Part shown: piece by piece, positions 1 to 64,000 of the stretch
Layout: the number at the start of each line of letters is the position of its first letter
How positions within the stretch are numbered: the first letter of the stretch is position 1
Sequence record: MT939492.1
Reading direction: 5' to 3' (one strand)
Length of the DNA stretch: 64,000 nucleotides
Notes under the pieces: model-generated
The model's input: the letters and a program-made list of their open reading frames with translations, nothing else
Database searches by the model: none
Told to the model about the DNA's origin: nothing
Made by a program: the position numbers and the translations under genes

Positions 1-13
1 TTTTTTTTTTGCT

Positions 14-1759
14 TTAAGCGTGCTCTTCCTGACGCACCCGTTCGCCGATCCGATGGATGTTGTCCAACACATCCGGGTTCTGGACCAGACCTCGATCCCG
101 ACGGAAGTTCTGCAGGAGCGTATCCATGCTCGGTGCGTTGTACAGGGTACGCACGATCTCCATGGCGTTGGTCGTACCGCCAGTGAGGTTGATGCCCTGT
201 GCACGCTGCACCTCTTCGGGAATATCGCGCATCATGCACAGCTCGCGCAACGTGGTTTCCTTGGAGATGTTCATCACCACTTCCAGCGTCGGGTAAGTAC
301 CGACGGCGTCGCAGTCTGCCACGTGAGTGAAGATTGCGGTGGGGTGATCCGGCATTTCCTCGATCAAGCACAGTCCATCGTCGACCAGGTACGAAGGCAG
401 TGTCACGATCCAATCGTTCATACCAAGCACGAACTTGTCGTTCTCATCCACCATGTCCTTACCGGTGGAGCCCATGATCTTGCCCTCGTTCTGAACGAAG
501 AAGTGCAAGTCGTCGCAGGTGCGCTTGGGCTGAGACGGGAACTTGGTGTACTCGGAGTGTTCAACCAGAACCGAGATCACTCGCTTCAGATCGTTGGTCT
601 CATCATCGAGCATCTCCATACCAACGCAGTCGAACACGTTGTAGATGCAATACTCGATCGGGTACTTGCTCTGCATGAACTTGTGCCAGTCCAGCCCCTT
701 CAAGTGATCAGCCACATCGAAGTTCAACTTACGCACACCCAGGTTCTTGTTGAGGATGTGATCGAGTCGATAGCTGGTCTCGTTGCCCTTGGTAACACGC
801 AGCTTCTTGTAGACGCACATGGCGTCAAGGAAGACGAAGGACGCAGGACATTCCATCTTGTGCCAACGATCGGCAGGATGGATGGGCTTCAGTGCGCCAG
901 TTGCCGTCTGCTGCTTGGCTCGACCTTCCACGTACTTGACGAAGCGGAAGGCGGGCGGGACACTCGGATCAGAAAGCACATCTGCAGCATTGATGCGTTC
1001 CTTGTCCAGAGCTGCCAGGATCTTTGGCAAGTCGAAGTTGATGTTCCAGATGGCGATGATGTCAGGCGAGATCTCGTGAGCACGCTCGAAGATCTTCTTG
1101 ATCAGCTCACCCGGTGTCTTACCGAAGTGAACCTGCAAGTTGATGTTGCGCGCCTTCTTGACCTCACCGAGATAGGTTTCCATCGCGGTCTGCAGAGCCT
1201 TCTCAGGCTCAGGGATGTGTTCGACGAACGAGTCCTTGACGCAGAGGATCACATTCTCTTTGCACGCAAGCGTGATCGAGACGATTTCCTCGGTGCCATG
1301 AACAACGTCCGTTTCAATGTCGAGCGTGGCCACCAGGTTGTCACTGATGAACTGCGGCCACTTCTTACGGTAGCCATACTTCAGCAACACCGGGGTGGTG
1401 ACGTCGGTGCCGTAGAGATACGGAGACATACCAGCAATCGGCATGCCGCCCTGAATCATGCCACGACCAAGTGCCTTGGACACACTGGCCAGCAGCTTGT
1501 GCTGAGGCGTGGTGTACTTCTGCAGCTTGTCAACGTCCTCCCACTCTTTCTTGTCAGTGTGGTTGCGGAAGTTCGGCTTGGTGACGTAGAAGTCACGCGG
1601 GTAGTCCTTGAAACGACGGATACGCGGAACACAGCGACCATCCTTCAGGTATACCTTCTCCTTCACGACCAAAAGGTCGAACGGAGCATCTTTCGGGTGG
1701 GCGTAAACGGCGTGTTTACACTCCAAGCCGATGATGTCTTCTTGCTTAATCTGGGTCAT
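14..1759 (-). CDS. Split family-B DNA polymerase subunit (3'-5' exonuclease domain plus polymerase motif A), phiKZ gp082-like
   Basis: ExoI LDIETD, ExoII WNINFD, ExoIII YNVFDC and a PolB motif-A-like DAVGTYP are present, with no motif B/C in the ORF. It is divergent from the virion gene cluster, as in phiKZ-like phages. Confidence 0.8.
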   Translation of the reverse strand: MTQIKQEDIIGLECKHAVYAHPKDAPFDLLVVKEKVYLKDGRCVPRIRRFKDYPRDFYVTKPNFRNHTDKKEWEDVDKLQKYTTPQHKLLASVSKALGRGMIQGGMPIAGMSPYLYGTDVTTPVLLKYGYRKKWPQFISDNLVATLDIETDVVHGTEEIVSITLACKENVILCVKDSFVEHIPEPEKALQTAMETYLGEVKKARNINLQVHFGKTPGELIKKIFERAHEISPDIIAIWNINFDLPKILAALDKERINAADVLSDPSVPPAFRFVKYVEGRAKQQTATGALKPIHPADRWHKMECPASFVFLDAMCVYKKLRVTKGNETSYRLDHILNKNLGVRKLNFDVADHLKGLDWHKFMQSKYPIEYCIYNVFDCVGMEMLDDETNDLKRVISVLVEHSEYTKFPSQPKRTCDDLHFFVQNEGKIMGSTGKDMVDENDKFVLGMNDWIVTLPSYLVDDGLCLIEEMPDHPTAIFTHVADCDAVGTYPTLEVVMNISKETTLRELCMMRDIPEEVQRAQGINLTGGTTNAMEIVRTLYNAPSMDTLLQNFRRDRGLVQNPDVLDNIHRIGERVRQEEHA

Positions 1760-1844
1760 TTAAAGCTCCGCTGCGTACCGCTTTTCCTGAGGCTATACTA
1801 TCACTATGAGCAGTAAATAATCACAGAGATCCAAAGGAACCCCT

Positions 1845-3155
1845 ATGGCCGCCCTCGGCGACTGGTTGGTCAGTCAAGAAGCAATCGATTTCCAGAACAA
1901 CCCCCACGCCATCGGCGCTCTGGCCGACGCGTTCACCAAGCTGATGGAAGTACCGGTCACTGATGGCCGACAGCTCGACGATGCCGGACTGCAGAAGCTG
2001 GTCTTCGACCTGACCGGCATGAAGGTCCGCTTCCACGTGTTCGAGAGCATGTCCATCGACGCTTTCGTGCTGATCCCCTCGCTGAAGCAGGGGCACTCCT
2101 GGTTCCCCGGACCGACGCCGGAGAAGTGGAAGTCGTGGGAAGCGGAGAAGAAACTGGAAGAAGTCGGCGACATGATCGAAGGTGAGGTCAACCTGAAGAC
2201 CGGCCGTGTCTCTGGCATCTTCTCCGAGATCGACATCGACGTGTTCTTCGCCACCGGCTGGTTCAAGCATCTGGACCTGACCGCAATGGAGCGCGTGGCC
2301 GTTCTGCTCCATGAACTCGGCCATCCGTTCACCTATCTGGAATACCTTTCCGAAGCCACTCGTACCAACTACGCGCTGGCTGCCATCAAGGAAGGCTTTG
2401 CCCAGACCGAAGACCGCACCATTCGTTACAAGCTGGTCACTCAGTTGGAGAAATCGCTGAACGTCAAGCTCAGTGATCCCAACGGCGTGGTTGCAGCCAC
2501 CGACCCTGGCGTGGTGGAAGTGATCGTGGTGACTGCCGTGGTGGACCGGGTGCGCTCGGAGATGGGCAGCTCGACCTACGATGCGTTCTCGGTTGAGTCG
2601 CTGGCCGATCAGTACGCATCCCGTATGGGCGTGGGTAAGGATCTGATCTCGGCACTGGCCAAGATCGACAAGGCATCCTACGGCCGCTCCACGGCAGGTA
2701 GCGCGCTGGTGTTCGGCTATGAATACTTCGCCACGATGTACCAGATCCTGCCGCGCATGTTGCTGACCATGGTCGCATTCACCATGAGCGGCCCTCTGGC
2801 CATCGCCACGGCTCTGGGTAGCCTGCTCTATGGCAAGCGTGACCTCGGTCCGTACGAAGACCTGCCGGCGCGTCTGGCGGCAATCGAGCGCGACATGATC
2901 GGTCGTCTGCGCAAGGGCAACATGCCCAAGGCCAAGGTCGAGCAGCTGATCCGTGACCTGCGTGCTACACGGCAGATCATCGATTCCACCAAGACCGAAG
3001 AAACGACGGTGTCCAAGATCGTCACGTTCTTCTCGCTGCGTGCTCGTAGTCAGCGCAACGCCGTCGCTGCCCAGCGTGAGCTGGAGAAGCTCGGTCGTTC
3101 GCGTCTGTTCGTGACGGCCGCTGAAATCAATCTCAAACTGAAGGTGAACAACTGA
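1845..3155 (+). CDS. Virion structural protein with zincin HExxH motif
   Basis: 436 aa with RBS AAGGAA; LLHELGHP plus downstream ESLADQYA; first gene of the head-protein cluster. Confidence 0.6.
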   Translation: MAALGDWLVSQEAIDFQNNPHAIGALADAFTKLMEVPVTDGRQLDDAGLQKLVFDLTGMKVRFHVFESMSIDAFVLIPSLKQGHSWFPGPTPEKWKSWEAEKKLEEVGDMIEGEVNLKTGRVSGIFSEIDIDVFFATGWFKHLDLTAMERVAVLLHELGHPFTYLEYLSEATRTNYALAAIKEGFAQTEDRTIRYKLVTQLEKSLNVKLSDPNGVVAATDPGVVEVIVVTAVVDRVRSEMGSSTYDAFSVESLADQYASRMGVGKDLISALAKIDKASYGRSTAGSALVFGYEYFATMYQILPRMLLTMVAFTMSGPLAIATALGSLLYGKRDLGPYEDLPARLAAIERDMIGRLRKGNMPKAKVEQLIRDLRATRQIIDSTKTEETTVSKIVTFFSLRARSQRNAVAAQRELEKLGRSRLFVTAAEINLKLKVNN

Positions 3156-3613
3156 TGGACGGCATTCCCGATTCGGTATCCATGGCGCTGGACTGCGATG
3201 GACTGATGGGCAAAGAGCGCTTGGAGGTAGTCACTGCCTCGCTGGCTCTGGCCATGGCCTACGCGCTGGCGTTGCCGACCGGACCGGTGGAGAACGTTGA
3301 GTCCTACTTCGTGCAGAACTACCGCGAACAGACCAACCTGATCATCTCCAGGGTCAACGAGCGCGAGCCGTTGAACGTGCCGGCCATCCAGAGCCTGACC
3401 ATGGGTCTCTGGAAGATTCGCTATCGCATGGTCTTCGAGCCCAGCCACCCCTCGGCAATCATTGCCCTGGAGCAGGCTCTGGCTTCGGGCACCCTCGGCG
3501 AGATCACCTTCGATCTTGTCAACTCCCTCCGCGACGAGAAGCGCCAGCGTCAGATTCGTTTCCTGACCCGCCGCTTCGAGGAGCACACTACCAAACAAGG
3601 TGAGAAGTTCTGA
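3155..3613 (+). CDS. Probable virion structural protein
   Basis: 152 aa; TGATG translational coupling on both sides within the structural operon. Confidence 0.5.
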   Translation: MDGIPDSVSMALDCDGLMGKERLEVVTASLALAMAYALALPTGPVENVESYFVQNYREQTNLIISRVNEREPLNVPAIQSLTMGLWKIRYRMVFEPSHPSAIIALEQALASGTLGEITFDLVNSLRDEKRQRQIRFLTRRFEEHTTKQGEKF

Positions 3614-4863
3614 TGGACGTTACCGACCTCGACGAAAGTACCCTGCTGCCCGAAGATCTCGGTGCCGACGAACAGTCCGAGATGGAGAGCATCGAATCCT
3701 CCATGGAAGCGCTGAATGGCCACATCGAGCGCATCGCCGAAATCGGCGGTATCTCGATGGAGATGGCCGAGCAGTTGGTGGTGGAACATGCCATCGAACT
3801 CGGCCGCATTCCGGTCAAGAGCTTCACCAAGGAACCGTCCACGACCAACCTGAAGGTGGCGCAGGAAGCGATCACCGTCGGCCAGGCCGTACTGATCGGT
3901 GCTCTGGTCGGCGTGGCCGCCGCGCTGCTGATCAAGCTGACCATGTGGATGGTCGAATACTTCCGCAGCAATCGTACCAAGGAAGCCAAGACCTCGGTGG
4001 TCGTCAACAACGTCATGGCGCTGAGCGAGGCCATGGAGGAAGTTGAGCCGCTCTTCCAGGGTACGCCGCTGCAGGAAATCCGCAAGCGCCTGGGCAACGA
4101 TCGTGAGATGCTCAGCCAGATGCGAGCCATCCACGAAGACCTGCTCACCAGCGGTCCGTACTCGACCTTCCTCGGCACCTGCTGGGAGAAGCTGGATCAG
4201 TGGGAGGAGAAGCTCAGCGAGAAGATCTCCAACTACATCCGTCTGTCGGGCCAGGTGGTGCGTGAGGGCGACCAGCGCTCCAACGATGTACTGGTGGACA
4301 TGCTCGACGAAATCGCCCGCCCGATCCCGATGTTCGCCTACCCCAACGAAGTGGTCTCCGGCACCTTCGTGGCTGAATCGATCCACTCGGACATCCTGCC
4401 GGTGGCCAACGCCATCTACCAGTCGGTGACCAAGCTGGATCAGCAGGCCATCGCGGTGGACGATATCGATCGCCTGGTCAAGCGCGTGGTCGATGGTGCA
4501 TTCGTCACTCGCTCGGTCTACGGCCCGATGGAAGGCTCGCTGCGTGGTGCGGTTCGCCTGAACGCTGCTGCCAAGAAGCTCAAGTCCGTGGAGAAGACCA
4601 CTTCGTCCGATCCGCGCGTGGCTTCCACCTACAGCAAGGCGCTGAAGAACATCACTGAAGAGACTCGTGCTCTGGTGGTCATGTGGAACTCGGTGGAAGT
4701 GATGGCATCGGCTCGCCGCCGTCTGCTGACGCTTTCCCTGAACCGCATGCTGGCCTTCTTCTCCGAGCTGAACAAGCTGGCCGTGGCCTCCGACGACAAC
4801 GAACTGCGTGGTCGTGTTGCCAAGATCACCGCCGAACTGAAGCGCCGCATGCGTCGTTTCTGA
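3613..4863 (+). CDS. Internal head (ejection) protein with acidic propeptide
   Basis: Acidic N-terminus with S/A-x-E prohead-protease motifs (SME x3, AQE) followed by a hydrophobic segment. Confidence 0.7.
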   Translation: MDVTDLDESTLLPEDLGADEQSEMESIESSMEALNGHIERIAEIGGISMEMAEQLVVEHAIELGRIPVKSFTKEPSTTNLKVAQEAITVGQAVLIGALVGVAAALLIKLTMWMVEYFRSNRTKEAKTSVVVNNVMALSEAMEEVEPLFQGTPLQEIRKRLGNDREMLSQMRAIHEDLLTSGPYSTFLGTCWEKLDQWEEKLSEKISNYIRLSGQVVREGDQRSNDVLVDMLDEIARPIPMFAYPNEVVSGTFVAESIHSDILPVANAIYQSVTKLDQQAIAVDDIDRLVKRVVDGAFVTRSVYGPMEGSLRGAVRLNAAAKKLKSVEKTTSSDPRVASTYSKALKNITEETRALVVMWNSVEVMASARRRLLTLSLNRMLAFFSELNKLAVASDDNELRGRVAKITAELKRRMRRF

Positions 4864-4872
4864 ACAACATAC

Positions 4873-4902
4873 GGGGAGGGGCTTTCGCCCCTCCCCTATG
4901 CC
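4873..4902. terminator. Bidirectional GC hairpin flanked by CATA/TATGCC
   Basis: GGGGAGGGGC-TTTC-GCCCCTCCCC-TATGCC between convergent genes. Confidence 0.75.
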
Positions 4903-4904
4903 CT

Positions 4905-7814
4905 TTACTTGGCCAGCGTGTGACGCAGCGGATCGATCTGAACGTCGTCCTCGACCACCAGCGTATCGTCGCTCTTGGCAACAATGCGCTTGCGGACAGA
5001 ACAACGCAGGGTATCGTCCAGTGCCGTGATGACCGGGAAGTTGTTGGCTCCGCCCAGTCCAGACACGCTGAATGCGATCGCTTCGTTGCCGATCTCTTCG
5101 CGCAGCTTGTCGGTGATGTCGTCGATGGTCACCGTCGACTGGATCAGACGATCAGCAATGACCAGCTTGATCGAACGAGTCAACGACTCACGCAGACGTG
5201 CATCAGCGTATTCCGCACGGCCCAGATACAGACCAACACGCAGACCCTGTTCGGCCGGGATGTTGGAGATCAGACCTTCCTCGACCATGACCTGCACATT
5301 ACCCAGCGTGGTCTGCGGAGCGAAGTACAGTTCAGTGCCTTCCAGCAGCTTGGCACGGATGGTGGCAATGTCGGTAGTGAGCCAACGGACCACGGTCTGT
5401 GCCGTACTGTCACGATACGCCACCGAAACCGGATTGGTAGCGAACCAATACTTGCCGTCCAGGAAGAACAGGTCAACCTGACGCTGCATCTTGCGGGTCG
5501 ACTCGACCATCGGGTTGCCGTCAGCATCACGCATGACGTCGCCCTTCAGGAAGCGGATCATCGGTTTGCCTTCGTCATCCAGACGAACCTCGCCCTTGGC
5601 ATGGAGCATCCGGTACTTCATCTCACCGTCGACGATGTCGTACAGGATCGTGCCAGTGGCAGGATCACGTGCGAACTCCGGCTCATCGTAGACCCACGGC
5701 ACGTCGGCCGAGTAACGCTTGTAGTCTTCTTCGGAGACCACCGAGCGAGAGGCCGACCACAGACCGTCCAGCGAACTGCCCATGTTGGTGTTGAACTTCT
5801 CATGGGTCAATGCGATGGCATCTTCCGGCAGCATCTCCTTGGCGATGATCAGGTCGATATCCGTGGTCAGCGTATCCACCGGACGGTAGTCGCTCAACAC
5901 GTAGAACAGATCGAAGCTCTCGGTCAGCGAAGCCGGCACCGGACGGGTGCTTCCACCGAACATCTGGAAGTTGGTCAAGTACAGGTCATCGTTGCTGTTG
6001 ATGTCCAGGTTGGACTCCAGCTCGAACACGTACGCGCGTTCACCCGAGGGCAGCTTGACGTCCAGCACGCCATTGAGGTAAGCGCGGCCACTCTCACCGG
6101 TGGGCTGGAAGCTGAGCTGCGCATGCACACTGCTGTCAGGCAGTGCAAGAGCTTCTTCGCTGGAGGCGGTCACCACGGTGATGCGGTAGCCCTTCTCGGT
6201 GCGCTCGATATCGAAGCTTTCGGTGGAGATGGTCATCCCCAGCGTGTCGTTCTCGGCGATGAAGTTGCGGCTGTCGATGGACGGGTTGTCCAGGTAATAG
6301 CCGCGCGTGTCGAAAACGTTGCCGGTGATGTCCAGCACGTAGTGATACGGGCTGAACAGATAACGCTCCGAATTGATCAGGCGAGCCCGGGTTTCCAGGA
6401 TGGCGCCGTTGATCATGTTCAGCTCGTCCTTCTCCACGATCTTCACCAGACCGTTGTCGAGCTTGTAGAGCATCTTCGGCGACAGGGTGACACGCTCCCC
6501 GTTGTCGTAGACACCCTCGTAGCCCTTCAGGCCCTCCAGAGACTGCTGGAAGGTCATGATGCCAGCGCCGATGGGGCTGAGCACCGAACCATCCTCAGGC
6601 AGCGGCAGAGGGCGGGAGGTCTTGTAGATACGACGGGTCAGGTTGTCCACGGTCTTGACCGAGGAGTAGCCTTCGTTGGTGAGGGTGGAGATGATCTGCC
6701 ACGGGGTGATCGGCTGATTGGAAGCGCCATGAGCATTCATCATGACCTGCTCACGCAGCACCTCGAACGACTTGGCACCCGAGCCACCGGTGACGACTTG
6801 GTCGGAGTAGACCAGCAGCGTGGTGATGTTCTCCAGCGCCGCCCAGTACACCCCGTTGTCGTCGTTGTCGAAATCCTGCCAACGATAGTCGAACGCATCC
6901 GACTCGTAGTTGGACAGAATCATCGACAGCTCGCCTTCGGTGGAGTAGACGTCCAGGCGCAGCTGCTTCTTGATCGTGCCTGCCGTGGCGTAGACTTCAG
7001 GCACCGAGTACATCACGCGGTCGGAGTATACCTGCAGCGCAACCGTGGGTTGAGCCGGGTCGAAGACCTGACGCGTTTCGGTGGTGAGGATCTCTTCCCA
7101 CGGACCATCGCCGGAACGGTGGTAGGCGCGAGTGGCGTAGTAGCTACCGCCGAAGGTGATCGCGCCGCTGGTCGGACTGGCCTTGCTGACGACGAAGTTG
7201 TTGCTGCTCACCTTCATCTGCATGACCGGGATCTCGATGAACAACATCTCGATACCACCCACCAGACTACTCTTCCAGGTCTTGAGCAGGTTGGTCGACA
7301 GCGGCATGAGCGGCGACGGACGGGTAACGTCGTACACCACGCGCTCGGTGCCAGCGCTGTTGATGCGGATCTCGATCGGGTATTGCATCGAGAAGGTCAC
7401 ACCTGCCACCGTGAACTCGGTGTTGCGCGGGATCACCATCTTCTGCACGCCGTTCACGCCAGTGGGCACAGAACGAGCCAGCACTTCTTCCATCGCCATT
7501 GACACGGTGATCGTGGTGCGCGACGGAGTCGCCCAGCGGCCGATGTAGTCCTTGTCGGACATGTGCAGGTACAGCTCTTCTTCGTCCAGCGCCATGCGAG
7601 CGAACTGGCGACGCGTGTTGGCAGCGCTTTCATGCATGGCAGAGGCGGCCAGCGTGGCGGCCATTTCGATCAACTGGACTGCCGGCTGGCTGGCGTCGAC
7701 GAAGATCAGCTCTCCGCCATTGGCCTGCTCCAGCATGTCGACACCCACCTCGAACATGGCGCCCGGATTGTAGCGAGCCTTGTCCAACAGCACCAATACG
7801 TCATTCGAGTTCAC
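4905..7814 (-). CDS. Large virion structural protein (tail/baseplate, phiKZ gp087-like)
   Basis: 969 aa from GTG 7814 (RBS GAGGAGG; GTGA overlap with the upstream stop); size and position match the phiKZ-like cluster. Confidence 0.65.
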   Translation of the reverse strand: MNSNDVLVLLDKARYNPGAMFEVGVDMLEQANGGELIFVDASQPAVQLIEMAATLAASAMHESAANTRRQFARMALDEEELYLHMSDKDYIGRWATPSRTTITVSMAMEEVLARSVPTGVNGVQKMVIPRNTEFTVAGVTFSMQYPIEIRINSAGTERVVYDVTRPSPLMPLSTNLLKTWKSSLVGGIEMLFIEIPVMQMKVSSNNFVVSKASPTSGAITFGGSYYATRAYHRSGDGPWEEILTTETRQVFDPAQPTVALQVYSDRVMYSVPEVYATAGTIKKQLRLDVYSTEGELSMILSNYESDAFDYRWQDFDNDDNGVYWAALENITTLLVYSDQVVTGGSGAKSFEVLREQVMMNAHGASNQPITPWQIISTLTNEGYSSVKTVDNLTRRIYKTSRPLPLPEDGSVLSPIGAGIMTFQQSLEGLKGYEGVYDNGERVTLSPKMLYKLDNGLVKIVEKDELNMINGAILETRARLINSERYLFSPYHYVLDITGNVFDTRGYYLDNPSIDSRNFIAENDTLGMTISTESFDIERTEKGYRITVVTASSEEALALPDSSVHAQLSFQPTGESGRAYLNGVLDVKLPSGERAYVFELESNLDINSNDDLYLTNFQMFGGSTRPVPASLTESFDLFYVLSDYRPVDTLTTDIDLIIAKEMLPEDAIALTHEKFNTNMGSSLDGLWSASRSVVSEEDYKRYSADVPWVYDEPEFARDPATGTILYDIVDGEMKYRMLHAKGEVRLDDEGKPMIRFLKGDVMRDADGNPMVESTRKMQRQVDLFFLDGKYWFATNPVSVAYRDSTAQTVVRWLTTDIATIRAKLLEGTELYFAPQTTLGNVQVMVEEGLISNIPAEQGLRVGLYLGRAEYADARLRESLTRSIKLVIADRLIQSTVTIDDITDKLREEIGNEAIAFSVSGLGGANNFPVITALDDTLRCSVRKRIVAKSDDTLVVEDDVQIDPLRHTLAK

Positions 7815-8845
7815 GACAGCAGCCTCCTCTTGGCATCTTCGTAATCGAGCTTGGTCACCCACCATTCAAGGCGGCCAGACTTCGGATCGATTCGCGGATA
7901 GCCCTTGTAGTTGAAATAGACCAGCTCAGCCTTGGTCAGACGCTGCATCTTCTGTTCGCGATCACCATCGAACATGTCGCGGTTGAAGAAGCAGACAGTG
8001 GAGTTGAACTCCACAAACAGGATCGGGTCGTACGGTTCGTAACCAAGGCACTGGAAACGAACTGCGATCTCCTTACTGTCCTGACTCATTGCCTGATCGG
8101 CATTGAAGTTGAACACCGCACCCAGCGGGTTGGCCGTGGGGAAAGCGCCGGCGCAGGCAGTGATACGCTGCACATACTGACGGGTCGGATCGAGCACGAG
8201 GCGATAGATTCGCGTCATGTAGTCGATCTCGTTTTCCAGCACCATCAGCGGGTAAGGCAGCATCGTGCCCTGCGTCACTTCGGCGATGTACTTCATCCAC
8301 ACGTAATACAGCAATGTTATAGGGTCACCTGTCACATTGCGGTAAGTTGCAGTGAGTGGGAAGGCTGAGAAGTCACGCGAGATGCCGTCGGCCATCGTGT
8401 AAACTTCTCGGTGCGCACCCGGTTTCGAAGTGAACGTATCGAGCTCTTGATCAGGCCACCCCGTCAGACTGAGGAGGTGGTTGGTCAGCGGCGTTATGAA
8501 CGCTTGCTTCGGATCGATCAGCGGGGTGTTCACCGCCTTTCGAGCGCTGGGGTCTTCAGGATAGTGACCCCAGGGATCGAGCAGGCAGCGGATAGCACGC
8601 TGATAGCTGTATTCCTCGGGCGTCAACAGAGGTGTCAGCTGGCGGCACGACGCAACGTTGTCGTATGCAAGATTCAACAAAGGCCTGGTGAAAAAGATCA
8701 GACCCTGATTGTCGGTATTCAGGGGGATCGGATTGCCCAAGCCGCGATGGTTGATGCCGTACAACGCATCAGACGATGCCCGGCTGAAGGAACCAAGACC
8801 CGATCCTTGCGAGATCAGGTTGATATCCTCTTGATATGTACCCAT
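7811..8845 (-). CDS. Virion structural protein (phiKZ gp088-like)
   Basis: 344 aa from ATG 8845 with RBS GGAGG (the ORF-track start at 8989 overlaps the divergent gene); syntenic position. Confidence 0.6.
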   Translation of the reverse strand: MGTYQEDINLISQGSGLGSFSRASSDALYGINHRGLGNPIPLNTDNQGLIFFTRPLLNLAYDNVASCRQLTPLLTPEEYSYQRAIRCLLDPWGHYPEDPSARKAVNTPLIDPKQAFITPLTNHLLSLTGWPDQELDTFTSKPGAHREVYTMADGISRDFSAFPLTATYRNVTGDPITLLYYVWMKYIAEVTQGTMLPYPLMVLENEIDYMTRIYRLVLDPTRQYVQRITACAGAFPTANPLGAVFNFNADQAMSQDSKEIAVRFQCLGYEPYDPILFVEFNSTVCFFNRDMFDGDREQKMQRLTKAELVYFNYKGYPRIDPKSGRLEWWVTKLDYEDAKRRLLS

Positions 8846-8879
8846 TTCTGTTTCAACCTCCGATAAAAGGGCTTTCCAA

Positions 8880-10292
8880 ATGATTCTCAAATCGGTGCTG
8901 GCAAATACCGCGCTGAAGTTCGTGACCCAGTCGCTGCCATTCCTGTTTGCACGGAACAACAAGTCGCTGATCGACGTTTCCGCCCCCACTCGTGTGGAGC
9001 CGGTCGTCCTGGTCGATTCTCGTCTGCAGTCCCAGCCCTACATGGGCGACGTCATGCAGTCGCTCACCTCGCTCTTCGCAGCGTACTACATGATGGCGGT
9101 CAGCCTGCGTGTCAACGTCGGACGTGTCGACGTGGTGCGTCTGCTGGAACCGCTGAACCCCAAGCGTGCCGGCCTGGGCACCAGCGCTGACATGCAGCGC
9201 GCCTCGGCCTACCTGATGTCCTCGATGGAGTCCTACCGCTTCGGCCTGCCTTCGCCGAACGAACCGACTCCGGGTCTGGAGAGCTTCGGCCTGGAGAACA
9301 ACGACTTCCAGGAACAGCGCATGAAGCTGGACCAGCGCCGCCTGGCTCTGGATACCCGTCGCTTCAACGCTGAGCAGCAGCGCCGCGTGGAACAGCAGGA
9401 CGCCGAGCGCGATCGCGAGAACCAGAACCGTCTGCGTGACCGCGACCGCGCCGCGAACGAGCGCCGCAAGCAGGAGCTGGAAGAGGCCCGCTTCGCCGAC
9501 CAGCGCACCCGCGCTGATCGACGTGAACAACAGGACGCGCTGCGGAACGCAGCTGAAGAAGAGCGCCGCCTGGAAGAAGAAGCTCAGCGCGAGTACGATC
9601 GTTCGCAGCCGGGTGCCAGCTTCTCCAACGTTGACGTGCTGAAGGACACGGCGAATCTGAGCGTCGGCAAGATGCTGGAAGTGGAGGTCACCGACAACGG
9701 TCAGACCGCACGCTTCCCCATCCAGCTGCGCCTGATCGCGTCCCTGATCGCTCCCAAGAACCTGGTTCATATATTGGGCGACCTGTCCAAGAACATGACC
9801 ATCAAGGAACGCTACCACATGTGGCGTTCGGGTCAGCTGGAGTTCATCAAGGATATCGTGTTCTGCACGGACCTGATCGACAACCACCGTCGCACGCTGG
9901 CTCAGGACAGCACCCGGACCTACCGGAACATCCTGAAGACCCGCAACAGCAACGGCCTGGCGGCGATCTTCCGTGGCAGCCCGTCGCTGGCCACCGCGTC
10001 CAACCTGTGCGTCATCTCCAACGACACCGTCAAGGAGCTGGAGCGCGATGCTCGCGGTCGCATGAGCGACGTCCGCTTCCGTCAGCGCATCTTCGAAGGT
10101 TCCTACCTGATGGTGCTGGTCGTGGTCGACGAGAAGTGGGAGAGCGTCACCTTCTACCATCGCGGCATCGAACTGCCGACGGAGCTGAACCTGCGCGACA
10201 TCAAGGGTGCCTCGAAGGGTGGCGGTAGCAGCACTGCCGACATCATGGAAATCTTCAAGGCTCTCAACAGCCAGAACGCTCCCTCCTTCTGA
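8880..10292 (+). CDS. Inner-body/head protein (phiKZ gp089-like) with charged helical insertion
   Basis: 470 aa; protease motifs SME, GLE x2; E/R/Q-rich segment; divergent from the gp088-like gene. Confidence 0.65.
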   Translation: MILKSVLANTALKFVTQSLPFLFARNNKSLIDVSAPTRVEPVVLVDSRLQSQPYMGDVMQSLTSLFAAYYMMAVSLRVNVGRVDVVRLLEPLNPKRAGLGTSADMQRASAYLMSSMESYRFGLPSPNEPTPGLESFGLENNDFQEQRMKLDQRRLALDTRRFNAEQQRRVEQQDAERDRENQNRLRDRDRAANERRKQELEEARFADQRTRADRREQQDALRNAAEEERRLEEEAQREYDRSQPGASFSNVDVLKDTANLSVGKMLEVEVTDNGQTARFPIQLRLIASLIAPKNLVHILGDLSKNMTIKERYHMWRSGQLEFIKDIVFCTDLIDNHRRTLAQDSTRTYRNILKTRNSNGLAAIFRGSPSLATASNLCVISNDTVKELERDARGRMSDVRFRQRIFEGSYLMVLVVVDEKWESVTFYHRGIELPTELNLRDIKGASKGGGSSTADIMEIFKALNSQNAPSF

Positions 10293-10310
10293 TCCAAGGA
10301 ACAACCCAAA

Positions 10311-11219
10311 ATGAAAGCCCTCGAATTCGTCCGGAGTCTCCAGGAGACCCTGCGACGTGATCAGATCACCGCTGCACTGGCTGCGCTGGATCATGAAGTC
10401 AACGGGGTGACCATCACCCCGTTCCAGACCGGCGTGCGCGTACTGGAAGGTCGCGGCGGTTTCCGCAGCCGCGCCGTCCAGGAAGTTGGTAAGGCCTTCG
10501 AAGCCGCCAACCGCGCCTGGGGTCCGAACTACCCCGTGCTGATGCTGCGTCTCATGGAAGAGATGCCGATGAAGGTGCAGATGGTCCTGAGTTACATCAA
10601 GACCAACTTCAACAAGGACGTGGCGCCGGAAGAGATGGACTACCGCCGTGCTGCGGTGCTCCAGTACCTCAACGCGCTGGACTTCTTCGTCACCTACTCC
10701 CGTCACCTGCTGCTGTGGACCATCGACTGCGAAACCGCAGCCGCCCAGGGCAACGTGAACGAGCGTGGTGCATCGACGATGCCGCAGGCCGAGCTGGAGA
10801 TGCTGCAGAAGGGCCTGCCCGGCTTCATCGCCGTGTGCAAGCTGCTGGAGATCCCGGTCGGCGAAGTGGACCGTGCGCTGAAGTCGATCCCCGATGCCGC
10901 CGTGCGTTCGGAGAACGATGAAGCCCTCCGTCAGGGTATCGGTGCTGCCAAGCTCGATCCGCTGCGCATGGACTTCATCCCGCCGCGCTGGAATCCGTTC
11001 TTCCACATCCGTGCTGGTCTGGCCATGTTCTCGGCCAACCGCTACCAGGCGGCCGTGGAAGAAGCACGTGCGATCGAGTACAGCCTGCTGAACCTGGAGC
11101 AGGTCTACGCTGGCCGCACTTCGGACCCGGCTGCCGTCAAGGCTCTGGACTACACCCGTCGTCGCCTGCTGGACAAGCGCCGGCAGGTTGCCAAGTACGA
11201 AGAAAAGTACCTCAACTAA
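10311..11219 (+). CDS. Inner-body/head protein (phiKZ gp090-like)
   Basis: 302 aa, RBS AAGGAA, syntenic position. Confidence 0.55.
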   Translation: MKALEFVRSLQETLRRDQITAALAALDHEVNGVTITPFQTGVRVLEGRGGFRSRAVQEVGKAFEAANRAWGPNYPVLMLRLMEEMPMKVQMVLSYIKTNFNKDVAPEEMDYRRAAVLQYLNALDFFVTYSRHLLLWTIDCETAAAQGNVNERGASTMPQAELEMLQKGLPGFIAVCKLLEIPVGEVDRALKSIPDAAVRSENDEALRQGIGAAKLDPLRMDFIPPRWNPFFHIRAGLAMFSANRYQAAVEEARAIEYSLLNLEQVYAGRTSDPAAVKALDYTRRRLLDKRRQVAKYEEKYLN

Positions 11220-11231
11220 GGAGGGTTACCG

Positions 11232-11741
11232 ATGGCAGCTCTCCTGATCTATCCCCGTCGTTACTTCCGCCGTGTACCGAGCGGCTCGGGTGTGATTCGC
11301 GTCAATGGTGATCCGGAGGTCAACAAGATCTTCGATGACTTCATGGCGCAGAAGCTCAACACTCAGTCCTTCGCCAAGCGCGCGGAAGTGTTGGTCGTGG
11401 CCGGTCGCCTGCTCCACAACTTCGTGGAATGGGCGAAGGACCAGCAGGCCAATGCCAACCTGCGGGGATACAACTACGACTTCCTGGTCGACACGATCAA
11501 CTTCATCAATTCCGGTAAGCGCAAGCTGTCGGTGATGAACTGGCATGATCTGGTCAGCGAAGACGATTTCCCCACACATGGCAACAATGTCGTTCGCGCC
11601 GTGCCGCTGGATCTGGGCATGTTTGAGAACGATTCGGCCTATGTTGTGACCAAGTGGTGCTCGCGTGATGGCGGGTTTGAGGACATGGTGCAGTCTCTGT
11701 ACCTGATCTTCGGCCGCAGTCGTCAGTCTCGCAGCGACTGA
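11232..11741 (+). CDS. Hypothetical protein (conserved head-cluster position)
   Basis: 169 aa, RBS AAGGAGG. Confidence 0.6.
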   Translation: MAALLIYPRRYFRRVPSGSGVIRVNGDPEVNKIFDDFMAQKLNTQSFAKRAEVLVVAGRLLHNFVEWAKDQQANANLRGYNYDFLVDTINFINSGKRKLSVMNWHDLVSEDDFPTHGNNVVRAVPLDLGMFENDSAYVVTKWCSRDGGFEDMVQSLYLIFGRSRQSRSD

Positions 11742-11773
11742 CCGCACTGGGATAGCGCAAGCTATTCTATAGG

Positions 11774-11890
11774 GAAAATGCTCACCGCTGGAAACATGTG
11801 AGCATTTTTCACGAGTATTATTTGGATCTATTTTGTTGGTGCGCACCACTAGCAGAAACCCGCAGCAGGGAATGCTGTAACAGCTGTTAC
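11774..11890. repeat. Cluster of inverted repeats/palindromes upstream of the major internal head gene
   Basis: AAAATGCTCAC-N12-GTGAGCATTTT (11775-11808), TGGTGCGCACCA (11837-11848), GTAACAGCTGTTAC (11877-11890). Confidence 0.7.
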
Positions 11891-11937
11891 TCGCCTGGGT
11901 CATTCCCCGGCACAACCCAATCAGAAGGACACACGTA

Positions 11938-13269
11938 ATGAGCGTTCGCGACTTTTTCGCCTCGATGGAATCGGAAGACAACGCCGATGAGAACCTGCCG
12001 GAAGAGACCGGCTCGGACAGCCTCGAAGCTGACCTGACCGAAGTCGAAGAGGCTGGTGCCGAAGCCGACACCGACCAGACCAACGTCGAGCAGCTGGAAG
12101 ACACCGCCGAAGCCCTGGAATCCATCGCCCTGTCGCTGGAAGCCGATGCCAAGAACGGTGGCCTGGACCCGGTCGCTGCCCGCTACGCACAGCGCGCCAT
12201 CGACTTCGCCCTGCGCCCGCTGGGCCCGTCGGCCAAGTTCTCCCACGCCTCGCTGGAATCCTTCGGCGGCGACAGCTCCAAGCAGTCGGCCACCCTGTCG
12301 ATGGAAGCCGACGTCAAGGCCTGGCTGAAGAAGGTCTGGGAAGCCATCAAGCGCGCCATCGCCAAGGTGCGTGACAGCATCAAGCAGCTGTTCATCAAGC
12401 TGTTCGCCGCTGCTCCGAAGCTGAAGCGCCGTGCCGACGCCCTGCAGACCACTGCCAAGGGCCTGGAAGGCGAGCCGAAGGAAAAGCAGCTGACCATCAG
12501 CGGCAACATCGCCTCGGGCATCGCCATCGGCAAGAAGGTCGACGCCCTGGGTGAAACCGCCCACGCCCTGCGTCAGCGCGGCGACTGGCTGTTCGACGAC
12601 TTCTTCAAGAAGACCTGGGAATACGGCGAAGCCTTCGCCAACGCCCTGGCCAACTGGAAGTTCGACAGCGAGAAGAACTTCGACGCCTCGGCCAAGTCCA
12701 TCGCCAACGTGTTCGAAATCCTGCCGACCGTGACCGGTGCCAAGGCCGCCGCCGGCGACAAGCGCTTCCAGGGCCTGGAAGTGGACCGCTCGGAAGCCAT
12801 GCCGGGCAACCAGGCGATCTTCGTGACCTGCAAGAAGCAGGGCACCACGCTCGCCGCCCAGATCGACTCGCTGGCCAGCTACTCCGTCAGCGTGCGTGAC
12901 TTCACCGCCACCCCGGTGGAAGTGAAGGAAGTCAAGATCTCGGTGCCGAACAAGGGCGAAATCGAGAAGGTCGGTTCGGAAATCTCCGCGCTGGCTGCTC
13001 GCGTGTCCAAGTTCAACAACGCGTTCCAGACCGTCGATCAGCTGATCAACAAGGTGAAGGGCGCGGGCGACAAGTTCTCGACCGAAGCCGAGAAGTCCGA
13101 GAAGCTGACCGGCGAGAACAAGAGCGCTGCCCGCCAGATCCTGTCGGCCGCCAAGTCCTGCGCCAACGTCGTGGACGCGCCGGCCGTGGCGATCACCCGC
13201 TACCTGATCACCACCGGCGCCAAGGTTCTGGCGCTGGCCGAGAAGGCTGCCGGCCAGTACAAGGGCTAA
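11938..13269 (+). CDS. High-copy internal head protein (phiKZ gp093-097 / SPN3US gp53-54 type)
   Basis: 443 aa with extreme C/G-ending codon bias; acidic propeptide with SME, SLE x3, ALE, SME motifs. Confidence 0.75.
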   Translation: MSVRDFFASMESEDNADENLPEETGSDSLEADLTEVEEAGAEADTDQTNVEQLEDTAEALESIALSLEADAKNGGLDPVAARYAQRAIDFALRPLGPSAKFSHASLESFGGDSSKQSATLSMEADVKAWLKKVWEAIKRAIAKVRDSIKQLFIKLFAAAPKLKRRADALQTTAKGLEGEPKEKQLTISGNIASGIAIGKKVDALGETAHALRQRGDWLFDDFFKKTWEYGEAFANALANWKFDSEKNFDASAKSIANVFEILPTVTGAKAAAGDKRFQGLEVDRSEAMPGNQAIFVTCKKQGTTLAAQIDSLASYSVSVRDFTATPVEVKEVKISVPNKGEIEKVGSEISALAARVSKFNNAFQTVDQLINKVKGAGDKFSTEAEKSEKLTGENKSAARQILSAAKSCANVVDAPAVAITRYLITTGAKVLALAEKAAGQYKG

Positions 13270-13294
13270 TACAGCCTCGTCTGCGTAAGCATGG

Positions 13295-13326
13295 AGCCGA
13301 GGCCCCTTCGGGGGCCTCGGCTTTAT
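13295..13326 (+). terminator. Hairpin terminator
   Basis: AGCCGAGGCCCC-TTCG-GGGGCCTCGGCT-TTAT. Confidence 0.75.
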
Positions 13327-13350
13327 TACGTCAACCAAGGAGAAGCAATC

Positions 13351-14661
13351 GTGGATGATTACACATCGTCCGACGTTGAAGCCTTCGCTGATGATGCCAT
13401 CGCCCAAGCCGTGGTCGAAACTCGTGATCCGAATCTGGCAGTAGCCGAGGACGTTGCTGAAACGGCCTTCACTGATTCGGTGGCCGAGATCGCCCGTGTG
13501 CCCGACGAGCTGGACGACGTCAATCGTGCGATGGATCTGGCAGAAGGTCTGCGTCGCCTGAACATGGTGACCGCCAACATCCAGGAAGCCACCCCCCATG
13601 AAGCTGCTCTGACCCAGATCGCTCTGGAGATGGCACTGGCTGGTACGGGCCGTTTGCCGGAGAGTCTGGCACCTGGTCTGGAAAGCAGCATCGGTTCGAA
13701 GATCTCGATGGAGGGCGTGGGTGAAACCATCGCTCGTATCTGGCAGCGCATCATGGACGTGATCCGTAATGTGCTGGCTTCCATCGCCGCCTTCTTCCAG
13801 CGCGCCATGGGTCAGATCGCTGTCCTCAAGCGCCGTGCACAGCGTATCGTGTCTCGCGCCAAGGCTGCCTCTGGCCAGCCGCTGGAAGCTGCCACCGTTG
13901 CGCTGGGCAGTGATGCCTACTCGCTGGCAGTACAGGGTCGTTCCCCCGCCGCTGTGGGGCAGATCGATTCGGCACTGCGTGAGATGACCCGTCAGGGCGA
14001 GATCCTCTTTGAGGTCTACCCCACGGCCATCAACGACACCCTGGGCAAGGTCAACGAGGCACTCGGTGATTTCGCCAACGGTCGGGCTCAGCAGGCAGTG
14101 CGTGCTGTCAAGTCGGGTGAAGATATCTTCGACCCGTGGAAGATGGCTGCCAAGTTCCGCACCTCGGTCCCCTTCGCCGACCCGCGCTTCGAGCCGGGTA
14201 CTGCCAAGGTGGTTCGCGGTCTGCCTGGCGGTTGGGGTCTGGTGTTCGTGTCCGCTGGTCATCAGGGTGCTGGCATGCAGTGGGTCCGTACGGTCTCCGA
14301 TGCGCAGCAGCCCACCGGTTCGGAAACGATGGCCACCATCCCGGCACAGCAGTGCCAGACCCTGGCGGAGCGTGTCTATGACATGCTCGGGTTCGTGGAG
14401 AAGGTCGAAGGCGGCAACTTCTTCCAGAACATGGAGAAGGCCTTCGCTGAACTGGATCGTCGTGGCAAGTCCGTGATGAGCGCCACCGATGCGGAGAAGA
14501 ACCCGCAGACCAGTGGTGCCAAGAAGGTGCTGTTGGCCTTCCTGTCCAACTTCACCCACCGCACCATCGGTCCGATGAGTCAGTTCCTGGGTCACTACAT
14601 CGTGGTGTGCCGTTCGGCCATGTCCGTCATGGAACGTTCGCTGGCTCTGCATCAGCGTTAA
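13351..14661 (+). CDS. Internal head protein paralogue
   Basis: 436 aa from GTG 13351 (RBS AAGGAG). ALE, GLE, SME motifs. The segment SMEGVGETIARIWQRIMDVI parallels SMEADVKAWLKKVWEAIKRAI of the upstream gene. Confidence 0.7.
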   Translation: MDDYTSSDVEAFADDAIAQAVVETRDPNLAVAEDVAETAFTDSVAEIARVPDELDDVNRAMDLAEGLRRLNMVTANIQEATPHEAALTQIALEMALAGTGRLPESLAPGLESSIGSKISMEGVGETIARIWQRIMDVIRNVLASIAAFFQRAMGQIAVLKRRAQRIVSRAKAASGQPLEAATVALGSDAYSLAVQGRSPAAVGQIDSALREMTRQGEILFEVYPTAINDTLGKVNEALGDFANGRAQQAVRAVKSGEDIFDPWKMAAKFRTSVPFADPRFEPGTAKVVRGLPGGWGLVFVSAGHQGAGMQWVRTVSDAQQPTGSETMATIPAQQCQTLAERVYDMLGFVEKVEGGNFFQNMEKAFAELDRRGKSVMSATDAEKNPQTSGAKKVLLAFLSNFTHRTIGPMSQFLGHYIVVCRSAMSVMERSLALHQR

Positions 14662-14669
14662 CTGGTATG

Positions 14670-14698
14670 GGGAGACCCTTCGGGGTCTCCCTTATGCC
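14670..14698 (+). terminator. Hairpin + TATGCC
   Basis: GGGAGACCC-TTCG-GGGTCTCCC-T-TATGCC. Confidence 0.75.
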
Positions 14699-14728
14699 GC
14701 TATGCCCTAAAACCATGATTCAAATAAG

Positions 14729-14746
14729 TTTCACCCCTATATCACC
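14729..14746 (+). promoter_or_regulatory. Candidate phage early promoter motif
   Basis: TTTCACCCCTATATCACC, intergenic, after a terminator. Confidence 0.5.
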
Positions 14747-14822
14747 CATGTGAGCGTCGACTTCAATTGCCGGCGTTAATCACACCCAATGTTTCACCAC
14801 CCTGAAGAGGAAGGAGTTTCAC

Positions 14823-15209
14823 ATGTCCAAGAATACCCCGATCCGTGACGTTGCCACCGCTACCAACCTGCTGCGCGCTGCTGTTCTGGCCAACATCAAC
14901 GGCGACCTGCTGTCGAAGCTGATCAAGGATCTCTCCGAGAACGACTCGGTGACCGTCTCCGGCGCCACCATCGACCGCGAAACCTTCGATGCCGCCATGG
15001 CCGAAATCAACGCATCGCTGATGCTGAACGAAGCCAACCTGGTCGATCCGGAACACTACGCCGGCGAGCAGATCAAGGAAGGCATGGGCTGGGCCGGCAA
15101 GACCCTGGTCGCCGGTGTGGTCATCGGTGGCCTGGCTGGTCTGGCCTACTGGTGGTACAACAACCGCGAAGGCGGTGACGGCACCCTGTTCGGCCGTACC
15201 GGCTTCTAA
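14823..15209 (+). CDS. Small protein with C-terminal transmembrane helix
   Basis: 128 aa, RBS AAGGAG, TM segment TLVAGVVIGGLAGLAYWWY. Confidence 0.65.
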   Translation: MSKNTPIRDVATATNLLRAAVLANINGDLLSKLIKDLSENDSVTVSGATIDRETFDAAMAEINASLMLNEANLVDPEHYAGEQIKEGMGWAGKTLVAGVVIGGLAGLAYWWYNNREGGDGTLFGRTGF

Positions 15210-15230
15210 GCCAGCGCTGCTGAGCATAGG

Positions 15231-15256
15231 CTCCACTCCCCTTCGGGGGAGTGGAG
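15231..15256. terminator. Hairpin preceded by GCATAG, with T11 downstream
   Basis: CTCCACTCCCC-TTCG-GGGGAGTGGAG. Confidence 0.7.
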
Positions 15257-15316
15257 ATCAAGGGTAGTCTTTTTTTTTTTGTCGATGTTATGACCCATGT
15301 CTAGAAAGAGGCCGAC

Positions 15317-17026
15317 ATGCCCAGCGGTTCTATCACGATTGACGAGACCTACGACAGCATCAGCCGGCCGGTGGTTTATGATGTTGTCCGTCAAATCCAG
15401 AAACTCACCGGTGCCCCGATCGGCACGACCATTCAGTACATCGGTATGTCCGGTGCTAGCTACATGAATGGCTCTACGCTCACTCCCCCTGAGGAGTTCA
15501 ACACCTTCTCCCATGCAAACAAGATGCGCGTGGAAGTGGTGGAGGACGTTGATGAGCGTTCGTTCCTGACCATGAACACGCACCAGAAAAATGCCATCGC
15601 TGTCTTCAGTGATCAGGCGCTGGGTGTTCTGGTGTATCCGATCTACTCGGCCACGATGGCCAGGATCAACTTCCAGTTCCGCGCAGAGAATGCGACGGTG
15701 GCTGAGCGTTTCCGCAATGACCTGCGCATGCGCACGGGCAAGGGACGCATGGAGAATCTGCACGTCGTCGACTACAGTTACTCCTTCCCCAAGGAGTTCC
15801 AGTACATCCTTTCCCGCATCTACGACCTGCGTGAAGAGCAGGGCGGTTACGGCCAGGAGTTCGACGAGTACCTCGAAGAGCACGGTTCCAACAAGCTCAC
15901 CGTGGTCACCAACCAGGTCGGGCAGCAGCCTCGCTTGGTGATTGCTGAACAGCAGATCCAGGTGCAAGGTTGGTTCGAGTTCTCTGCATTGCCAGATCAT
16001 CCGACCAAGGACGGCGAAGCGTCGGCTGTACAGTTCGACTTCAGCTACGTCTTCCAGTACGACAAGGTAACCGGTGCGCACATCGAGTACCCGATGGTCG
16101 TACACAACCAAGTGATTCCGGAAGACATTCGCCCTGCGCATGGCGAAGGCATCTACTCGCCGGATCAGCACTACCGCGCGCAGTCCTTCGATACACTGGC
16201 GCTGGAGCAGTTCAGCAAGTTGTTCCGTCCGCCGGGTTGCTGTCTGGATGGCGTGGTGTTGCCGTACTTCGACGACTGGATGCCCAAGCGCGTGCCTACG
16301 GGAACGTCCTCGATCATCACGCTGATGATTGCAGCCAGCCCGAATTCCGATCGCAATCTCGGCAATCTGTATCACCTGGGCGACTGGAAGTTGGACGATG
16401 ACCTGATGGCTTTCCTGATCGCCGAGCGGAAGTACATCTCGGTACTGGGTAAGTCGGTTGTCCACATGGCGCTGTTTGAGGGCAACATGCCTTTGACTGA
16501 CGGCGCCGTGAGTCTGGCTGAGGATGGCTGCGCGATCAAGCGGTTGGAGATTGACATGCGCAAGGTGTATCACCTGCGGCTGTCCATGCTCAACCATCTG
16601 CAACGCATCTCCACCGAAGACTGGAACCGCATGCGTAAGCATGGCAAGGCGCTGGTCAAACTGCTCACGCAGATCCAGTGCGGCTTTGCCAACGGCGCTT
16701 GGATTCCGGAATTGCTGCCCAATGGCTCTGTAGCCATGCGCGATATCGAGATCATCGTCAAGCGCGTCCAGATGCAGCGCGGTAACTACTTCAACGGCGT
16801 GGAGCATGTCATGCTCACCGTCGGCAACTACACACTCGTAACCTGGAGAAAAGAAGATGTCCTTCGTGACGGGAGCGGATCCCAACAAGGCGCCACCGGA
16901 GCCGACGCGTCGGCCGACTGGGGTAGTCGTGACGAATCCAGAGTATCGCGGTGTGACGGTGAATACCCGACACGTCCCGAGCTCTTCCCTGCTGACATTC
17001 GTCAGCGGCCAGAGTTGGATCGTTGA
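15317..17026 (+). CDS. Virion structural protein (phiKZ gp098-like)
   Basis: 569 aa, RBS AGAGG; overlaps the next gene by 170 nt; syntenic position. Confidence 0.55.
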   Translation: MPSGSITIDETYDSISRPVVYDVVRQIQKLTGAPIGTTIQYIGMSGASYMNGSTLTPPEEFNTFSHANKMRVEVVEDVDERSFLTMNTHQKNAIAVFSDQALGVLVYPIYSATMARINFQFRAENATVAERFRNDLRMRTGKGRMENLHVVDYSYSFPKEFQYILSRIYDLREEQGGYGQEFDEYLEEHGSNKLTVVTNQVGQQPRLVIAEQQIQVQGWFEFSALPDHPTKDGEASAVQFDFSYVFQYDKVTGAHIEYPMVVHNQVIPEDIRPAHGEGIYSPDQHYRAQSFDTLALEQFSKLFRPPGCCLDGVVLPYFDDWMPKRVPTGTSSIITLMIAASPNSDRNLGNLYHLGDWKLDDDLMAFLIAERKYISVLGKSVVHMALFEGNMPLTDGAVSLAEDGCAIKRLEIDMRKVYHLRLSMLNHLQRISTEDWNRMRKHGKALVKLLTQIQCGFANGAWIPELLPNGSVAMRDIEIIVKRVQMQRGNYFNGVEHVMLTVGNYTLVTWRKEDVLRDGSGSQQGATGADASADWGSRDESRVSRCDGEYPTRPELFPADIRQRPELDR

Positions 17027-18263
17027 CTACTACAGTCAGGTTCTGGATCTGGACAATGCGACCAGTGGCCAGCAGCGCGGCAAGCCTGCTGATCAGCAGC
17101 CGTACCGTCTGATCAAGGGAATGGAGCTGCGCGTCTCCAGCGCGCTCAACGATGGTCAGTCGCAGGAAGCTGACACCAAGTCCATGCAGGTGCGTGGTTC
17201 GGCAACGATCTACCCCGGACTGATCCCCAATGTCGGTGACATGTTCATCGCCGATGTGGGTGATGGTCGTGAGGCTGTCTTCCAGGTCAATCAGGCCGAG
17301 CGCAAGACGATCTTCAAGGACACCGTCCACACGATCGAATACGAGATCGTCTCCTACAACGATCCGGGTCGTCGCGAGGACTTCCGCCGCAAGACGACGG
17401 TGACCTATCACTTCGTCCGCGACTTCCTGCACCACGGTCAGAACCCGCTCATCATCGATGAGCTGTACAACAACCAGCGCAACATGATCCAGCACTACCG
17501 GGATCTGCTGGGGTCGTATTTCCGTGACTTCTTCAGTCACGATATCGGCACCCTGATCGTCCCGGACCAGAGCTCGATCACCTACGATCCGTTCATGGTG
17601 CGATTCGTCAGCCAGTGCTTCGAGGCGAGCGAGAACCACTATCGCGGCATCATGCGTGCGCTCAACGTGGGCGGCGATCGTGCGATGACGCAGCTCACGG
17701 TGCTCGACGCCATCGCTGCACTCAATGCGAATGTCCTGCACACGGCTGTGTACAAGATGCAGCTGGTGGACTCCTCGCGCTTCAAGGATCACGTGGTGTA
17801 CAACGGCATCTTCTACACGAAGGTGCGTGACGTTGTGTTCCCCGCCGAGGTGCGTACGGATGTGGATGCCAACTACACCCGTAACAACGTGGTGGCAGGT
17901 TCCGTCAATTCGCTGCAACGCTCCGGTGCTCGCGTCAAGGACATTCGGCGCCTGATCCGTACCAACGAAGTGCCGTCGCTGCTGGATCTGGGCAACGCGC
18001 CCACGGACGTACCCGACATCAATCGAGTGGCCGACTCGGATTACTACATCTTCACTGAGAAGTTCTACCACTCCCGTAGTGGTCAGCGCTCGACGAAGAT
18101 GGAGATCGAGGTCCATAAGCTGCTCAACGGCGAGCCGATGGACAACAAGGTGCTGATGAAGATGGCAACCGAGTGCCGCTACTGGGACAACCTGGAGCGC
18201 TTCTACTTCATCCCCATCCTGTGCGTCCTCTTGAAAATTGCATACAGGTCCAATCCATCATGA
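16857..18263 (+). CDS. Virion structural protein (phiKZ gp099-like)
   Basis: 468 aa, strong codon bias, syntenic position. Confidence 0.55.
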   Translation: MSFVTGADPNKAPPEPTRRPTGVVVTNPEYRGVTVNTRHVPSSSLLTFVSGQSWIVDYYSQVLDLDNATSGQQRGKPADQQPYRLIKGMELRVSSALNDGQSQEADTKSMQVRGSATIYPGLIPNVGDMFIADVGDGREAVFQVNQAERKTIFKDTVHTIEYEIVSYNDPGRREDFRRKTTVTYHFVRDFLHHGQNPLIIDELYNNQRNMIQHYRDLLGSYFRDFFSHDIGTLIVPDQSSITYDPFMVRFVSQCFEASENHYRGIMRALNVGGDRAMTQLTVLDAIAALNANVLHTAVYKMQLVDSSRFKDHVVYNGIFYTKVRDVVFPAEVRTDVDANYTRNNVVAGSVNSLQRSGARVKDIRRLIRTNEVPSLLDLGNAPTDVPDINRVADSDYYIFTEKFYHSRSGQRSTKMEIEVHKLLNGEPMDNKVLMKMATECRYWDNLERFYFIPILCVLLKIAYRSNPS

Positions 18264-18871
18264 GCTTCCTTCCGCCCGAACCCAAAAAGGTTTTCCGTCC
18301 CAGGCAAAAGGCCGCGGATAAGAGCGTAGCGCAGAAGCTGTTCACGTTCCGCTATAACGCACAGATCTCCAAGGTCCATCTGTTTTCGGAAAAGGAGATT
18401 GCGCAGTACGGCACCGTCTCCACGGGCAACAAGGATGTAGACAAGGCGATGGCCAATGAAACGGTCGTCGCCCGTCTTACCGCTCCAGAGATGGCGGAGT
18501 TCCTCGATGACTCCGTCAGCTTCAAGCTGGTCAACACCAAAGACAGCGTGGAGATCTTCCGCCACCTCATGGAACTGCTGAGGGAATGGGAAGTGCGCGC
18601 CAGCGAAGAGCTGCAGTCGATCGAGGTTCCTCTGGAAGCCTTGGTCAAGCTGGAGAAGCTCGCTGCCCACATGTACCAGAGCGCGAAGTTCTGGATCGCC
18701 AAGGGTGAGTACGGCAATGACCTGATGCATCGCCTGTCGATGTTCGGTTCGCGTCGTCGTCGTCACCTGAAGGATATTGGCGAGCCCAAGCGCGCCGTCA
18801 TCCGTGAAAGCGCCGGGATCAACATCACCTCCGGCATCCAGAAGGCGCTGGCTGAGCGAGAGCAATACTGA
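18260..18871 (+). CDS. Hypothetical protein (phiKZ gp100-like position)
   Basis: 203 aa from ATG 18260 (ATGA overlap with the upstream stop). Confidence 0.6.
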   Translation: MSFLPPEPKKVFRPRQKAADKSVAQKLFTFRYNAQISKVHLFSEKEIAQYGTVSTGNKDVDKAMANETVVARLTAPEMAEFLDDSVSFKLVNTKDSVEIFRHLMELLREWEVRASEELQSIEVPLEALVKLEKLAAHMYQSAKFWIAKGEYGNDLMHRLSMFGSRRRRHLKDIGEPKRAVIRESAGINITSGIQKALAEREQY

Positions 18872-20247
18872 TGGCCAAGACAATCCGCGAATCCCCGCTC
18901 TGGGATGAGATTCAGGATGTCATGAAGAACGGGTCGAAAGCTATCCAGTATCACTGGACGGCTGTGCTGCGCGCCAAGGAGATTGAGTACGACACCATCT
19001 GTGTGCTCTCGGTTGACAACGACCGAAACTTCCATGGGCGCTACGCCGACCACATGTTTGTCGAGGTGGCTGTGCAACCCGGCACGTTCTACGCTGACAT
19101 CTTCCCGCACAACGACACGCTGGAGATCATCCTCACCCGCACGCCCAAGTTCATTGCCGGTTCCACAGAAACCCCCGACGAAGCCCCCATGGTGCAAACC
19201 TACCGGGCCAGCATCGTCAATCCGAAGAACCCCTTGGTCACCATGAAGCAGGACTTTGGCGACAACAAGGAGGCGATGAATCTGTCTGACGTGGCTCGCG
19301 TTACGTTCCAGGTCTTTGACCACGCGTTGGAACAGCTGATGATGAAGACAGTCAATCAGGGCGCGACTCGTTCACGCCCCGGTGGGTTGGCTCGTTGGAT
19401 TCTCACCAATCTCAGTAAGGACATTGAGGTTGATGACGAATACAAGATCACCGGTGTGAGCATCGTCGACTATTCCAATCAGGAGCCCAGACCTCTGGTT
19501 CAGGTTCCTGCCGGAACGCGCTTTGTGGATGCGCCGCTGTATCTGCACGAACACCAGGGCGGGATCTACTCCGCCGGCATGGGCTACTACCTGCATGGTC
19601 GCGCATGGTACATGTATCCCTCCTACGACGTTACGCGCTTCAACACGGCCCGCCCGAAGCTTACGGTCATCGCAGTACCTGCCGACAAGCTGCCGGGCGT
19701 GGAGCGCACGTTCATGCGCGATAACACGCACACCACCATCATCGCAACCGGTGGCATCGAGTATCTAGACCCGACGGAAGGTCAGAAGCTCTCTGACGGT
19801 AACGGCGTCCGCTACAATGACAGCCGGAACGTCATGGAAGCTTATGGCGAAGTGGAGGGGAACAAGCTCAAAGTCGACAACTCGCTCAACACGACCGAGT
19901 ACGTCACCGAGCAGCGTGAGAATGGACTGAACAACGTCCAGACTGGCGCGCGTAAGTTCACCTCCAATCCGTTCGTCGAATCCTCGCTGCTGGCCAAGCG
20001 CAATGGTGCGTATGTGCAGGTCGTCTGGGAGAATAGCTCGGTTGACATGATCGAGCCGAACATGCCGGTACGCTACATGTACGTCCAGGGTGGTGACGTC
20101 AAGGAAGCCATGGGTACGCTGGCACAGGCGCACATGATCGTCGAACCCACCCAGCAGGGCATCGTCTTCGCCACGCACGTCCAGAAAACCATCCTGACGA
20201 TCTTCATCGGGTCGAAGCTGGACTGGGCTCAGGTCACCAATGAATGA
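18871..20247 (+). CDS. Virion structural protein, probable baseplate hub-like (phiKZ gp101-like)
   Basis: 458 aa, TGATG coupling, last gene of the structural block. Confidence 0.5.
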   Translation: MAKTIRESPLWDEIQDVMKNGSKAIQYHWTAVLRAKEIEYDTICVLSVDNDRNFHGRYADHMFVEVAVQPGTFYADIFPHNDTLEIILTRTPKFIAGSTETPDEAPMVQTYRASIVNPKNPLVTMKQDFGDNKEAMNLSDVARVTFQVFDHALEQLMMKTVNQGATRSRPGGLARWILTNLSKDIEVDDEYKITGVSIVDYSNQEPRPLVQVPAGTRFVDAPLYLHEHQGGIYSAGMGYYLHGRAWYMYPSYDVTRFNTARPKLTVIAVPADKLPGVERTFMRDNTHTTIIATGGIEYLDPTEGQKLSDGNGVRYNDSRNVMEAYGEVEGNKLKVDNSLNTTEYVTEQRENGLNNVQTGARKFTSNPFVESSLLAKRNGAYVQVVWENSSVDMIEPNMPVRYMYVQGGDVKEAMGTLAQAHMIVEPTQQGIVFATHVQKTILTIFIGSKLDWAQVTNE

Positions 20248-20252
20248 CATAA

Positions 20253-20281
20253 GGGAGGGGCGTAACGCCCCTCCCGATATG
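20253..20281 (+). terminator. Hairpin ending the structural block
   Basis: GGGAGGGGCG-TAA-CGCCCCTCCC-GATATG. Confidence 0.7.
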
Positions 20282-20295
20282 CGCTGTAAAAAAGA

Positions 20296-20312
20296 TTTGA
20301 CCGTACACTATC
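20296..20312 (+). promoter_or_regulatory. Candidate phage early promoter motif
   Basis: TTTGACCGTACACTATC. Confidence 0.45.
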
Positions 20313-20348
20313 CAATTGAGGTACAACTTCAATCTAATGGAGCAAGTC

Positions 20349-20846
20349 ATGGCATTTCGCCGCTTCCGCAAGAAACCTGGTAGCAAGATCGGTCCCGATC
20401 GCACCGTCACCTACATGAGCGCTGAAAACGTGCAAGCAGTAGGCACGCCCTCGGTGATCATTTCCATCGGCAGTAAGTACGACAATCGGCCAACGTTCAA
20501 GGTCGAGCACAAGGAAGTGCTGCGTCTGCACTTCGGCATCTCCACCAACACCTTCGAGCCGCACTTCGACGAATCCATGGCCAAGCAGATCGTTGAGCTG
20601 ATCGATCGCTGGCCGGATAATGACATCATCGTCCACTGTGGCGAGGGTCGTATTCGTTCCTCATCCATCGCCCGAGGGATCGAATACTACAGCAAGGGCG
20701 AGATCAGGGTCGACGTTGACCATCCGTTGTGCTCGCGTCACATGCATCAGGAAGATCGTCAGATCGTCCGGACCATGGGGCTCTACGTGCACACCCCCAG
20801 TACTGACAAGGAAAGTGAACATGCGGATCCCGGTAACGTACAGTAA
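20349..20846 (+). CDS. Protein-tyrosine/dual-specificity phosphatase-like protein
   Basis: HCGEGRIRS = HCx5R(S) P-loop signature; start ATG 20349 after GGAG. Confidence 0.75.
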   Translation: MAFRRFRKKPGSKIGPDRTVTYMSAENVQAVGTPSVIISIGSKYDNRPTFKVEHKEVLRLHFGISTNTFEPHFDESMAKQIVELIDRWPDNDIIVHCGEGRIRSSSIARGIEYYSKGEIRVDVDHPLCSRHMHQEDRQIVRTMGLYVHTPSTDKESEHADPGNVQ

Positions 20847-21576
20847 CACCCCGCGCCTGGCGGCGTACTCCGCCTCGTTGTACCGTGCACTGGGTAAGCG
20901 CATCGCAACCTTCGCCACGGCAGAAGATCCCAACATCGTCTTCACCGTTGTTAGCGGCCCGGGTGCTGAGCACTTTGCCTCTAACGAAAACATCCTCGAC
21001 AAGCCCATGAACCAAAGCGGCATCGATCTCGATCAGGCGCTGCTGGTTCCGGTGCCATATTCCGAGGTCGACCACCGGCTGCGTGTGATCTTTGCAGCTC
21101 AGAACGACGACGGCATTGGTAAGGGTGGCGAGCTGCCCTGGCACATCCGTGAAGACCTGCTGCACTTCAAGGCTGCCACGATGGGTTGTCCGGTCATCAT
21201 GGGTCTGCAGACTTACCGCTCTCTGCCGCCCAATGGTCTGCCCAATCGCCATCTCATCGTGGTTTCCACCACGCTGGAATACCAGTCCGGCCAGAAGTTC
21301 GATCTGGTACGCAGCCTCGATGAAGCCATCGCAAGGGCGCGTCATGTCACCGACGAAGAGTACTACGTCATCGGCGGCACGCGTCTGTTCGAGGAGGCGA
21401 TCCGCAAGGCCTCCTGGGTCCATGCGACGGCAGTGCATCATGACCAGAACCAGATGTGTGATGCGTACATCCCCTACATCTGGGAACGGCTGGAATCGGA
21501 CTACTTCTTGATGGACAAGTTCGTCCAACATGAACGCTGCACGATCAAGATGTTCCGTCGGGTACGCAACCCGTAA
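20821..21576 (+). CDS. folA: Dihydrofolate reductase with ~85-aa N-terminal extension
   Basis: GIGKGGELPWHIREDLLHFK, PVIMG..TY.SLP, LPNRH.IVVS, YVIGG..LF motifs. Confidence 0.9.
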   Translation: MRIPVTYSNTPRLAAYSASLYRALGKRIATFATAEDPNIVFTVVSGPGAEHFASNENILDKPMNQSGIDLDQALLVPVPYSEVDHRLRVIFAAQNDDGIGKGGELPWHIREDLLHFKAATMGCPVIMGLQTYRSLPPNGLPNRHLIVVSTTLEYQSGQKFDLVRSLDEAIARARHVTDEEYYVIGGTRLFEEAIRKASWVHATAVHHDQNQMCDAYIPYIWERLESDYFLMDKFVQHERCTIKMFRRVRNP

Positions 21577-21619
21577 GAGCTGGCAGAGCCATCCTATGTT
21601 CACCACAAAGGGAATAGCG

Positions 21620-22495
21620 ATGGCTCTGCTCCTCCGTAAGGGCGACTCCTCCTCGGCAGTCGCCGCTGTCCAGAAAGCTCTGGGCATCAAAGACGATGGC
21701 ATCTTCGGTCCGGGCACCGAAACTGCTGTCAAGAACTTCCAGAAGTCCAAGGGTCTGACTGCTGACGGTCTCGTCGGCGCTGCGACCTTCGCGGCTCTGG
21801 GCCTTGCTCCGGAACCGGCACGCAAGAAGCTGGTTGAGCAGGACTACATCGATGCAGCCAAGCTGCTCAGCAAGCCGAACAAGCCGTGCCTGGTCAATGC
21901 GATCAAGGCCGTGGCCAAGGTGGAAACCTCCGGCGACGCGTTCGGTTCGAATGGTCTGCCGGTGATCCTGTGGGAGCGCCACAAGTTCGACACCTACCTG
22001 GTCGAAGTCGGCAAGCCTGGCGTGCCGCGTTCGGAGATGATCGCGCTGCGTGACAAGCTGCGTCGCGAACAGCCCGAGCTTTGCCTGAACAAGGGCAAGG
22101 TCATGCGGTCGACCTACAACAAGAACCCCGAGCGCTACGTGCCCACCGATCTGTACTCCGGTGGCTCGGCCGAGTGGGCGTTCATGGAACGTGGTCGCAA
22201 GTACAGCGACACCGCTGCCCTGATGTCGGCCTCGTTCGGCATGTTCCAGATCATGGGGTTCAACTACCAGCGCGCTGGCTTCCAGACCGTGCAGGCGTTC
22301 GTTGAAGCCATGAAGATCGGCGAGCGTGAGCACCTGCTGGCGTTCGTGAACTTCATCAAGACCGACTCGCGCCTGTGGGACGCTCTGCTGGCACTGGACT
22401 GGGAAGAGTTCGCTCGCCTGTACAACGGCGCCGGCTACAAGCAGTTCTCGTACCACACCCGCATGGGTGATGCGTTCAAGAGCCTCAACAAGTAA
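21620..22495 (+). CDS. Modular endolysin: PG-binding domain + N-acetylmuramidase (DUF3380-type)
   Basis: N-terminal DGIFGPGTETAVKNFQKSKGL.ADGLVG; C-terminal KVETSG, ILWERHKF, SASFGMFQIMGFNY. Confidence 0.88.
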   Translation: MALLLRKGDSSSAVAAVQKALGIKDDGIFGPGTETAVKNFQKSKGLTADGLVGAATFAALGLAPEPARKKLVEQDYIDAAKLLSKPNKPCLVNAIKAVAKVETSGDAFGSNGLPVILWERHKFDTYLVEVGKPGVPRSEMIALRDKLRREQPELCLNKGKVMRSTYNKNPERYVPTDLYSGGSAEWAFMERGRKYSDTAALMSASFGMFQIMGFNYQRAGFQTVQAFVEAMKIGEREHLLAFVNFIKTDSRLWDALLALDWEEFARLYNGAGYKQFSYHTRMGDAFKSLNK

Positions 22496-22502
22496 AACCA
22501 TG

Positions 22503-22530
22503 GGGGAGAGGGCAACCTCTCTCCTATGCC
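22503..22530 (+). terminator. Hairpin + TATGCC
   Basis: GGGGAGAGG-GCAA-CCTCTCTCC-TATGCC. Confidence 0.7.
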
Positions 22531-22552
22531 GTAAATCAAAGGGAGAAGTACC

Positions 22553-22957
22553 GTGCACGAGTTTGTGGTGGATACCGCATCGGAAGTTCGCCACATGCGA
22601 AAGACCTTGCGGAGATTGAAATTACCGACCCATGAGATCGATGAGTTTGTTTCGGTCGTGCTGATGTTTGTCGGCGAGGTTATCTTCCAGACATTCAGTG
22701 AGGGAATCATCGAGGATGGCTACTTCGAGGAGACCGTCGGGGAGGCGATGTATGAAACCTTCTACGAAAACAACTTCAACGATGTGATCCAAGACACGCA
22801 GATTCTGGAGTGGGTCCGGAACGTGTATTACATGGTGGCTCCTGCAACGGTCCGCGTAGTCTCAGGCAATGGTTTCATCATCTCCGGATTCGGGTTCGCT
22901 CGGTCCTTTGGCGATGATGCGGTCTATTTCTTTGAGGAGACCGATCTACGTCACTAG
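22553..22957 (+). CDS. Hypothetical protein
   Basis: 134 aa, GTG start with RBS GGGAG. Confidence 0.6.
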   Translation: MHEFVVDTASEVRHMRKTLRRLKLPTHEIDEFVSVVLMFVGEVIFQTFSEGIIEDGYFEETVGEAMYETFYENNFNDVIQDTQILEWVRNVYYMVAPATVRVVSGNGFIISGFGFARSFGDDAVYFFEETDLRH

Positions 22958-23014
22958 CGTAAAAACAAACACGTGTTTAAGATCATTTGAACAACCCTCG
23001 GACATCGCCGAAAT

Positions 23015-23338
23015 ATGCACGCCAACCAGATGGTCACCGACGAGGACAAGATCCTCAAGCTGCCCGAAGAACCGCCCAAGGGCAATCGTGCTTTCGCCCT
23101 GAGTTTCATGGTGAAAGATCCCTCGACTCCAGCGCAGCATGCGCTGGTGCGTTCCTGCCTGCTGGAGAACGTACTCCTGCGTGACACGCGCTTCAGTCAT
23201 CTGAGCGTGTTGCCGGAGAACTTCATCCAGCCTCTGGTCGATGTGTGGCGCGAAGAGACCAGTCCCGAAGCACGCCTGCGGGAACTGTTCGTCATGCAGC
23301 GCCCGCGTCGAAAGTTCAAGAAGAAGAAGCGCGGCTAA
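23015..23338 (+). CDS. Hypothetical protein, basic C-terminus
   Basis: 107 aa ORF; start uncertain. Confidence 0.55.
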   Translation: MHANQMVTDEDKILKLPEEPPKGNRAFALSFMVKDPSTPAQHALVRSCLLENVLLRDTRFSHLSVLPENFIQPLVDVWREETSPEARLRELFVMQRPRRKFKKKKRG

Positions 23339-23379
23339 TCCCCGCAAAAAAAAAAACCACCCAAGGGAAATGCACCAAC

Positions 23380-23652
23380 ATGTACAAGAAGAATCTCCTG
23401 ACCTCGGCCATCGAGAACGTCCTGGCTCGCCAGTATGTGGAACATCAGCAGAAGCTGCAGCTGGAAAACGTTCGTCGCGCCGCTGCCGAGCGCGCAGCGC
23501 AGCGCCTGCAGAAGGTCGGCGGTAAGCTGAACTACGACGCCATGCCGTACGTGCCGGCGACGGAGAACATCTACGAAGGTGATCCGGATCTGCTCGCGCA
23601 GGTCAACGACATCATCTCCGGCAACCTGGTCGCAGCAGCGCTGGGTCATTGA
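23380..23652 (+). CDS. Hypothetical protein
   Basis: 90 aa from ATG 23380, good codon bias. Confidence 0.6.
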   Translation: MYKKNLLTSAIENVLARQYVEHQQKLQLENVRRAAAERAAQRLQKVGGKLNYDAMPYVPATENIYEGDPDLLAQVNDIISGNLVAAALGH

Positions 23653-23657
23653 TCAGC

Positions 23658-23686
23658 AGAGGGAGGGCTCAGGCCCTCCCTCTATG
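23658..23686 (+). terminator. Hairpin + ATG(G)
   Basis: AGAGGGAGGGC-TCAG-GCCCTCCCTCT-ATG. Confidence 0.65.
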
Positions 23687-23694
23687 GAGCTTAG

Positions 23695-24396
23695 ATGAAC
23701 AGCTATAATCGAAATGGTCGACTGATTGCCATTGAAGGCGGTGATGCAGTTGGCAAGGGGACCGTGCTGGGTAAACTGGTCGGCTACCTCGAAGACCGTG
23801 AAATCCCCTACGCGATCGCAAGTTCGTGGACCAGTACGCAGCTGGGTCGCGAGATCTACCCGATCATCACCAACTCGGGTCTGGGCCTGAATCCGTTCCT
23901 GCGGGCATCGCTCGCACTGACGGTACATCGCTCGATCTGGGAGGAGATCAGCAAGCCTGCGCTGGCTGCTGGTAAGCTGGTGCTGATGGATCGCTCCTAC
24001 CTGAGCACGCTGGTCTACCAGTGCAAGCTGGAAGGTTGCCCGATGGACGACTTCAATCGCCTGCGCGACACCATCCTGCCAGCCGGCATGCCGGACCTGA
24101 CGCTGCTGCTGTGCTGCAATGTCTCCACCTCGCTGGAGCGCATCGCTGCTCGTAGTGGTAAGATGGATCCGATGGACACCAAGGATCCCAACAAGATCGC
24201 AGCTATCCGTCAGCACTACATCCAGGCCGCACGTGAAGAAGTCCGCAATCGCGTCGCCATCCTCGATACCGACTGTGGTCAGGAGATGGTGCTCAATCGA
24301 GCACTGACCCTGCTTCATCAAGCTGGCATCCTTCGTCATGTGGAGGATGACTACCTCGTTGAACGTGGTGCTGGTATCGGAGGATTCGCGCTGTGA
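23695..24396 (+). CDS. tmk: Thymidylate (dTMP) kinase
   Basis: P-loop IEGGDAVGKGT, DRSYLSTLVYQ, PDLTLLL. Confidence 0.88.
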   Translation: MNSYNRNGRLIAIEGGDAVGKGTVLGKLVGYLEDREIPYAIASSWTSTQLGREIYPIITNSGLGLNPFLRASLALTVHRSIWEEISKPALAAGKLVLMDRSYLSTLVYQCKLEGCPMDDFNRLRDTILPAGMPDLTLLLCCNVSTSLERIAARSGKMDPMDTKDPNKIAAIRQHYIQAAREEVRNRVAILDTDCGQEMVLNRALTLLHQAGILRHVEDDYLVERGAGIGGFAL

Positions 24397-24668
24397 ACCA
24401 CAAGTCCAACAAGTCCCTGGAAGAGCTGCGTAAGGAATACGGCCGGTCCGTAGTCATGTTCGTTCTCTACGGTGCTCTTGCAACATTCGACATCAGCTAT
24501 GGACTCCTCTTCCTCTTCCAGCCCACGCACCCACTGGATCCGATCGCTGCTATCCTCTGCTTTGCGATTGCTCTGTGGGCCAACTACAACGCAACGCTCG
24601 CCCAGCGGCGCTACAAGATCTTGGAGGCGCGGCTCTTGCCCTCCAAGGAAGGCAAGAAAGATGACTGA
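24393..24668 (+). CDS. Small membrane protein (2 TM)
   Basis: 91 aa with two hydrophobic segments; GTGA overlap. Confidence 0.6.
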   Translation: MNHKSNKSLEELRKEYGRSVVMFVLYGALATFDISYGLLFLFQPTHPLDPIAAILCFAIALWANYNATLAQRRYKILEARLLPSKEGKKDD

Positions 24669-25110
24669 TCTCTCATCCGTTGACCCCTACGCCGAGCGCA
24701 ACCTGCTGATGGCGCTGCTGTCCCACAGTTACCCGGCCTTCATCTGCCGTACCAATGAACATGGCTGGGACGAAGACTGGCGCTGGTGCTGCTATCTGCA
24801 GCTGCCCTCGGGTCAGATCAACTTCCACTTCCACGACTCCCAGCTGATGCTCTTCCAGCATCTGCCGGTCAAGGAAGCGGGGTGGGACGGTGCTGACAAG
24901 AAGGAAGTCCTGATTCGTCTGGACACCGCAGTGCGTCAGTTCGGCGATCTTACCCACGTGCCGAAGGTTGATCTGGCGTGGCTGGTCGAAGACGTCCGTA
25001 TCGCCTCGCGTAACCTGGGCGGTAAGTCGGCACTGACGGCCATCAACGAGCTGGTCGATCGAGCCAAGGAACACAACAAGCAGTACGAAATCCAAAAGGA
25101 GAAGTTTTGA
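24661..25110 (+). CDS. Phage protein with LPxGQ..H..WDG motif
   Basis: 149 aa from ATG 24661; WRWCCYLQLPSGQINFHFHD...WDGADK. Confidence 0.65.
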   Translation: MTDLSSVDPYAERNLLMALLSHSYPAFICRTNEHGWDEDWRWCCYLQLPSGQINFHFHDSQLMLFQHLPVKEAGWDGADKKEVLIRLDTAVRQFGDLTHVPKVDLAWLVEDVRIASRNLGGKSALTAINELVDRAKEHNKQYEIQKEKF

Positions 25111-25520
25111 ACGCCGTCTATCCCTATCTGGTCTGGTGTCTTGCCATCGTGATCGTGATCATGCTGCTAGCTCTGGTGTACCTGGGCCGACAGATCCGTC
25201 TGGTCTACGTGGCTCGCAAGCAGTACGAGGCTAGTGCCTCCAAGGCTGCGGCCATGGCTACTCACATGGAGAAGGAGTACAACGCGCTGGCGCAGGACTG
25301 CCACATCCTCTACTTCGCGCTGGCCAACGCATGGTCCTCGTTCCGAGTGATGAAGGATGGTCAGTGGCATGTCTACATCAGCTTGCCGACTGGCCTGGTG
25401 GTGTACGTCCTGCCCGAAGATCAGGTCGAGCTGTTCTCCGTGATCGCCGAGGGTAAGGATCCGGAAGAAGTCATCACTCCGGTCCAAGTGCGTGAGCGCC
25501 TGCTCGGCACCGCAATCTAA
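25107..25520 (+). CDS. Membrane-anchored paralogue of the upstream gene
   Basis: TTG start; N-terminal TM; WHVYISLPTGLVVY resembles the upstream motif. Confidence 0.6.
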   Translation: MNAVYPYLVWCLAIVIVIMLLALVYLGRQIRLVYVARKQYEASASKAAAMATHMEKEYNALAQDCHILYFALANAWSSFRVMKDGQWHVYISLPTGLVVYVLPEDQVELFSVIAEGKDPEEVITPVQVRERLLGTAI

Positions 25521-25529
25521 GGAGGTTCC

Positions 25530-25805
25530 ATGGAGCGTACCTTTGTAGTGGCCACTCCCAGCGGCGCATTGGGTGGTCACGACACCCAGTCGCTTTCTCT
25601 GGCTCTGAAGTGGTACTTCGAGTATCCGGAGAAGTCCGCCCTCTTCCTTCAACTCGACAGTGGTGACCTGCAGGAGCTGAAAGTTCCTGCCGAGGTCAAG
25701 ACCCTCGATGAGTTGATGTCCTTCGCTCAAGCCAGGATCCCCACGCCAGAGCTTACCTACGACGACAAGTTCGAGGTCATCCTCGGCTTGCGCAAAATGA
25801 TCTAG
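25530..25805 (+). CDS. Hypothetical protein
   Basis: 91 aa, RBS AGGAGG. Confidence 0.65.
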   Translation: MERTFVVATPSGALGGHDTQSLSLALKWYFEYPEKSALFLQLDSGDLQELKVPAEVKTLDELMSFAQARIPTPELTYDDKFEVILGLRKMI

Positions 25806-25813
25806 GATCAAGC

Positions 25814-26209
25814 ATGCGTAAACATTTCTACGTCAAGTACGGCGACAACCGGAGCATGGGTGTTGCAGCAATCACCCGCATCGATGACAAGCTTGAGATC
25901 ATTCTCAACGACTCGCTGATGGTTGCTCTGATCGCCTACTTCCAAGCCAAGGGTCGTCCCAACGTCCGTTTGATGATGGGGCCGTACGTGGACAAGGGAG
26001 ATGTCCCCAATGAAGCCGATGCTCAGGAAATCGGTTCCATTGCCAAGTACGGTTCTCTGGTGGAGCTGTGTGCTGCCGCCGGAGTGCGCCTGCCTGAAGA
26101 AGGACGGATTATCCTCCGTCCCCGCAAGGCTGGCCTCACTGCTGCACTGAACAACATCAACCGGACGCTTGAAGCGTTCTTGGTGGATGCCGAGAAGGTA
26201 GATGGCTAA
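25814..26209 (+). CDS. Hypothetical protein
   Basis: 131 aa ORF in operon. Confidence 0.6.
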   Translation: MRKHFYVKYGDNRSMGVAAITRIDDKLEIILNDSLMVALIAYFQAKGRPNVRLMMGPYVDKGDVPNEADAQEIGSIAKYGSLVELCAAAGVRLPEEGRIILRPRKAGLTAALNNINRTLEAFLVDAEKVDG

Positions 26210-26552
26210 GAAGATATACCGTGAAGGGAAGAATAGTACCTTCACATCCAACGGCAAGACCTACGGACTGGACGGCATTTTCGAGGCGACGCACAAGTAC
26301 TCGATTACCGTCATGCCCGTGTCCAAGTTGAGCTGGGTAATTCCATATACCAAGCCCGACGCGGATCGCATCGACAAGGCCGACGTCAAGGTTCCGATCA
26401 TCGTGGTACGTGATCTGTCCCAGCCGGCAGCAGAGCAGTTCATCGTGGTAGACGGTTTGCATCGCCTGGCAAGGGCGATTCGAGATGGCCTCAAGGTTAT
26501 CCCGACCAAGCTGATCTCCAAAGCACTTTTGGCTCAATACGAAATCAAGTAA
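26202..26552 (+). CDS. ParB/Sulfiredoxin N-terminal-like domain protein
   Basis: PIIVV...IVVDGLHRLARA signature. Confidence 0.7.
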   Translation: MAKKIYREGKNSTFTSNGKTYGLDGIFEATHKYSITVMPVSKLSWVIPYTKPDADRIDKADVKVPIIVVRDLSQPAAEQFIVVDGLHRLARAIRDGLKVIPTKLISKALLAQYEIK

Positions 26553-26561
26553 GGGGAAGTC

Positions 26562-27785
26562 ATGCGTCAGTACATTGAGATGCTCAAGCACGTGTTCAAC
26601 GTTGGTCGCCATCGCAGCGATCGCACTGGCACGGGCACCATGTCCACCTTCGGCTACCAGGCACGCTTCAAGCTGAAGGAAGGCCTGCCTGTGGTTACCG
26701 GCAAGGAGATCCACCTGCCGTCGGTCATCCACGAGCTGCTGTGGCTCATCAAGGGCGATACCAACATCGCCTACCTGCAGGCCAACGGCGTGCGCATCTG
26801 GAACGAATGGGCGGCGCCTGAGGACGTGTACGTCACCTCCCCGATGCTGCCGAGGCAGATGGTTGATGCGCTCGTGGCGCATGATCCGTTCCTGAAGGCG
26901 TGGGCCAACATCAACATCCTCAGCCCGGACTACCTGAGCGAAAAGCTGACCAGTCTCGGCTTGCCCATCACCCAGAGCGTCAAGGTCAAGAGCAAGGGCG
27001 ACCTGGGTCCGGTGTACGGCAAGCAGTGGCGCAACGTCGAAGACACCCGCCTGATCACGCAGGACGAGTACGTGGCCGGCGTGTACGCTGACAAGTACGA
27101 CATCTCGCTGGTGCCGGTGAAGATGGCTCACGGCGAGTTCTACGTCGCCACACGCAAGGTCGACCAGCTGGCCAACGCCATCGAGATCCTCAAGCGTGAT
27201 CCGGACAGCCGCCGTATCCTGGTGGACTCGTGGAACCCGGCTGACCTGGACCACATGGCGCTGACCCCGTGTCACAACCTGTTCCAGTTCGGCACCACCC
27301 CGCTGACCCGTGAAGAACGCTGGGCTCTGTTCAGCGACCTCGGCAAGAGCCCGGAGCTGGCCAAGATCCGCCGTGACATTCGTGACAATGGTTTCGACGC
27401 TGACAACATCGAACATGGCGCCTTCGACGAAGCCCTGAAGATCCACGGCGTTCCGACCCATCGCCTGAACTGCATGGTGAACATCCGCTCCAACGACATC
27501 TTCCTGGGCGCGCCGTTCAACATCGCCAGCTATGCGATCCTGACCCACATGGTGGCGCAGGTGGTCGGTATGGACGTTGGCGAGCTGGTGTACAACATCG
27601 GTGACATGCACGTCTACAAGGACCACATCGAAAAGGTCGGCATCCAGCTCAAGCGCGAGCCTTACCCGCTCCCCACCCTGATGCTCAACCCGGCGATCAA
27701 GAACATCGACGATTTCACCATCGACGATATCAAGGTCGTGAACTACCAACATCACCCCAAGATCAGTGCCAAGGTATCCGTATGA
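26562..27785 (+). CDS. thyA: Thymidylate synthase with three insertions
   Basis: DRTGTGT, ELLWLIKG, WNEWA, LGPVYGKQWR, SRRILVDSWN, LTPCH, RSNDIFLGAPFNIASY, GDMHVY. Confidence 0.95.
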   Translation: MRQYIEMLKHVFNVGRHRSDRTGTGTMSTFGYQARFKLKEGLPVVTGKEIHLPSVIHELLWLIKGDTNIAYLQANGVRIWNEWAAPEDVYVTSPMLPRQMVDALVAHDPFLKAWANINILSPDYLSEKLTSLGLPITQSVKVKSKGDLGPVYGKQWRNVEDTRLITQDEYVAGVYADKYDISLVPVKMAHGEFYVATRKVDQLANAIEILKRDPDSRRILVDSWNPADLDHMALTPCHNLFQFGTTPLTREERWALFSDLGKSPELAKIRRDIRDNGFDADNIEHGAFDEALKIHGVPTHRLNCMVNIRSNDIFLGAPFNIASYAILTHMVAQVVGMDVGELVYNIGDMHVYKDHIEKVGIQLKREPYPLPTLMLNPAIKNIDDFTIDDIKVVNYQHHPKISAKVSV

Positions 27786-28231
27786 ACAGCGTCCTGACTC
27801 TTCCCCTCGTAAACCTCATCAAGCCCATCAGCGACGACCTGGCCAATCTCGCCAAGGAAACCGTCCATCGCGGCGTGGTTTTCACCATGTTTCCCTTCCC
27901 GGTCGAAGGGCCGATCAATCTCATGACCGCCAGCCACAACGCGGCCACCGACGCATCGTTCATCACCTCCCCGGCTGATGGCTGTCGTGTGGATGGCGTT
28001 GGCCTGTTGGTCATCAAGGACACCCACGGCAAGGTGAAGGTTGTCCCGGCCAAGCAGCTGGAGCCCAAGACGCGCGGTGGTAGCCCTCTGGCAGTCGGGT
28101 ACGGGGAGCACTTCCTCAAGGCCAGCGTGGACGAATACAACGTCATCCGGGTGGACGAGCACAGCGAGCAGGTGATCGGTTACTACCTGTCCGGTGAACG
28201 CACCAACCTCAATCACAACAGCCACCGATGA
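27782..28231 (+). CDS. Hypothetical protein
   Basis: 149 aa, ATGA overlap with thyA. Confidence 0.6.
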   Translation: MNSVLTLPLVNLIKPISDDLANLAKETVHRGVVFTMFPFPVEGPINLMTASHNAATDASFITSPADGCRVDGVGLLVIKDTHGKVKVVPAKQLEPKTRGGSPLAVGYGEHFLKASVDEYNVIRVDEHSEQVIGYYLSGERTNLNHNSHR

Positions 28232-28515
28232 GCGACAAGACAAAGGAAGTCCTTTCGATCATCGGGTTCCTCCTTTTCCTGTTCGCGGTGATCGCTGGTG
28301 TTGTGGTCGCTGCCGTGCAGGAACAGGAGGCCAAGGAGCGCCAACAAGCGGCGGTGCGTAACTGCACCGCCACTGGCCATCAGCGGTTTGAGAAGAAGGA
28401 CAGCGTGTCTGTCGGCATGTCCACCAGTGGGGAGTTCATAACCACTCCTACCAAGGAGATCGTCATTCTCAACGAGTATCTCTGCCCGGACGGGTTGACA
28501 CGCTACGCTGAGTAG
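28228..28515 (+). CDS. Small membrane-anchored protein with two Cys (family member 1)
   Basis: N-terminal TM; C-T-x-T ... EYLCPDG. Confidence 0.65.
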   Translation: MSDKTKEVLSIIGFLLFLFAVIAGVVVAAVQEQEAKERQQAAVRNCTATGHQRFEKKDSVSVGMSTSGEFITTPTKEIVILNEYLCPDGLTRYAE

Positions 28516-28567
28516 CCAAAGGGTAAGCTGACGCCCTTTTAATGTCAGCACTAGCACAGGAATCCAA

Positions 28568-29110
28568 ATGGAAACCACAGCGAAGTCGTACCACGAAGTT
28601 CTCGCCAGCAACCCGACACTGGTTGATTACGTCAGAGTCGTTACCGAGATGATCCATTGCGGTGCCGCTCGTAAGGCGTCGGGATTTTCGGTAGAGGTCG
28701 GTCCTATTAAGCAGGCTCTGGAGCACAGCTTCTTCCGCATCCATGGTCCCCGCCAATCGGGCATGACCTTGGCGATCAAGGAACTGGCTACCGAACCTAC
28801 CGACTTGGTCCTGTTCAAGGATCTCCACAACTTGACCCTCTTCAGGGAAAACCCGCTGCACAAGAAAAGTAGGGCCCTTCTCAGAAGCGCCACTACCGAC
28901 TACAGCCGCGAGGTGCGCGCCAATTTACCTGAGTTTGACAAGATGCAACGTGCTGGGAAACTGATGCCCATCGGTGAGGACGGATTCAAGCCAAAACGCA
29001 TCTTCCTCGATGAGTCGACCACCTGGTTCTATCGGGAGTTCGATGAGCGTTCGTTCATTCGTTGGTGCACCCATCGCTTTGGTGAAGTGCCGTTGATCAT
29101 CGGGCTGTGA
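28568..29110 (+). CDS. Degenerate P-loop NTPase-like protein
   Basis: GPRQSGMT (Walker A-like, Lys absent), RIFLDE (Walker B-like). Confidence 0.5.
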   Translation: METTAKSYHEVLASNPTLVDYVRVVTEMIHCGAARKASGFSVEVGPIKQALEHSFFRIHGPRQSGMTLAIKELATEPTDLVLFKDLHNLTLFRENPLHKKSRALLRSATTDYSREVRANLPEFDKMQRAGKLMPIGEDGFKPKRIFLDESTTWFYREFDERSFIRWCTHRFGEVPLIIGL

Positions 29111-29111
29111 G

Positions 29112-29151
29112 GGCATAAAGGCAGGAGAGCCTTCGGGCTCTCCTGTATGCC
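29112..29151. terminator. GGCATA-hairpin-TATGCC
   Basis: GGCATA..CAGGAGAGCC-TTCG-GGCTCTCCTG-TATGCC. Confidence 0.75.
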
Positions 29152-29203
29152 GTAAATCCGGATAGCCTATTCGGATGTAATGAACTAAGCGGGGAAGTGT
29201 GCC

Positions 29204-29563
29204 GTGAAACCTGAAGACGTAAAGAAACAATGGGGCGAGGAGATTCGCGAGATCATCATCGGCGAGGTCCGTGAATCCCAACTGCGCCACAACAACTGGA
29301 TGGACAACGGCGATAAGGAGTACGAACTCAATCGCTGGGTTCCGCTCATGCTCAAGTCGCGCAGCACGTACTCCAAACAGATCCCCGGGACGTATCACCA
29401 GCACGAGGTGTCCTGGAACGAGCGCGAGATCTGGGTTCGTGTGGACTTCATCCTTGAGGGTGATCTCCAGACGGTGGAAGTGACTCACAACTTCCAAACA
29501 CAATTTACCAATACGCGGCAGGGAAACCTCTTTGCCAATCACAAGCAACCCAAGCTCATCTGA
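29204..29563 (+). CDS. Hypothetical protein
   Basis: 119 aa, GTG start. Confidence 0.6.
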   Translation: MKPEDVKKQWGEEIREIIIGEVRESQLRHNNWMDNGDKEYELNRWVPLMLKSRSTYSKQIPGTYHQHEVSWNEREIWVRVDFILEGDLQTVEVTHNFQTQFTNTRQGNLFANHKQPKLI

Positions 29564-29569
29564 CAAGGA

Positions 29570-30298
29570 ATGGCAGTGGACAAACTTGAACTCGATGAAG
29601 ATCGTCGCATCCTCGTCCAGGCTGCACGGATGGCAATCCGCGCTGCCACGGCTGTGCCTGTATTCACTCAGAATGGTCGTGCCGTCGCAGACCGGGTGAA
29701 GAAGGCGCTGAACTTCAACAACCTGCGCTTCGTTCTACCGGGGCGTCGGCTTGACGTTGTCGGCACCACTGGCAACGGCTTCATGGAGATTCGTCTCCAT
29801 TTGCGCGCTGGTGGCTTCGGCTCGAAGGTCGAAGAGATCATCATCCGTGAACCGTACAAGGACGGCCTGGATCCCAAGCACTTCCCAGTCACCAAGGAAG
29901 ACTGGACCTCCGACAGCTTCTTCTCCGACCTGCTCCTGTTTTCCAAGGGACAGTACGGTAGCTGGCTGACGCTCGATGGTGTGGCGGTGCTGTACATCCA
30001 TCACTACGCTCACGCTGCCAGTCTCAAGTTCGACGAAGAGACCTTCTTCAAGATCTTCCCAGTGGTAGATCGGGACATGGAGAAGTTCGGCTTCGCTCTC
30101 GATCACATGGATCGTATCGAGCTGCTTCGTCGCGTCTCTCGCCAGAACTTCGAGAGCGCCATGAGCCTGCCCGTCGGTGAGCTGATCACCATGCCGGTGG
30201 CTCGCGTCAACAACGTTCCTGCCATGTGGACTCCCAATCCGATCGTACAGGAGAAGCTCCTCGCCGCCGGGGCTGTCAAGGAGCCGCAGAGCCAATGA
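29570..30298 (+). CDS. Hypothetical protein
   Basis: 242 aa, RBS AAGGA. Confidence 0.65.
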   Translation: MAVDKLELDEDRRILVQAARMAIRAATAVPVFTQNGRAVADRVKKALNFNNLRFVLPGRRLDVVGTTGNGFMEIRLHLRAGGFGSKVEEIIIREPYKDGLDPKHFPVTKEDWTSDSFFSDLLLFSKGQYGSWLTLDGVAVLYIHHYAHAASLKFDEETFFKIFPVVDRDMEKFGFALDHMDRIELLRRVSRQNFESAMSLPVGELITMPVARVNNVPAMWTPNPIVQEKLLAAGAVKEPQSQ

Positions 30299-30609
30299 GC
30301 ATGCAGAAGCTTCGCGAATGGATCAGTAGTGAGATCGGTCTCCTTGGGATCGGTCTCTCCATCTGTCTTGGCCTGCTTTTCCTGATGGCACTGGCCCTTC
30401 TTGCCCTTCTTGTCGTGTCAGTGATTGGCTTCGGCGCCCGGGCGCGTTATATCAAGGAACACTGCCAGCCAACCGAGCAGACGAAGACGGAAAGTGGCGT
30501 CCGTATTCAGAATGCGATCGTCGGCAAGACCATCATCTCCCAACCCATACCGTACACTGAAACCCATCGTCTCTACATCTGCGACGATGGTAGAAGTGTC
30601 TGGTTCTGA
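30295..30609 (+). CDS. Small membrane-anchored protein with two Cys (family member 2)
   Basis: 104 aa from ATG 30295; long TM; HCQPT ... LYICDDG. Confidence 0.65.
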   Translation: MSMQKLREWISSEIGLLGIGLSICLGLLFLMALALLALLVVSVIGFGARARYIKEHCQPTEQTKTESGVRIQNAIVGKTIISQPIPYTETHRLYICDDGRSVWF

Positions 30610-30619
30610 AATAGTGAGC

Positions 30620-30652
30620 AGCAGGAGGCCTTCGGGCCTCCTGCTTTATGCC
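30620..30652 (+). terminator. Hairpin + TATGCC
   Basis: AGCAGGAGGCC-TTCG-GGCCTCCTGCT-T-TATGCC. Confidence 0.75.
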
Positions 30653-30678
30653 GTTTCTTTCTTTTTGGCTTAAAGATC

Positions 30679-30696
30679 TTTCAGCCCTACATTACC
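30679..30696 (+). promoter_or_regulatory. Candidate phage early promoter motif
   Basis: TTTCAGCCCTACATTACC. Confidence 0.55.
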
Positions 30697-30720
30697 TAGG
30701 TGATACCCAACGGAGTTCCA

Positions 30721-31125
30721 ATGTTCACCGCCGTAAACGAAGTACAAGCTCACCTCCACGAATGGTGCGATACCTATGGAGTTCATCCTTCTGAGCTGGT
30801 TGTTCTCGGAAGTGCTGCGCTCATGGTTCACGGTCTCCTCGATCGCTGCGATGACATTGACATCGAAGTGGCGCAGGACATGATCTACGAACTGGAGGCG
30901 GTGAGTCACTGCAAATTCATCGATAGCATTCAGTGCAACTCGATGACCTACCCTCAATCCAGCGTCGAGCACACCGACAAAAATCTCAATCGCGAGTCTG
31001 ACAAGATCGTTGGTTTCGATTTCCTTGTCGCAACCAAAGCTCAGCTTCTCGCCGACTACCAACGCTTCCATGCAGCTTCGCCGCGTGAGAAGTTCGCTAA
31101 CCGAATCAAACTACTAATGGAGTAA
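30721..31125 (+). CDS. Minimal nucleotidyltransferase-like protein (Pol-beta superfamily)
   Basis: VVLGSAAL.VHG....DDIDI: GS + DxD motif; start ATG 30721 after GGAG. Confidence 0.6.
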   Translation: MFTAVNEVQAHLHEWCDTYGVHPSELVVLGSAALMVHGLLDRCDDIDIEVAQDMIYELEAVSHCKFIDSIQCNSMTYPQSSVEHTDKNLNRESDKIVGFDFLVATKAQLLADYQRFHAASPREKFANRIKLLME

Positions 31126-31129
31126 TACC

Positions 31130-31894
31130 GTGACACTGAAGATTGGTCCCTACGAACACTACATCCGAATCTCGGCTACTACTGCAGAGCAGGAGCTTCT
31201 CGCAGCCGCTGGTATCAAGGGTGTCCATCACTGGCACCGTGACCGCGCTGTTCTCAACTCGATCCATCATCGTTCAGGTGAGATCGCCCCGGGTGCGCCC
31301 ATCATGCATTGCAGCGGCACGGACATGCGGGTACGTGGCATCCGTAAGTCCGTGGTTGAATCCGTTGAGGGCGTTCGCTACGAGATCCGTGAAGATCTCA
31401 GCTTCGGGTACAAGATCCTGCGCGATGGCGAAGAGCTCTCCGACTGCGATTGCGAACTGTCGGCCTTCATTCGCGAGAACCACAAGGACTTCCCCGCTCA
31501 CGAATGTGGGCACATGATCGAGGTGATCAGTACGCGCATCGTTGAATGTGCTGACATTGACTCCGGTGAACAGCTGGAGCACTGGCTGCACGGCCGCAGT
31601 ATCCACGCTACCACGCACGGGGAGTCTGTCGATACGTTCACCTCGTTGAATGACGGCCAGTGCTGTCCTGACTTCTCCTGCTGTACGGGTCAGATTGCTC
31701 CTGAGGAGACCCGTAAGGCCTACATGAAGGCACACCGGGAGAAAGACCACGATCTGAAGATGCAGCTGCTGAGCGGCTTCCTGGGGACGGCTCTGAACAC
31801 CACCTTGCCTGAAGAGGCGAAGGTTACCGGTAAGAAACCCTACAACGCATACATCGCCACTGGCACCATGGCGCCTACTGGCAAGTCGAACTGA
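31130..31894 (+). CDS. Hypothetical Cys/His-rich protein
   Basis: 254 aa; CDC, HECGH, CCPDFSCC. Confidence 0.65.
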   Translation: MTLKIGPYEHYIRISATTAEQELLAAAGIKGVHHWHRDRAVLNSIHHRSGEIAPGAPIMHCSGTDMRVRGIRKSVVESVEGVRYEIREDLSFGYKILRDGEELSDCDCELSAFIRENHKDFPAHECGHMIEVISTRIVECADIDSGEQLEHWLHGRSIHATTHGESVDTFTSLNDGQCCPDFSCCTGQIAPEETRKAYMKAHREKDHDLKMQLLSGFLGTALNTTLPEEAKVTGKKPYNAYIATGTMAPTGKSN

Positions 31895-31905
31895 GACCGC
31901 ACGAC

Positions 31906-32574
31906 ATGAAATACGAATACATGCTGATGTTCTGGGGTGGTTGTGAAAATGACGGTTGGATCTGGGCTCAGATGCCGGAACTCAACGGGTCACGCTACCA
32001 GTGGTTTGATAGTGCCGAGGCGCGCGAGGAGCTTACCCAGCGTCTCCGTGAGACCGCAGGTGACCGTGGGCTGATGACCACCTTCATCGAAGGCGAGCAT
32101 ACCCGCATCCGGAGCGTGGCTGTTTGCACGTTCGTCATGCCCGACGGCACCCGTTATCCGATTACCGAAGACTTCGCTTTCGGTATGAACAACAACACCC
32201 TGCACGACAAGGCCAGCTTCATCCACTTCGAATACGAGGAGAACAACAGAAGCTGCGACCACAGGCGCCAGCACATGATCGAGGAGCGTTATCCGGACTA
32301 CGTGTCCAATGATCGCTTCGACTCATGCGATGAAACGATCAAGCTGGAAAACCTGCACGTCGTTCTGGCCAGTGAGTTCATTACCAAGGAAGAGCAGGCT
32401 CAGCTTCTGGAGGAAGAAGGCCTCTACGTCCACATGCTGCCCGCTGACGTACCCAGTAAGGACTACTGCGAGCCGATTGATCTCAGCAAGGGTAGTTGCT
32501 GCGCCGGTGGACTTTGCTGCGCATCACTTCCTCCCAATGCCTACGGTAAGCACCTCTCCCTGACCAGGCATTGA
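31906..32574 (+). CDS. Hypothetical protein with Cys-rich tail
   Basis: 222 aa; SCD.R, SCD, CC.GG.CC. Confidence 0.65.
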   Translation: MKYEYMLMFWGGCENDGWIWAQMPELNGSRYQWFDSAEAREELTQRLRETAGDRGLMTTFIEGEHTRIRSVAVCTFVMPDGTRYPITEDFAFGMNNNTLHDKASFIHFEYEENNRSCDHRRQHMIEERYPDYVSNDRFDSCDETIKLENLHVVLASEFITKEEQAQLLEEEGLYVHMLPADVPSKDYCEPIDLSKGSCCAGGLCCASLPPNAYGKHLSLTRH

Positions 32575-32654
32575 GTAAAACCTGACAGGCTTGGGCTATG
32601 AAATAGGTGAAAGCAAAGACCGCTCTTACGCGTAGCGTTATGCCTTAAATATTA

Positions 32655-32672
32655 GGGAGGCGTAAGCCTCCC
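32655..32672 (+). terminator. Hairpin
   Basis: GGGAGGC-GTAA-GCCTCCC, T-rich downstream. Confidence 0.6.
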
Positions 32673-32705
32673 CTCCTTTTATCTTTTGCCCTTCAGGAAC
32701 TGAGA

Positions 32706-33290
32706 ATGGAAAAGTACGGACCGCATGCAAGCTCACCGACGGACAGGATCGATACCACTGCGCTACTGAAGCACGGGATCGAGGCCGCACTGAGTAGGCA
32801 TGCGACTTATGCCAAGGCGGGGATCATCGAACACCGGATCATCTACCCCTTGGATTTCTACAGCTATCGTACTGTTCGTTGGGGCGGTGTGAAGGGCTCG
32901 GGTCGGAGCAGCGCCATCGCAAAGCTTGCACGGCCTGGCGACATGATCATCGTGGCTAGTGTCCCCTGTCGTAACAAGATGGCCACTCTGCTGGTGGAGA
33001 ACGGCAAGAGTGATAACGACATCACCATCTTGGACGCTGATGAGTTCATGGACAAGATCTTCGCCAAGCTCCCTGAGGAAGCGCCGCAGATCTTGAACAA
33101 GCGCTTTGAAGTACACTCGGCTGGTGATGAAGGTATTCGCCGGGTGTTCGTGGATGATGTCATGCTCATCTGTCCGCGCTTCCAAAAGAACCTGCATGGT
33201 ACGCAGATCCCAGCATTCGTGCCGGCAGTGATGCGCTACGCCTGCCACTGCAGTGCCCCGCAGCCTGTCGTTATCCTGGTGGGTATATGA
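32706..33290 (+). CDS. Degenerate P-loop NTPase-like protein (paralogue of 28568..29110)
   Basis: GGVKGSGRS (Walker A-like), RVFVDD (Walker B-like). Confidence 0.5.
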   Translation: MEKYGPHASSPTDRIDTTALLKHGIEAALSRHATYAKAGIIEHRIIYPLDFYSYRTVRWGGVKGSGRSSAIAKLARPGDMIIVASVPCRNKMATLLVENGKSDNDITILDADEFMDKIFAKLPEEAPQILNKRFEVHSAGDEGIRRVFVDDVMLICPRFQKNLHGTQIPAFVPAVMRYACHCSAPQPVVILVGI

Positions 33291-33448
33291 GCCAGTCGTG
33301 CTTGCCCATCGCGACCGAGCAGGAGACCTGGTTCGCTCTGGCGGTCTACGTAGTGGTGATGGTCGTCCTGATCACGATCCTGTGCAACCAGGAGGAGATC
33401 TGGGCGTGGATCAAGAGCAAGTTCCGCAGGAAGAAACCCGATGAATGA
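33287..33448 (+). CDS. Small membrane protein (53 aa, not in ORF track)
   Basis: Manual translation MSQSCLPIATEQETWFALAVYVVVMVVLITILCNQEEIWAWIKSKFRRKKPDE; overlaps both neighbours. Confidence 0.55.
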   Translation: MSQSCLPIATEQETWFALAVYVVVMVVLITILCNQEEIWAWIKSKFRRKKPDE

Positions 33449-33668
33449 CCCAACTGGGTGGTTCCTACGTTCGCAGGTGAGGGCCTTTGAGGATGCCAAG
33501 CTTTCAGTGGAGTCGTTAAAAGGCTACATCGACAGCCCTTGTTACGAGGCCTTCGCACCTGCACAGCAAGAGTGGATGAGGGAGCAGCTGGTAATTGAGG
33601 AGAAGCGCCTGCAGTACCTTACTGCATGGATGTTTCACTTCGGTGTGCTGGACAAGGCCGAGACGTAA
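33441..33668 (+). CDS. Hypothetical protein
   Basis: 75 aa ORF in operon. Confidence 0.55.
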   Translation: MNDPTGWFLRSQVRAFEDAKLSVESLKGYIDSPCYEAFAPAQQEWMREQLVIEEKRLQYLTAWMFHFGVLDKAET

Positions 33669-33697
33669 GTTCACATTGACCTGGAGAGGGGTTCGCA

Positions 33698-34180
33698 ATG
33701 TCTTGGCTCAGCGCTACTGGAATCATCGCCGTATTCGTCTTAGCAGTCGCATCTGTCTTGTATCGTCACCGTCAGTACATCAAAGATCTGATGGCTTCGA
33801 TCAGCGATGCCTTGGGGGAGAATGATCCGGCCTTCCCCAAGGAGATCCCCGAGGACATGGTCCCGATCGAACAAGTGACAAGAAAGCGTGACTGGCCGCC
33901 CGCACCGTGGGAACTTGACCCCAAGGTCACCCTGGCTACCGCTGGCATGTACCCATTCTTTCGGATGGAGGAGGCTCGTAGCAACCTCCGCCTGGCAGAA
34001 CTGACCAAGCTCTGGGAACTGGAACGGAGCAAGCCTGAGCCTGATCTGGAGCTGGTCGAACATCTGCAACGTCTTCGAATCTCCGAGAGCAATCTCGGCG
34101 CTTCGTTCTTGCTCGCGTATTCCCACGTCGAGCGCCACAACGCAGTACAACCACAAGGACAAGTAGCACATGTCGGATAA
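33698..34180 (+). CDS. Membrane-anchored hypothetical protein
   Basis: 160 aa, N-terminal TM. Confidence 0.6.
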   Translation: MSWLSATGIIAVFVLAVASVLYRHRQYIKDLMASISDALGENDPAFPKEIPEDMVPIEQVTRKRDWPPAPWELDPKVTLATAGMYPFFRMEEARSNLRLAELTKLWELERSKPEPDLELVEHLQRLRISESNLGASFLLAYSHVERHNAVQPQGQVAHVG

Positions 34181-34631
34181 GTTCTTCAAGGAAGTCCTGA
34201 TCATCCACCACAGCCCGTTCGTGGAAGAAGACAAGCTGAATGCGATCCGCGAGCAGATCAAGGATCGCCTGGACAGCCAGGGCGTGCCGAATGACCCCAC
34301 CGTCATCCAGTTCAACAATACCGGCTCCGCAGGCGCCGGCGATGTGCTGACCTTCGCATGGTCGGCCGGTTACTCGGTCAGTACCCAGCGCCTGGGTGAG
34401 CCGGTCCGCTTCGGCGAAGAAACCGGAACCGTCAGCCACAACGACGACGTGAACGTGTTCCTCGGCAAGCGCGAAGCCAAGCTCGGCACCATGACCAAGA
34501 ACTTCGTCAATGCCATCGCCAACTACATCGAGCAGCAGGGTGATGGCGAAGGCTTCCCCTCCAGCCAGGTCAAGACCCTGATCAACGACTTCCGCGACGT
34601 GTTCCCGCGCCTGGAAGCCACGCGCATCTAA
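34170..34631 (+). CDS. Hypothetical protein
   Basis: 153 aa, strong codon bias. Confidence 0.7.
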   Translation: MSDKFFKEVLIIHHSPFVEEDKLNAIREQIKDRLDSQGVPNDPTVIQFNNTGSAGAGDVLTFAWSAGYSVSTQRLGEPVRFGEETGTVSHNDDVNVFLGKREAKLGTMTKNFVNAIANYIEQQGDGEGFPSSQVKTLINDFRDVFPRLEATRI

Positions 34632-34757
34632 TCGCGCGCCGGCCTGTTAGTTACAAAGCCCCGCCCACCTTACGACGAGGGTAGGCGGGGTTCCACCCGA
34701 GGCAACCGGACACTGGTCCAACAGCAAGGGTCCATCGTCGTCCTATAGGAAACTGGA

Positions 34758-35552
34758 ATGAACATCAGCCTGGAAAAGTCCAACGCTTTCGAAGCCTTCA
34801 TGGGTGACGCTTTCAAGTCCACCCCCGACCTCGCCAAGATGCACGCATGGCTCATGGAAAACCTTGAGCAGCGCGACTGCGTCGTAGCGTTGCGCCTGCA
34901 TCAGAAGCAGATGCATGGTCCGCTTCTGCAGGTAGGTTTCGACATCTGCCGCTACAAGTCTTTTGTCCAGGGCTACGTAGCCACGGCAGAGAGGCTGTAT
35001 GAAATCAAGCCCGGAATCATCACCGCTTACCACAGACCACCCCAGACGTTCACTGATCTGCGCCCGTATCCGCATGGACAGCTTAGCGCGACCGACGTGT
35101 TTTATCCGAAAGTCAGCGCCTGTAGCGAGATCTACGTTCAGCTGATCGACGGTACGTGGTGGCAGGATCCGCACAGGTTCTCGGCCCACAATTCCACCTT
35201 CCCGTTGCCGCCGAATACCAATGGCATGCTTATCCGCAACAGCATCTCGCGGGTTAGTCCCTGGATCGATGCGACAGGGTGTCGTAAGAGTCGCGAACTC
35301 TGGGTTGAGCTGGTCGATCGCGCCACTGACGACAAGTCCATGCGCAATAAGTTGATGTTCCTGCGCGACGGTCCGGGCTCATGGGACAAGCCCAATCAGG
35401 GGCTTATCGATATTTGGCATGCTTCCTACGCAGCCAAGGACCATACCCCTGAAGAGACGAGGCGTAAAGTTGAGGACGGCATGGCACGCTGCCTCAATGA
35501 AATCAAGCGCGAGGCCGTGGAACGCGTACACGCGGCTAAGAATTTGAAGTAG
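34758..35552 (+). CDS. Hypothetical protein
   Basis: 264 aa ORF. Confidence 0.65.
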   Translation: MNISLEKSNAFEAFMGDAFKSTPDLAKMHAWLMENLEQRDCVVALRLHQKQMHGPLLQVGFDICRYKSFVQGYVATAERLYEIKPGIITAYHRPPQTFTDLRPYPHGQLSATDVFYPKVSACSEIYVQLIDGTWWQDPHRFSAHNSTFPLPPNTNGMLIRNSISRVSPWIDATGCRKSRELWVELVDRATDDKSMRNKLMFLRDGPGSWDKPNQGLIDIWHASYAAKDHTPEETRRKVEDGMARCLNEIKREAVERVHAAKNLK

Positions 35553-35560
35553 TACCAAAT

Positions 35561-35586
35561 GCCCCCACCTTCGGGTGGGGGTTTTA
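35561..35586 (+). terminator. Hairpin + T tract
   Basis: CCCCCACC-TTCG-GGTGGGGG-TTTT. Confidence 0.7.
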
Positions 35587-35605
35587 TTCCGACAAAGGGA
35601 AAAAG

Positions 35606-36802
35606 ATGACCAAGCATTACGTTGGAACCAAGATCATTCAGGCCTACCCGTTGGGTCGTGAAGACAAGCCGGGCTATGGCGTTCAGTATCCGGACGGGTA
35701 CAGCTCCTGGTCGCCGAAGGACGTCTTCGAAGAAGCCTATGTCGAAATCGGTGTCATCCCGGCAGGCACTCCGGACTTCGTCCAGCGCCTGGTCGGTGAG
35801 CGCGCTCAGTTGTTCGATCGCTACAACAAGTTGCTGGCCTTCTCCGTCGCTACCAAGCACAACGAAGAGCACGAAGGTCACCAGCAGTTGGAAGGCGACG
35901 AGCTGTCCGACATCGAAGACCAGCTCGAAGCGATGCGCACGTACATGCACGTGCTGGACCAGCGTATCCATCGTCACGGGTTCATTTTCCACGACACCGG
36001 TGTCCTGTTCACGCTCAAGCAGGCTGAAGCCGAGAGCCACGTTCGTACCGAATGGGTCATCGCGCACATCATCGCCAAGTGCGAGAAGGCCGGCGTACTG
36101 CTGGACATCGCCGCGTCCAACACCCTGCCGAGTGAAATCGCTGCTGATATCCAGCGCATCTTTGGGGTGAACAGCAAGGTCAGCTGCCGCTTCGAGAAAG
36201 ACTACTGGACCATCGACGTTGAACTGCTGGAACCGTACCAGAAGTTGGAACATCGCTTCGTCTTCCGTTACCTGGAATGCTACCACCGCGTGGTTGCCAA
36301 GGATATCGGCGAACGACTGGATCGGGCGTTCTGCACGGTACTGAAGGCCGGCAACGCTCCCAACGACGTCGTGTTCATGAGCTACCTGACCGACAACTTC
36401 GACAAGCTGGTATCCGGCAATCTGAACGTATCGGCTAAGGTTGACGGCCGCAGGATCAACGGCGACTGGATCCTCCACGTCCCCTACAGCGATGACCTGC
36501 TCAAGGGCGAGACCTTCCACTACAAATTCAGCCGCTGGAACAACGCCTGGAGCTTCACCAGCGAGAACTCGCGTCAGGATCGCTTCAAGCGCGCACTGGA
36601 TGCTTTGATGCTGTTCCCGCTGAGCGTGGTCACGGCGATCTACAACAAGCTCGATGAGAGCAGTGCTAGTGTCTACGAACACGGCCCGACGCTGCATAGC
36701 GAGCAACGTGGTGCTCGCCTCGTCTTCAAGGATGAAGCTCTGGAGCGACTGCGACAGATGCTCGCCGCTGCTGCTGAGCGTATCGGTGAGGTCAAGGCAT
36801 GA
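35606..36802 (+). CDS. Multidomain phage protein (YVGTK..SWSPK domain + crAss001_48-like helical domain + unknown C-terminal domain)
   Basis: YVGTKIIQAYP...GY.V.YPDGY.SWSPKDVFEEAY, then QRLVGERAQL...KL..F...Q..AM..Y..VL..RI. Confidence 0.6.
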   Translation: MTKHYVGTKIIQAYPLGREDKPGYGVQYPDGYSSWSPKDVFEEAYVEIGVIPAGTPDFVQRLVGERAQLFDRYNKLLAFSVATKHNEEHEGHQQLEGDELSDIEDQLEAMRTYMHVLDQRIHRHGFIFHDTGVLFTLKQAEAESHVRTEWVIAHIIAKCEKAGVLLDIAASNTLPSEIAADIQRIFGVNSKVSCRFEKDYWTIDVELLEPYQKLEHRFVFRYLECYHRVVAKDIGERLDRAFCTVLKAGNAPNDVVFMSYLTDNFDKLVSGNLNVSAKVDGRRINGDWILHVPYSDDLLKGETFHYKFSRWNNAWSFTSENSRQDRFKRALDALMLFPLSVVTAIYNKLDESSASVYEHGPTLHSEQRGARLVFKDEALERLRQMLAAAAERIGEVKA

Positions 36803-37515
36803 GCACGCCTACCGATTACACGCTGCTGGTCTCGTTCCCGGTTCAGGACGAGCTTTTCACGCTGGGCGTTGAAGCTGGCATCTTCTGGCAGCGCCTGTGC
36901 ATGGGCGAGCGCGAGTTCGAATACCTTGCCCACGTCAAGAATGTCGAGTGCTTGGATCGCATGGCTCTGGCGATGGACCTGAAGGTAGAGTTCAAGAGCC
37001 GCGAAGACGATGAGTGGTGTGTACTGCTCATCTCGCCCAAGGTCAGTGAGAAGGAGCGTCCGCGCCTGATGCTGATTCCCGGCGGGATCACGCTGAACAC
37101 CGAGAAGATGGTCGAGGTTACCAAGGTGTTGGGTCGGCACGAATTCTTCCAGCAGATGTCCAAGCTGAAGTTCGCCCCTGACGCCGGCCGGCATGATTTC
37201 AAGAATCTGCCGGACAACGCCCTGGAAACCCTGGCTTCTGTCTTCGACACCAATTCGGTGTTCGTGGTCAACAGCAATGACGACTTCGATCTCGTCCAGG
37301 CCAACATGTACACCTCGCGCCGGATGCTCAATCGTTCGGAAGTGTTCCTCTCGCCAATCTTCCCCAAGTCGAGCAAGGGTGAACCGTACTTCGTCATCAT
37401 CGACGGCCGTAAGGGTCGTGGCGAAGGGCACCATCCGGCCGATGTTATCGACATGCGGATCGAGCATATCCGCAAGACGAACGTGCGTCCGCCGACGTTC
37501 ATCGTGCTGCACTAA
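36799..37515 (+). CDS. Hypothetical protein
   Basis: 238 aa, ATGA overlap. Confidence 0.65.
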   Translation: MSTPTDYTLLVSFPVQDELFTLGVEAGIFWQRLCMGEREFEYLAHVKNVECLDRMALAMDLKVEFKSREDDEWCVLLISPKVSEKERPRLMLIPGGITLNTEKMVEVTKVLGRHEFFQQMSKLKFAPDAGRHDFKNLPDNALETLASVFDTNSVFVVNSNDDFDLVQANMYTSRRMLNRSEVFLSPIFPKSSKGEPYFVIIDGRKGRGEGHHPADVIDMRIEHIRKTNVRPPTFIVLH

Positions 37516-37521
37516 GAGAAC

Positions 37522-37558
37522 GGGAGGGGCTTCGGCCCCTCCCTATGCTTTTTTTTTT
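37522..37558 (+). terminator. Hairpin + TATGC + T10
   Basis: GGGAGGGGC-TTCG-GCCCCTCCC-TATGC-T10. Confidence 0.8.
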
Positions 37559-37625
37559 GTCCGGTTTTCTGCCCACTATATGGGGCGCTTACGCCCATCT
37601 TTGCAGCTAACCGGGATCATGGCAA

Positions 37626-38066
37626 ATGTTGAAACACTTCGTACTACTGAAAACTTTCGAGCACGGCTGGCAGGCCAAGCAGTTTGTCCTGATCCTGCGT
37701 CAGCGTCTGGCCTCCTCCAAATCGTTCTTGGGCGCATGGACTTGGGCCCAGTCGACGATGAAGTTGCCAGGCCACGATGAGAACTTCGAAGGTCCAGTCA
37801 TTCTGGAAAACGGCTATCGCGACGTGGCGTGCTATCGCGACAAGTGCCGTAACGGTGAAGGTGATGTCTACACCTACCGTGAAATGAAGGACTGGATCGA
37901 AGGTGGGTTCTGCGGTGAGCCGCCGTCTCCGCCCAATGAAGACGATGAGCAGCGGACCCTGGGTGATCTCGGGGGTTACGTCTCGCTCGTCCACAAGAAC
38001 GAGGTTAAGGACGCTGAAGTCCTCAACTTCACCAACATCCACAAAGTCACAGGGGAGCAGGCATGA
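37626..38066 (+). CDS. Hypothetical protein
   Basis: 146 aa ORF. Confidence 0.6.
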   Translation: MLKHFVLLKTFEHGWQAKQFVLILRQRLASSKSFLGAWTWAQSTMKLPGHDENFEGPVILENGYRDVACYRDKCRNGEGDVYTYREMKDWIEGGFCGEPPSPPNEDDEQRTLGDLGGYVSLVHKNEVKDAEVLNFTNIHKVTGEQA

Positions 38067-38491
38067 ACGCCGGAACCAACAAGCGCCAGTGCAGCTACCT
38101 TGGTGAAGGTCGCTATCTGGTCCGTAGCGCCGAAGGGTACGAGGACGCAAAGCAGCAGGCACTCAAGCAGGCCGGCTTGCGCGACCCGGACGTCAAGCTG
38201 AAGTACACCGGCGTGATCCGTTTCGGCTACCCGTCGGTGGTCTGGTTCTGGCCGATCTATCGCGGCAACAACCGCTGGGATATCTACGCCTGCTCCTACC
38301 ACCTGAACACCTACCTGGAGTTCCTGCACAAGCGCCTGAAGGAACTGGAGAACCACGACACGCTGATCGCCGAGCTGGGCTACACCAAGCTGGCCGAAGT
38401 GGCTGCGGGCCGTGCCGCTGATGATCCGGAGTTCAAGGCAGACCTGCTGCGTCTGCTCGAAGACCTCCCCGCTGAAGCCCCCGAGCTGTAA
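38063..38491 (+). CDS. Hypothetical protein
   Basis: 142 aa, RBS GGAG. Confidence 0.65.
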   Translation: MNAGTNKRQCSYLGEGRYLVRSAEGYEDAKQQALKQAGLRDPDVKLKYTGVIRFGYPSVVWFWPIYRGNNRWDIYACSYHLNTYLEFLHKRLKELENHDTLIAELGYTKLAEVAAGRAADDPEFKADLLRLLEDLPAEAPEL

Positions 38492-38500
38492 GGAGTAATC

Positions 38501-38935
38501 ATGTTCTTCGGTCTTTTCAAAATGGTGCTGGCCCTGGCTGGTCTGCTGTTCACCGGTATGGGGCTGTTCGTGTTCTACCAGGTGTTCATTGCCGAGAAGG
38601 ACGAACCGATGGATCGGTCCAATCGGATCAACCATCTGCGTCTACTGTGGTTCGTGCTGACGCGCCCTGAGCTGTTCGTCAAATCGTTCCCATGGCTGCT
38701 CAAGGACGAACTGGAGAATGTCTCCAAGGCCGACGGCACGGACCATGGTTTGTTCTCTGATCAGAAGGCGGGCAACATCGTTCTGGTGGTTGATGACGAG
38801 GATACCAAGGAACTGATCCTGCGTACATCACGCTACCTGCACGACAAGGCCAACGTCGATACCGACTACGAGGTGGTGAACCATCTGTGCCATCTCTACC
38901 TGGCACCGCACCTGATCGAAGTTCGCAAGCCCTAA
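38501..38935 (+). CDS. Membrane-anchored hypothetical protein
   Basis: 144 aa, N-terminal TM, RBS AAGGAG. Confidence 0.65.
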   Translation: MFFGLFKMVLALAGLLFTGMGLFVFYQVFIAEKDEPMDRSNRINHLRLLWFVLTRPELFVKSFPWLLKDELENVSKADGTDHGLFSDQKAGNIVLVVDDEDTKELILRTSRYLHDKANVDTDYEVVNHLCHLYLAPHLIEVRKP

Positions 38936-38937
38936 AG

Positions 38938-38977
38938 GGCATAAATGCAGGAGAGGGGAGACCCTCTCCTGTATGCC
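38938..38977. terminator. GGCATA-hairpin-TATGCC
   Basis: GGCATA..CAGGAGAGGG-GAGA-CCCTCTCCTG-TATGCC. Confidence 0.75.
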
Positions 38978-38999
38978 GCAAAATGTCGATTCCACCGAA

Positions 39000-39017
39000 T
39001 TTCAACCCTATATAACT
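39000..39017 (+). promoter_or_regulatory. Candidate phage early promoter motif
   Basis: TTTCAACCCTATATAACT. Confidence 0.5.
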
Positions 39018-39073
39018 CATCTGAGGTTCTACCTTAAAGACCTCATTCCTTTCAAACTCAATGGAGAAACATC

Positions 39074-39280
39074 ATGGCAAACGCCAAAGCAAACACCACC
39101 AATGTCGCCAAGCGTCGCATCGCTCCGGCCAAGAAGCCCTTCATCAAGCGTCTGGGCACCGCTGTTGTCGAAACGGCCAAGGACAAAGATGTCCAGCTGA
39201 TCGTCGGCGGTAGCTTCGCCTTCGCAGCTGCCATCATCGGTACTGCGCTGGTGATCGAGAAGTTCACCGACCGCAGCTGA
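39074..39280 (+). CDS. Small basic protein with C-terminal TM helix
   Basis: 68 aa, RBS GGAG; TM LIVGGSFAFAAAIIGTALVI. Confidence 0.6.
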   Translation: MANAKANTTNVAKRRIAPAKKPFIKRLGTAVVETAKDKDVQLIVGGSFAFAAAIIGTALVIEKFTDRS

Positions 39281-39355
39281 TCCACCCTGTTCCAAACTGA
39301 GCCGTCATGTCGGCGGCTCTTTCATTTCCCTTCCTTTAAATGGAGTAATACGAGT

Positions 39356-40408
39356 ATGACCAAGAAAGCAATTGAAAAGAAGAACGTCGCTGCCACCGAA
39401 AATACCGCCGAGTACTACGAGCTGATTGCCGAACGCAAGAGGCTCGTCAAGCGCGTCAAGGCACTGAAGGATGCCGGCAGGTCGGTTCCGGACAGGCTGC
39501 GCCACAGAATTGCAGAGCTCAAGCGCCTGACCAACAAGTCGTCCATCCACCCGAGCACCAAGTCGCGGTCGAAGGTGCAGGAGATCCTGACCAAGGGCGC
39601 CAAGCCATCGCCGGAAACCATCAAGAAGGTGACCGTCGCCTCCACGACCAGCATCGCTGATCTGGCGAAGGAACTGGGCATGCGCCCCAGTGGACTGGTC
39701 AGTCGTCTGTTCCGTCACGGCACTACCGCCGTCTCCGCAGACCAGCTCGGCTCGGTGAAGGGTATCGTCAAGATCCTCAACGTGATCGGCGAAAAGGAAG
39801 GCTTCGAGGTGAAGCTCGATGACAACCTCGCGGCAGTGAACCGTCTGGTTGGCGCATTCGACGTCGCTACCCGCGATCGTCGCGTCAAGCCGGTGGAAAA
39901 GGAGCTGACCCCGATCGCCATCTCCCCGCGTGCTCAGATCAACGATCTCGCCGAAAAGCTGGGCATCAAGAACGGCACCCTGGTCAAGCACTACTTCGCC
40001 ATGGGAAAGCCGGTCAGCATTTCCCAGACCGTGGCATCCGGTGGTCGTCGTCGTGCGCAGGAGATCGCCAAGACCTTGGGCTTCCAGCTCACCTTCCTCA
40101 CCAAGGGCAAGGCTGCCAAGAAGGTCTCCCAAGTCGCCGGTGGTCTGACCCTGCGCCAGCTGGAAGAAGAGATCTTCAAGGTCGACAGCATTCGCGTGAT
40201 CTTCCGCGCCTCCCCGAGCCAGCGTTCCGGTGTGAAGCAGTGGATCCAGAAGATGCCGGAGAACTCCACCATCTCCGACCTGTGCAAGCGTCTGCGCAAT
40301 GCCAACAGCGAGCTGGCTGAAATCGCCCTGACCCTCATCGACGGTGACGGCAATTCCTACAGCTCCAGTGCCAACCAGCGTCAGCGTCTGGACTACCTGA
40401 CTTTCTAA
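39356..40408 (+). CDS. Lys/Arg-rich protein with two IF2 N-terminal-domain-like repeats
   Basis: Repeats TSIADLAKELGMRPSGLVSRLFRHG and AQINDLAEKLGIKNGTLVKHYFAMGKPVSISQ...AQEIAKTLG resemble the IF2_N consensus. Confidence 0.65.
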   Translation: MTKKAIEKKNVAATENTAEYYELIAERKRLVKRVKALKDAGRSVPDRLRHRIAELKRLTNKSSIHPSTKSRSKVQEILTKGAKPSPETIKKVTVASTTSIADLAKELGMRPSGLVSRLFRHGTTAVSADQLGSVKGIVKILNVIGEKEGFEVKLDDNLAAVNRLVGAFDVATRDRRVKPVEKELTPIAISPRAQINDLAEKLGIKNGTLVKHYFAMGKPVSISQTVASGGRRRAQEIAKTLGFQLTFLTKGKAAKKVSQVAGGLTLRQLEEEIFKVDSIRVIFRASPSQRSGVKQWIQKMPENSTISDLCKRLRNANSELAEIALTLIDGDGNSYSSSANQRQRLDYLTF

Positions 40409-40444
40409 GCAGTACCCACCAACAATGCGTATAAGGAGATAGCA

Positions 40445-40885
40445 GTGGACGTTGGTGTTTGTGAGAAGGTTGTTCCTCAGACTCGTGAGTTCTACGTGTC
40501 TCATTCGTTTGAGGGCAACTTGTACTTCAGAAGCCTCATGTGCCGAATGGTCAATGAGCCTGTACTGAAGTTGACGTGTGAGATCCCCGCGCTCGGTTTG
40601 CAGCATGCCGACCGTCACGGGCAGATCGACGTCATGAAGTTCTGTACTTTGAAGAAGTTTGAGCACAACGGTCTGAACGGCTTGGAACTGGGCGCCCTGC
40701 TTGGGGTGCTCAGTCCTCGCTGCATATGCCCTGAACTGCTCGACGAGCTGCCTGCGACCGTACTGAACCATGTACTGATCGAGGACGAACGGCTCATCAA
40801 GGTTCCAGGACGTCACTGGGCTGAATACCTGATGGCTAACTACCTGGCGGTAAGTTGGCCGAAGGAAAAGTTCATCGGCTCCTGA
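40445..40885 (+). CDS. Hypothetical protein
   Basis: 146 aa, GTG start, RBS AAGGAG. Confidence 0.55.
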   Translation: MDVGVCEKVVPQTREFYVSHSFEGNLYFRSLMCRMVNEPVLKLTCEIPALGLQHADRHGQIDVMKFCTLKKFEHNGLNGLELGALLGVLSPRCICPELLDELPATVLNHVLIEDERLIKVPGRHWAEYLMANYLAVSWPKEKFIGS

Positions 40886-40926
40886 TCCAAGAGTTGTATC
40901 TGGCTTTACTCTGCTGTACCATGTAT

Positions 40927-40950
40927 GGCGGAGGTAACCCCTCCGCCTTT
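40927..40950 (+). terminator. Hairpin + TTT
   Basis: GGCGGAGG-TAACC-CCTCCGCC-TTT. Confidence 0.65.
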
Positions 40951-40976
40951 CTTAATACCCCAATGGAGATTCACGT

Positions 40977-41510
40977 ATGTCCGATTTCACCGCTACTTTG
41001 GAAATCAGCCGTGCCAAGGGCACGTGCCACCGCTCGGGCCGCATTCTGATCCTGGATAAGGACACGCATCACTTCGCCCACGTCCTTTTTGACCTGGATC
41101 CGATGAACTACGAAGACCGCGACGATCGTCGTGGCGCGTTCACCATCCAGGAGATCTTCTCCAACGTTCGCAAGAACAACTGCCCGGGCTGGTTCGGCGA
41201 CTTGGTCGGTCTGGTGATTACCAAGCTGTTCAACTGCCCGAACTTCAAGGCTGACCACGACATCACGCATGAGGAAATCCTCCTGCTGGTGGCTCAGCCC
41301 GATCACGACTTGGTGCATCAGGCACTTCGTAGTGATGCTCAAAAGTTCCTCGCTGATCCGAGTGAGGAAGGTAACGAGGAATATCTCCTGCCCTCCTCCT
41401 CGTTCGACTACCTCATCAAGGACGAGCCTCGTATCGTCGACCCCGTCGATGTTCTGGAAGTCGGCGAGTACGAGGCTGTACGGGTTCTTGACCTGATCGG
41501 CGGGAAGTAA
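40977..41510 (+). CDS. Hypothetical protein
   Basis: 177 aa, RBS GGAG. Confidence 0.65.
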   Translation: MSDFTATLEISRAKGTCHRSGRILILDKDTHHFAHVLFDLDPMNYEDRDDRRGAFTIQEIFSNVRKNNCPGWFGDLVGLVITKLFNCPNFKADHDITHEEILLLVAQPDHDLVHQALRSDAQKFLADPSEEGNEEYLLPSSSFDYLIKDEPRIVDPVDVLEVGEYEAVRVLDLIGGK

Positions 41511-41518
41511 GACAAGTG

Positions 41519-41546
41519 AGAGAGCGGGGCTTAGGCTTCGCTCTCT
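41519..41546 (+). terminator. Hairpin
   Basis: AGAGAGCGGGGC-TTAG-GCTTCGCTCTCT. Confidence 0.6.
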
Positions 41547-41580
41547 TCCCATGGATAGCACTTTCTTTTTCGAGGTTCCT

Positions 41581-41835
41581 ATGGACAGCAAAGCTCGTAA
41601 GCGGCTGACCCTGCGTTATACCCGCAAGCGCAATTCCTTCCTGCTCTACGCCGCTGCTCTTGCAGTGGTGTGTTTCTCGATGGGCATGATCCTGCCCAGC
41701 GCCAGTGCCTTCGGTCCGTACAAGTGGCTGGTGCTGCTTGGACTGTTGGCGTTGTTCTTCGTCATCGCTGTAAAGGCAGTGGATAAGTTCTGGCCGGCGT
41801 ATTACGACTACATGCGTCTGCGCAGTGTGGCGTAA
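41581..41835 (+). CDS. Small membrane protein (2 TM)
   Basis: 84 aa from ATG 41581 (RBS GAGG). Confidence 0.6.
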   Translation: MDSKARKRLTLRYTRKRNSFLLYAAALAVVCFSMGMILPSASAFGPYKWLVLLGLLALFFVIAVKAVDKFWPAYYDYMRLRSVA

Positions 41836-41899
41836 TTTGCTACACCTTCAGGCTTATTATCTGTACAAGTCAGTGTGCACTGCAGCTCCTCCGATATCC

Positions 41900-42100
41900 C
41901 GAATGTAAGCACGGCCATGCGTGCTGATCATCTATCCCGTTCGTGCACGGGAAAGCTCTGTAGGGAGAGCCATAATCGGAGTCCAAGCGCAGCACATACC
42001 CTGCTTCATCGCCCCACCTCGCGAAGGCCTACTTGCTCGGGCTGAATCGAATGCGGCGTTGTTGCCTGACTCTTCCGCTAGGTTGGGGTGGCGGTTTATT
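41900..42100 (+). ncRNA. Candidate structured non-coding RNA (unassigned)
   Basis: Hairpins at 41908-41925, 41936-41951 and 41955-41970 plus a long stem 42009-42019/42080-42091; no credible CDS; terminator-like hairpin at 42112. Confidence 0.35.
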
Positions 42101-42111
42101 CTAAGCATATA

Positions 42112-42141
42112 GCCCACTCCTTCGGGAGTGGGCGTTATGCC
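42112..42141 (+). terminator. Hairpin + TATGCC
   Basis: GCCCACTCC-TTCG-GGAGTGGGC-GT-TATGCC. Confidence 0.7.
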
Positions 42142-42175
42142 CTTTTCTTTCCAGAAGTACCACAATGGAGTTTCA

Positions 42176-42337
42176 ATGAAAATCCCGAAGTTCACCGACT
42201 GCAAGCCCGGCTCGTTCCTGGATAAGCTCTATCGCGAGAAGTTTGGCGAGGTCTATCTGGAGTTCATCGAGCCTGAAGAACTGCCCACTGCTTGCAACGG
42301 GCCGGAGTTCGAGTTCGATGAGGAGGAAGCAGCTTGA
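42176..42337 (+). CDS. Small hypothetical protein
   Basis: 53 aa from ATG 42176 with RBS GGAG. Confidence 0.55.
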   Translation: MKIPKFTDCKPGSFLDKLYREKFGEVYLEFIEPEELPTACNGPEFEFDEEEAA

Positions 42338-42864
42338 TCAAGCTCGCCCTCAGCAGGATGTTCTGCATCTGCAAATCCGATCACGGCTGGTTCATCACCA
42401 CTCCTCTTTTCATCTACGCCTCTTCTGTAACGGCGGTGACTGGAATGCTGAGTAGTACAGCCACTGCGCTCAACTACGGCAACGGCCTGCTCTCCTTCAA
42501 GCTCAAAGGCAATATCAAGTTCATGTGGTTTCCCCGTGAGACCAAGCAGACGATCTATCGTTGGATCATCGGACCGATCACTGACGACTTCAAACTGACC
42601 GGCGCGTGGACATACGTCTACATGCCGGATGGTTCATCGAAGATCATCCGCGAAGGATACCTGACGCGTGTCAACAAACGTTGGGGTCGCCGAGTTCCAC
42701 AGGGTCGACTGTACAAGGTCGACGATTCGATAGGCTTCATGAAAGCCGCCCACATCAACGAAGCAGCAGAGAGAGCGGAGAAGACCTACGCCAATCTCGA
42801 TAAACTCGGACAGGCTCTGAAGCTCATTCAGGATCAGTCCGACAATGCGTCACTGAAAGCGTAA
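42334..42864 (+). CDS. Hypothetical protein with N-terminal hydrophobic segment
   Basis: 176 aa, TTGA overlap. Confidence 0.55.
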   Translation: MIKLALSRMFCICKSDHGWFITTPLFIYASSVTAVTGMLSSTATALNYGNGLLSFKLKGNIKFMWFPRETKQTIYRWIIGPITDDFKLTGAWTYVYMPDGSSKIIREGYLTRVNKRWGRRVPQGRLYKVDDSIGFMKAAHINEAAERAEKTYANLDKLGQALKLIQDQSDNASLKA

Positions 42865-42913
42865 CACCCAACCCTTCTTACACCACTAAAACCTAACACC
42901 CCGTGGAGATCCA

Positions 42914-43447
42914 ATGAACAACAAGTCGCAGCTGTCCCAGACCATTTCGATCGAAGTCAACGCCTACACCGATCCGGTCCGCACCAATGAAATCGCTGAC
43001 AAGCTTCGCGCCATGATGGTGGAAGACGGCCCGAGCGAAGCCAGCCTCACCACGCACTTCTCCAGCGACAACAAGCCGGAGTACCCCACGGCTGTCATCA
43101 GCAGCCAACTGCGCGTCCACGGCTTTGATGGTCGTCTGAGGATCGAACTGGAAGCCAGCGAAACGCTCATGACCAACAACTTGCTGATGGTGGAATACAA
43201 GCGCAAGCTGCAGGCCATGAAGTTGGCTCGGGAAGTATTGGAGCTGATCGCCAGCTTCAAGAAGGAGATCAAGATCGTTGGGAACGGCTTCGCAGCTGAC
43301 AGCGGTCCTGCTGGCACCCCGATCCCCCTCGATCAGTTCATCTCGCCGAAAGAACGCGAAGACCTCAACGTGCGCTTCGGCCCGCTCTACCTCCTCGGCC
43401 ATCTTCACGACATCGCCTCTGGTGTCGTCGCTGAACTGCCCAAGTAA
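42914..43447 (+). CDS. Hypothetical protein
   Basis: 177 aa, RBS GGAG. Confidence 0.65.
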   Translation: MNNKSQLSQTISIEVNAYTDPVRTNEIADKLRAMMVEDGPSEASLTTHFSSDNKPEYPTAVISSQLRVHGFDGRLRIELEASETLMTNNLLMVEYKRKLQAMKLAREVLELIASFKKEIKIVGNGFAADSGPAGTPIPLDQFISPKEREDLNVRFGPLYLLGHLHDIASGVVAELPK

Positions 43448-43463
43448 CTGACCCACCCTCTCG

Positions 43464-43487
43464 GGGCGGGGGCTAACCCCGCCCTTT
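43464..43487 (+). terminator. Hairpin + TTT
   Basis: GGGCGGGG-GCTAA-CCCCGCCC-TTT. Confidence 0.65.
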
Positions 43488-43517
43488 CCTTCGAGCACTA
43501 CCCCAACGGAGTTTGAC

Positions 43518-44459
43518 ATGTCCAATGTACAACTGACCCAGAAGATCGATTTCGCAGGCTGGCACGATATCCACGGCATCCCCAGCGGTCTGTGGGACGA
43601 TCCGAACTGCGACTTCGAAACCGATATCGAAGGTCACTACAACTACGGTGACGTCGAGTTCGCACACACCCAGTTCCTGCCCTACGGTGTCCGCGCCCAG
43701 GCACGCGCCGATACCAGCGTCGGTCGCAACGCCAAGGAGATCGACCCCGATCTGCGCTACGTGGTGACCAACGGCATGCTGCTGTTCGAAACCTACTACA
43801 CCTACAGCGGGGCTGCGGTTGACAAGTTCCCGGCGGTCGGCGTACTGACCCCCGATGAACTGCTGATCTTCGGCGCACCTGACTGGTCGCTGTGGGAATC
43901 GCGCAACTTCGGCCCGCTGGACTACTTGCGCTTCAACATCGCCAAGCTGCGCATGTCGCTGCCGCTGCTGATGCGTCACAACCTGATCATGGTGGGCGAG
44001 AACAAGTACTCCTTCGCTGAGATCTACCGCTCCAACCGCGTGGCCAATGCTGGCAATCGTTCGGCCACCCCGGTGCACCTGAACCGTGCCGGTGCTACAC
44101 TGTCCCGTCGTCTGGCCAATGCGTTCCCGACGATGAACAGCTTCCTGGAACGTGGCGTGTTCTCCGCGCGTGCTTTCGAAGTGCAGCCGATCCTGGATGA
44201 ACTCACCGGTATCCATCCGGACCTGGAGTTCAGCCACCTGCTGCACCGTGGCAAGTACGCTCGCATGAACACCACCTTGGTGGACCTGTACAACCAGATC
44301 AACCGGGTGATCCAGCTCAACCGTGGCGAAGACCCGCCGCAGATGCTCTACGACCTGATCAAGCAGTACAGCCAGGAAGCCGCCTCTGTGGCCCGTACGG
44401 ACATTCGCCGGTTCGGCCGCACCCGCGATACCAGCTACCTGTCAGTGATCCCCAAGTAA
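43518..44459 (+). CDS. Hypothetical protein
   Basis: 313 aa, strong codon bias, own hairpin terminator. Confidence 0.7.
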   Translation: MSNVQLTQKIDFAGWHDIHGIPSGLWDDPNCDFETDIEGHYNYGDVEFAHTQFLPYGVRAQARADTSVGRNAKEIDPDLRYVVTNGMLLFETYYTYSGAAVDKFPAVGVLTPDELLIFGAPDWSLWESRNFGPLDYLRFNIAKLRMSLPLLMRHNLIMVGENKYSFAEIYRSNRVANAGNRSATPVHLNRAGATLSRRLANAFPTMNSFLERGVFSARAFEVQPILDELTGIHPDLEFSHLLHRGKYARMNTTLVDLYNQINRVIQLNRGEDPPQMLYDLIKQYSQEAASVARTDIRRFGRTRDTSYLSVIPK

Positions 44460-44470
44460 GCGGACATAGC

Positions 44471-44494
44471 GCCCTAGCCCTTCGGGGCTAGGGC
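44471..44494. terminator. Hairpin preceded by CATAG
   Basis: GCCCTAGCCC-TTCG-GGGCTAGGGC. Confidence 0.7.
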
Positions 44495-44550
44495 AATACC
44501 TGAGGACTTTTCTTTTTTGTCGTCATGCTATGACAATGGGAGGACTCTTT

Positions 44551-45069
44551 ATGGTGACAGCAATTGGAATCGGCGTAAAACTGGGCAAGGCGGTCACCTG
44601 GTTCATCAAGGGTGGCTGGAAGAAGATCCTCGCTCTGGTGATCTTGGCTGCGATCGCCTACGGCATCGTGATGGGGGTCATGCGTGTCTATGACCACATC
44701 TACGACCGTGGCGCGGCAGCTCAGCTCAAACTGGATACGGTGGCAATCACCAAGCTCCAGAAAGACCTGGCCGACAAGACCGAAGACCTGCGCAAGTTCA
44801 AGCAGGAATACGGCGACTGGATCTCGGCCGGGGAGAAGGTCAATGGGGAAGTGGATGTCGGTCAAAAGGAGCTGATGGCAGAACTTCGCCTGAAGCTGTT
44901 GGCATCTGAACAGAAGGTCAAGGAAAAGGAGCAGTTGCTCAATGAAATCCGCAAACAAATCGGCGCGTCTGACGATGTTGCTAGCCCTGGTACTGCTGGC
45001 TTTGCTCGGCTGTACAACCAATCGCTCGAAAAGCCCAAGCCCGCAGCAAAACCTGCCGCAGGTAACTGA
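44551..45069 (+). CDS. Inner-membrane spanin (Rz-like)
   Basis: N-terminal TM followed by coiled-coil heptads; overlaps a lipoprotein gene; RBS GGAGG before ATG 44551. Confidence 0.7.
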   Translation: MVTAIGIGVKLGKAVTWFIKGGWKKILALVILAAIAYGIVMGVMRVYDHIYDRGAAAQLKLDTVAITKLQKDLADKTEDLRKFKQEYGDWISAGEKVNGEVDVGQKELMAELRLKLLASEQKVKEKEQLLNEIRKQIGASDDVASPGTAGFARLYNQSLEKPKPAAKPAAGN

Positions 45070-45313
45070 CGAGATGATGGAAGTGCGTCCCGAACTCCAA
45101 TCGATTCCGGTTGGTGGCAAGGGACGTGAGCCGAAGCTCAGCGAGATCGCCCAGGTGGCGCTCACCAACAACGCTGAAGCCGTGGCGCGCGGCGACATCA
45201 TCGAGGCGTGGCAGTACTGGTACACCAGCAACCGCGCCATCATCGATGCGGCATTCGCCAAGTTTGGCATCAAGCCGCCGGTACTCACTGAAGACAAAGC
45301 AAAGAGCAAGTAA
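44942..45313 (+). CDS. Outer-membrane spanin lipoprotein (Rz1-like)
   Basis: Lipobox LALLGC after a hydrophobic signal; Pro-rich; overlaps the i-spanin gene by 128 nt. Confidence 0.7.
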   Translation: MKSANKSARLTMLLALVLLALLGCTTNRSKSPSPQQNLPQVTDEMMEVRPELQSIPVGGKGREPKLSEIAQVALTNNAEAVARGDIIEAWQYWYTSNRAIIDAAFAKFGIKPPVLTEDKAKSK

Positions 45314-45714
45314 TGAGCGATTTCGAAAACGAGTTCGAGGCCGTAGAGGCCGAAGCTCAGGCACTGGTCAGCAAGCAGGAAATCTTCACCTTCAGTCCTG
45401 CCGAGATCTTTGCCAATACCCGCGAAGCCAAGTACAGCATCGGCGATGATGCCTGGATGGGAATCTTCATGGGCAACGTGAACCCCAAGCCAGAAGACAA
45501 GCCCGACGCAGCAATCCCGGTGGTGATCGTTGGCGTGGTCAATTTCCACAACAGCGTGGCCTACCGTGTCGGTTATCGTGGCGACGACGGCATGATTCGG
45601 TTCGACAACGACCTGATCGACGAAGAGGACATCTACGATGATCCGATCTACCTGGATCGTCCTCGACAGACGCCTGAGCGTGGCAAACGCCCGGCGCTGT
45701 TCATCGTCAAGTGA
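45313..45714 (+). CDS. Hypothetical protein with SspB-like ClpX-binding C-terminal tail
   Basis: Ends DEEDIYDDPIYLDRPRQTPERGKRPALFIVK; compare SspB GGRPALRVVK. Confidence 0.6.
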   Translation: MSDFENEFEAVEAEAQALVSKQEIFTFSPAEIFANTREAKYSIGDDAWMGIFMGNVNPKPEDKPDAAIPVVIVGVVNFHNSVAYRVGYRGDDGMIRFDNDLIDEEDIYDDPIYLDRPRQTPERGKRPALFIVK

Positions 45715-45722
45715 CCAGCTAG

Positions 45723-45751
45723 GCAGGGGGCGAAAGCCTCCTGCTCTATGC
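45723..45751 (+). terminator. Hairpin + TATGC
   Basis: GCAGGGGGC-GAAA-GCCTCCTGC-TC-TATGC. Confidence 0.7.
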
Positions 45752-45819
45752 TGTCAAAAATGAAATCTGGGGTTAGTGCTATGTACTAACCCTTATCCAC
45801 TTTGGAAGAGCAAGTCCAA

Positions 45820-47127
45820 ATGTCCGAATTCACGCAAGAACAGAAAACGAGTCTGGTCGAGGTCATCCTCTGGTTGTTGGAGGCAGAGCCGCCGGCCGTC
45901 CTGGAAGAAGTGCTGGCACTGATCAGCCACATGCCCGGTCACCTCGCATCGCTGAAGGAACCACCGCTCCACATCAACGGGATGTTCTACGTCCGTGGTG
46001 ACTCGCTCGCACGCATCAGCGACTACCTGTCCAAGCGCACGGTGAAGGTGAAGCTGCATTCCCGTTATGGTCAGATCGGCGATCAACAACAGGATCCGCT
46101 CAACTTCGGTACGGCGTACTATCCGGACCTCACTCTGCCGAAGGGTCTTGCACCGTCGAACGTCAAGCCGCGTAGCGTGCGTCTGGACACCACGCCCAGC
46201 CTGATCAACGCATCGCGCGTCATGGCGAGCGGCAAGTTCGACGTCAATGCCAAGGGTGGTGCCCAGCCAGCCGAAGCGTCCTTCCTGCTCAGCGCACCCG
46301 GTCAGAACGACGGCCTCAGTCCGACCGACCATGAGTTCCATCTGCACAGTGCGACCAGGGTATCGCCCAAGCTCAACATGGAGCACGGGTACAGTACCTT
46401 CAGCATCGGCGATGAAGTTGTCGACGTGCTGGCACTGACCTCTGAACAGGAAGCGCGCCTGCGCCAGACTGGGAAGTACGTCTTCCAGCGACTGCATGCA
46501 GAAAAGCTCTCGATGATGCACGCTCACCGCAAGCGCCAGATCTTCCACATCCTGTACCCGATGATGAAGACCATCGGCACGATGGCTGCCCAAGGTGCCA
46601 TCGAAAAGCACCTGACCACCGACGACGCCTCGATCGGCAACGACGGGCCTCAGTTGAGCCGTGGCGGTGTACCGTTCAATACCCGTACTGACGTGATCGA
46701 GTACTTGGTACACGCCTTGGCTACCAAGCTGCGTATCCGCGTCTTGATCGAGAACTTCGACCTGGAGTGGGAGCGTCCGTCTGCCTACTGCGGCTGCACG
46801 CGGGAGATCCGGCTTCGCTACAATCCGGAACACCATACGTGGGCAATGGGTCCGACTTCGAATTATCACGACGATCCTACCTTCCAGTTCACTCCCGAGC
46901 TTGCGGCGAAGCTCCTGCACATGGTGCTGGAGAAAGAAGACTTCTCCCTGCCCGACGATCATCCGTTCAACGATATCTCGCTGAACGAAGCAGTCGCCGT
47001 GGCATCCTTCAAGGACGCCGACCATCTGCTGATGTGGGGACCGCGCACGCTGGCAGAACCGGGCAGCGCGTTCCAGCGTCTCAGCGAAACCACCCTGCTT
47101 CGTTACTACGTCAAGGAAAAGAACTGA
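45820..47127 (+). CDS. Hypothetical protein
   Basis: 435 aa from ATG 45820. Confidence 0.7.
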   Translation: MSEFTQEQKTSLVEVILWLLEAEPPAVLEEVLALISHMPGHLASLKEPPLHINGMFYVRGDSLARISDYLSKRTVKVKLHSRYGQIGDQQQDPLNFGTAYYPDLTLPKGLAPSNVKPRSVRLDTTPSLINASRVMASGKFDVNAKGGAQPAEASFLLSAPGQNDGLSPTDHEFHLHSATRVSPKLNMEHGYSTFSIGDEVVDVLALTSEQEARLRQTGKYVFQRLHAEKLSMMHAHRKRQIFHILYPMMKTIGTMAAQGAIEKHLTTDDASIGNDGPQLSRGGVPFNTRTDVIEYLVHALATKLRIRVLIENFDLEWERPSAYCGCTREIRLRYNPEHHTWAMGPTSNYHDDPTFQFTPELAAKLLHMVLEKEDFSLPDDHPFNDISLNEAVAVASFKDADHLLMWGPRTLAEPGSAFQRLSETTLLRYYVKEKN

Positions 47128-47128
47128 C

Positions 47129-47947
47129 ATGACCAGCAACAACATCAAGCCCCACAGTCCCAAGTCGGTTGCCGACGAACTCCTGATCGGTCCCGTGTTC
47201 GACAAGGTCTACGCCATCAACGAACTGGCCGGCAACGCACGTGACCAGGGGCATCGCATCGCCAAGCACCAGATGGATATCATCGATCTGGAAGTGGACG
47301 AGCTGCGCGATGGCATCGCCAACAACGACCTGCACGAAATCATCGACGGCGTCGGTGACGGCCTGTTTACCATCCTCGGCCTGGCTGGCCGCTACGGGTT
47401 CGACGCTGCTGAAGTGCTGCGCCGGGTGAACGAAAGCCAGTTCTCCAAGTTCGACAAGAACATGGACGACCTGCTGGACACCCGTACCAAGTACACCCGC
47501 CTGGGCGTTGAAACCTTCTTCATCAAGAAGGAGTACGAGGGCGAAACCGTCTACGTGACCAAGGTCAGCGAAACCGTCACCGGCACCGACGGCAAGACCT
47601 ACCTGAAGGGCAAGTGGCTGAAGTCGGTCAACTTCCAGGAACCGCGCTTCGATGACATGATCGAACTGATCATCAAGCAGGAACTGAAGCTGCGCTGCTC
47701 TGTGGAACCCACCAGCTCCGCTCCGGTCTCCGAGTGGCCGACCACGCTGAAGTCGTACATGGTCAAGCTGGACGCGGACAAGCAGCGCTACATGCTGCGC
47801 GAAGCCGGCTATTTCCTGGGCGAAGAAGGCGTGATCGTCAGCGACCTGGCCGCATGGGCAGCTGCCGAAGCCGAAGTCAAGGCGAAGGAAGAAGAAAAGC
47901 CCTGGTACGCCGAAAATACCGGACAGTCCGGCGAAAGCCAGGCCTGA
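47129..47947 (+). CDS. MazG/PRA-PH-like nucleoside-triphosphate pyrophosphohydrolase
   Basis: EVDEL...EIIDGVGDGLF.ILG...V..S.FSK acidic helical motif pattern. Confidence 0.7.
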   Translation: MTSNNIKPHSPKSVADELLIGPVFDKVYAINELAGNARDQGHRIAKHQMDIIDLEVDELRDGIANNDLHEIIDGVGDGLFTILGLAGRYGFDAAEVLRRVNESQFSKFDKNMDDLLDTRTKYTRLGVETFFIKKEYEGETVYVTKVSETVTGTDGKTYLKGKWLKSVNFQEPRFDDMIELIIKQELKLRCSVEPTSSAPVSEWPTTLKSYMVKLDADKQRYMLREAGYFLGEEGVIVSDLAAWAAAEAEVKAKEEEKPWYAENTGQSGESQA

Positions 47948-47948
47948 C

Positions 47949-47982
47949 GGCATAGAGGGAGAGCCCGCCAGCTCTCCCTCTA
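47949..47982. terminator. Convergent hairpin with GGCATA on the left
   Basis: TAGAGGGAGAGC-CCGCCA-GCTCTCCCTCTA between convergent genes. Confidence 0.7.
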
Positions 47983-47986
47983 ATAG

Positions 47987-48181
47987 TTACGCCACAAGCC
48001 GATCAATCGGCACTTCATTGATGTAGCGGTCCGCTTCTTCCTGGTGGGGGAAGCGAGCCAGCATCGAGCCGGTTTCGGTGTTGATCACATGGAAGGGATA
48101 CTTGTCGCCTTCCACCTCTTTCACGTGGGCCAGTTCAGCGCGAGTCTTCTCCGCCTGCTGGACCTCTTTCTTGCCTTTCAT
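47987..48181 (-). CDS. Small hypothetical protein (only minus-strand gene recognised in the accessory region)
   Basis: 64 aa from ATG 48181 (AAGGT RBS); converges on the hairpin at 47953. Confidence 0.55.
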   Translation of the reverse strand: MKGKKEVQQAEKTRAELAHVKEVEGDKYPFHVINTETGSMLARFPHQEEADRYINEVPIDRLVA

Positions 48182-48225
48182 TACCTTGGCCTGTATGGGT
48201 GGGAGTGGAGGAGCGGAGCACAAAC

Positions 48226-48927
48226 ATGCAAACAACCCTCAATAACTATAGCCGTGAACACGGCGATATCGCCGGCGCCAAGATGATGTTGAAGATCGTC
48301 GAGCTGGTGCTGAACTTCGACATCCCTCTGGAAGCGGAGTTCGCCGTTACCCACGATCACTTCGAGAGCACACCCTTCCACGACGAACTGTTCGGCAAGG
48401 AGCCCGTGCCGCGTGCAGGTCTGCGCGCACGGATCGTGTTGGCCAAGCCGCCGAAGGAAGCGGACAAGGCTGACGTGGACATGTTGATCGTCAACGACAA
48501 CTTCAACGGCGGCAGCTACAAGATCATGAAGGACGGCATCGAGCCCTTCTTCCGCCAGCTGCTGTGGAACGCGGCCTACTTCGATTTCCAGTCGATTGCG
48601 ATGCTGCACCATGATCGCAGTACTGCCGAGCAGCGCGAAATGCTCAGCGATCTTTCCAAGGTGCTGTACGCATGGAACGCCAAGGAAAACTCTGCTGGCG
48701 ATCTGGAACGTGGCGATCTGGTCGTCCTGCCCAAGGGTATCGGTGGCACCAAGATCCAGCATGCCATCCACGCCATCGTCAAGGAAACGCTGGCCACCCC
48801 GATCAGCGCCCCTGGCTCGCCGGAGAAGCACAACCTGGTCCTGCTGACGCTCGATGCGATGGGCCGGCCGTTCGTGTTCTACTCCAACCGCAACCATACT
48901 GAACTGGTGATGAAAGGAAAGCGCTGA
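48226..48927 (+). CDS. Hypothetical protein
   Basis: 233 aa from ATG 48226 with RBS GGAG. Confidence 0.65.
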   Translation: MQTTLNNYSREHGDIAGAKMMLKIVELVLNFDIPLEAEFAVTHDHFESTPFHDELFGKEPVPRAGLRARIVLAKPPKEADKADVDMLIVNDNFNGGSYKIMKDGIEPFFRQLLWNAAYFDFQSIAMLHHDRSTAEQREMLSDLSKVLYAWNAKENSAGDLERGDLVVLPKGIGGTKIQHAIHAIVKETLATPISAPGSPEKHNLVLLTLDAMGRPFVFYSNRNHTELVMKGKR

Positions 48928-49424
48928 TGTACGGCTTTGATCTGAACACAGAACTGGCTGGCATCTCCGACAACTCGATGTGGCAGCTCAAGAGCTGGAA
49001 GGAAGCAGGCATCGCCCTGCCCACCGGCACTGCCATGAAACGAGACCGTGGCGAGGAAGCCCTGCCCATGATCGCCGGTATCCGGGGCTTCGATCTTGTC
49101 CAGCGCAAGGCGCCGGCTGTCAAGGTCACCCTGATGGACGGCACCTCGTTCATCTGCGGCGAGTCGCAGGAGTTCTACGACGGTGATCGCTGGGTGAAGC
49201 CTGGTCCCGGCATTGTCCTGCGTGCTTACAGCAAGCACGGCGGTAGCATCCTGGACAGCTGGAACGTCGAAGTCGACACCGTCATTGACGTACCCGGTAT
49301 CGATCTGTACATGCCCAGCATCTACGGTCGCGACAACGTCGTACTGGCCAATCGGCTGGTTGCGCGTCTGCCCCTCCCTGACAACCTGAAGGGCGTGATT
49401 GCAGACCTCGCAGTAGGTGCCTGA
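48927..49424 (+). CDS. Stand-alone degenerate Hint (intein-like) domain protein
   Basis: Block pattern GFDLNT.L / V.VTL.DG.SF.C...QEFY.G..WV / LY......NVVLAN.LV; catalytic C1, block-B His and terminal Asn absent. Confidence 0.5.
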   Translation: MYGFDLNTELAGISDNSMWQLKSWKEAGIALPTGTAMKRDRGEEALPMIAGIRGFDLVQRKAPAVKVTLMDGTSFICGESQEFYDGDRWVKPGPGIVLRAYSKHGGSILDSWNVEVDTVIDVPGIDLYMPSIYGRDNVVLANRLVARLPLPDNLKGVIADLAVGA

Positions 49425-49489
49425 GTACCAGCTAATATATGACGCCGTACTCTGCTGCGGCGGATTTTAGCCCTCAAGGAATCCCTTTC

Positions 49490-51196
49490 ATGAAGACACT
49501 GCAGCAGCGTGCTGTACGTGACCAGCTGGAGCAGGCAGTTGCCTCCTCCGCGCAGCTGATCCACGTCGACCGCTCCGTCCGTCGTATCCTCCCGGCCATG
49601 GAGTCGGTGGGTGCACAGCTGAAGAAGAACGGCAAGTCCCCGTTCCTGTCCATCGCCCTGCGCGCTGGCGCCCGTGAACTGCTGCCCCTGAACAAGGCCC
49701 CAGCCATGGAGTCCTTCGAGGACACCGAAGGCCTGCAGCAGATCAACGACGACATCGTCGGCCGTCTGAACGAAATGGGCCCGCAGGTCGCCGTCGAGTC
49801 GGCCCGCGCCCAGAACGTGATCGCTGGCCTGAACTACCAGCTCTCCACTGAGTCCTTCGAGGACGAAGTCGCCGAGGGCATCCCGGTCGATGAAGACGGT
49901 GACGAAGACGGCAACGCCTACGACGACGGCGCTACCGAAGCCGATGCCATCGCCGCTTCCGAAGAAGAAGCAGCGCTGGTTGCCGCCGAGGAAGAAACCG
50001 AGGTCTCCACCGAAGACCTGATGGAAGAAGAAGCGGCCATCGTCGAAGCCGGCGAGCGCGACGTGGAAGCCGAAGCTGCGGCCGACACCCTGAACGACTT
50101 CCAGGGCGCGGTGGAAACCGTGAACGAAGAAGGCGGCTTCGCTGACGAAGCTGCGGTGGAAGAAGCCGAAGTGGCGCTGGAAGCGATCGCTGCGGTGTAC
50201 AACACCAAGCCGCTGAAGCTGACCTACGAGAAGGCCGAGAACGGCAAGCTGCTGGTCTCCACCGAAGCCATCGAGCAGATGCGCGGCAACCTGGTGGTCT
50301 CGCAGGAAAACATCGCCAAGCGTGCGGTGGCAGCCATCATCCGTCGTGACATGGCGTTCTACAATGCCATCGAAACCGGCGAGTTCATGCTGAACCAGCT
50401 GATGAAGAAGATCGCCACGACGCCGTCGCAGCGTGCACCGCGCAAGGCCGAAGTCGTCGTCAGCATGGCCTATCTGCACCGCAATGGCGAGCTGCCGACG
50501 GATCTGGCCGGTCACCTGATCGGTTACGCCGCCGTGGCCGAATACGTCAACGGTCGCTTCGTGGACGTGGCCAAGGACGCCTACCAGACCAACATCGGCC
50601 TGGTCAGTGGTCTGAACAAGATCACCGACGTCGAGTTCGCTCGTCGCTGGTCGGCCCTGCCGTCCAAGTGGCGCGATCCGCGCTCGGCCCTGACCGAAGC
50701 TCAGCTGCAGTACCCGATCCCGGGCGGTCGCCGCATGTTCGAAAACATGTCGACCACCTACGACGGCGCTGACCGCACCACGCAGTTCCTGGACAAGTTC
50801 GCCAGCTTCAACGTGCCCACCCGCATGTTCGAAGATTCCGACGGCACCCGCGTGGGTCGCATCCTCGTCCCGGTCCTGCCGGCCGAGAAGATCGGTGCGA
50901 TCACCCGTGCGTTCCTGAAGGTTGCCCAGGGCTTCAGCCGCAAGCGTTCGGCGATGGAATACCTGAAGACCTACGTGCTGGGTCCGGCCGGTGCTGCCAT
51001 CTTCAACGCCGCCGCGCACATGCTGTCCACCCCGGGCTTCCAGGGCGACCGCGACCAGCGCTACTACGTCAAGCGTGCGCTGAAGCTGAGCAGCGAGATG
51101 CGTTACCGTGTCACCACGGACAACACCCGCATCTTCAAGTTCATCCTGTTCGCCTACAACTCGATGGCGCGCAAGATGCTCAAGCAGTACCGCTGA
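49490..51196 (+). CDS. Internal head protein with long acidic propeptide (outlying member of the inner-head family)
   Basis: 568 aa from ATG 49490; AME x2, AVE, STE x3, ALE motifs; D/E-rich linker; strong codon bias. Confidence 0.7.
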   Translation: MKTLQQRAVRDQLEQAVASSAQLIHVDRSVRRILPAMESVGAQLKKNGKSPFLSIALRAGARELLPLNKAPAMESFEDTEGLQQINDDIVGRLNEMGPQVAVESARAQNVIAGLNYQLSTESFEDEVAEGIPVDEDGDEDGNAYDDGATEADAIAASEEEAALVAAEEETEVSTEDLMEEEAAIVEAGERDVEAEAAADTLNDFQGAVETVNEEGGFADEAAVEEAEVALEAIAAVYNTKPLKLTYEKAENGKLLVSTEAIEQMRGNLVVSQENIAKRAVAAIIRRDMAFYNAIETGEFMLNQLMKKIATTPSQRAPRKAEVVVSMAYLHRNGELPTDLAGHLIGYAAVAEYVNGRFVDVAKDAYQTNIGLVSGLNKITDVEFARRWSALPSKWRDPRSALTEAQLQYPIPGGRRMFENMSTTYDGADRTTQFLDKFASFNVPTRMFEDSDGTRVGRILVPVLPAEKIGAITRAFLKVAQGFSRKRSAMEYLKTYVLGPAGAAIFNAAAHMLSTPGFQGDRDQRYYVKRALKLSSEMRYRVTTDNTRIFKFILFAYNSMARKMLKQYR

Positions 51197-51211
51197 TTCG
51201 TCGGCGACATA

Positions 51212-51242
51212 CGGAGGGGACTTCGGTCCCCTCCGCTATGCC
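51212..51242. terminator. CATA-hairpin-TATGCC
   Basis: CGGAGGGGAC-TTCG-GTCCCCTCCG-C-TATGCC. Confidence 0.75.
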
Positions 51243-51311
51243 CTAAACGTCCCCAATCCTATGGTGAGGTAGAACTCGCCATAATCGACAGACCCGATAG
51301 GAACTCTGACA

Positions 51312-51581
51312 ATGGGGATGAACCACAAAGACCCCTTGGGTGATCTCGTGGAACAGCTGCGTAAGTATCAGCAGTCGCCGATCACGGCACTGAAGATGCT
51401 GCAGCCGGAGATCATCTACCTGGCCGAAGAAGTACTTATCGACGGGGAGGGTCAACCCAACCGCGATGCCATCGCAATGCTTCGCAAGCATGGCTTCGAC
51501 GTCGGTCCGCATGCGACCGAAAAAGGTGACTGGCTGCAAGGTGCAATCCAGACTCGTAATGGCTTGATCCTTTTCGGATGA
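51312..51581 (+). CDS. Hypothetical protein
   Basis: 89 aa ORF. Confidence 0.55.
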   Translation: MGMNHKDPLGDLVEQLRKYQQSPITALKMLQPEIIYLAEEVLIDGEGQPNRDAIAMLRKHGFDVGPHATEKGDWLQGAIQTRNGLILFG

Positions 51582-51591
51582 GGCTTGAGTC

Positions 51592-51711
51592 ATGGACGAA
51601 GTAACTGAAGAAAAAGAAGATGTGTCCGAGGCGCTGTTACAGGCGCAGCACGAGGCGAATTGCAGATTCGCTGACATGCTGACACAAGTCCTTACGGGCG
51701 AATGTGGCTGA
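51592..51711 (+). CDS. Possible 39-aa acidic peptide
   Basis: Manual translation MDEVTEEKEDVSEALLQAQHEANCRFADMLTQVLTGECG; fills the gap before a hairpin. Confidence 0.3.
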   Translation: MDEVTEEKEDVSEALLQAQHEANCRFADMLTQVLTGECG

Positions 51712-51717
51712 GCATTG

Positions 51718-51747
51718 GGGGAGGAGCTTCGGCTCTTCCCCTATGCC
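51718..51747 (+). terminator. Hairpin + TATGCC
   Basis: GGGGAGGAGC-TTCG-GCTCTTCCCC-TATGCC. Confidence 0.75.
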
Positions 51748-51760
51748 GTATCCCAGTGTA

Positions 51761-51778
51761 TTTCAAACCTACACTATC
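51761..51778 (+). promoter_or_regulatory. Candidate phage early promoter motif upstream of sspB
   Basis: TTTCAAACCTACACTATC. Confidence 0.55.
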
Positions 51779-51821
51779 GAACTGAGTAATACCTGACGCA
51801 TCAATCCAATCAATTGTAATC

Positions 51822-52343
51822 ATGGAGAAGTACGTGAACAAGCGCATTGAAACTGAAGTCACTCCCCTCATCGGTACTGCCGGGTTCGTCATCGAGGGTC
51901 TGTACAACTGGATCTTCGCCATGGGTGGCACGCCCCACATCTGCATCATGGCAGACTGGCCCGGTAACCAGCTCCCCAGTACCCTGCCGAAACAGCCGCA
52001 ACGGGTGGATCTCGGTGAGGATGGTGAAACGATCGATCTGCCGGTCATCGTCCTCAACATCGGTCAGCTCGCCACTCGCGGTCTGACGTTCTTCCGTGGC
52101 GAGGATTCGGACAACCCCGCCGATCCGGTAACCCATCTGCTGTTCTCCGGCCGTAGCAAAGGAGATCATTTCGATGGTACGGTCGATGTCAACTCGATCA
52201 TGGCTGTCTTCATGATCGAAGAAGCCGGTCGCGGCATGTCCCTCGGAAACAATCCCGAGCTGAATGACTTCATCAACAGCAAAGGCAAACCCACCCCGCC
52301 GGCCAAGCCATCGGGTAAGCCGACCTTGATGGTCGTCAAATAA
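51822..52343 (+). CDS. sspB: Stringent starvation protein B homologue (ClpXP adaptor)
   Basis: LYNWI..MGGTPHI, IVLNIG..A..GL, FSGR..G....V....I.AVF..E.GRG, and C-terminal KPTLMVVK align with SspB. Confidence 0.85.
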   Translation: MEKYVNKRIETEVTPLIGTAGFVIEGLYNWIFAMGGTPHICIMADWPGNQLPSTLPKQPQRVDLGEDGETIDLPVIVLNIGQLATRGLTFFRGEDSDNPADPVTHLLFSGRSKGDHFDGTVDVNSIMAVFMIEEAGRGMSLGNNPELNDFINSKGKPTPPAKPSGKPTLMVVK

Positions 52344-52352
52344 GGATCGAAC

Positions 52353-52784
52353 ATGGAAAGTCTGTACGACTTCCGCACGGTTGGGGACGTGGAGTTCCTC
52401 AACCTGATGGCAGAACGCGGCATCAACTCCAACCACCACGATGAACGTGGCATGCTCACTTACCTGCGTGAGTGCGAGGAGGGGGATCGTTACAACCTGA
52501 TCGAGCTTCGTTCTATCGTCCATGTTCCCACGGAGCAGGTCGTCGGACTGATCATGATCGTGTTGGAGGTTGACTGGGGCATCTACATCGCAGACTTTGC
52601 GACACGTGATGGCCACAGCTCTCCCGAACTCCTGCATGGCGTGGGCGATTACATTCGCCTCATGACCCCTTCGCATCGGCGTGTCTATGCCGACTACGAG
52701 CCGCACGAGCGACCCACGTGGGACGTTATCCAGATTCCCAGTCTGGAAGACTTCCGCCTTGGCGTTCAGCGAACCCAGTGGTGA
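52353..52784 (+). CDS. Hypothetical protein, possible GNAT-like fold
   Basis: QVVGLIMIV...IYIADFATRDGHSS..LL weakly resembles GNAT motifs. Confidence 0.4.
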   Translation: MESLYDFRTVGDVEFLNLMAERGINSNHHDERGMLTYLRECEEGDRYNLIELRSIVHVPTEQVVGLIMIVLEVDWGIYIADFATRDGHSSPELLHGVGDYIRLMTPSHRRVYADYEPHERPTWDVIQIPSLEDFRLGVQRTQW

Positions 52785-52787
52785 TTT

Positions 52788-53342
52788 ATGTTCAACCGTA
52801 GGAAAGACAACCGTTACACCCCCGATCCCAACGGGGAGAAGTACAGTTACCAAGAGAGCGTGTACGAGCAGTTCATCCACAATCACGAAGTGGAGTTGAA
52901 CAAGACCAAGCTGCTCCAGTCGATGGTCGAGGCTATGTACGAGAAGTTCAACCAGCGCCTTGGGGAAGACAACATCAATCCCAGGCACAACTCGTACAAG
53001 GCGGAAATGCTGTTGGCTGTTTGTAGTGCGCTCACGAGACAGTTCGGGCATCTCTTCGATCGGTCCAAGCCGCTCCACACGACCCATCCGTCCATCGTGC
53101 GGCTACCGGAAGCTCTCATGTGTAACGAGAGCGATGCAGCGCCGGTAGCTCGTCTGCTCTCTCAGCTGACCGGGTTCTTCGTTGAACACGGTCTGCCGCA
53201 TGGACATGGTTCCTCGCGTATGTTCTACATCCGCACGGACCTGCCCCGGTTGTTCAACGGTTACCACGGCCGCAACATGGCAAACCCCTTCGCACCACTT
53301 CGACCCCATGGCTGGGTCACCAGAGGAACTCCGCGTCAATGA
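52788..53342 (+). CDS. Hypothetical protein
   Basis: 184 aa ORF. Confidence 0.6.
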   Translation: MFNRRKDNRYTPDPNGEKYSYQESVYEQFIHNHEVELNKTKLLQSMVEAMYEKFNQRLGEDNINPRHNSYKAEMLLAVCSALTRQFGHLFDRSKPLHTTHPSIVRLPEALMCNESDAAPVARLLSQLTGFFVEHGLPHGHGSSRMFYIRTDLPRLFNGYHGRNMANPFAPLRPHGWVTRGTPRQ

Positions 53343-54160
53343 ACCAACCGCCCGCCATCGCCTGCAAGAACGGTATCCTGAACGATGTGGCCATTAAGGC
53401 CCTGTGCACGGAGCCGACCTTCGATCAGTTCTACCTCAAGGTCAAGACCGCGTACCTTGCCTCGTACGGCGTCTACGATGTCAGCAATACGGCGCTCTCG
53501 GAGAGCTCGGAGAATATCGTCCTCGACGAAGTGAGGCGGCTCAATGAAAGCTGGAAGCCGATGATCGCACCGTTCGAACCTAAGCAGGTTCGTTACGTCG
53601 ATGCCCGCGCCTTCGAGCAGAGCAAGATCCGCGATCATCTGGCCGTCGTGCAAGAAGCTCAGCATCGCGTCATCTCCTACGGAACCACCAGCTACGGCTA
53701 CGACGTGACGCTTGCCGAAGAAGGCTTCAAGATCTTCTCCGGTCTGAACGTCACCGAGATCGATCCGATGGACTTTGACGACAAGTGTCTCATTGATGCC
53801 CAGGTGAAGATCAACCCGAAGAACGGCCTGCGCTACATCCTCCTGCCGCCGCACAGCTACGGCCTGGGCGTGACGCGTGAGTACTTCCACATGCCGCGTG
53901 ACGTGGTGGCACTGTGCATCGGTAAGAGCACCTACGCTCGCGCGGGCGTTCTGATCAATGCCACTCCGATCGAACCTGGCTTCGTGGGAAATGTAGTGAT
54001 CGAAGTGGGTAACCTGACCCCGATCCCGGCGCGCGTTTATCTCAACACCGGTATCGCGCAGTTCCTGTTCTTCCGTGGCGAGGAAGAGTGCGAAATCAGC
54101 TACGCCGATCGTGATGGCAAGTACATGCGCCAGACCGGCGTGCAGCTGCCGCTGATCTAA
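53339..54160 (+). CDS. dcd: dCTP deaminase
   Basis: MIAPFEP.QVR, ISYGTTSYGYDV, GKSTYARAG, TPIEPGF.G...IE, GIAQ.LF, YADR.GKY..Q. Confidence 0.93.
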   Translation: MNQPPAIACKNGILNDVAIKALCTEPTFDQFYLKVKTAYLASYGVYDVSNTALSESSENIVLDEVRRLNESWKPMIAPFEPKQVRYVDARAFEQSKIRDHLAVVQEAQHRVISYGTTSYGYDVTLAEEGFKIFSGLNVTEIDPMDFDDKCLIDAQVKINPKNGLRYILLPPHSYGLGVTREYFHMPRDVVALCIGKSTYARAGVLINATPIEPGFVGNVVIEVGNLTPIPARVYLNTGIAQFLFFRGEEECEISYADRDGKYMRQTGVQLPLI

Positions 54161-54166
54161 TCAGTA

Positions 54167-54197
54167 GTCGGAGGGGGGTAACCTCTCCGACTATGCC
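54167..54197 (+). terminator. Hairpin + TATGCC
   Basis: GTCGGAGGGG-GGTAA-CCTCTCCGAC-TATGCC. Confidence 0.7.
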
Positions 54198-54211
54198 TTC
54201 TGGAGAACTAG

Positions 54212-54487
54212 ATGGATAAGGAAGACGTTAAGAAGTGGCTGATCTTGGGTTGCGTAGGCCTGATCATTCTCGCAGTGTCCTACGTGGTAAACAAAACACC
54301 TGATACAAGGAGCGAAGCTACTCTGCTGGAAAACATGGGATGCAAACCCACTGGTCCATGGACTACCAAGTACATTCAGGACAAAGCAGCGCCGGATGAT
54401 AAGTACTCCGTCGCCCCCAAACAAATCACCTTCATCGAGTACACCTGCCCCAGTGGCAATGGTGTCAGGATAAGTCATGACCGATAA
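54212..54487 (+). CDS. Small membrane-anchored protein with two Cys (family member 3)
   Basis: N-terminal TM; GCKPT ... EYTCPSG. Confidence 0.65.
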   Translation: MDKEDVKKWLILGCVGLIILAVSYVVNKTPDTRSEATLLENMGCKPTGPWTTKYIQDKAAPDDKYSVAPKQITFIEYTCPSGNGVRISHDR

Positions 54488-54872
54488 CAACCCGAAGTCA
54501 CCCAACCTCACGGCTGAAGAAAAGGAGCGTGTCCTCCAGCGAGCCAGAAACGATCCGAAGTTCTTCATCGAGAACATCCTGAAGGACGATCCGGACAAGG
54601 CCAACTTGCTGATGAACTCGGCCAGGGTCTTGGGTATCGCTGACAAGATCGAAGACCTGCCCATCGGTCCTGTCATCTTCATGCCGAGGATGACGATTCC
54701 TCGTCACACGCATCGCGGGGTTCTTCTCCAAGCTATTCAGCGAAACCTCGCCATGCGTGAGGTTGTGACCGAACACCTCCGCACGTTCATGGCACCTGCC
54801 CTGAAAGCCTACAAGGCTCGCGACAAGATCCGTGCCCGTCGTCGTATCAAGCGTCGCGGTCGGAAGTACTAA
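54477..54872 (+). CDS. Hypothetical protein with Arg-rich C-terminus
   Basis: 131 aa ORF. Confidence 0.6.
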   Translation: MTDNNPKSPNLTAEEKERVLQRARNDPKFFIENILKDDPDKANLLMNSARVLGIADKIEDLPIGPVIFMPRMTIPRHTHRGVLLQAIQRNLAMREVVTEHLRTFMAPALKAYKARDKIRARRRIKRRGRKY

Positions 54873-54940
54873 CCCGTAACAAGTTAATCGTCGCCGTACT
54901 CACGTACCATCACGACTAATCACAAGAGAACCGAAACACC

Positions 54941-55474
54941 ATGGCAAGTATCAATGTTGAGAAGTATGCCCCCGAAGACGATTGCTTCGAGCTGTTCGAT
55001 GCTGGCGAGGATATCTCCCTGCCGGTTATCTACGACATGCTGCGCAACCGTTTTCCAGCGCTTCGCTTCTACGCAGAAGACCGTGACATCGCTTCGCTGA
55101 TCGACGGAAGCATCACGGTGGAGCTGTTCCCCAATTCCGACCGCAAGACGATCAGGCTCAAGCTCAACACCCAGAAGCAGTACACCCTTAACAACGAGAT
55201 CTGTTTCGATGTGTTGCCGCAGGCTGGCCGTCTTGTCATCGACATGATGCTGGCGATCATCAAGCGCGCAGGTCGCCCCGCAGAAACCCTGGACACCGAA
55301 CTGGACACCTTCAAGCGCCATATCGGCCGAGTGTTTGGTGGTATGCAGGTGAACGTGCACTACATCAAGCTGAAAGAGAACCCGCTGCTCAACAGCTGGG
55401 TCATGCTGCTTAGCTTTGAAGGCCAGTACGCTCAGATCGTGCTGCCGACCAACTATTACGAAAAGAACGCCTAA
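54941..55474 (+). CDS. Hypothetical protein
   Basis: 177 aa ORF. Confidence 0.65.
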   Translation: MASINVEKYAPEDDCFELFDAGEDISLPVIYDMLRNRFPALRFYAEDRDIASLIDGSITVELFPNSDRKTIRLKLNTQKQYTLNNEICFDVLPQAGRLVIDMMLAIIKRAGRPAETLDTELDTFKRHIGRVFGGMQVNVHYIKLKENPLLNSWVMLLSFEGQYAQIVLPTNYYEKNA

Positions 55475-55486
55475 GGGAGAAGTACC

Positions 55487-55942
55487 GTGGAAGTTAAGCA
55501 GTACAAAGCACGTTTGCTGAAGTTCGATGAAAACCGCGTCAGTAAGGAAGTCTTCAAAGATTTCTTTGAGGACGAGATCGGCCGTTCTTTCCGTGAACGA
55601 CTGGAGAACTCACTGATTCGTGGTGAGTTTGGCTCGCCGGTGATCTTGCCGGCCATGTCCATGTCCGAGCGCATCAACCGCGTGTCCCACCTCAACGAAC
55701 TGTCCATCTGTCTTGCGGTGGTCAGCCACGAGGTTCGCGACGACGGCCTCTACGGTATCATCCAGCCGGTGGGTCCGATGGGTCGCGCAATGATGGAGCA
55801 CCTGGACAGCCGCCCTGAAGATACGGCGGTATTGTCCATGCGGCATCTGGGCCGGACGGAGTTTGTCGAAGGCGCCGAACAGCCAAGGGTCACCAAGCTT
55901 CAACGCATCATTGCGTTCGATCTTACCAACGAGTTCGTCTAA
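55487..55942 (+). CDS. Probable inactive paralogue of prohead core protease (T4 gp21/phiKZ gp175 fold)
   Basis: RGEFGSP, I.PVGPMG, LSMRHLG, IIAFDL.NE follow the protease motif order with catalytic His/Ser substituted. Confidence 0.55.
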   Translation: MEVKQYKARLLKFDENRVSKEVFKDFFEDEIGRSFRERLENSLIRGEFGSPVILPAMSMSERINRVSHLNELSICLAVVSHEVRDDGLYGIIQPVGPMGRAMMEHLDSRPEDTAVLSMRHLGRTEFVEGAEQPRVTKLQRIIAFDLTNEFV

Positions 55943-55962
55943 GTTTAACGAGAGCAGCCGAG

Positions 55963-56574
55963 ATGGCATCCAAGAAGAAGAACAAAGTTCAGCGTCACGT
56001 CGTTGTTAACTCCGCAAGTTGGATGGCGGATCTGCCGATGGATATCCTCTGGCAGCAGGAGCAGTTCATCAAGACTTTGATGTCTGAGAAACTGCCGATG
56101 TGGTTTGCGCCGTTGTTCATGCGCTTTGCCGAACACCTGTATCAGCCGACCCGTTATGCGACTCATGTCTACCATGGGGTGCGTACGCCGGGTCACCGGC
56201 GGTGGTTCCTGAGTCTGCACGCTTTGGGTTCTGTAGACGTGCTGAAGGTGCTCGATGTCGCTGTCATCAACACGATGGGGGAAATGCCACCCAAGCATGA
56301 GCGGGCGATTGTATATAAGCCCGATGGTCCGTACGAGCCTTTCGCGGAAGAGTTCCGCCTTTGGTCGCGTACTGCCGGACCCGCTCGTACTGGGTGGTAC
56401 AGCTTTGATGCTAGCGTAAGGCGTTTGCTGTGCGCACTGTACCGCAGTGGAGTTGAGATGTGGCATGAGCCGAGCGAGGCAGAGGGTTCGTTCACTGTGT
56501 GGATGTACCACGATCGCTCATTGGTGCGTTTGGACTTCCGTTCCCAGACTTGGCAGGTTTGGGGAAGTCATTGA
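55963..56574 (+). CDS. Hypothetical protein (Trp-rich)
   Basis: 203 aa ORF. Confidence 0.6.
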   Translation: MASKKKNKVQRHVVVNSASWMADLPMDILWQQEQFIKTLMSEKLPMWFAPLFMRFAEHLYQPTRYATHVYHGVRTPGHRRWFLSLHALGSVDVLKVLDVAVINTMGEMPPKHERAIVYKPDGPYEPFAEEFRLWSRTAGPARTGWYSFDASVRRLLCALYRSGVEMWHEPSEAEGSFTVWMYHDRSLVRLDFRSQTWQVWGSH

Positions 56575-56575
56575 C

Positions 56576-56604
56576 GGCATAGGCGGGAGGGTTTTCCTCC
56601 CGCC
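56576..56604. terminator. GGCATA-hairpin
   Basis: GGCATA-GGCGGGAGG-GTTTT-CCTCCCGCC. Confidence 0.7.
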
Positions 56605-56655
56605 GTATTTAATAACAAGATTCCCTTTTCCTATAGTCACCAGGGGAGAAACACC

Positions 56656-57177
56656 ATGGAAGAAACCACCCGTAACCCCAAGCGTCTGTATTTCCTGATC
56701 ATCAACGAAGCAAGTCAGCTGGATGCCATTGAACGCATGGCCCCACTGGGCCGGCGTATCAGCTGGGACGTCATGCGTGCCAACGCTACCGTCAAGGTTC
56801 TGGAAGATCTGGAAACCTCCAAGGAGACGCTCTCCAGGACCGAGATCGCCAAGCGTGAGGCAGAATACGTTCGTGCCGAAGTGGCTCGTCTGGCCATGGA
56901 GCGCACCCACGCTACCATTTACGTGGAGAGTGATATCTTCGAGCTGGGCACATCCACCGTCTACGGGAAGATGAACCACCTGCAGAAGATCAGGGAGATC
57001 CCCTACAGCGTCTTCTTCGTCACCAACGTGGCAGGCGTCTTTACCCAGACCCTGCGCATGCTGGTCCGCGCTGATCAGGAAATCCGCAGCTGCAACCCGA
57101 TGGCACAGCTGTTGGCAGGTAACCTGACTGGTCAGCCACTCAATCCCTTCAACCTCGAAGAACTGCGCAAGGATTAA
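56656..57177 (+). CDS. Hypothetical protein
   Basis: 173 aa, RBS GGGGAG. Confidence 0.65.
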   Translation: MEETTRNPKRLYFLIINEASQLDAIERMAPLGRRISWDVMRANATVKVLEDLETSKETLSRTEIAKREAEYVRAEVARLAMERTHATIYVESDIFELGTSTVYGKMNHLQKIREIPYSVFFVTNVAGVFTQTLRMLVRADQEIRSCNPMAQLLAGNLTGQPLNPFNLEELRKD

Positions 57178-57181
57178 ACCG

Positions 57182-57541
57182 TTGAGCATTTATCTCTTGG
57201 CCGCCAACTGCCTGGCCTTGGTGTTGGCGGTGGTATTGATGTGCGGACTTATCTGGTCCACTTGGCGCATCCACTGCACTTCGGCGATGTGCAAGGCCAA
57301 TACCGCCCTGACGATCTCGGCTACGGCTATCCTTGTTCTCACGGGGATTGTCAACGTGATCCTCTTCGTCAACGTCTGCGTGGGCGGACCATGCGATGAC
57401 AAGCTCTACCTGGGCCCACTGATCCTGTCCATGTCCAGCGTGCTGTTCACGGTCAGTGGTCTTCGTGCCTTGTGCGAACAGATCGACCGCGACAAACGTG
57501 CTCAGGCAGAAGGGCACGGTAACACCGACCGCATCTACTAA
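57182..57541 (+). CDS. Three-TM membrane protein, candidate holin
   Basis: 119 aa, three hydrophobic helices, charged C-tail, directly upstream of the amidase. Confidence 0.45.
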   Translation: MSIYLLAANCLALVLAVVLMCGLIWSTWRIHCTSAMCKANTALTISATAILVLTGIVNVILFVNVCVGGPCDDKLYLGPLILSMSSVLFTVSGLRALCEQIDRDKRAQAEGHGNTDRIY

Positions 57542-57553
57542 CGGAGTAACACC

Positions 57554-58105
57554 GTGCAAAAGCCGACAATGGAAGTAATGAAGAAGGAAGACATCCGTAT
57601 GGTAGTGGTGCATTGCACCGCCACCTATCCGGGCCAGGTCAAAGATGTGGTGAAGTGGGTGGAGGCCGGCCACAAGAACCGTGGCTTTGCAACCACCGGC
57701 TATCACTTCATCATCACCCGCGATGGTGTCCTGCATCAGTGCCGCCCTCTGCCGATGATGGGCGCGCATGAGCCTCTGGTCAATCGAATTTCGGTCGCCA
57801 TTGCCCTTGAAGGGGGCGTTGACCGGCAGAACAAACCCGAGGCCAATTACACCCCCGAGCAGTACCGGGCACTGGCGATCAAGATCTGGGACATGCAGAG
57901 CCAGTACAAGATCGAGAGCGTGATTGGTCATCGCGACCTCGGTGTCCCGAAAGCATGCCCGTGTTTCAACGTACCGGCGTGGTGGCATGACATTGGTTAT
58001 GCCTATGCCCTGGATTTCTACGGAGTTGTCAGCAGGGGCACCGGCCACGGAGTTGCCGCACGGGCCAAGCTCATCAATGAGCCACTGTCGGACAAGTACC
58101 GGTAA
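57554..58105 (+). CDS. N-acetylmuramoyl-L-alanine amidase (T7 lysozyme-like, Amidase_2)
   Basis: VVHCTAT, GYHFII, GAH...N..S..I.LEGG, GHRD...KACPCF zinc ligands. Confidence 0.9.
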   Translation: MQKPTMEVMKKEDIRMVVVHCTATYPGQVKDVVKWVEAGHKNRGFATTGYHFIITRDGVLHQCRPLPMMGAHEPLVNRISVAIALEGGVDRQNKPEANYTPEQYRALAIKIWDMQSQYKIESVIGHRDLGVPKACPCFNVPAWWHDIGYAYALDFYGVVSRGTGHGVAARAKLINEPLSDKYR

Positions 58106-58527
58106 TGGTCAGTCCCAACCGAGTGCGTGTACAACATGGCAATGTGGTGTATGAAAGCATCACCGCCGCTGTTGAGGCAACGGGCGTAAGTCGTAACCTG
58201 ATCAATGCCTATTGCAAGAAGCCTGAGGTCACCGGCTGGGAGAAGCTTGATCACCAGCCCGGTCCAAAGGTTTCTCACGCTGGAAATATCTGGTGCATCA
58301 AGGGAAAGATCTACCACACCAGCAAAGAGGCTGCAAACGCCAACGGCGTCACCAAGGCCTCTATTCGTTTCTGGGTCAATGATCCGGACAAGCCTGACTG
58401 TTACCGTGTCCTGAGCGATGGAACGCGTTACAAGGACACCCAGGCCCATCACAAACGCATCAAGCGGCGTAATGCCGACTCCCGGCGTTTCTATCACAAG
58501 AACAATCCACCCAGAGCCTCACTATGA
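58105..58527 (+). CDS. Protein with two NUMOD1-like HTH repeats
   Basis: YESITAAVEATGVSRNLI and YHTSKEAANANGVTKASI; no nuclease motif seen. Confidence 0.6.
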   Translation: MVSPNRVRVQHGNVVYESITAAVEATGVSRNLINAYCKKPEVTGWEKLDHQPGPKVSHAGNIWCIKGKIYHTSKEAANANGVTKASIRFWVNDPDKPDCYRVLSDGTRYKDTQAHHKRIKRRNADSRRFYHKNNPPRASL

Positions 58528-59024
58528 GCCGATACTACGGAAGTTACGGAACCCCTCGCAAGGCCGACTGGGAAACCCCCCGCCATCAACGTGGCTGGAG
58601 ATCCCGTGACGAACAACTGAGCGATCAGCGCGAACTGCTGGTTGACCTCATTCGTTCGGCAGCACGTCGTTATGCCAAGGAACTCTCGCATACCGACTAC
58701 CTCAGCCACGGCGAGTTCGTGATGCTGGCCAAGCTGGGCGAGGGCCGCTTCCTCACGGTCAAGTTCCCGGCCAACGCCATCCGTGAGCAGCCCTTCATCA
58801 TCATGCTCCAGAACCCGGAGCTGGTGCATCTGGATCGCCAGCCGGCATCCATCGCGCACATGGCCAACGACTACGACACGTTGGAAGACGAACTGAAGAA
58901 GGGCCGCATGGTCTTCTTCCAGCCCGGTTTCCCGCGCTTCGGCGAAGACGCCAAGCTGATTCGCGAGTGGCAGGAACTCGAAGCCACTCCCCTCCCGCCT
59001 CCCCAGAAGACCAAACGCCGATGA
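58524..59024 (+). CDS. Hypothetical protein
   Basis: 166 aa, ATGA overlap. Confidence 0.65.
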   Translation: MSRYYGSYGTPRKADWETPRHQRGWRSRDEQLSDQRELLVDLIRSAARRYAKELSHTDYLSHGEFVMLAKLGEGRFLTVKFPANAIREQPFIIMLQNPELVHLDRQPASIAHMANDYDTLEDELKKGRMVFFQPGFPRFGEDAKLIREWQELEATPLPPPQKTKRR

Positions 59025-59401
59025 GCGAAGAAAAGATCCGTTTCGATGCCGTGCTGGAACTGGCTGCTGCCAGTGCTGCCGACCTCTCCCAGAAGCGCTA
59101 CGCCGCTGCCAGCGATTTCGCCGGCCAGCTCAAGTGCATCCTGACCGATGCCCCGACGATCGTGAAGTTCTACGTGGAAGAGAACGGCACTCTGATCATT
59201 CCGATCAACGTCATGAGCGGCTTCAGCTTTGCCACTTCCAAGTCGGTGCAGGAAGACCCCCTGCTGCTGCCGATCCTGGAAGATATCGCACGTGACGCCA
59301 TCGGCGTGCTCGGTACGCGCATCATGCGTTCGGACCAGGGCGTGTGTGTAGTCGTGCCGGTCTTCTTCGGCAAGAACGAAGCGCCTGCCGAAACGGCATA
59401 A
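59021..59401 (+). CDS. Hypothetical protein
   Basis: 126 aa from ATG 59021. Confidence 0.65.
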   Translation: MSEEKIRFDAVLELAAASAADLSQKRYAAASDFAGQLKCILTDAPTIVKFYVEENGTLIIPINVMSGFSFATSKSVQEDPLLLPILEDIARDAIGVLGTRIMRSDQGVCVVVPVFFGKNEAPAETA

Positions 59402-59435
59402 TGGACGGGAGGCCCTTCGGGGCCTCCCTCTATGC
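59395..59435. terminator. GGCATA-hairpin-TATGC
   Basis: GGGAGGCCC-TTCG-GGGCCTCCC-TC-TATGC. Confidence 0.7.
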
Positions 59436-59506
59436 TGCACATTTTCTTTTGGCTGTAAAAGACGACCGGGGACCAGAATGATTTGGAGACATACCGGCCT
59501 ACCAAA

Positions 59507-59788
59507 ATGACGACCCGAAACACCCCCTGCCAGCACGGTCGGGACAATCTGGAAGTGACCGACGCAATCGCGCACTTCGGCAGCAAGAGCAAGATCATCG
59601 GCAAAGAGTACAAGTGTACGATCTGCGGATACATTCATTCTGACACCAGCGACCGCCTGCTCAGTTCACTGGTCAGTGACGATGGTCGGCAGCGCGGTGG
59701 ACAGCTTCCCGATCGCGTTGATCTGGAGAAGCATGCAGCTACGGACAGCGACTGGAACAACTTCGACTCAGCTCGCAGGGCGGGCTGA
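59507..59788 (+). CDS. Small zinc-ribbon-like protein
   Basis: CQH ... YKCTICG; start uncertain. Confidence 0.5.
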   Translation: MTTRNTPCQHGRDNLEVTDAIAHFGSKSKIIGKEYKCTICGYIHSDTSDRLLSSLVSDDGRQRGGQLPDRVDLEKHAATDSDWNNFDSARRAG

Positions 59789-59814
59789 TCGAGAAAGATT
59801 CAAACAGGAAATAG

Positions 59815-59826
59815 ACCTACATTACC
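59815..59826 (+). promoter_or_regulatory. Candidate phage early promoter core
   Basis: ACCTACATTACC; CCTACATTACCTA is identical to the 30686 copy. Confidence 0.5.
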
Positions 59827-60016
59827 TAAGGGAGTCATGCCTTCAAAAGCTGAAGCTCCCTAGGGTCATGAGGTCTATCTTTTGTAGGCCCGCGTCTTTT
59901 CTCCAAACTTCCCAATTGAGACCCTGAATAAATGTACTTAGCGCCTCCACAGTGAACTCCTGCATGCGAAAAGGGAGAGATCTGTGGCAGGAATATCCCT
60001 GCTAGAGTTTGCTCCA

Positions 60017-60613
60017 ATGTTCAACCTGATCAAGTCCCTGCTGGTTTTCATGGTCGTACTGAGCCTGAGTGCCTGTACCCTGTTCCAGCCCAAGCAGCAA
60101 GTCGTCACCAGCAACATTGTCATGGCTCCGATCGAGGCCGTGATCCTTCCTGTCAACATTGAAGTTGACCCGCTCCCGATTGTGGAGCTACCTGTTCCAA
60201 TCGTACCGCTTAACGAACGTTACATTGTGAAGCTCACCGACGCCGAAGTGCAATGCATGGCGCGGACGATCTATCACGAAGCCAAGGGTGAAAGTGAAGT
60301 AGGAATGCGCGCCGTAGGGTATCTGACCCTCAATCGCGCAGCGCATCCAGCTTATCCAAAATCCATCTGTGGAGTCATCCACTCCAAATACCAGGGTAGA
60401 TACGAATACAACTGGGTGGGAATGAAGTTACCGATCCGCGAGCAGGACCGCTACGCAATGGCTCTCAAAGTGAGTCGCGACGTTTTGACACGGACCGTAC
60501 CCAACCCCATCGACGACAGCTTGTTCTTCAGGAACAAGTCTGCCCACCGGCAACTGCGCTATGAACGCTACGTTGCAACCATCGGCAATCATCGCTTCTA
60601 CGCCAGGCGATAG
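60017..60613 (+). CDS. SleB-like cell-wall hydrolase (Hydrolase_2) lipoprotein
   Basis: Lipobox LSAC; CMARTIYHEAKGES..G..AVG....NR, YPKSICGVI, IGNHRFY. Confidence 0.85.
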   Translation: MFNLIKSLLVFMVVLSLSACTLFQPKQQVVTSNIVMAPIEAVILPVNIEVDPLPIVELPVPIVPLNERYIVKLTDAEVQCMARTIYHEAKGESEVGMRAVGYLTLNRAAHPAYPKSICGVIHSKYQGRYEYNWVGMKLPIREQDRYAMALKVSRDVLTRTVPNPIDDSLFFRNKSAHRQLRYERYVATIGNHRFYARR

Positions 60614-60629
60614 CCCCGAGATTCCCTGC

Positions 60630-60662
60630 CTCCCACTCCCTGCAGCGGGGAGTGGGGGGTTT
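60630..60662 (+). terminator. Hairpin
   Basis: CTCCCACTCCC-TGCAGCG-GGGAGTGGGGG followed by TTT. Confidence 0.6.
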
Positions 60663-60695
60663 ATTCCCCTCCGCTGCGACAAGTGAACAACGACC

Positions 60696-61013
60696 ATGAG
60701 CAATACCAATCCGCTGTACTACGCACTGGCCGAAGAAGGCTTCCTGATCCGCGAACTGGATCGCTACAACGTCAACGACCCGGCTGAAGCCGACAAGTTG
60801 CACGAAGAGCAGGATGGCGACTACCTGGCCATGCAGGACAACCTGCAGCACTTCCGTCGCGTCATCGGCACCGACAACCTGCACAGCCGCAGCTTCGCTC
60901 TGGATACCGATGAACTGATCCTCACCGAGATCAACGACGAAGATTCCGACAAGCACGACCTGGTCTACGATGGCAGCATCATCGACGAAGCCCTGAAGCG
61001 CCACGGCTTCTGA
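60696..61013 (+). CDS. Acidic hypothetical protein
   Basis: 105 aa, strong codon bias. Confidence 0.65.
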   Translation: MSNTNPLYYALAEEGFLIRELDRYNVNDPAEADKLHEEQDGDYLAMQDNLQHFRRVIGTDNLHSRSFALDTDELILTEINDEDSDKHDLVYDGSIIDEALKRHGF

Positions 61014-61021
61014 TGCAGTCG

Positions 61022-61054
61022 GCCGAGAGGGGTCCGCCCTCTCGGCTTTATGCC
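61022..61054 (+). terminator. Hairpin + TATGCC
   Basis: GCCGAGAGGG-GTCCG-CCCTCTCGGC-TT-TATGCC. Confidence 0.7.
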
Positions 61055-61139
61055 CTTTGGCGAGAGAATGTAAAACTCGCCACCCCTGACTCATCCGATG
61101 CTGAAACCAGCGCACCCAACCGAACACGAGAGAAAATCA

Positions 61140-61922
61140 ATGCAACAGTTCCACTGGATCGTTTCCAACTCCCGCTCCGCTGCTCTTGCCGAAGCCCAGC
61201 GCCGGGGCTGTGACCCCATCTATTCGACCTCCGGCTTCCGTGCCGACAGCGTCGATGCCAGTTTCCTGGACCATGACAACGACGCCGACGACGCCGTTGG
61301 TCTGAACCGCATCTTCAACACCAACTTCGGTCGTCATCGTGGCGATGAAACGACCAAGCTGATGGAGACGCTGGAACGCGAAGGCTGCACCGGTCCGGTT
61401 GCATTCATCACCATCGTGCAGGACCACAGCGCCAGTGAGTTCCACTGGGCCGAGCTGATGGACAAGTGGGTGATCTACTTCTCCGCACTGGACGATGAAA
61501 CCCGCCGTCGTGTGCAGACCATGGAAGGTCAGCTGCTGGGCAGCAAGACCATCCTGTCGGCCACCACCGTCACCGCACTGCTCGAAGTGAACGGCAAGGT
61601 GCGCACCAAGGCCATCAAGTCGCCGAAGAAGGACCGCAGTCGCGACCCGCGTCAGAGCCGTCCGTCCGGCGATCGTCCCCGTGGTCCGCGTCCGCCGGCG
61701 CCGGGCAAAGAACTGGCCACCAGCATGTCTGGCCGTACGATCGAGGTGAGCAAGCCTCGTCGTGGTCAGGAACCTGCGCCGAAGTTCCATGAGCGCAATG
61801 CTCCGGCTCCGAAGTTCCACGAGAAGCCGACCAAGGCGATGGAAGGTCCGAAGGCTTCCCCGGTGGAACTGCAGGACTGGCAGAAGAAGCTGTCCGGTCA
61901 CTTCGGGGGTAACAATGGATAA
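61140..61922 (+). CDS. Hypothetical protein with basic low-complexity tail
   Basis: 260 aa from ATG 61140; PAPKFHE repeated twice. Confidence 0.65.
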   Translation: MQQFHWIVSNSRSAALAEAQRRGCDPIYSTSGFRADSVDASFLDHDNDADDAVGLNRIFNTNFGRHRGDETTKLMETLEREGCTGPVAFITIVQDHSASEFHWAELMDKWVIYFSALDDETRRRVQTMEGQLLGSKTILSATTVTALLEVNGKVRTKAIKSPKKDRSRDPRQSRPSGDRPRGPRPPAPGKELATSMSGRTIEVSKPRRGQEPAPKFHERNAPAPKFHEKPTKAMEGPKASPVELQDWQKKLSGHFGGNNG

Positions 61923-62820
61923 TACCCCAGAACAACCCGCAGCGCCGGTGGCGGAATACGTTCCGCACCTCAGGCTGGTCAAGGCAGTCGAGCAGTTCTC
62001 CGGCAGGGCGCCGTATACGGTCACGGTGGAGGGTGTGAATCCCGATCAGCAGGAAGACCTCGCTTCACTGATCGCCGCCTTCCTGGCCAACACGTTCCCC
62101 AAGAATCGCGTGTTCCTCAAGATGGCAACGCGTCCGAGTTGGTCGGCGTCTGAAGAAGGCGTGCAAGATCTTACCGCTCATCTCGCCGGCGAGGACAATT
62201 GCGGCGGACTCGGCGTCGGCAAAAATCGCACCGCACACGACTTCGACAATATCCTGGTGCGTGACGGACCGGCGGACCACCCCGCGTGGACCATGGACCC
62301 ACCGAGCTACCAGATCCCGGAAAACAGCGCGATGTATCTGGAAGCCGAACGCAAGGTAACTGGACCTTTCCCGTTCCTGTTCCCGACCGAGGCCTTCAGC
62401 TACGTCGGTAAGAAGCTGGCTGTCACGGCAATCGTGCTTCATGTCACTGAATCGGCAGGTGACATGGTAGTTCGTCTGGATAAGCCGGTTATCCTCAGGC
62501 CGAAGAATGCGATGATCGAAGCGGAAGAACAGATCCGCAAGGTTATCCGCAATCGCGAGCAGATGGAAGCCGATCACATCCCGATCGCCGGCGGTGTCCG
62601 TAGTCCTCCTGCGAAGATGCCGGGCCTTACGCTCTTCGGTTCTTCCGAGGATCAGCGCAGGGAGATCGAAGTCGCAGTCCATTTGTCCCTGGTCATCGAC
62701 TGCATCCACCACACGATCGATTATGCCATCACCAACATCCCGCTGCTTCGCGGTAAGCGCAGCAAGGTGGTTCCGTTGGGGTTGGTCATCGACCTCATCG
62801 ACGAACCCGACGTGGAGTAA
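61915..62820 (+). CDS. Hypothetical protein
   Basis: 301 aa from ATG 61915. Confidence 0.6.
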   Translation: MDNTPEQPAAPVAEYVPHLRLVKAVEQFSGRAPYTVTVEGVNPDQQEDLASLIAAFLANTFPKNRVFLKMATRPSWSASEEGVQDLTAHLAGEDNCGGLGVGKNRTAHDFDNILVRDGPADHPAWTMDPPSYQIPENSAMYLEAERKVTGPFPFLFPTEAFSYVGKKLAVTAIVLHVTESAGDMVVRLDKPVILRPKNAMIEAEEQIRKVIRNREQMEADHIPIAGGVRSPPAKMPGLTLFGSSEDQRREIEVAVHLSLVIDCIHHTIDYAITNIPLLRGKRSKVVPLGLVIDLIDEPDVE

Positions 62821-62827
62821 CACGAAG

Positions 62828-63145
62828 ATGTCCAAGGGACAAGACATCCGCGAAACGGCTATGGGCAAACTGAAGCTCATTGAGGAGCAGGTGCTATTCG
62901 TCGAAGGAACGCTGGGTATGCTTGACCTGCCCACGCCTGCCGGCACCACGCGCACATCGAAGATCACCAACCTGTTGTCCAGGGGAACTGGTCTGCCTAG
63001 TGAGCATAGCGAGGAGCTGCTCAATCTGGGAGTTGCCATGGCATACGGTCGTGAGAACCACCGTGACCTGGACAGCATCGAGCTGCGCCACAACGGCGAT
63101 GACACCATCGACCTCCACGCACGTTTTGCACCAAAGGGACCGTAA
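62828..63145 (+). CDS. Paralogous family protein 1
   Basis: 105 aa from ATG 62828; aligns with 63149..63433. Confidence 0.65.
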   Translation: MSKGQDIRETAMGKLKLIEEQVLFVEGTLGMLDLPTPAGTTRTSKITNLLSRGTGLPSEHSEELLNLGVAMAYGRENHRDLDSIELRHNGDDTIDLHARFAPKGP

Positions 63146-63148
63146 CCG

Positions 63149-63433
63149 ATGGAAGAGTCCGAAAACGCTCCAAACCTCGTCGATCTTGTCGATGTGAGTG
63201 ACATCGGCAATCCGACCAAGCTGGCCACAGGTCTGCGCAAGTCCCGTCTGGAATCGATGCTCAGCTCGGGCACGACTCTGGACCAGGGTAGGGCGCAGGA
63301 TCTGCTCAACGGCCACATCAACGCAGCCTTCGGTGAAGACAACTACCGGGGGCTGGACACGATCGAAATCCAGCGCAACTTTAGCGACGTAGTCGTGGTG
63401 CGAGCCACGTTCCGTCCCAAAGACAAGGACTGA
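63149..63433 (+). CDS. Paralogous family protein 2
   Basis: 94 aa; shares LS.GT.L...LLN...A.G..N.R.LD.IE...N...A.F.PK with the upstream gene. Confidence 0.65.
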   Translation: MEESENAPNLVDLVDVSDIGNPTKLATGLRKSRLESMLSSGTTLDQGRAQDLLNGHINAAFGEDNYRGLDTIEIQRNFSDVVVVRATFRPKDKD

Positions 63434-63434
63434 A

Positions 63435-63770
63435 ATGTCTCTTACGTTCCAACCAGCAAAAGCCCTTCGACCCGTCGTCAATGTGGGCGAGTACCTCGAC
63501 CCCGCCAAGCGACCCGAAGGCGCTGTCATCTACGGTTCACCCAACCCCCGTTTCTGCGGGCCGGTTGATGTGGATGAACTTCGTCGCCTCGCCATGGCAG
63601 TTGGCATCAACGTCGACGAAGAGAAGGCTGTTGTCGAACGGTTCTGCGAACGCCTCAAGTCACGCATGGCCGTGATTCCCCAGGTTCCGGTTCTGCCGGA
63701 TCAACCCGAGGGAGGTGAGCAGCCGTTCATCGTCCTCGATTCCCTTTCGCTTTATCTGGAGCAGAAGTAG
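63435..63770 (+). CDS. Hypothetical protein
   Basis: 111 aa ORF. Confidence 0.6.
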   Translation: MSLTFQPAKALRPVVNVGEYLDPAKRPEGAVIYGSPNPRFCGPVDVDELRRLAMAVGINVDEEKAVVERFCERLKSRMAVIPQVPVLPDQPEGGEQPFIVLDSLSLYLEQK

Positions 63771-64000
63771 TGTCCAATTCCAAGAAGCCGGTCTACGTCA
63801 CCGAACAGGACGAACCGATCGAAGAGCGCGTCCTCGCCAATGCGCGCTACGATACCACCCTGGCCCGCATCGCCGATGGTCAGCGTGACGACGGCAAGAT
63901 GCGCCGCGCGCGTATCGAGGGTCTGCTGAGCGACGGTGTCGCCCCCAATACCCGCTACCAGGCCCTGAACGCCGCGCAGTCGGCTGCCGGCGGCTACGGT
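63770..64000 (+). CDS. Paralogous family protein 3 (truncated by window end)
   Basis: GTG 63770; manual translation includes RRARIEGLLSDG, matching RKSRLESMLSSG and RTSKITNLLSRG. Confidence 0.55.
   Translation, partial: MSNSKKPVYVTEQDEPIEERVLANARYDTTLARIADGQRDDGKMRRARIEGLLSDGVAPNTRYQALNAAQSAAGGYG

Follow-up and report, generated by a model that had tools for sequence, protein, structure and literature searches.

The GC-rich hairpins flanked by GGCATA and TATGCC in Xanthomonas phage Xoo-sp14 are real and far from a chance occurrence, and they are most probably transcription terminators, or at least transcript 3′-end-forming signals, of phiKZ-like (Chimalliviridae) type. This reading rests on their position, their statistics, their conservation and covariation, and their likeness to a motif mapped in phiKZ. 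The window analyzed here, a stretch of 64,000 nt, is identical in sequence to bases 1–64000 of the Xoo-sp14 genome (MT939492; 58% GC). Xoo-sp14, whose multisubunit RNA polymerases are split, is a phiKZ-like jumbo phage: it has several RNAP β-like genes, encodes a phiKZ-type capsid protein, and has a full-length homologue (E 8e-93) of gp123, a subunit of the phiKZ non-virion RNA polymerase, in which 8 of 14 pocket residues are identical and 2 more are conservatively replaced.

With a threshold of at least 8 bp, 25 intergenic hairpins were found in the window, which together with two shorter ones (32655 and 39299) agrees with the approximately 27 of a preliminary description; 12 have TTCG loops, 16 have TATG at or just past the 3′ foot, the same number as counted earlier, and in 11 the 5′ foot carries CATA. 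The 11 TATGCC sites reported for the plus strand (4897, 14693, 22525, 29146, 30647, 38972, 42136, 51237, 51742, 54192, and 61049) and the five (GG)CATA sites of the minus strand (29112, 38938, 47949, 56576, and 59395) are all present, and each lies 0–5 nt from the foot of a GC-rich hairpin. At two convergent sites the motif had been assigned to the strand that encodes the minus gene; this holds for 47953, with a full TATGCCG, but not for 4873, where the plus strand carries the complete TATGCC, opposite a weaker TATGTTG on the minus strand. Enrichment over shuffled sequence is modest for the raw TATGCC count in the window (27 vs. 16.2 ± 3.5), and the strong signal is positional: genome-wide, TATG lies within 10 nt of intergenic hairpins on 72 of 154 sides (binomial P ~2e-78), against a background of 2.0% in intergenic sequence away from hairpins, and hairpins inside genes have it on 1 of 100 sides. 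Across the whole genome, 26 of the 55 TATGCC and 23 of the 31 GGCATA sequences touch a hairpin foot.

The elements (Table 1) are found strictly at gene 3′ ends, their hairpins beginning 1–25 nt past stop codons. Genome-wide they occupy 18 of 19 convergent gaps, where both strands usually have a tail, 31 of 111 "++" gaps, 1 of 17 divergent gaps and none of the 11 "−−" gaps. Alignment of 64 tails gives the consensus Y-TATG-Y-Y-S-Y, most commonly TATGCCGY. RNA folds of the elements reach −23 to −30 kcal/mol (z −4 to −7), and where both arms are present the stem extends to 14–19 bp with an internal loop. At about 11 "++" sites and most convergent sites, the arms GGCATA and TATGCC make up a perfect inverted repeat; spacer length differs between the two flanks of the hairpin, and stem sequence differs freely among copies while pairing is maintained. 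In "++" gaps the arms co-occur no more often than by chance (Fisher P 0.40), which, with the variability of antisense-facing arms in relatives, fits two independent strand-specific tails. Nine "++" sites, some of them (e.g., 44471) conserved in this form, have the antisense-facing arm alone; they count against the terminator reading, as the sense transcript there meets a tail-less hairpin. About 20 "++" hairpins have a T-rich tail or no recognizable one, so the tail is not obligatory. Hairpins with T-rich tails are a minority in Xoo-sp14, with examples at 43464 and, outside the window, at 167813.

Table 1. Hairpin elements and predicted early-promoter motifs in the window; terminator assignments are predictions.
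Coordinates	Strand	Feature	Structure and tail	Remarks
4864..4904	.	Putative two-way terminator, convergent Xoosp14_4 (+)/Xoosp14_5 (−)	Stem 4873–4896, loop TTTC; plus-strand tail TATGCCCT; minus-strand tail GTATGTTG, read upstream as CAACATAC	Fold −27.4 kcal/mol, z −6.1
14670..14700	+	Putative terminator past Xoosp14_11	Stem 14670–14691, loop TTCG, tail TTATGCCGC	Second TATGCC next, at 14701
14717..14756	+	phiKZ-family early-promoter motif	GATTCCAA-N4-TTTCAACCCTATAT-N-ACCTAG-N-TGA-N-GT	~15 nt past terminator tail, separate from hairpin element
15221..15256	−	Hairpin past Xoosp14_12	Stem 15231–15256, TTCG loop; sole tail minus-facing (GCATAGG upstream)	No sense tail
20244..20285	.	Hairpin past Xoosp14_16	CATAA, stem 20253–20275, GATATGCGCT downstream	Stem and both flanks kept in two relatives; loop variable
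22503..22532	+	Putative terminator past Xoosp14_19	Imperfect stem 22503–22524, tail TATGCCGT	Tail invariant in both relatives
23658..23690	+	Hairpin past Xoosp14_22	Stem 23658–23683, foot overlapping TATG (CTCTATGGAG)	Next start codon 11 nt further
29110..29153	.	Palindromic element past Xoosp14_33	GGGCATA, 4-nt spacer, stem 29122–29145 (TTCG), TATGCCGT	Fold −29.3 kcal/mol, outer arms paired
30620..30654	+	Putative terminator past Xoosp14_36	Stem 30620–30645, TTCG loop, tail TTATGCCGT	Relatives: upstream GGCATA arm also there; compensatory stem change
30667..30706	+	Early-promoter motif copy		3′ of 30620 terminator
35562..35593	+	Putative T-variant terminator	Stem 35562–35581, tail TTTTATTCCG (TTAT-K-YY-G, K = T)	Kept in relatives; similar tails 3′ of hairpins 13295–13322 and 60629–60659
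37522..37556	+	Putative terminator past Xoosp14_46	Stem 37522–37543, tail TATGC then nine T directly	Hybrid of TATG and T-tract types
38936..38979	.	Palindromic element past Xoosp14_49	GGGCATA, stem ~38948–38971 (loop GAGA), TATGCCGC	C-G to G-C compensatory change in one relative; different hairpin, same flanks in the other
38988..39027	+	Early-promoter motif copy		3′ of 38936..38979 element
42102..42143	.	Palindromic element ahead of Xoosp14_55	GCATATA, stem 42112–42133 (TTCG), GTTATGCCCT	Relatives: two compensatory pairs and plus-strand U.G wobbles (42114 C>T)
44461..44494	−	Hairpin past Xoosp14_58	Stem 44471–44494; sole tail minus-facing (GACATAGC upstream)	Same form in both relatives; overlapping minus-strand ORF not coding
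45723..45754	+	Putative terminator past Xoosp14_61	Stem 45723–45744, tail TCTATGCTGT	Kept in both relatives
47947..47982	−	Putative terminator of minus gene Xoosp14_64, convergent gap	Stem 47953–47982; minus-strand tail TATGCCGTC, plus strand without tail	Two compensatory changes in one relative
51204..51244	.	Element past Xoosp14_67	GACATA, stem 51212–51235 (TTCG), CTATGCCCT	Relatives: A-T to G-C compensatory change
51718..51749	+	Putative terminator ahead of Xoosp14_69	Stem 51718–51741 (one mismatch), tail TATGCCGT	
51749..51788	+	Early-promoter motif copy, most diverged		Directly 3′ of 51718 terminator tail
54165..54199	+	Putative terminator past dCTP deaminase gene	Stem 54165–54193, foot overlapping TATGCCTT	Relatives: stem remodelled, tail retained
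56574..56617	.	Hairpin	GGCATA, stem 56582–56604, GTATTTAATAAC downstream (T variant of tail)	Both flanks identical in relatives
59393..59438	.	Element past Xoosp14_81	GGCATA, 6-nt spacer, stem 59407–59428 (TTCG), TCTATGCTGC	
61022..61056	+	Putative terminator past Xoosp14_84	Stem 61022–61046, tail TTTATGCCCT	

Two close relatives, both IMG/VR metagenome genomes with 75–89% identity in thymidylate synthase, retain the sense-strand tail at 13 of 13 sites; some orthologous tails read TTATT or TTATA instead of TTATG. Loops differ between them and Xoo-sp14, compensatory changes are found in the stems of at least five sites, and the U.G wobbles are compatible only with plus-strand RNA; the C>T change at 42114 recurs in a metagenome contig. 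The antisense-facing arms are variable at 4 of 9 orthologous sites. The CATA(A)-hairpin-(T)TATG architecture is also present in phiKZ, LucasX, RTH11 and RSL2, and was seen once each in pEa_SNUABM_54 and pVp-JHP1101. In XacN1, a Xanthomonas jumbo phage which is not phiKZ-like and depends on the host polymerase, the element was found at none of seven hairpins, these being flanked by A/T tracts without TATG.

The terminator motif of phiKZ, a hairpin followed by YTTATKYYGT, was defined at 61 RNA 3′ ends mapped by ONT-cappable-seq (Putzeys et al., 2024, microLife; PMC10914365), whereas the Xoo-sp14 elements are predicted from sequence. Its tail matches that of Xoo-sp14, and the two phages have in common a GC-rich hairpin at gene ends, arms resembling GGGAGGG/CCCTCCC, often a TTCG loop, two-way forms between convergent genes and, in the 50 kb of phiKZ inspected, a CATA(A) upstream arm. 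Xoo-sp14 stems (8–14 bp) are longer than in the phiKZ consensus, and their 5′ sides are mostly G-rich, so that the window contains no sequence within 3 mismatches of the literal 30-nt phiKZ consensus, a point against the terminator reading. The elements resemble canonical intrinsic terminators in having a stable GC hairpin just past the stop codon, but only 5 of 47 TATG tails are T-rich (at least 5 T in the first 8 nt); phiKZ tails pass as those of ordinary hairpin-plus-U terminators, whereas TATGCCG, in a 58% GC genome, is not U-rich. In 201phi2-1 the phiKZ motif was found again (motif A), and a second motif (B), co-occurring at 21 sites, elongates the hairpin (PMC11512511), as the GGCATA arm does in our folds; motif B may be the CATA arm.

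The preliminary description had also considered a composite cassette, in which transcription ends at the hairpin and a phiKZ-type late promoter for the non-virion RNA polymerase has its start site at the G of the tail TATG, so that one unit ends and the next begins. In phiKZ, the late promoter requires TATG, whose G is +1, although these letters do not suffice (PMC4666361), and the β-like polymerase subunit gp123 binds the non-template TATG (PMC12809450); the Xoo-sp14 tail shares these four letters, and most pocket residues are kept in the gp123 homologue. Since hairpin-free TATG upstream of genes is enriched on the sense strand (49 vs. 20), TATG probably acts as a promoter motif in Xoo-sp14 as well. 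These candidate promoters, however, differ from the tails in context and position, being followed by A or G and lying 22–52 nt ahead of start codons, whereas the tail is conserved out to TATGCCGY, tolerates T or A at the position of the G (TTATTCCG, TTATACCG), and sits at gene ends, including convergent ones, where initiation would yield antisense RNA only. Many gaps moreover hold a second, promoter-like TATG 3′ of the tail (15289, 30775, 37579, 44529, 45780, and 51260). A late-promoter role of the tail, and with it this version of the cassette, is unlikely. Cassettes of terminator plus promoter do occur at four window sites, but the predicted promoter there is a separate element 3′ of the tail and outside the hairpin element: a 40-nt motif, 10–30 nt past many tails, which resembles the phiKZ-family early promoter in sequence, fitting the phiKZ TATATTAC and EL WTTTYAAACCTACATTATY consensus (PMC7058600, table 2), and which also matches a repeated 40-mer of the phiKZ early region.

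If the elements instead acted in RNA processing or stability, polymerase would read through, and the long transcript would then be cleaved within its A/U-containing flanks, or a 3′ exonuclease would trim it back to the hairpin, which would protect the upstream message. The hairpins are very stable in RNA folds, the flanks are the sole A/U-rich single-stranded stretches in this GC-rich genome, and two-arm stems with their internal loop recall the RNase III sites of T7; the ONT-cappable-seq 3′ ends in relatives, too, are compatible with true termination as well as with trimming to a stable hairpin. We consider processing improbable: eight 201phi2-1 terminators selected for low read-through in phage data showed graded termination when uninfected host cells carried them in a terminator-trap reporter (PMC11512511), the frequent single-arm half-elements show that the lower stem need not be double-stranded, and a precise 8-nt tail kept across phages of 37% to 58% GC exceeds known RNase E preferences in specificity. 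Far less probable still is a DNA-level palindrome with no role for RNA structure, whether bound by a dimeric phage protein, extruded as a cruciform or spread as a small mobile repeat. The perfect inverted repeats would suit it, and the different hairpin between same-type flanks at 38936..38979 in one relative is readable as replacement by a mobile copy, but pairing is kept in freely varying stems, U.G wobbles function in plus-strand RNA only, the arms occur singly and independently with unequal spacers, and the elements are confined to gene 3′ ends.

The phage-polymerase terminator or 3′-end signal put forward in the preliminary description is thus supported by the phiKZ-like architecture and tail consensus, the gene-end position and the near-complete occupation of convergent gaps. 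We infer for Xoo-sp14 the formation of RNA ends at the elements, the polymerase that stops there and the reading of the tail: a stable GC-rich hairpin would form in the nascent sense RNA, a sequence-specific tail 0–2 nt past it would replace the U-tract, and a phage RNA polymerase travelling in the direction of the tail would stop there. The upstream GGCATA would be the same tail on the opposite strand, making the palindromic GGCATA-hairpin-TATGCC a two-way stop, which would be obligatory between convergent genes and, in the approximately one third of co-directional gaps that have it, would block antisense transcription; both arms together would also lengthen the RNA stem. Such a stop signal has already been mapped in phiKZ and 201phi2-1, and Xoo-sp14 would add its own copies.

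Hairpins in Xoo-sp14 were sought as perfect or near-perfect inverted repeats with a stem of at least 8 bp, giving 127 in the genome, of which 77 are intergenic (25 of these in the window). The preliminary description had associated intergenic hairpins with flanking TATGCC and GGCATA; every coordinate in its list was verified in the sequence, and the association proved to be genome-wide. Read outward from the stem, TATG lies within 10 nt on 72 of the 154 intergenic hairpin sides, against 2.0% of comparable intergenic windows away from hairpins (binomial P 2e-78), and on just 1 of 100 sides of hairpins inside genes. The tail words are strongly concentrated at hairpin feet: 26 of 55 TATGCC and 23 of 31 GGCATA genome-wide touch one. 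The total of TATGCC in the window (27 vs 16 expected) is a raw hexamer count, which understates the association with hairpins.

Alignment of 64 tails on TATG gave C/T at -1, then TATG, C/T, C/T, G/C and T/C, that is, Y-TATG-Y-Y-S-Y; the most frequent tail is TATGCCG with T or C as the next base, and offsets from the stem are mostly 0-2 nt. The stems are 8-14 bp and strongly GC-rich, with frequent variants of GGGAGGGGC/GCCCCTCCC, and TTCG is the most frequent loop. The upstream (G)GCATA is the identical tail on the opposite strand. Ten window elements have RNA folding energies of -23 to -30 kcal/mol (z -4 to -7 vs shuffles), and in elements with both arms the folds pair one arm with the other, extending the stem over a small bulge; such two-arm stems reach 14-19 bp with the bulge, and single-arm elements just 8-12 bp, where a T7-type RNase III hairpin has about 20 bp of double-stranded RNA and an internal loop. 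Few tails are T-rich (5 of 47 TATG tails), the other 42 having fewer than five T in the first 8 nt. No curated Rfam family reached its gathering threshold within the window, and intergenic 7-mer enrichment returned TATGCCG and pyrimidine runs and no motif beyond these. When 33 elements were aligned with MAFFT, stems beginning C-rich and stems beginning G-rich fell out of register, and direct comparison at orthologous sites took the place of the planned covariance model.

The elements stand directly 3' of stop codons, with the hairpin starting 1-25 nt past the stop. Genome-wide, they occupy 18 of 19 convergent, 31 of 111 plus-plus, 0 of 11 minus-minus and 1 of 17 divergent gaps, placed as a stop signal would be and not as a start signal would be. 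Convergent sites carry the tail on both strands as a rule. By arm, the plus-plus gap elements divide into 14 with the sense tail only, 11 with both and 9 with the antisense-facing arm only. Selection for pairing of the two arms was tested through their co-occurrence in these gaps, which showed no excess over independence (odds ratio 1.7, P 0.40), and we therefore read the arms as independent tails. Hidden minus-strand genes behind the sites with an antisense-facing arm only were also considered and rejected, the candidate ORFs scoring as non-coding; the long minus-strand ORFs 44488-45549 and 15206-16888 have non-coding scores, and the annotated plus-strand genes have coding scores.

The convergent gap at genome 95417-95506 (45417-45506 of the genome portion L002) holds two separate hairpins, one per gene: that of the plus gene has a T-tract, and that of the minus gene is tailed by TCTATGCC; a similar double-hairpin convergent gap is present in LucasX and RTH11. 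The hairpin-TATG element is found in 0 of 11 minus-minus gaps, and the minus-strand structural gene block at genome 101450-127831, a long run of virion genes, seems to be free of internal stops of the hairpin-TATG type, ending at the two-way element at 101401. Within the window, a plus-strand ORF of 203 codons (55963-56574) occupies most of an unannotated 713-nt gap and stops one base short of GGCATA in the 56582 element; with a neutral codon score of 0.00, where annotated genes have a median of 0.33, it is of uncertain status as a gene.

A 12-kb stretch matched Xoo-sp14 (MT939492.1) at 100% identity with coordinates unchanged, and whole-window comparison showed the window to be the first 64,000 bases of this 232,104-bp record, whose annotation as deposited lists 251 genes, most of them plus-strand and several labelled "RNA polymerase beta subunit". 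A search with the capsid protein found 227 phage records, led by jumbo phages of Pseudomonas, Erwinia, Salmonella, Serratia and Ralstonia; the closest capsid proteins, from LucasX and RTH11, are only 42-47% identical. Xoosp14_123 (genome 90255-91877; L002:40255-41877), labelled hypothetical, is homologous over its full length to PHIKZ123 (E 7.6e-93), which in the non-virion RNA polymerase of phiKZ is the beta-like subunit that binds the promoter TATG (PMC12809450). Xoo-sp14 is also named in a Chimalliviridae paper. The earlier guess of a phiKZ-like phage was right, given the capsid matches and the homology of Xoosp14_123 to PHIKZ123, and with its RNAP beta-like genes Xoo-sp14 is a phiKZ-like phage that has its own split multisubunit RNA polymerases.

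In phiKZ, 3' ends mapped by ONT-cappable-seq define 61 terminators which share a stem-loop and a TTAT region, with a consensus end of ...GGGRRGG-B-Y-TTAT-K-YY-GT, and 9% of phage terminators are antisense to genes (Putzeys et al., PMC10914365). The same motif is found at 59 terminators of 201phi2-1, where a second, co-occurring motif lengthens the hairpin and eight terminators were reporter-tested (PMC11512511). The Xoo-sp14 elements have the corresponding parts: the 64-tail matrix agrees with YTTATKYYGT directly 3' of the stem, the phiKZ tail with K = G and YY = CC equals TTATGCCGT of Xoo-sp14, and the stem-loops are found where genes end, in two-way form where genes converge. A canonical intrinsic terminator, in contrast, has a U-tract directly 3' of the hairpin, which most of the Xoo-sp14 TATG tails lack. 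The literal 30-nt phiKZ IUPAC consensus has no match in the window with as many as 3 mismatches allowed, since the Xoo-sp14 stems are longer than the consensus and of opposite polarity; this consensus is a logo summary, which the phiKZ copies inspected also fit inexactly. Membership among the phiKZ-type terminators, as judged from sequence, rests on the architecture and the tail, not on the 30-nt string. The kind of element is already known, and the Xoo-sp14 copies are a further member rather than a new kind.

The architecture is likewise present in relatives. In the 50 kb of phiKZ inspected it includes the upstream arm (for example GCATAA-hairpin-ATTATG); hairpins of LucasX have CATA at 10 of 19 and TATG at 9 of 19, those of RTH11 at 7 and 6 of 13, and those of RSL2 have TATG at 4 of 12. 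Erwinia phage pEa_SNUABM_54 and Vibrio phage pVp-JHP1101 have one example apiece, and Goslar has zero hairpins at the threshold used. XacN1, which is also a jumbo phage of Xanthomonas but lies outside the phiKZ-like group, served as a control: of 7 strong hairpins in 50 kb, 0 have CATA/TATG flanks, A/T-tracts being found instead, and the flanks therefore track phage family, not host.

No close relative of Xoo-sp14 was found in the GenBank phage collection. Two IMG/VR contigs (L013/L016 and L014/L015; 234 and 230 kb) are near-complete close relatives with the same gene order, thymidylate synthases of 89% and 75% protein identity and conserved stretches of about 76-86% DNA identity, and 19 hairpin sites were compared over the three genomes. 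At sense-facing tail sites, TATG is kept at 13 of 13 in each genome having the site, one copy reading TATGTCG. Loops vary freely (GTAAC, CTAGC and TTTAC at 20253), compensatory stem pairs are found at 30620, 38945, 42112, 47953 and 51212, and the stem at 54165 has been remodelled; U.G wobbles at 42112 and 35562 pair in the plus-strand RNA only. One relative has a quite different hairpin at 38945, still preceded by CATA and followed by TTATGCCG. The antisense-facing arms are less constant: 5 sites have one in each of the three genomes, and 4 (22503, 29122, 30620 and 42112) show gain or loss. This pattern fits an RNA hairpin and a sequence-specific tail that would act mainly on the sense transcript, and fits weaker selection on the opposite-facing tail. 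Contigs about 98% identical to Xoo-sp14 occur in sequencing run X2, labelled as a marine metagenome; comparison over 42000-47990, with most differences not listed individually, gave one informative change, the 42114 C>T substitution (U.G wobble) being seen again.

The tail could also be thought to double as a late promoter, as the preliminary description had allowed. The phiKZ late promoter is TATG with the G as +1, a word that is necessary and not sufficient (PMC4666361), and a pocket of gp123 holds the non-template TATG (PMC12809450). HMMER alignment of Xoosp14_123 with gp123 shows 8 of 14 named pocket residues identical (S144, F151, K158, N186, H331, S334, N398 and Q466), 2 conservatively changed (H185 to Y, Y406 to F) and 4 different; since these residues are mostly kept, TATG is probably a promoter word in Xoo-sp14 as well. 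The promoter position is fitted better by other TATG sites, free of hairpins, than by the tails. In plus-plus gaps, hairpin-free TATG is found 49 times in sense and 20 times in antisense orientation (2.5x); many copies lie 22-52 nt ahead of start codons, the next base usually being A or G, most divergent gaps have a TATG directed at each gene, and many gaps hold a tail and, farther downstream, a hairpin-free TATG. These sites are likely to be TATG promoters of the phiKZ type, for middle or late transcription. Tails are found where genes end, also on both strands between convergent genes, and T-for-G variants exist (TTATTCCG at 35562; TTATACCG in the relatives). In view of the convergent gaps, the differing context and position of the other TATGs and these variants, it is unlikely that the tail equals the late promoter, and of the two options put forward earlier it is the phage terminator or 3'-end signal that gap placement, tail consensus and conservation favor.

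The idea of a cassette of terminator and promoter stands in form at four window sites, with a different candidate promoter, the early one, separate from the tail. A 40-nt motif, GATTCCAA-N4-TTTCAACCCTATAT-N-ACCTAG-N-TGA-N-GT, has 11-13 copies in the genome and 0 in shuffles; the 11 located copies of its core are all on the plus strand and all intergenic, most of them 10-30 nt past a terminator tail. The pattern also matches a repeated 40-mer of the phiKZ early region containing TATATTAC, and sites in Goslar and both close relatives, and published early-promoter consensus sequences (phiKZ, EL, 201phi2-1, OBP, N1M2) agree with it (PMC7058600). The motif probably marks early (virion-polymerase) transcription units of Xoo-sp14.

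Coordinates of candidate promoter features in Xoo-sp14
Feature	Location	Strand	Remark
Hairpin-free TATG	window 15289, 21595, 30775, 37579, 44529, 45780, 49438, 51260		candidate promoters, 22-52 nt before start codons
Hairpin-free TATG ahead of capsid gene	L002 36469-36555		four copies
40-nt motif	window 14717-14756, core 14729	+	pattern search
40-nt motif	window 30667-30706, core 30679	+	pattern search
40-nt motif	window 38988-39027, core 39000	+	pattern search
40-nt motif	window 51749-51788, core 51761	+	pattern search
40-nt motif, outside window	genome 68394, 70963, 81603, 176253, 195996, 227275, 227607	+	

The elements are best read as stops that depend on a hairpin and act on the polymerases of the phage itself, with a specific word in place of the U-tract. 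As to how the word might be read, we regard it as improbable, if worth stating, that the non-virion polymerase pocket reading the promoter TATG also reads that of the tail. The tail would then be recognized as a word and not as a weak RNA-DNA hybrid: TATG just past the emerging hairpin would be caught by the non-template-strand pocket (gp123 in phiKZ, Xoosp14_123 here), the enzyme would pause, and sequence-specific termination would follow without a U-tract, so that one pocket would serve transcription start and stop alike. The retention of TATGCCG at 58% GC despite the loss of U-richness fits this idea, as does AR9, whose late promoter is another word and whose hairpins have TATG in 0 of 13 cases, a weak test at 26% GC. 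Over the whole genome, coding regions have 181 TATG vs 313 expected (0.58) and 79 CATA vs 188 (0.42) under a second-order Markov model, so that both rank among the four-letter words that genes avoid most, with stop-codon and codon-usage effects as confounders; the avoidance may be selection against stray polymerase signals, and is a hint in keeping with a shared pocket. Two points speak against it: the elongating complex is reported to have an incomplete pocket (PMC12809450), and pausing with the G in the active site would leave just 3-5 nt from the stem to the RNA 3' end, a tight geometry.

For the annotation of Xoo-sp14, a candidate biocontrol phage against rice blight, the elements mark the probable ends of transcription units and, with the early-promoter motif and hairpin-free TATG added, provide a first transcription map. 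The tail TATG-Y-Y-G offers clear mutants for testing. GC-rich Xoo-sp14 is also a useful contrast to AT-rich phiKZ: what is conserved is the word TATG-Y-Y-G and not a U run, which suggests a termination signal specific to the divergent polymerases that the phage itself encodes.

Follow-up and report, generated by a model that had tools for sequence, protein, structure and literature searches.

Two IF2_N-type repeats joined to a chimallivirus-specific C-terminal domain in Xoosp14_51, a basic protein of Xanthomonas phage Xoo-sp14

The stretch of DNA analysed here (the window) comprises 64,000 nucleotides from the genome of Xanthomonas phage Xoo-sp14 (MT939492.1, 232,104 bp), and the region of 1053 nt under study was found to be 100% identical to that record, with its coordinates unchanged. 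It holds gene 51 (39356..40408, + strand), an intact open reading frame for Xoosp14_51, a protein of 350 amino acids with a pI of 10.2, which carries the label 'hypothetical protein' in the record and sits within a long run of + strand hypothetical genes. According to the legend of a preprint figure, Xoo-sp14 is grouped with phage LucasX among the chimalliviruses, the nucleus-forming phages. The genome announcement of Xoo-sp14 offers no functional information on Xoosp14_51 and a literature search for the protein returned nothing, while a search for IF2_N or PF04760 in phages turned up only one diversity-generating retroelement with a target gene that bears an IF2_N label. A 503-aa open reading frame overlaps the gene on the minus strand (39305-40816); it was dismissed as a high-GC shadow of gene 51, because the homologues, the domain matches and the synteny all fit the + strand frame.

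In all relatives, gene 51 is directly preceded by gene 50 (Xoosp14_50; 39074..39280, + strand), the product of which is 68 aa long, with a basic N-terminus and, after it, a single hydrophobic helix, and has no family match. Upstream of gene 50 lies the non-coding motif TTTCAACCCTATATAACTC (39000..39018, + strand), which is invariant in four relatives and stays unchanged where the gene-51 proteins share merely 50-60% identity. The initial annotation had named a promoter motif at position 39000; the conserved non-coding element is real, but the motif is not a recurring consensus. It occurs once in the window and hence cannot be called a promoter consensus; no sigma-70-like site was found in its region, and CTATAT is not enriched in the window. 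A promoter or another regulatory site is a possible function. Just downstream of it stands an inverted repeat, TGAGGT...ACCTCA (39022..39045, + strand), with conserved arms and an unexceptional fold (z = -0.66).

The gap between genes 50 and 51 contains a GC-rich hairpin followed by TTTCATTT (39299..39319, + strand; -14.6 kcal/mol, z = -3.96). The stem and its flanks are invariant in the relatives and a T-rich tract follows, so that the element looks terminator- or attenuator-like. Gene 52 (40445..40885, + strand; 146 aa) has a GTG start at 40445, 36 nt past the end of gene 51, and a conserved hairpin resembling an intrinsic terminator (40927..40947, + strand; -16.7 kcal/mol, z = -3.6) closes the unit of genes 51 and 52. 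Since the two genes are 36 nt apart without a terminator between them, they are probably co-transcribed, either by read-through from the element at 39000 or from an unrecognised start. The order of gene 50 (68 aa), gene 51 and gene 52 (146 aa) is constant in the contigs of the Xoo-sp14 type (L002-L004 and L008), and the segments flanking genes 51 and 52 share 79-94% identity, above the 68-72% measured within the coding parts of genes 50 and 51. An Rfam search of positions 38800-41200 gave no match, and the neighbouring genes are all orphans save Xoosp14_45.

Xoosp14_51 is composed, in this order, of a helical hairpin, two IF2_N-type repeats joined via basic linkers and a C-terminal domain. It holds 64 lysine and arginine against 36 aspartate and glutamate residues, a net charge of about +28, and its linkers are rich in lysine and arginine; the best explanation of these features is that the protein is a modular, strongly basic nucleic-acid-binding protein, a role that is predicted from its composition and domains. 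The hairpin (aa 15-61, 39398..39538, + strand) was modelled by AF2 as helices 15-39 and 46-61 with a pLDDT of about 80-86, and the N-terminal part has a pI of 10.4, in agreement with the basic helical N-terminus described in the initial annotation. The hairpin is confined to the close orthologues and is absent from the remote family members P0006-P0011. A linker motif, AFxxATRxRRVK (aa 167-178, 39854..39889, + strand), is conserved, the last position being K or R, and it is kept even in the remote homologues P0007 and P0011. Separate searches with the first 87 aa and with the last 101 aa of the protein gave no significant family match.

The Pfam family IF2_N (PF04760) matched the whole protein with 45.9 bits (E 4.8e-12) against a gathering cut-off of 25.3 bits, in two stretches, and it was the sole Pfam family over its own threshold in Xoosp14_51. 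The stretches correspond to repeat 1 (aa 89-155, 39620..39820, + strand) and repeat 2 (aa 184-250, 39905..40105, + strand), which agrees with the two repeats first placed at 39620-39815 and 39914-40100. As separate pieces, repeat 2 scored 29.8 bits (aa 195-226 matched) and repeat 1 scored 21.3 bits (about aa 95-130 matched), which by itself is under the cut-off. The family was also matched by the orthologues P0003 (29.2 bits) and P0005 (29.5 bits). Alignments of the orthologues for repeat 1 and repeat 2, compared with each other by hhalign, gave 95.9% and E 6e-9 over 63 columns, which shows the repeats to be homologues of one another. Although the orthologues are just 50% identical overall, the stretch LGMxPSGLVSRLFRHGxT of repeat 1 is kept almost without change in them. 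Among the 14 repeats of the whole family, 11 matched IF2_N, whereas the runner-up, HTH_10, was matched by five.

These 14 repeats were combined into a profile (A3), which was searched against all PDB sequences. Its best match was the N2 sub-domain of Pseudomonas aeruginosa IF2 (residues 259-320; E 3.3e-7), covering positions 2-68 of the 69 in the profile, and the next were the N2 sub-domain of Escherichia coli (E 0.009), the N/G1 part of Thermus thermophilus IF2 (E 0.15) and the E. coli N1 sub-domain (1ND9; E 0.49). Repeat 2 as a single sequence matched IF2 alone in the PDB (E 0.008), and narrow profiles of each repeat gave marginal matches (E 0.07-0.13). One genome scan aimed at the Xanthomonas IF2 returned Pseudomonadaceae only, and 59 distinct N2 sequences of this family were aligned for comparison by hhalign, which gave 97.0% with all repeats taken together, 94.6% with repeat 1 and 96.0% (32% identity) with repeat 2, over 59-62 columns. 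The match to IF2 does not stop at the helix-turn-helix: it takes in the GxPV(S/T)I(S/N)Q strand as well as the final helix and strand, so that the similarity spans the whole beta-alpha-alpha-beta-beta-alpha-beta unit.

A full-length AF2 model was built from a five-sequence alignment and reached a pLDDT of 60.7 overall, with only about 60 for repeat 1 and 74-84 for repeat 2. In repeat 2, it predicts strands at 185-189 and 243-247 and helices at 195-202, 206-215 and 231-240. On searching the PDB with this model by Foldseek, the two best matches were 7uiu (probability 1.0, TM 0.61 on the target), described as the 'N2 sub-domain of IF2 bound to the 30S subunit', and 7unv_x, also IF2. The predicted fold of the repeats is thus like that of IF2 N1 and N2, in a model of modest quality. 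Of the two repeats, repeat 2 is the best match to N2, as judged from the PDB searches, hhalign and Foldseek, the last from a low-confidence model; the initial annotation had drawn this parallel with the E. coli sequence. The repeats are almost certainly true IF2_N-type domains, homologues of bacterial IF2 N1 and N2 and closest to N2.

The first reading of the DNA had also considered that the repeats might score as a generic helix-turn-helix (HTH) with no match to IF2_N. This did not come true, IF2_N being above its threshold and the HTH families below theirs. The DNA-binding HTH families matched Xoosp14_51 at 20.4 bits against a threshold of 23.1 (HTH_10), 17.8 against 23 (HTH_3) and 14.1 against 24 (TetR_N), with HTH_24 as another weak Pfam match, and the family member P0008 matched LacI at 22.2 bits against 27 and MerR weakly as well. 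All these sub-threshold matches span only about 20-30 residues, whereas IF2_N is aligned along the entire domain unit. When the A3 profile was compared with the whole PDB, no DNA-binding HTH was matched better than E 0.2. A TetR protein matched the profile of repeat 2 with E 0.07 over 32 residues, which is locally equal to IF2; the likeness of its helix-turn-helix is to LAEKLGIKNGTLVKHYF of repeat 2, but the flanking strand-helix-strand elements of the repeat fit IF2_N and not TetR.

Xoosp14_51 belongs to the IF2_N family, with a new architecture, and cannot be counted as an IF2: both the G domain and the tRNA-binding domain were looked for and are absent. Neither GTP_EFTU nor any other GTPase family of Pfam was matched, in agreement with the initial annotation; the NCBIfam IF-2 equivalog model TIGR00487 reached 18.1 bits against a cut-off of 424.4, on aa 187-244 alone; and no IF-2 C-terminal match, which would mark the fMet-tRNA-binding C1 and C2 domains, was obtained with Pfam or NCBIfam. 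With no G domain, domain II, C1 or C2, the protein therefore cannot serve as an initiation GTPase or bind fMet-tRNA. The bacterial IF2 N-domain (PF04760; 7UIU, 1ND9) resembles Xoosp14_51 in that two copies of a small domain are combined with a charged linker, as in gammaproteobacterial IF2. It differs in that the phage repeats are only about 26-32% identical to N2, that the last helix region is longer in each of them, and that they lie between a helical hairpin at the N-terminus and a phage-specific domain at the C-terminus.

The C-terminal domain (aa 263-350, 40142..40405, + strand) is chimallivirus-specific and belongs to phrog_10601, which was matched with E 1.6e-5 by the full protein and E 2e-6 by the domain, and by nine of ten family members. 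Modelled alone by AF2, it gave a pLDDT of 81 and a pTM of 0.73, which bears out the view that a separate domain follows the repeats. It matched no Pfam family, and comparison with the PDB gave nothing significant, either by fold (best E 0.59, weakly ubiquitin-like) or by sequence. In BFVD, structural matches with a probability of 1.0 and a TM of 0.66-0.71 were found in Erwinia phage Ea35-70, Serratia phage Yaphecito and Erwinia phage Stratton. The domain stands alone in RAY_129, equivalent to Ea357_128 of the Ea35-70/RAY group (96 aa), and in the Xanthomonas phages LucasX (LUCX_248, 115 aa) and RTH11 (WJJ55077, 133 aa); it also occurs in Salmonella, Serratia and Klebsiella jumbo phages, and gp76 of Stratton carries two tandem copies. 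The A4 HMM recovers Stratton gp76 (both copies), LUCX_248, the RTH11 protein and Ea357_128 with E 1e-24 to 1e-41; this HMM already includes the recovered phrog_10601 sequences, and the recovery is consistent rather than independent. The phrog_10601 proteins share with the C-terminal 88 aa of Xoosp14_51 the motif (L/I)E.(E/Q)I(F/L)...(I/L)R(V/I)(V/I).R and a basic tail preceding it. They differ in that the domain elsewhere stands alone (96-133 aa) or as a tandem pair, and none of them has IF2_N-like repeats.

Close homologues of Xoosp14_51 are few: only four were found in 5.8 billion proteins, with 50-90% identity, and all four come from jumbo-phage contigs of metagenomic origin that share the gene order of Xoo-sp14. 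Six remote members, 113-428 aa in length, were added when 1.84 billion representatives were searched exhaustively with a profile; P0012 was rejected as a family member, its match being spurious and due to a Pox_A32-like repeat. The C-terminal region of about 90 aa is common to the whole family and is its conserved core. The number of repeats before it varies, with none in P0009, one each in P0007, P0008, P0010 and P0011, and two to three in P0006. Searches for relatives in cultured phages by megablast and tblastn with the whole protein, P0008 and P0011 returned Xoo-sp14 itself only, and in IMG/VR, the C-terminal domain and repeat 1 as queries retrieved nothing beyond this lineage and a single contig of 324 kb. 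A fusion of IF2_N repeats to the C-terminal domain was seen in the Xoo-sp14 lineage and in a few relatives from metagenomes, and nowhere else. Because the C-terminal domain stands without IF2_N repeats in other chimalliviruses, the architecture is a lineage-specific fusion in which a chimallivirus core domain gained one to three IF2_N modules.

The contacts made by N2 in bacteria offer a guide to what the repeats might do. In P. aeruginosa, N2 docks on helix h16 of the 16S rRNA, on the shoulder of the 30S subunit, through the turn Ser277-Val278-Lys279 and Arg259, and also puts its tail into the minor groove of h16; these contacts anchor IF2 (PMC9192638). In E. coli, N2 touches h16 in the same way, near uS4, within the 30S initiation complex (PMC12820379). 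The equivalent residues in repeat 1 are K90 and G108-M109-R110, of which K90 is invariant and R110 is present in four of the five orthologues, with Cys in one. Those in repeat 2 are T185 and G203-I204-K205, and the last position reads K, K, G, T and T across the orthologues. Judged from the alignment, the h16-contact residues of N2 appear to be only partly conserved in Xoosp14_51.

It may be proposed by analogy that the repeats act as they do in IF2, by an N2-like docking on h16 of the 16S rRNA at the 30S shoulder. As modules that bind an RNA helix, they would then keep the phage-specific C-terminal domain attached to small subunits of the host in the cytoplasm. With two such modules, Xoosp14_51 could compete with the N2 anchor of IF2, or it might act near the mRNA entry site, and initiation would be biased during infection; the initial annotation had likewise suggested a 30S- or ribosome-binding mimic of IF2 that could modulate initiation or restart. 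The homology to IF2_N, the precedent of N2, the basic charge, the modular family and the precedent of ribosome targeting in chimalliviruses were counted in favour of such a tether. Counted against it were the contact-turn basic residue of repeat 2, which is not kept in all orthologues, the resemblance of the first two helices to a DNA-binding HTH, the low AF2 confidence and the lack of a homologue in phiKZ. On balance, the tethering of Xoosp14_51 to h16 as by N2 is a tentative proposal, to which we give somewhat less than an even chance.

Helix-turn-helix-like domains of phages mostly bind DNA, and the repeats could likewise bind double-stranded DNA through their HTH cores, making Xoosp14_51 a transcription regulator or a genome-associated factor, probably in the phage nucleus. 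The strongly basic character of the protein suits such a role, the conserved non-coding motifs nearby could serve as operators, and the weak matches to HTH_10, TetR_N, HTH_3 and HTH_24, those of P0008 to LacI and MerR, and the TetR match to the repeat 2 profile point in the same direction. The shortness of these sub-threshold matches, the full-length alignment to IF2_N above its threshold and the lack of a PDB counterpart better than E 0.2 for the family profile argue otherwise, as does the fact that rRNA is the sole documented ligand of the IF2_N fold (PMC9192638, PMC12820379). We regard DNA binding as less likely than the tether, yet as a serious rival to it.

Another RNA might take the place of h16. 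The fold contacts an RNA helix in IF2, its minor groove included (PMC9192638), and Xoosp14_51 could bind phage mRNAs or its own leader hairpin, acting as an mRNA chaperone, a tether between mRNA and ribosome or an autoregulator after the mRNAs leave the nucleus. The basic linkers, including the conserved ATRxRRVK, would suit this role, as would the strongly conserved hairpin directly upstream of gene 51 and the intergenic DNA, which exceeds the coding parts of genes 50 and 51 in conservation. The hairpin, however, resembles an ordinary intrinsic terminator, there is no Rfam match and nothing specific points to any RNA partner, so that this role, although a serious rival too, seems rather improbable. 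That the repeats are mere scaffolding, with the C-terminal domain playing an adaptor or structural role unrelated to nucleic acids, would fit the unclear role of the N1 sub-domain in IF2 itself, the weak ubiquitin likeness of the C-terminal domain and its presence as a repeat-free family core in P0009, RAY_129 and LUCX_248, but it is hardly probable in view of the net charge and of linkers typical of nucleic-acid binders, and of the almost invariant stretch of repeat 1 that matches the nucleic-acid-contacting turn and helix.

The proposed docking on the small subunit can be set beside what has been found in phiKZ, which to our knowledge is the one chimallivirus with ribosome co-sedimentation data. 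We know of one characterised ribosome-binding protein of nucleus-forming phages so far, PHIKZ014. It is an early protein that reportedly binds to the ribosomes of the host in a stable complex, and it clusters with 50S proteins, while PHIKZ135 and PHIKZ216 cluster with 30S proteins (PMC10914614). When the six-frame open reading frames of phiKZ were searched with the HMMs A2, A3 and A4, which cover both domains, the best E was 0.15 and no homologue was found; the published co-sedimentation lists are therefore uninformative for Xoosp14_51. PHIKZ014 and Xoosp14_51 are alike in being proteins of nucleus-forming jumbo phages, and the takeover of host ribosomes seen for the former is proposed for the latter. 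They differ in that there is no sequence relation between them and that PHIKZ014 clusters with the 50S subunit, as against the 30S shoulder proposed for Xoosp14_51.

Nucleus-forming phages split transcription from translation, and their exported mRNAs must win host ribosomes. An IF2 docking module without a GTPase, joined to a phage effector, could be a decoy or tether at h16 that reprogrammes initiation toward these exported mRNAs, an idea that goes further than the docking itself and that we hold to be doubtful. If it is true, the decoy or tether would displace or modulate the N2 anchor of IF2, or would place the effector at the mRNA entry site, and in Xoosp14_51 a virus would, for the first time, be seen to mimic the docking domain of an initiation factor. 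The protein would also offer a natural way to probe how the poorly understood N-domain of IF2 contributes to initiation. If Xoosp14_51 uses the docking domain of IF2, it would represent a second, small-subunit route to ribosome takeover, which is a directly testable hypothesis. Even if the protein should be a binder of DNA or mRNA, it provides a first handle on the phrog_10601 domain, which is present in several chimallivirus groups and was undetected in phiKZ, and it indicates that viruses have taken up IF2_N-type domains in proteins other than IF2.

Among ten genes neighbouring the IF2_N-repeat gene (gene 51, Xoosp14_51), a match to an annotated family was found in Xoosp14_45 only (35606-36802, 398 aa). 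Residues 56-123 of this protein match the crAss001_48-related domain PF21825 with an E-value of 1.3e-14, and its PF21825 family is named 'Sequestin' in the precomputed table.

The downstream gene 52 (Xoosp14_52) is annotated in GenBank from 40547 to 40885, which looks too short. Its true start is probably the GTG at 40445, giving a gene at 40445-40885 with a product of 146 aa, the length also found in gene calls from three related contigs. This GTG is preceded at a distance of 7 nt by a strong AAGGAG site, and the 36-nt spacer before the gene is conserved at 86-94%.

Several GC-rich intergenic hairpins in the window (37516-37560, 38936-38990, 40915-40950 and 45715-45760) have TATG(C) directly before or after them; examples are ...CCCTCCC-TATGC-TTTTTTTTTT and ...CCTCTCCTG-TATGC. 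The combination could be a candidate terminator coupled to a start motif for a phage RNA polymerase. The 340-nt stretch at 41836-42175 is without an annotated gene and contains the hairpin GCCCACTCCTTCGGGAGTGGGC; in related contigs, the corresponding genes are separated by a gap of similar length.

Members of the family of the C-terminal domain of Xoosp14_51 occur in other phages. Erwinia phage Stratton gp76 (354 aa, 3218-4282 of its locus) carries two tandem copies, with a dihydrofolate reductase (DHFR) gene two genes upstream; in Ea35-70, DHFR is encoded seven genes upstream of the stand-alone copy (Ea357_128), and in RTH11 a copy follows three genes after the ribonucleotide reductase gene. 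LUCX_248 of LucasX (115 aa, 3929-4276 of its locus), a hypothetical protein in GenBank, is homologous to this domain, whereas LUCX_248 is labelled dUTPase in the text of the LucasX paper (PMC9009655); the discrepancy is probably a numbering mismatch.

Xoosp14_50 (39074-39280) encodes a protein of 68 aa with a pI of 10.4, in which the N-terminal half is basic and one hydrophobic helix lies at the C-terminal side. In the Xoo-sp14-type contigs (L002-L004 and L008), its gene is always found immediately 5' of the IF2_N-repeat gene, and Xoosp14_50 may therefore be a membrane-anchored partner.

Follow-up and report, generated by a model that had tools for sequence, protein, structure and literature searches.

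Can a phage protein that is not SspB use an SspB-type tail to reach the ClpX of its host? This question is raised by gp61 (Xoosp14_61) of Xanthomonas phage Xoo-sp14 (MT939492.1, 232,104 bp). The window that we analysed, 64,000 nucleotides long, is the first 64 kb of this record, and its coordinates are the same as the record's. Xoo-sp14 is placed among the nucleus-forming jumbo chimalliviruses, adjoining Xanthomonas phage LucasX (10.1101/2024.03.21.585822; PMC9009655), in agreement with an earlier note on this DNA, which had called the phage phiKZ-like. [quoted passage not shown] SspB of E. coli (PDB 8ET3, 1OX9) consists of a folded domain, a disordered segment and a C-terminal tail of about 10 residues, a layout that gp61 appears to share. 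The features on which the following sections rely are these:

44530..45069, + strand: gp59, i-spanin-like (PHROG Rz-like spanin, E 0.008; GenBank start 44551)
44942..45313, + strand: o-spanin-like lipoprotein ORF (signal peptide, lipobox LLGC; PHROG Rz-like spanin, E 0.005)
45313..45714, + strand: gp61 (Xoosp14_61) coding sequence, 133 aa, annotated in GenBank as hypothetical protein
45313..45378, + strand: predicted N-terminal acidic helix of gp61, residues 1-22 (AF2 secondary structure, low confidence)
45433..45636, + strand: predicted beta-barrel domain of gp61, about residues 41-108, probably Tudor/chromo-barrel (SH3-like) (AF2 strands, Foldseek)
45637..45681, + strand: predicted disordered segment of gp61, residues 109-123, basic and Pro-rich towards its end (pLDDT, pI)
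45682..45711, + strand: SspB-type XB-like tail of gp61, GKRPALFIVK (tail comparison, conservation)
45712..45756, + strand: strong RNA hairpin that starts from the stop codon of gp61 (dG -29.9 kcal/mol, z = -4.7)
51834..52343, + strand: gp69 (Xoosp14_69), SspB homologue with an XB-type tail, SGKPTLMVVK, at nt 52311-52340

The C-terminal tail of gp61 and its rarity in the phage genome

The 133-aa ORF ending in GKRPALFIVK, which the earlier note had pointed out, is present at 45313..45714 and annotated as Xoosp14_61. Its translation ends in ...TPERGKRPALFIVK before the stop codon, and the end of the 133-aa protein reads ...ERGKRPALFIVK. The description of this tail as a near-copy of that of SspB was borne out: it is identical at 7 of 10 positions to the tail of E. 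coli SspB (...ggrpalrvvk, taken as printed by the PDB sequence search for chain 8et3_Y), and one further position is a Val/Ile exchange.

Such ends are rare in this genome. The six frames of the whole 232-kb sequence contain 2,946 ORFs (stop-to-stop, at least 40 codons; loci were scanned one by one), and only gp61 and gp69 end in [VI]VK. No other occurrence of [RK]P.L..[VI]K, internal or terminal, was found in the six frames of the same 232 kb, and the number of such tails expected by chance from Xoo-sp14's own amino-acid composition is 4e-4 per 251 proteins. The suggestion that the phage might encode several adaptors thus comes down to exactly two tailed proteins in the whole genome. The two look-alikes proposed elsewhere in the window do not carry the motif's terminal part and were given no weight: HLRLVK is found at nt 61966 (not 61915), internally, at residues 7-12 of gp86, and RPRLMLIPGG lies at nt 37057 (not 36799), also internally, at about residue 87 of gp46.

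The second tailed protein, gp69, is, as judged from sequence comparison, a genuine though divergent homologue of SspB. It matches the NCBIfam SspB equivalogs over its full length with an E-value of 9e-10, though far below their curated cut-offs; it has no Pfam match, and it is recognized by BLASTP (E 6e-8) as a relative of the PF04386-positive SspB of the related contig L004. Phage-encoded SspB homologues have been reported before, namely gp18 of Pseudomonas phage pf16 (PMC5587285) and the cytoplasmic gp039 of the Erwinia chimallivirus RAY (10.1101/2023.02.24.529968).

The same confinement was observed in the six frames of eight further loci of 12-24 kb, where no ORFs other than those of the gp61 homologue and the SspB homologue ended in L.[VIL][VI][KR]. 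In LucasX, the tail is found on the gp61 homologue only, its SspB homologue LUCX_196 having none, which indicates that the two proteins are not simply redundant. The columns that are conserved in the gp61 tails coincide with the conserved ones of the E. coli SspB tail and of the SspB tails encoded by these phages: Arg/Lys, Pro, Leu, a pair of aliphatic residues and, at the very end, a basic one.

We also surveyed larger collections. A DNA-pattern scan of IMG/VR with one codon version of R-P-x-L-x-x-V-K-stop returned 42 matches, as compared with 28 in a reversed control, so that the enrichment is weak and, in very large collections, strings of this kind are no rarity. The matches included a 457-aa tyrosine integrase from a prophage, with a very SspB-like tail, and three related ORFs of about 110 aa, none with a Pfam domain, in which the tail follows a Pro/Ala/Ser-rich stretch. 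Too weak for a general statement, this survey gives no more than a hint of the tail being portable as a module. A scan of bacterial genome contigs for the SspB tail returned one Enterobacterales MAG, in which the SspB ORF has a different end.

Conservation of gp61 and of its place in the lysis cluster

The earlier note had named an unconserved tail among the outcomes that would speak against its proposal. To what extent is the tail kept? The gp61 gene is the founding member of a small chimallivirus protein family with four lineages. The first is the Xoo-sp14 clade itself, with seven variants of 92-99% identity on contigs of 227-234 kb. The second is represented by P0013, a 211-aa protein encoded on contigs that reach 296 kb, which was retrieved by a full HMMER search, and the third by P0014 (213 aa, 83% identical to P0013), retrieved by an alignment-based profile search. 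The fourth is the 235-aa LUCX_191 from LucasX, a cultured phage, and was found when P0013 was used as a tblastn query on the phages in GenBank. Members of lineages 2-4 share about 30% identity with gp61 and have an additional N-terminal helical region of about 85 residues. A word-based search of 5.8 billion proteins returned only gp61's own cluster, and scans of IMG/VR and of metagenomes with the family alignments returned only the known lineages. One other candidate from the full search, P0012 (a tandem-repeat protein of 1,459 aa, with 13 matching stretches), was set aside as an artefact of composition.

Despite an overall identity of about 30%, the tail is retained in all four lineages, and the outcome that would have counted against the proposal does not occur. 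Counting from the C-terminus, the invariant tail columns are Arg at -8, Pro at -7, Leu at -5 and Val at -2; position -3 is Ile or Val, and position -1 is Lys in three lineages and Arg in LucasX. In the four-lineage alignment, 4 of 8 columns are invariant in the tail versus 17 of 111 elsewhere (Fisher p = 0.03). The acidic LIDE.D.Y stretch and the RPRQ.P stretch are common to three lineages and absent from LucasX; they are therefore not family-defining.

Codon comparisons tell the same about the gene as a whole, which is under strong purifying selection: gp61 differs from its relatives in the Xoo-sp14 clade by 32 synonymous versus 8-9 non-synonymous codon changes. Over the last 18 codons, the comparison with the variant of contig L003 gives 8 synonymous changes and no non-synonymous one, and in the last 10 codons there are synonymous changes only. 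Among these relatives, gp61 is 93-94% identical, as compared with 60-62% for the SspB homologue and 41-43% for gp62. Most neighbours of gp61 fall between 40 and 85%, gp68 alone being above gp61.

The genes preceding gp61 are those of a lysis cluster, a linkage that the earlier note had not mentioned. The i-spanin-like gp59 has a transmembrane-like segment at residues 29-47 and a periplasmic part of the coiled-coil type. The ORF for the o-spanin-like lipoprotein overlaps the end of gp59, and its stop codon overlaps the start codon of gp61 (TAATG); the GenBank start of gp60, at 45074, lies inside this ORF. The gp59 gene and the lipoprotein ORF form an overlapped i-spanin/o-spanin pair, their PHROG matches being weak (E 0.003-0.008), and translation of gp61 is coupled to that of the o-spanin ORF. 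On the other side, the hairpin at 45712..45756, which none of 200 shuffled sequences equalled in folding, is likely to mark the end of the spanin-gp61 transcription unit, as judged from its predicted stability. It was missed by a simple terminator scan because it has no U-tract; scanning for sigma-70 promoters and terminators was uninformative for a phage of the Xoo-sp14 type.

This arrangement extends to the other lineages. In L004, L007 and LucasX, the gene immediately before that of the gp61 homologue encodes an i-spanin homologue; the gap is 8 nt in the distant contigs L004 and L007, and a lipobox ORF is embedded in the i-spanin gene in L004 and LucasX. When L004 and L007 are compared with Xoo-sp14, the spanin-gp61 order is kept, in 20 kb of sequence with hardly any other recognisable conservation. 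A holin-like protein of 105-108 aa with three membrane segments is encoded ahead of the spanins in L004 and LucasX. In all lineages, the gp61 gene follows the i-spanin/o-spanin pair and closes the lysis cluster, and in all four it is followed, 2-7 kb downstream, by the gene of an SspB homologue and then by that of a dCTP deaminase.

The folded domain of gp61

The proposal that gp61 is not itself an SspB held up in sequence searches. gp61 had no match in Pfam (E <= 10), in PHROG, or in PDB sequence and profile searches, and NCBIfam gave no SspB match (PRK11798 equivalogs) at E <= 10. The sole NCBIfam line, for a YopJ/YopP acetyltransferase, covered 66 residues with 17.1 bits against a cut-off of 610 and was dismissed as noise. 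Alignment of the gp61 family with the phage SspB family by hhalign gave a probability of 7%, and gp61 is therefore not a second SspB paralogue.

Structure models were made with AF2 for gp61 and P0013; the underlying alignment did not contain the LucasX row, the LucasX sequence being used in the alignment statistics and the local profile only. The gp61 model (mean pLDDT 55) has a helix at residues 3-21 and four strands within residues 46-103, the barrel having a pLDDT of about 50-70, and residues 109-133 are predicted to be disordered (pLDDT <50). The P0013 model (mean pLDDT 50) has five helices of low confidence in residues 2-88 and four strands within residues 128-177, with a pLDDT of about 75 for the barrel and about 60 for the C-terminal region. 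We thus predict, with low to moderate confidence, a beta-rich domain followed by a disordered C-terminus. In either model, the tail contains a short strand, at residues 128-129 of gp61 and 208-210 of P0013 (pLDDT ~60), which means that the tail might pack on gp61's own barrel.

When the P0013 model was compared with the PDB by Foldseek, chromo-barrel and Tudor domains predominated (MRG15, MRG2, MSL3, RBBP1, UHRF1), the chromo-barrels of MRG15, MRG2 and MSL3 being the best matches, with a probability of 0.99, a target TM of 0.58-0.76 and an rmsd of 3.6-4.1 A over about 70 columns, at E-values of at least 0.013. Neither AF2 model had a PDB match with E <= 0.001. In BFVD, Foldseek gave only two significant matches, proteins of 235 and 133 aa; judged by their lengths, they are presumably the LucasX and Xoo-sp14 members of the family. 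A Tudor- or chromo-barrel-like fold may thus be a reasonable, though unproven, description of the barrel.

The models also bear on what separates the domain from the tail. The stretch DLIDEEDIYDD, which had been taken for an acidic linker, is indeed found at residues 100-110, but it is largely the last strand and edge of the folded domain, with LIDEEDIY at the end of the beta-barrel; the true linker is short and basic. In line with this, the pI is 4.4 for the whole of gp61 versus 12 for residues 116-133. That the SspB-type tail stands behind a flexible segment agrees with the prediction, in which it follows a disordered, basic and Pro-rich stretch. No membrane segment was found in gp61.

Possible roles of gp61 at host ClpX

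What would such a tail do? Fusing XB to a bait suffices to send an untagged native protein to ClpXP, and XB functions whatever its place in the chain (PMC12373786). From these and the other published facts on XB tails, the interpretation that we prefer is docking of gp61 on host ClpX through its tail. We consider such docking likely, when all its possible outcomes (adaptor, competitor or self-tethered substrate) are taken together. In the mechanism that we propose, the tail would dock on the N-domain of host ClpX and the barrel would hold a cargo protein, thereby tethering it to ClpXP for degradation; gp61 sitting on the N-domains would also compete with other adaptors and substrates that depend on them. 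As the gp61 gene invariably stands at the end of the holin/spanin cluster, a connection of the cargo, or of the timing, with the late, lysis phase of infection would be probable. In this proposal we infer that gp61 binds ClpX, that a cargo exists and that it is degraded, and the role of gp61 as a tethering adaptor is accordingly put forward as a tentative, if plausible, one. Efficient delivery by SspB needs bivalent tethering, which would count against gp61 as an adaptor unless it forms dimers. The linker of gp61 is much shorter than that of SspB, which speaks against an adaptor, as do the tiny size of the family (four lineages) and the fold match at E >= 0.013.

Docking could also serve inhibition. 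[quoted passage not shown] The free SspB tail peptide alone indeed blocks SspB-, lambda O- and FtsZ-dependent degradation (PMC3983244), and RssB-mediated turnover is inhibited by SspB or the XB peptide (PMC7226468). The short linker would suit such a decoy, and so would the situation in LucasX, where a tail on the gp61 homologue and none on the SspB homologue excludes simple redundancy. Yet the barrel, conserved at 93-94% under strong purifying selection, would be superfluous in a pure decoy, and its conservation argues for a specific partner; furthermore, a monovalent tail is expected to bind weakly. We therefore regard this explanation as unlikely. gp61 might, on the other hand, be its own substrate, a lysis-phase regulator whose lifetime is set by ClpXP and which would act as a proteolytic timer. 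This would be in keeping with the slow, ClpXP-dependent degradation that an XB tail imposes on eGFP (PMC12373786), and with the position of the gene, which ends the lysis cluster in every lineage and is coupled in translation to the o-spanin ORF. But no recognisable pore-engaging degron was identified in gp61 in a non-rigorous check, and the protein has no membrane segment with which to meet the holin or the spanins, so that we think this role very unlikely.

A different explanation is that the tail is not a ClpX signal at all. Its strand might complete gp61's own barrel or bind another partner by beta-augmentation, and its likeness to the SspB tail might be convergent or coincidental. The case of RssB, whose proposed C-terminal XB-like motif is buried in the fold and does not bind the zinc-binding domain (PMC7226468), indicates that sequence likeness alone is no proof of docking on ClpX. 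It is mainly because of this buried, inactive motif that we give the explanation appreciable weight, while still holding it to be somewhat improbable. The short tail strand in both AF2 models and the count of 42 versus 28 tail strings in IMG/VR, where they are not rare, point in the same direction. Against it stand the confinement of the motif, genome by genome and locus by locus, to the SspB homologue and the gp61 family, the coincidence of the columns conserved in gp61 tails with those conserved in SspB tails, and the Pro/Arg-rich coil that separates the barrel from the tail.

If the tail does dock on host ClpX, how would gp61 compare with known systems? From SspB it differs in that its folded domain is unrelated (hhalign 7%, no Pfam or NCBIfam SspB match), its linker is much shorter and basic, and its gene lies in a phage lysis cluster. 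The phage SspB homologues (gp69, pf16 gp18, RAY gp039) are, like gp61, presumed to dock on host ClpX, but they are true SspB-domain proteins, which gp61 is not. CLIPPERs (PMC12373786) have the same architecture as gp61, a target-binding part and an XB anchor; they are engineered bait-linker-XB peptides, whereas gp61 is a natural protein for which a counterpart role is proposed by analogy. RssB and UmuD, as presented in PMC7226468 and in PMC3983244 (citing Neher et al. [quoted passage not shown] SPO1 Gp53 (PMC6873191) shares the concept, in that a phage protein sits at the adaptor site of a host Clp unfoldase and redirects proteolysis; it acts, however, on ClpC and not ClpX, in another host phylum, has no XB motif and no sequence relation to gp61.

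A literature search, though not exhaustive, turned up neither an account of an XB tail on a phage protein other than SspB nor any link between Clp and a spanin cluster. The XB-like motif of UmuD is said, by Neher et al., to be internal or N-terminal. The view that this kind of system had not been described thus stands, as far as this search goes, for non-SspB proteins with XB tails, but not for phage SspB as such, which is known (PMC5587285; 10.1101/2023.02.24.529968). As a protein tethered to the ClpX N-domain, gp61 would be new by its cargo domain and its genomic setting, and its sequence and that of its relatives suggest that Xoo-sp14 probably has a second, previously undescribed way into host proteolysis.

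In a broader interpretation, phages would add the XB tail, as a portable docking module, to proteins that are otherwise unrelated, and in this chimallivirus group a lysis-cluster protein would use it to steer ClpXP. Host ClpXP would then be made to destroy or spare a factor that controls the moment of lysis, and the LucasX arrangement and the tails of the integrase and of the unannotated ORFs would be instances of one wider phenomenon. We consider this quite unlikely; if true, it would be the first link of a holin/spanin cassette to AAA+ proteolysis.

To our knowledge, the takeover of host proteolysis by phages is poorly mapped, being represented by a few inhibitors and one ClpC adaptor-like protein, and phage copies of SspB have so far only been noted in passing; lysis control in nucleus-forming phages is, as far as we know, essentially unknown. 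If gp61 docks on ClpX, it would offer a small, defined and testable protein-peptide interaction for structural work, and it would establish the XB tail as a module that can be transferred in nature. Since gp61 is conserved above almost all of its neighbours and fixed at the end of the lysis cluster, its docking would also suggest that ClpXP may have a part in the late phase of infection by nucleus-forming phages, that of lysis.

Spanin genes and candidate holin genes upstream of gp61 and its homologues

The o-spanin of Xoo-sp14 looks to be encoded by a longer version of gp60 than the one deposited in GenBank (45074-45313). An in-frame start lies upstream of the deposited one, and the GenBank version leaves out both the signal peptide and the LLGC lipobox. 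The extended frame overlaps the end of gp59, the i-spanin-like gene. This arrangement is common to all close relatives of Xoo-sp14. In two distant relatives, the contig L004 and LucasX, the counterpart of the C-terminal half of this extended frame sits in the i-spanin's own frame, and the lipobox ORF is separate and embedded, indicating that spanin architecture varies among lineages. In both, the gene directly upstream of the i-spanin encodes a candidate holin, a small protein (105-108 aa) with three transmembrane segments. No counterpart was seen at this position in Xoo-sp14, where gp58 (313 aa, without membrane segment) is found.

Features of the spanin and candidate holin region
window 44942-45313: o-spanin-like ORF with signal peptide and LLGC lipobox
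L004:8829-9155: candidate holin
L016:7881-8198 (LucasX locus): candidate holin LUCX_189

Hairpin after gp61 and neighbouring genes

The gp61 stop codon marks the start of a very stable RNA hairpin that has a GAAA loop and lacks a U-tract. For the phage's own RNA polymerases, this hairpin may serve as a terminator or as an element that stabilises RNA.

window 45712-45756: RNA hairpin, dG -29.9 kcal/mol, z -4.7

Elsewhere in the window, gp45 (35606-36802), annotated as hypothetical, has a match (E 1e-14) to Pfam PF21825, a crAss001_48-related family whose label in the precomputed table is 'Sequestin'. The product of gp63 (47129-47947), among the few neighbours detectable even in distant contigs, carries a MazG-like nucleotide pyrophosphohydrolase signature slightly below the Pfam cut-off (21.5 bits vs 22). 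Just upstream of the SspB homologue gp69, gp68 (51312-51581) encodes an 89-aa protein, for which no family match was found; at 96-98% identity to relatives, it shows the highest conservation of any protein in the region.

SspB-like tails and possible substrates of the phage SspB homologue

In LucasX, the XB-like (ClpX-binding) tail is kept on the gp61 homologue, with Arg rather than Lys as its last residue, and not on the SspB homologue encoded 2.2 kb downstream.

L016:9073-9780: LUCX_191, gp61-family protein with XB-like tail
L016:11989-12555: LUCX_196, SspB homologue without XB-like tail

Similar tails were observed on other viral proteins. One is a tyrosine integrase of 457 aa (PF00589, E 4e-19; L027:1945-3315, IMG/VR UViG_648276709_000003), which ends in GGRPTLRVVK, closely resembling the SspB tail, and is possibly linked to ClpX. 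On three viral contigs (L034:1004-1336; L043:9540-9869, minus strand; L053:40-369), proteins of about 110 aa, none with a Pfam domain, end in SRPRLV.VK after a Pro/Ala/Ser-rich stretch; these may represent a further family of XB-tailed phage proteins, but the tail scan overall was just 1.5-fold over control.

ARAGORN found no tRNA or tmRNA gene in the whole Xoo-sp14 genome; the phage SspB homologue would therefore need host ssrA-tagged or other substrates.

Follow-up and report, generated by a model that had tools for sequence, protein, structure and literature searches.

A divergent SspB homologue with a conserved ClpX-docking-type tail in Xoo-sp14, a jumbo phage of Xanthomonas

The gene Xoosp14_69 of Xanthomonas phage Xoo-sp14 encodes a divergent but true homologue of the ClpXP adaptor SspB, lying outside the curated equivalog definitions of the family. 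By sequence comparison and by analogy with the bacterial adaptors, we consider it somewhat probable that the protein is a working adaptor, tethering cargo to host ClpXP in the cytoplasm. Xoo-sp14 is a 232,104-bp jumbo phage infecting X. oryzae pv. oryzae (PMC7686423) and is counted among the chimalliviruses, that is, the nucleus-forming phages (bioRxiv 10.1101/2024.03.21.585822); it groups with LucasX, its closest genomic relative (PMC9009655). We analysed a stretch of 64,000 nt of its sequence record MT939492.1, hereafter the window; bases 49000-56000 agree with that record at 100% identity and without any shift in coordinates. GenBank lists the gene as Xoosp14_69 / QNR51760.1, 'ClpXP protease specificity-enhancing factor'. 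Its SspB identity is therefore already public, and the original prediction, which named it SspB from the sequence alone, repeats this annotation. The features described below are collected in Table 1.

Table 1. Features of the sspB-like gene, its product and the surrounding transcription unit (residues numbered in the 169-aa protein)
Feature	Coordinates	Residues	Strand	Basis or remark
Intrinsic-terminator-like element closing the upstream unit	51717..51749		+	GC hairpin with TTCG loop, 51717-51742; overlaps TATGCCGT box, 51742-51749
Recurrent promoter-like motif	51761..51786		+	TTTCA box, AT-rich core 51769-51778, then TGAG
Shine-Dalgarno GGAG	51824..51827		+	6 nt 5' of GTG; kept in relatives
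sspB-like gene Xoosp14_69	51834..52343	169 aa from GTG	+	homology, fold, relatives, GenBank
Disordered N-terminus		1-13		AF2 model
SspB-fold substrate-binding domain	51873..52253	14-140	+	AF2, Foldseek; helix 15-29, then beta sandwich
Clade-specific insertion 1	51996..52040	about 55-69	+	15-residue gap opposite all bacterial SspBs
Clade-specific insertion 2	52101..52133	90-100	+	acidic loop; 11-residue gap opposite all bacterial SspBs
Short linker	52254..52313	141-160	+	predicted short helix 141-149; sequence and length vary within the clade
C-terminal ClpX-docking-type (XB-like) tail	52314..52340	161-169	+	alignment with bacterial SspBs
Downstream genes g70, g71 and g72 (dCTP deaminase)	52353..54160 (52353-52784, 52788-53342, 53339-54160)		+	tight packing
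Terminator-like hairpin with TATGCC at the end of the putative unit from SspB to dCTP deaminase	54164..54197		+	RNA fold

The open reading frame described originally, 51822..52343 on the plus strand, is present; it would encode 173 aa counted from its ATG and ends in KPTLMVVK, and the SspB landmarks quoted for it can be found (LYNW...TPH, F-S-G-R-S-K-G and E-A-G-R-G). Its frame and stop stand, but its start should probably be moved. The true start is probably the GTG at 51834 rather than the ATG at 51822, since the gene starts at the position of this GTG in all four metagenomic relatives (as in GenBank), one relative has ACG in place of the ATG, and a GGAG sequence lies 6 nt upstream of the GTG.

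Homology to SspB extends over the whole protein. When the phage clade was compared with 13 bacterial SspBs using hhalign, the two aligned over 135 columns to the last residue, with a probability of 99.8% and an E value of 1.2e-27. All eight NCBIfam matches were to SspB models (8/8), the best being NF008764 (E 9.6e-10, profile positions 9-143 of 143). The claim of an alignment with SspB along the full length is thus borne out. The profile search proposed with it gave a mixed answer: the NCBIfam SspB models were found, but the NF008764 score was 38.5 bits against a curated cutoff of 191, the protein falls under every curated NCBIfam SspB cutoff, and it had no Pfam match at E up to 1, thus not reaching the gathering threshold of PF04386. 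Because the scores are below the cutoffs, yet the best E value is 9.6e-10 over a nearly full-length match and only SspB models respond, we call the protein a homologue and not a certified equivalog. None of the five members of the phage clade matched Pfam even at E up to 10, and PHROGs gave no match for the Xoo-sp14 protein. The miss in Pfam is a matter of detection and not a biological feature, as the PF04386 model misses this diverged clade. Searching PDB sequences with phmmer returned four matches, all SspB and all weak (E 0.18-1.3), which cover the N-terminal core and, separately, the tail; a profile built from the five phage sequences had no match among PDB sequences. Against 1.84 billion representative proteins the same five-sequence profile recovered small proteins, and all nine that were scanned are Pfam SspB members (E 1e-18 to 4e-39). 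Among the other matches, P0005 was rejected as an SspB relative, being a HYR-repeat protein in which the match is a 25-residue stretch repeated many times; P0008 and P0017, which are longer and were left unscanned, show a similar match pattern and were treated as spurious.

The predicted fold leads to the same family. The AF2 model of the Xoo-sp14 protein has a pLDDT of 76.4 (79-93 in the core) and a pTM of 0.69. In a Foldseek search of the PDB with this model, ranks 1-19 were all SspB structures (from E. coli, H. influenzae, Caulobacter and Agrobacterium), followed by noise, with a best E value of 1.3e-7 and target-normalised TM-scores of 0.74-0.84 to the E. coli and H. influenzae proteins. 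The fold part of the structure prediction suggested earlier therefore came out as SspB. The protein shares with bacterial SspB (PF04386; PRK11798 models; PDB 1OX9, 1OU8, 1YFN and 8ET3) both the fold and the order of modules, namely an N-terminal helix, a beta domain, a flexible linker and a terminal L-x-V-V-K tail. Unlike them, it is virus-encoded, is only ~30-36% identical in sequence, and carries two insertions and a set of radical substitutions.

The two core insertions named in the original prediction (GEDGETIDL and RGEDSDNPADP) correspond to clean gaps of 15 and 11 residues in the bacterial proteins, and insertion 1 is predicted by AF2 to lengthen a beta hairpin (strands 54-59 and 66-75). 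To describe the remaining core, we took the 40 positions at which at least 10 of the 13 bacterial SspBs agree. At these positions the phage protein has the identical residue in 24 cases and a residue of the same class in 30, and it retains 9 of the 11 positions that are invariant in all 13. The two exceptions are F to S (108) and P to D (118). Both are fixed within the clade, and so are R to E (21), N to M (30) and V to N (45); all these radically changed sites are invariant or nearly so in bacterial SspBs. The fixed radical changes, together with the two insertions, support the earlier description of the substrate-binding core as divergent. Since high conservation in SspB is confined to the dimer interface and the ssrA groove (PMC9963277), some of the radical changes probably touch one or the other of these surfaces. 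Given that these changes fall at positions conserved in bacteria, canonical cargo recognition may be altered or lost in the phage clade.

In the tail, all six conserved positions are kept. The Xoo-sp14 tail aligns with the C-terminal end of E. coli SspB. Every one of the 18 aligned sequences has L165 and K169, and K/R162, P163, V167 and V168 are the residues of the bacterial majority. The ClpX-docking-type tail is therefore intact, as had been predicted, and its L-x-V-V-K is conserved at the level of sequence. The linker that precedes it has only 15-22% amino-acid identity in distant pairs.

Selection on the gene was examined among the relatives. Comparison with the closest relative (dS 0.40) gives a dN/dS ratio of 0.09, and comparison with the distant ones 0.24-0.27. 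The core segments 14-48 and 101-140 show values of 0.05-0.18; those of segment 69-87 scatter more, reaching 0.74 in distant pairs. The highest rates (0.33-0.90) are those of the linker and of insertion 1, the part of the domain that evolves fastest. The tail was conserved in this comparison as well. Such purifying selection indicates a functional gene in which the core and tail modules are both maintained. Among distant relatives SspB has 57-63% amino-acid identity and its neighbours at the locus range from 25% to 98%; its divergence is thus middling, and we rejected the idea of SspB as an exceptional arms-race outlier.

These data bear on two other readings of the gene. In the first, the protein would be a competitor or decoy, whose tail occupies the N-domains of host ClpX without productive delivery, so that host SspB and the adaptors or substrates depending on the N-domain are blocked and phage proteins are protected or host stress responses frozen. 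The tail is indeed the best-conserved short segment, the linker is short, and several core positions conserved in bacterial SspBs are radically changed. However, a tail alone would suffice for this purpose, yet two large core segments evolve at dN/dS 0.05-0.18 and most of the family-conserved positions are retained; genuine bacterial SspBs of 124-130 aa also have linkers just as short. Strong purifying selection acts on the folded core and the tail alike, which argues against a competitor made up of its tail alone, and we judge the competitor reading unlikely. In the second, the gene, derived from a host, would be hitch-hiking or in decay and play no part in infection, which would fit the missing PHROG and Pfam matches and neighbouring genes of unknown function. 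Against it stand the dN/dS of 0.09, a reading frame kept intact across five diverged phages, in which synteny is conserved too, and the distance to the nearest cellular relatives, which are only ~30-36% identical and thus speak against a recent capture. The selection analysis effectively refutes this second reading, to which we give almost no credence.

The element upstream of the gene contains a stable GC hairpin (51717-51742; RNA fold -26.3 kcal/mol, z -4.0, 0 of 200 shuffles equally stable), and another lies behind the dCTP deaminase gene (54164-54194; -23.3 kcal/mol, z -5.3, again 0/200). The terminator of phage phiKZ has been mapped experimentally as a hairpin followed by TTAT-KYYGT (PMC10914365). 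The hairpins followed by TATGCCGT at the 51717 site and by TATGCC at the 54164 site match this type of motif, so both elements are putative phiKZ-type terminators. In ~18 of the 39 intergenic regions of the window we saw a GC hairpin, in many cases having a TTCG loop, with (T)TATGCC behind it, for example at 13295, 14670, 22503, 29122, 30620, 37522, 38945, 42112, 45722, 51212, 51717, 54164, 59407 and 61020. This combination looks like a phiKZ-type terminator signature that would serve as genome punctuation. A T-rich run ending in GTCG, GTCC or GGC forms a second class of intergenic motif and occurs just after some of the terminators (~15268, 30655, 37549, 44510 and 59440, plus strand); it may represent another class of promoter and is absent upstream of SspB.

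Between the first terminator-like element and the gene lies the promoter-like motif at 51761. Exact k-mer counting missed this degenerate motif, which was revealed by inspection of the intergenic regions; a scan for the sigma-70 consensus gave no match at 51761. The pattern CTAYAYYAYCNNNNKGAG, which was derived partly from the sites it then matches, has 6 matches with at most one mismatch in the window against 0.20 expected, all of them on the plus strand and intergenic. Genome-wide there are 11 such matches, all on the plus strand, 10 of them intergenic and 7 with a TTT[CG]A box just upstream. Because of the way the pattern was derived, independent support for the motif comes from its strand, its intergenic placement and its conservation in relatives. 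Three relatives, with SspB proteins 57-92% identical, carry the 51761 motif almost unchanged, although conservation between the genes is not special here, as the whole block upstream of SspB is 86-97% identical. The motif, being recurrent, strand-specific and intergenic, was correctly identified as real, and SspB is the first gene after it. Plus-strand intergenic sites were noted at 1793, 14737, 20303, 30687, 39008, 51769 and 59817, and elsewhere in the genome at 70971, 182614 and 227283; they precede gene 2, gene 12, a phosphatase/DHFR cluster, genes 37 and 50, SspB and a cell wall hydrolase gene, among others.

In jumbo phages that encode RNA polymerases, early promoters are marked by an AT-rich motif near -10 that bioinformatic methods can detect, whereas late promoters share only TATG (PMC7598289). 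The 51761 motif fits the description of a phage-specific, conserved AT-rich motif of ~10 nt that recurs upstream of operons. By this rule, from which the class assignment derives, it is probably of the early class and read by the virion RNA polymerase. We found no transcriptome for Xoo-sp14, and the deposited reads are of genomic DNA. A riboswitch or small RNA in the leader was considered and rejected, as the leader is unstructured (z +1.1) and has no Rfam match.

SspB is followed by g70, g71 and the dCTP deaminase gene g72 (confirmed by Pfam and PHROGs) with gaps of 9 nt and 3 nt and then an overlap of 4 nt, and no terminator lies between them; the four genes are probably co-transcribed as one unit. 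All relatives share one gene order, which runs from a 568-aa gene through an 89-aa gene, a 39-aa ORF, SspB, a 143-aa gene and a 184-aa gene to the dCTP deaminase. An AF2 single-sequence model of g70 was unusable (pLDDT 37).

Several other reading frames were noted at the locus. The 89-aa gene, Xoosp14_68 (51312-51581, plus strand), has 96-100% identity between phages in which the genes around it reach only 25-86%; no other gene of the 12-kb locus is conserved so well. The 39-aa ORF (51592-51711, plus strand), located between g68 and the terminator, is unannotated in Xoo-sp14 and called syntenically in all relatives with 85-97% amino-acid identity. Neither of the two has a Pfam or PHROG match. 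Two further plus-strand ORFs, 54212-54487 (91 aa) and 55963-56574 (203 aa), fall inside stretches of 316 and 713 nt without GenBank annotation, and genes of the same lengths are called at syntenic places in relatives. In the P0003 lineage (~234 kb) an extra 102-aa gene (L002/L003, 5693-6001) abuts the SspB start, replacing the intergenic region with terminator and promoter motif found in Xoo-sp14 and the other relatives. A 425-aa antisense ORF (51810-53087, minus strand) over SspB, g70 and g71 was treated as non-coding and typical of high-GC DNA, because the plus-strand genes have homologues and conserved synteny.

SspB homologues are widespread among jumbo phages. A tblastn search with a bacterial SspB query found them in 35 phage records, mostly of jumbo phages, including the Erwinia RAY group, the Ralstonia FLC phages, Xanthomonas RTH11 and LucasX, and Vibrio phages, and also in pf16, and many of these homologues are already named SspB-like; fold matches in BFVD add Noxifer, Phabio, PA7, 201phi2-1, PhiPA3, Psa21 and others. 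A tblastn search of 50,697 phage records with the Xoo-sp14 protein retrieved only that protein, and a scan of IMG/VR yielded no new members of its clade. In a genome scan with P0006 as the query, Marinobacter and Oleiphilaceae were matched and no Xanthomonas was. The proteins of the Xoo-sp14 clade, RAY gp39, pEa_SNUABM_54, FLC1-1B gp93 and pf16 gp18 all keep L-x-[VI]-V-K at their end, whereas LucasX and RTH11 lack this ending and Vibrio D69 has a divergent one. The Xoo-sp14 clade is 29-36% identical to bacterial SspBs and only 16-23% identical to the other jumbo-phage SspBs, that of LucasX included. As the clade is nearer to bacterial SspBs than to those of other jumbo phages, the phage SspBs do not appear to form a single lineage.

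Erwinia phage RAY gp039, a cytoplasmic protein (bioRxiv 10.1101/2023.02.24.529968), is likewise an SspB homologue of a nucleus-forming jumbo phage with an L-x-V-V-K tail; unlike the Xoo-sp14 protein, to which it is 21% identical, it is without the two insertions and has a different genomic context. Pseudomonas phage pf16 gp18 (PMC5587285) is also a phage-encoded SspB with a docking-type tail, but pf16 belongs to the T4-like phages and not to the chimalliviruses. The pf16 protein stands near bacterial SspBs (54% identity to P0016), suggesting that it was captured recently; the Xoo-sp14 clade, in contrast, has diverged deeply. The Xanthomonas jumbo phages LucasX and RTH11 encode proteins with an SspB-related domain too, which differ from that of Xoo-sp14 in their low identity to it (21-23%), their different locus and the missing L-x-V-V-K ending. 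They look like tail-less variants, whereas the Xoo-sp14 protein keeps its tail. Both LUCX_196 (L090, 1453-2019), which is annotated only as hypothetical, and the RTH11 protein (L091, 1462-2001) have a large insertion in the C-terminal half.

Small phage proteins that redirect or block host AAA+ proteases, altering what such a protease degrades, offer a functional parallel: SPO1 Gp53 acts on ClpCP, and T4 PinA and T7 Gp4.5 act on Lon. T5 Gp00X has been reported to induce proteolysis of RpoS by ClpXP independently of RssB (meeting report PMC11806420). Unlike these four factors, which are unrelated to it in sequence and fold, the Xoo-sp14 protein is a homologue of a host adaptor. Published phage SspBs are pf16 gp18 (by modelling only; PMC5587285) and RAY gp039 (bioRxiv 10.1101/2023.02.24.529968), and our literature search found no functional study and no binding or degradation data for any phage SspB. 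The 'SspB' of defence reviews belongs to the unrelated SspBCDE phosphorothioation system.

In bacterial SspB, the core and the tail are separable modules (PMC8138137), and replacing the last eight residues of the P. aeruginosa protein with alanine weakens ClpX binding (PMC13251409). The core-plus-tail adaptor mechanism is documented for the E. coli and P. aeruginosa proteins (PMC9963277, PMC8138137, PMC13251409). The Xoo-sp14 genome has no annotated ClpX, ClpP or tmRNA (the annotation is sparse, with ~190 hypothetical proteins), and no tmRNA was found within the window; the partner ClpXP would thus be that of the host. Selection on both modules and the lack of these annotated phage partners together favour a working adaptor to host ClpXP. 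In such a mechanism the phage would make a divergent SspB-type adaptor in the host cytoplasm, a location suggested by analogy with RAY gp039. Its SspB-fold domain, probably dimeric through the N-terminal helix, would bind a cargo, and beyond the short flexible linker the L-x-V-V-K tail would dock on the zinc-binding N-domain of host ClpX, so that the tethered cargo would be degraded faster by host ClpXP. The gene would head its four-gene unit, framed by two putative phiKZ-type terminators, behind a promoter-like motif probably of the early class.

As for the cargo, the evidence gives about the same likelihood to canonical ssrA-type tags as to a re-specified target. Fuller and rather unlikely as a whole is the scenario in which the clade kept the ClpX-docking tail and re-specified the cargo surface, so that early in infection host ClpXP would be directed against a particular target, either a regulator of the host or a defence protein in the cytoplasm; the fast-evolving hairpin of insertion 1 and the fixed radical substitutions may be the re-specifying elements. 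Alternatively, the protein could sequester a regulator without involving ClpX, by binding a fragment of an RseA/MucA-type anti-sigma factor in competition with host SspB and damping the envelope-stress response. Both RseA and the AlgU-MucA complex are known binding partners of SspB (PMC8138137, PMC13251409), and a role of this kind has been proposed from docking models for pf16 gp18 (PMC5587285). That proposal is modelling only, and sequestration would give no reason to conserve a ClpX-docking tail, which is kept throughout the clade; we hold this alternative to be very improbable.

SspB homologues are common in jumbo phages and published, the Xoo-sp14 gene was already annotated, and there is little novelty in its identification. 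The terminators, the promoter-like motif and the unannotated ORFs modestly improve the annotation of Xoo-sp14. The existence of phage-encoded versions of such an adaptor suggests cytoplasmic tuning of host proteolysis by jumbo phages, whose DNA meanwhile lies within the phage nucleus. By separating a conserved docking tail from a variable cargo-side insertion, the Xoo-sp14 clade offers a reasonable place to ask what such adaptors deliver.
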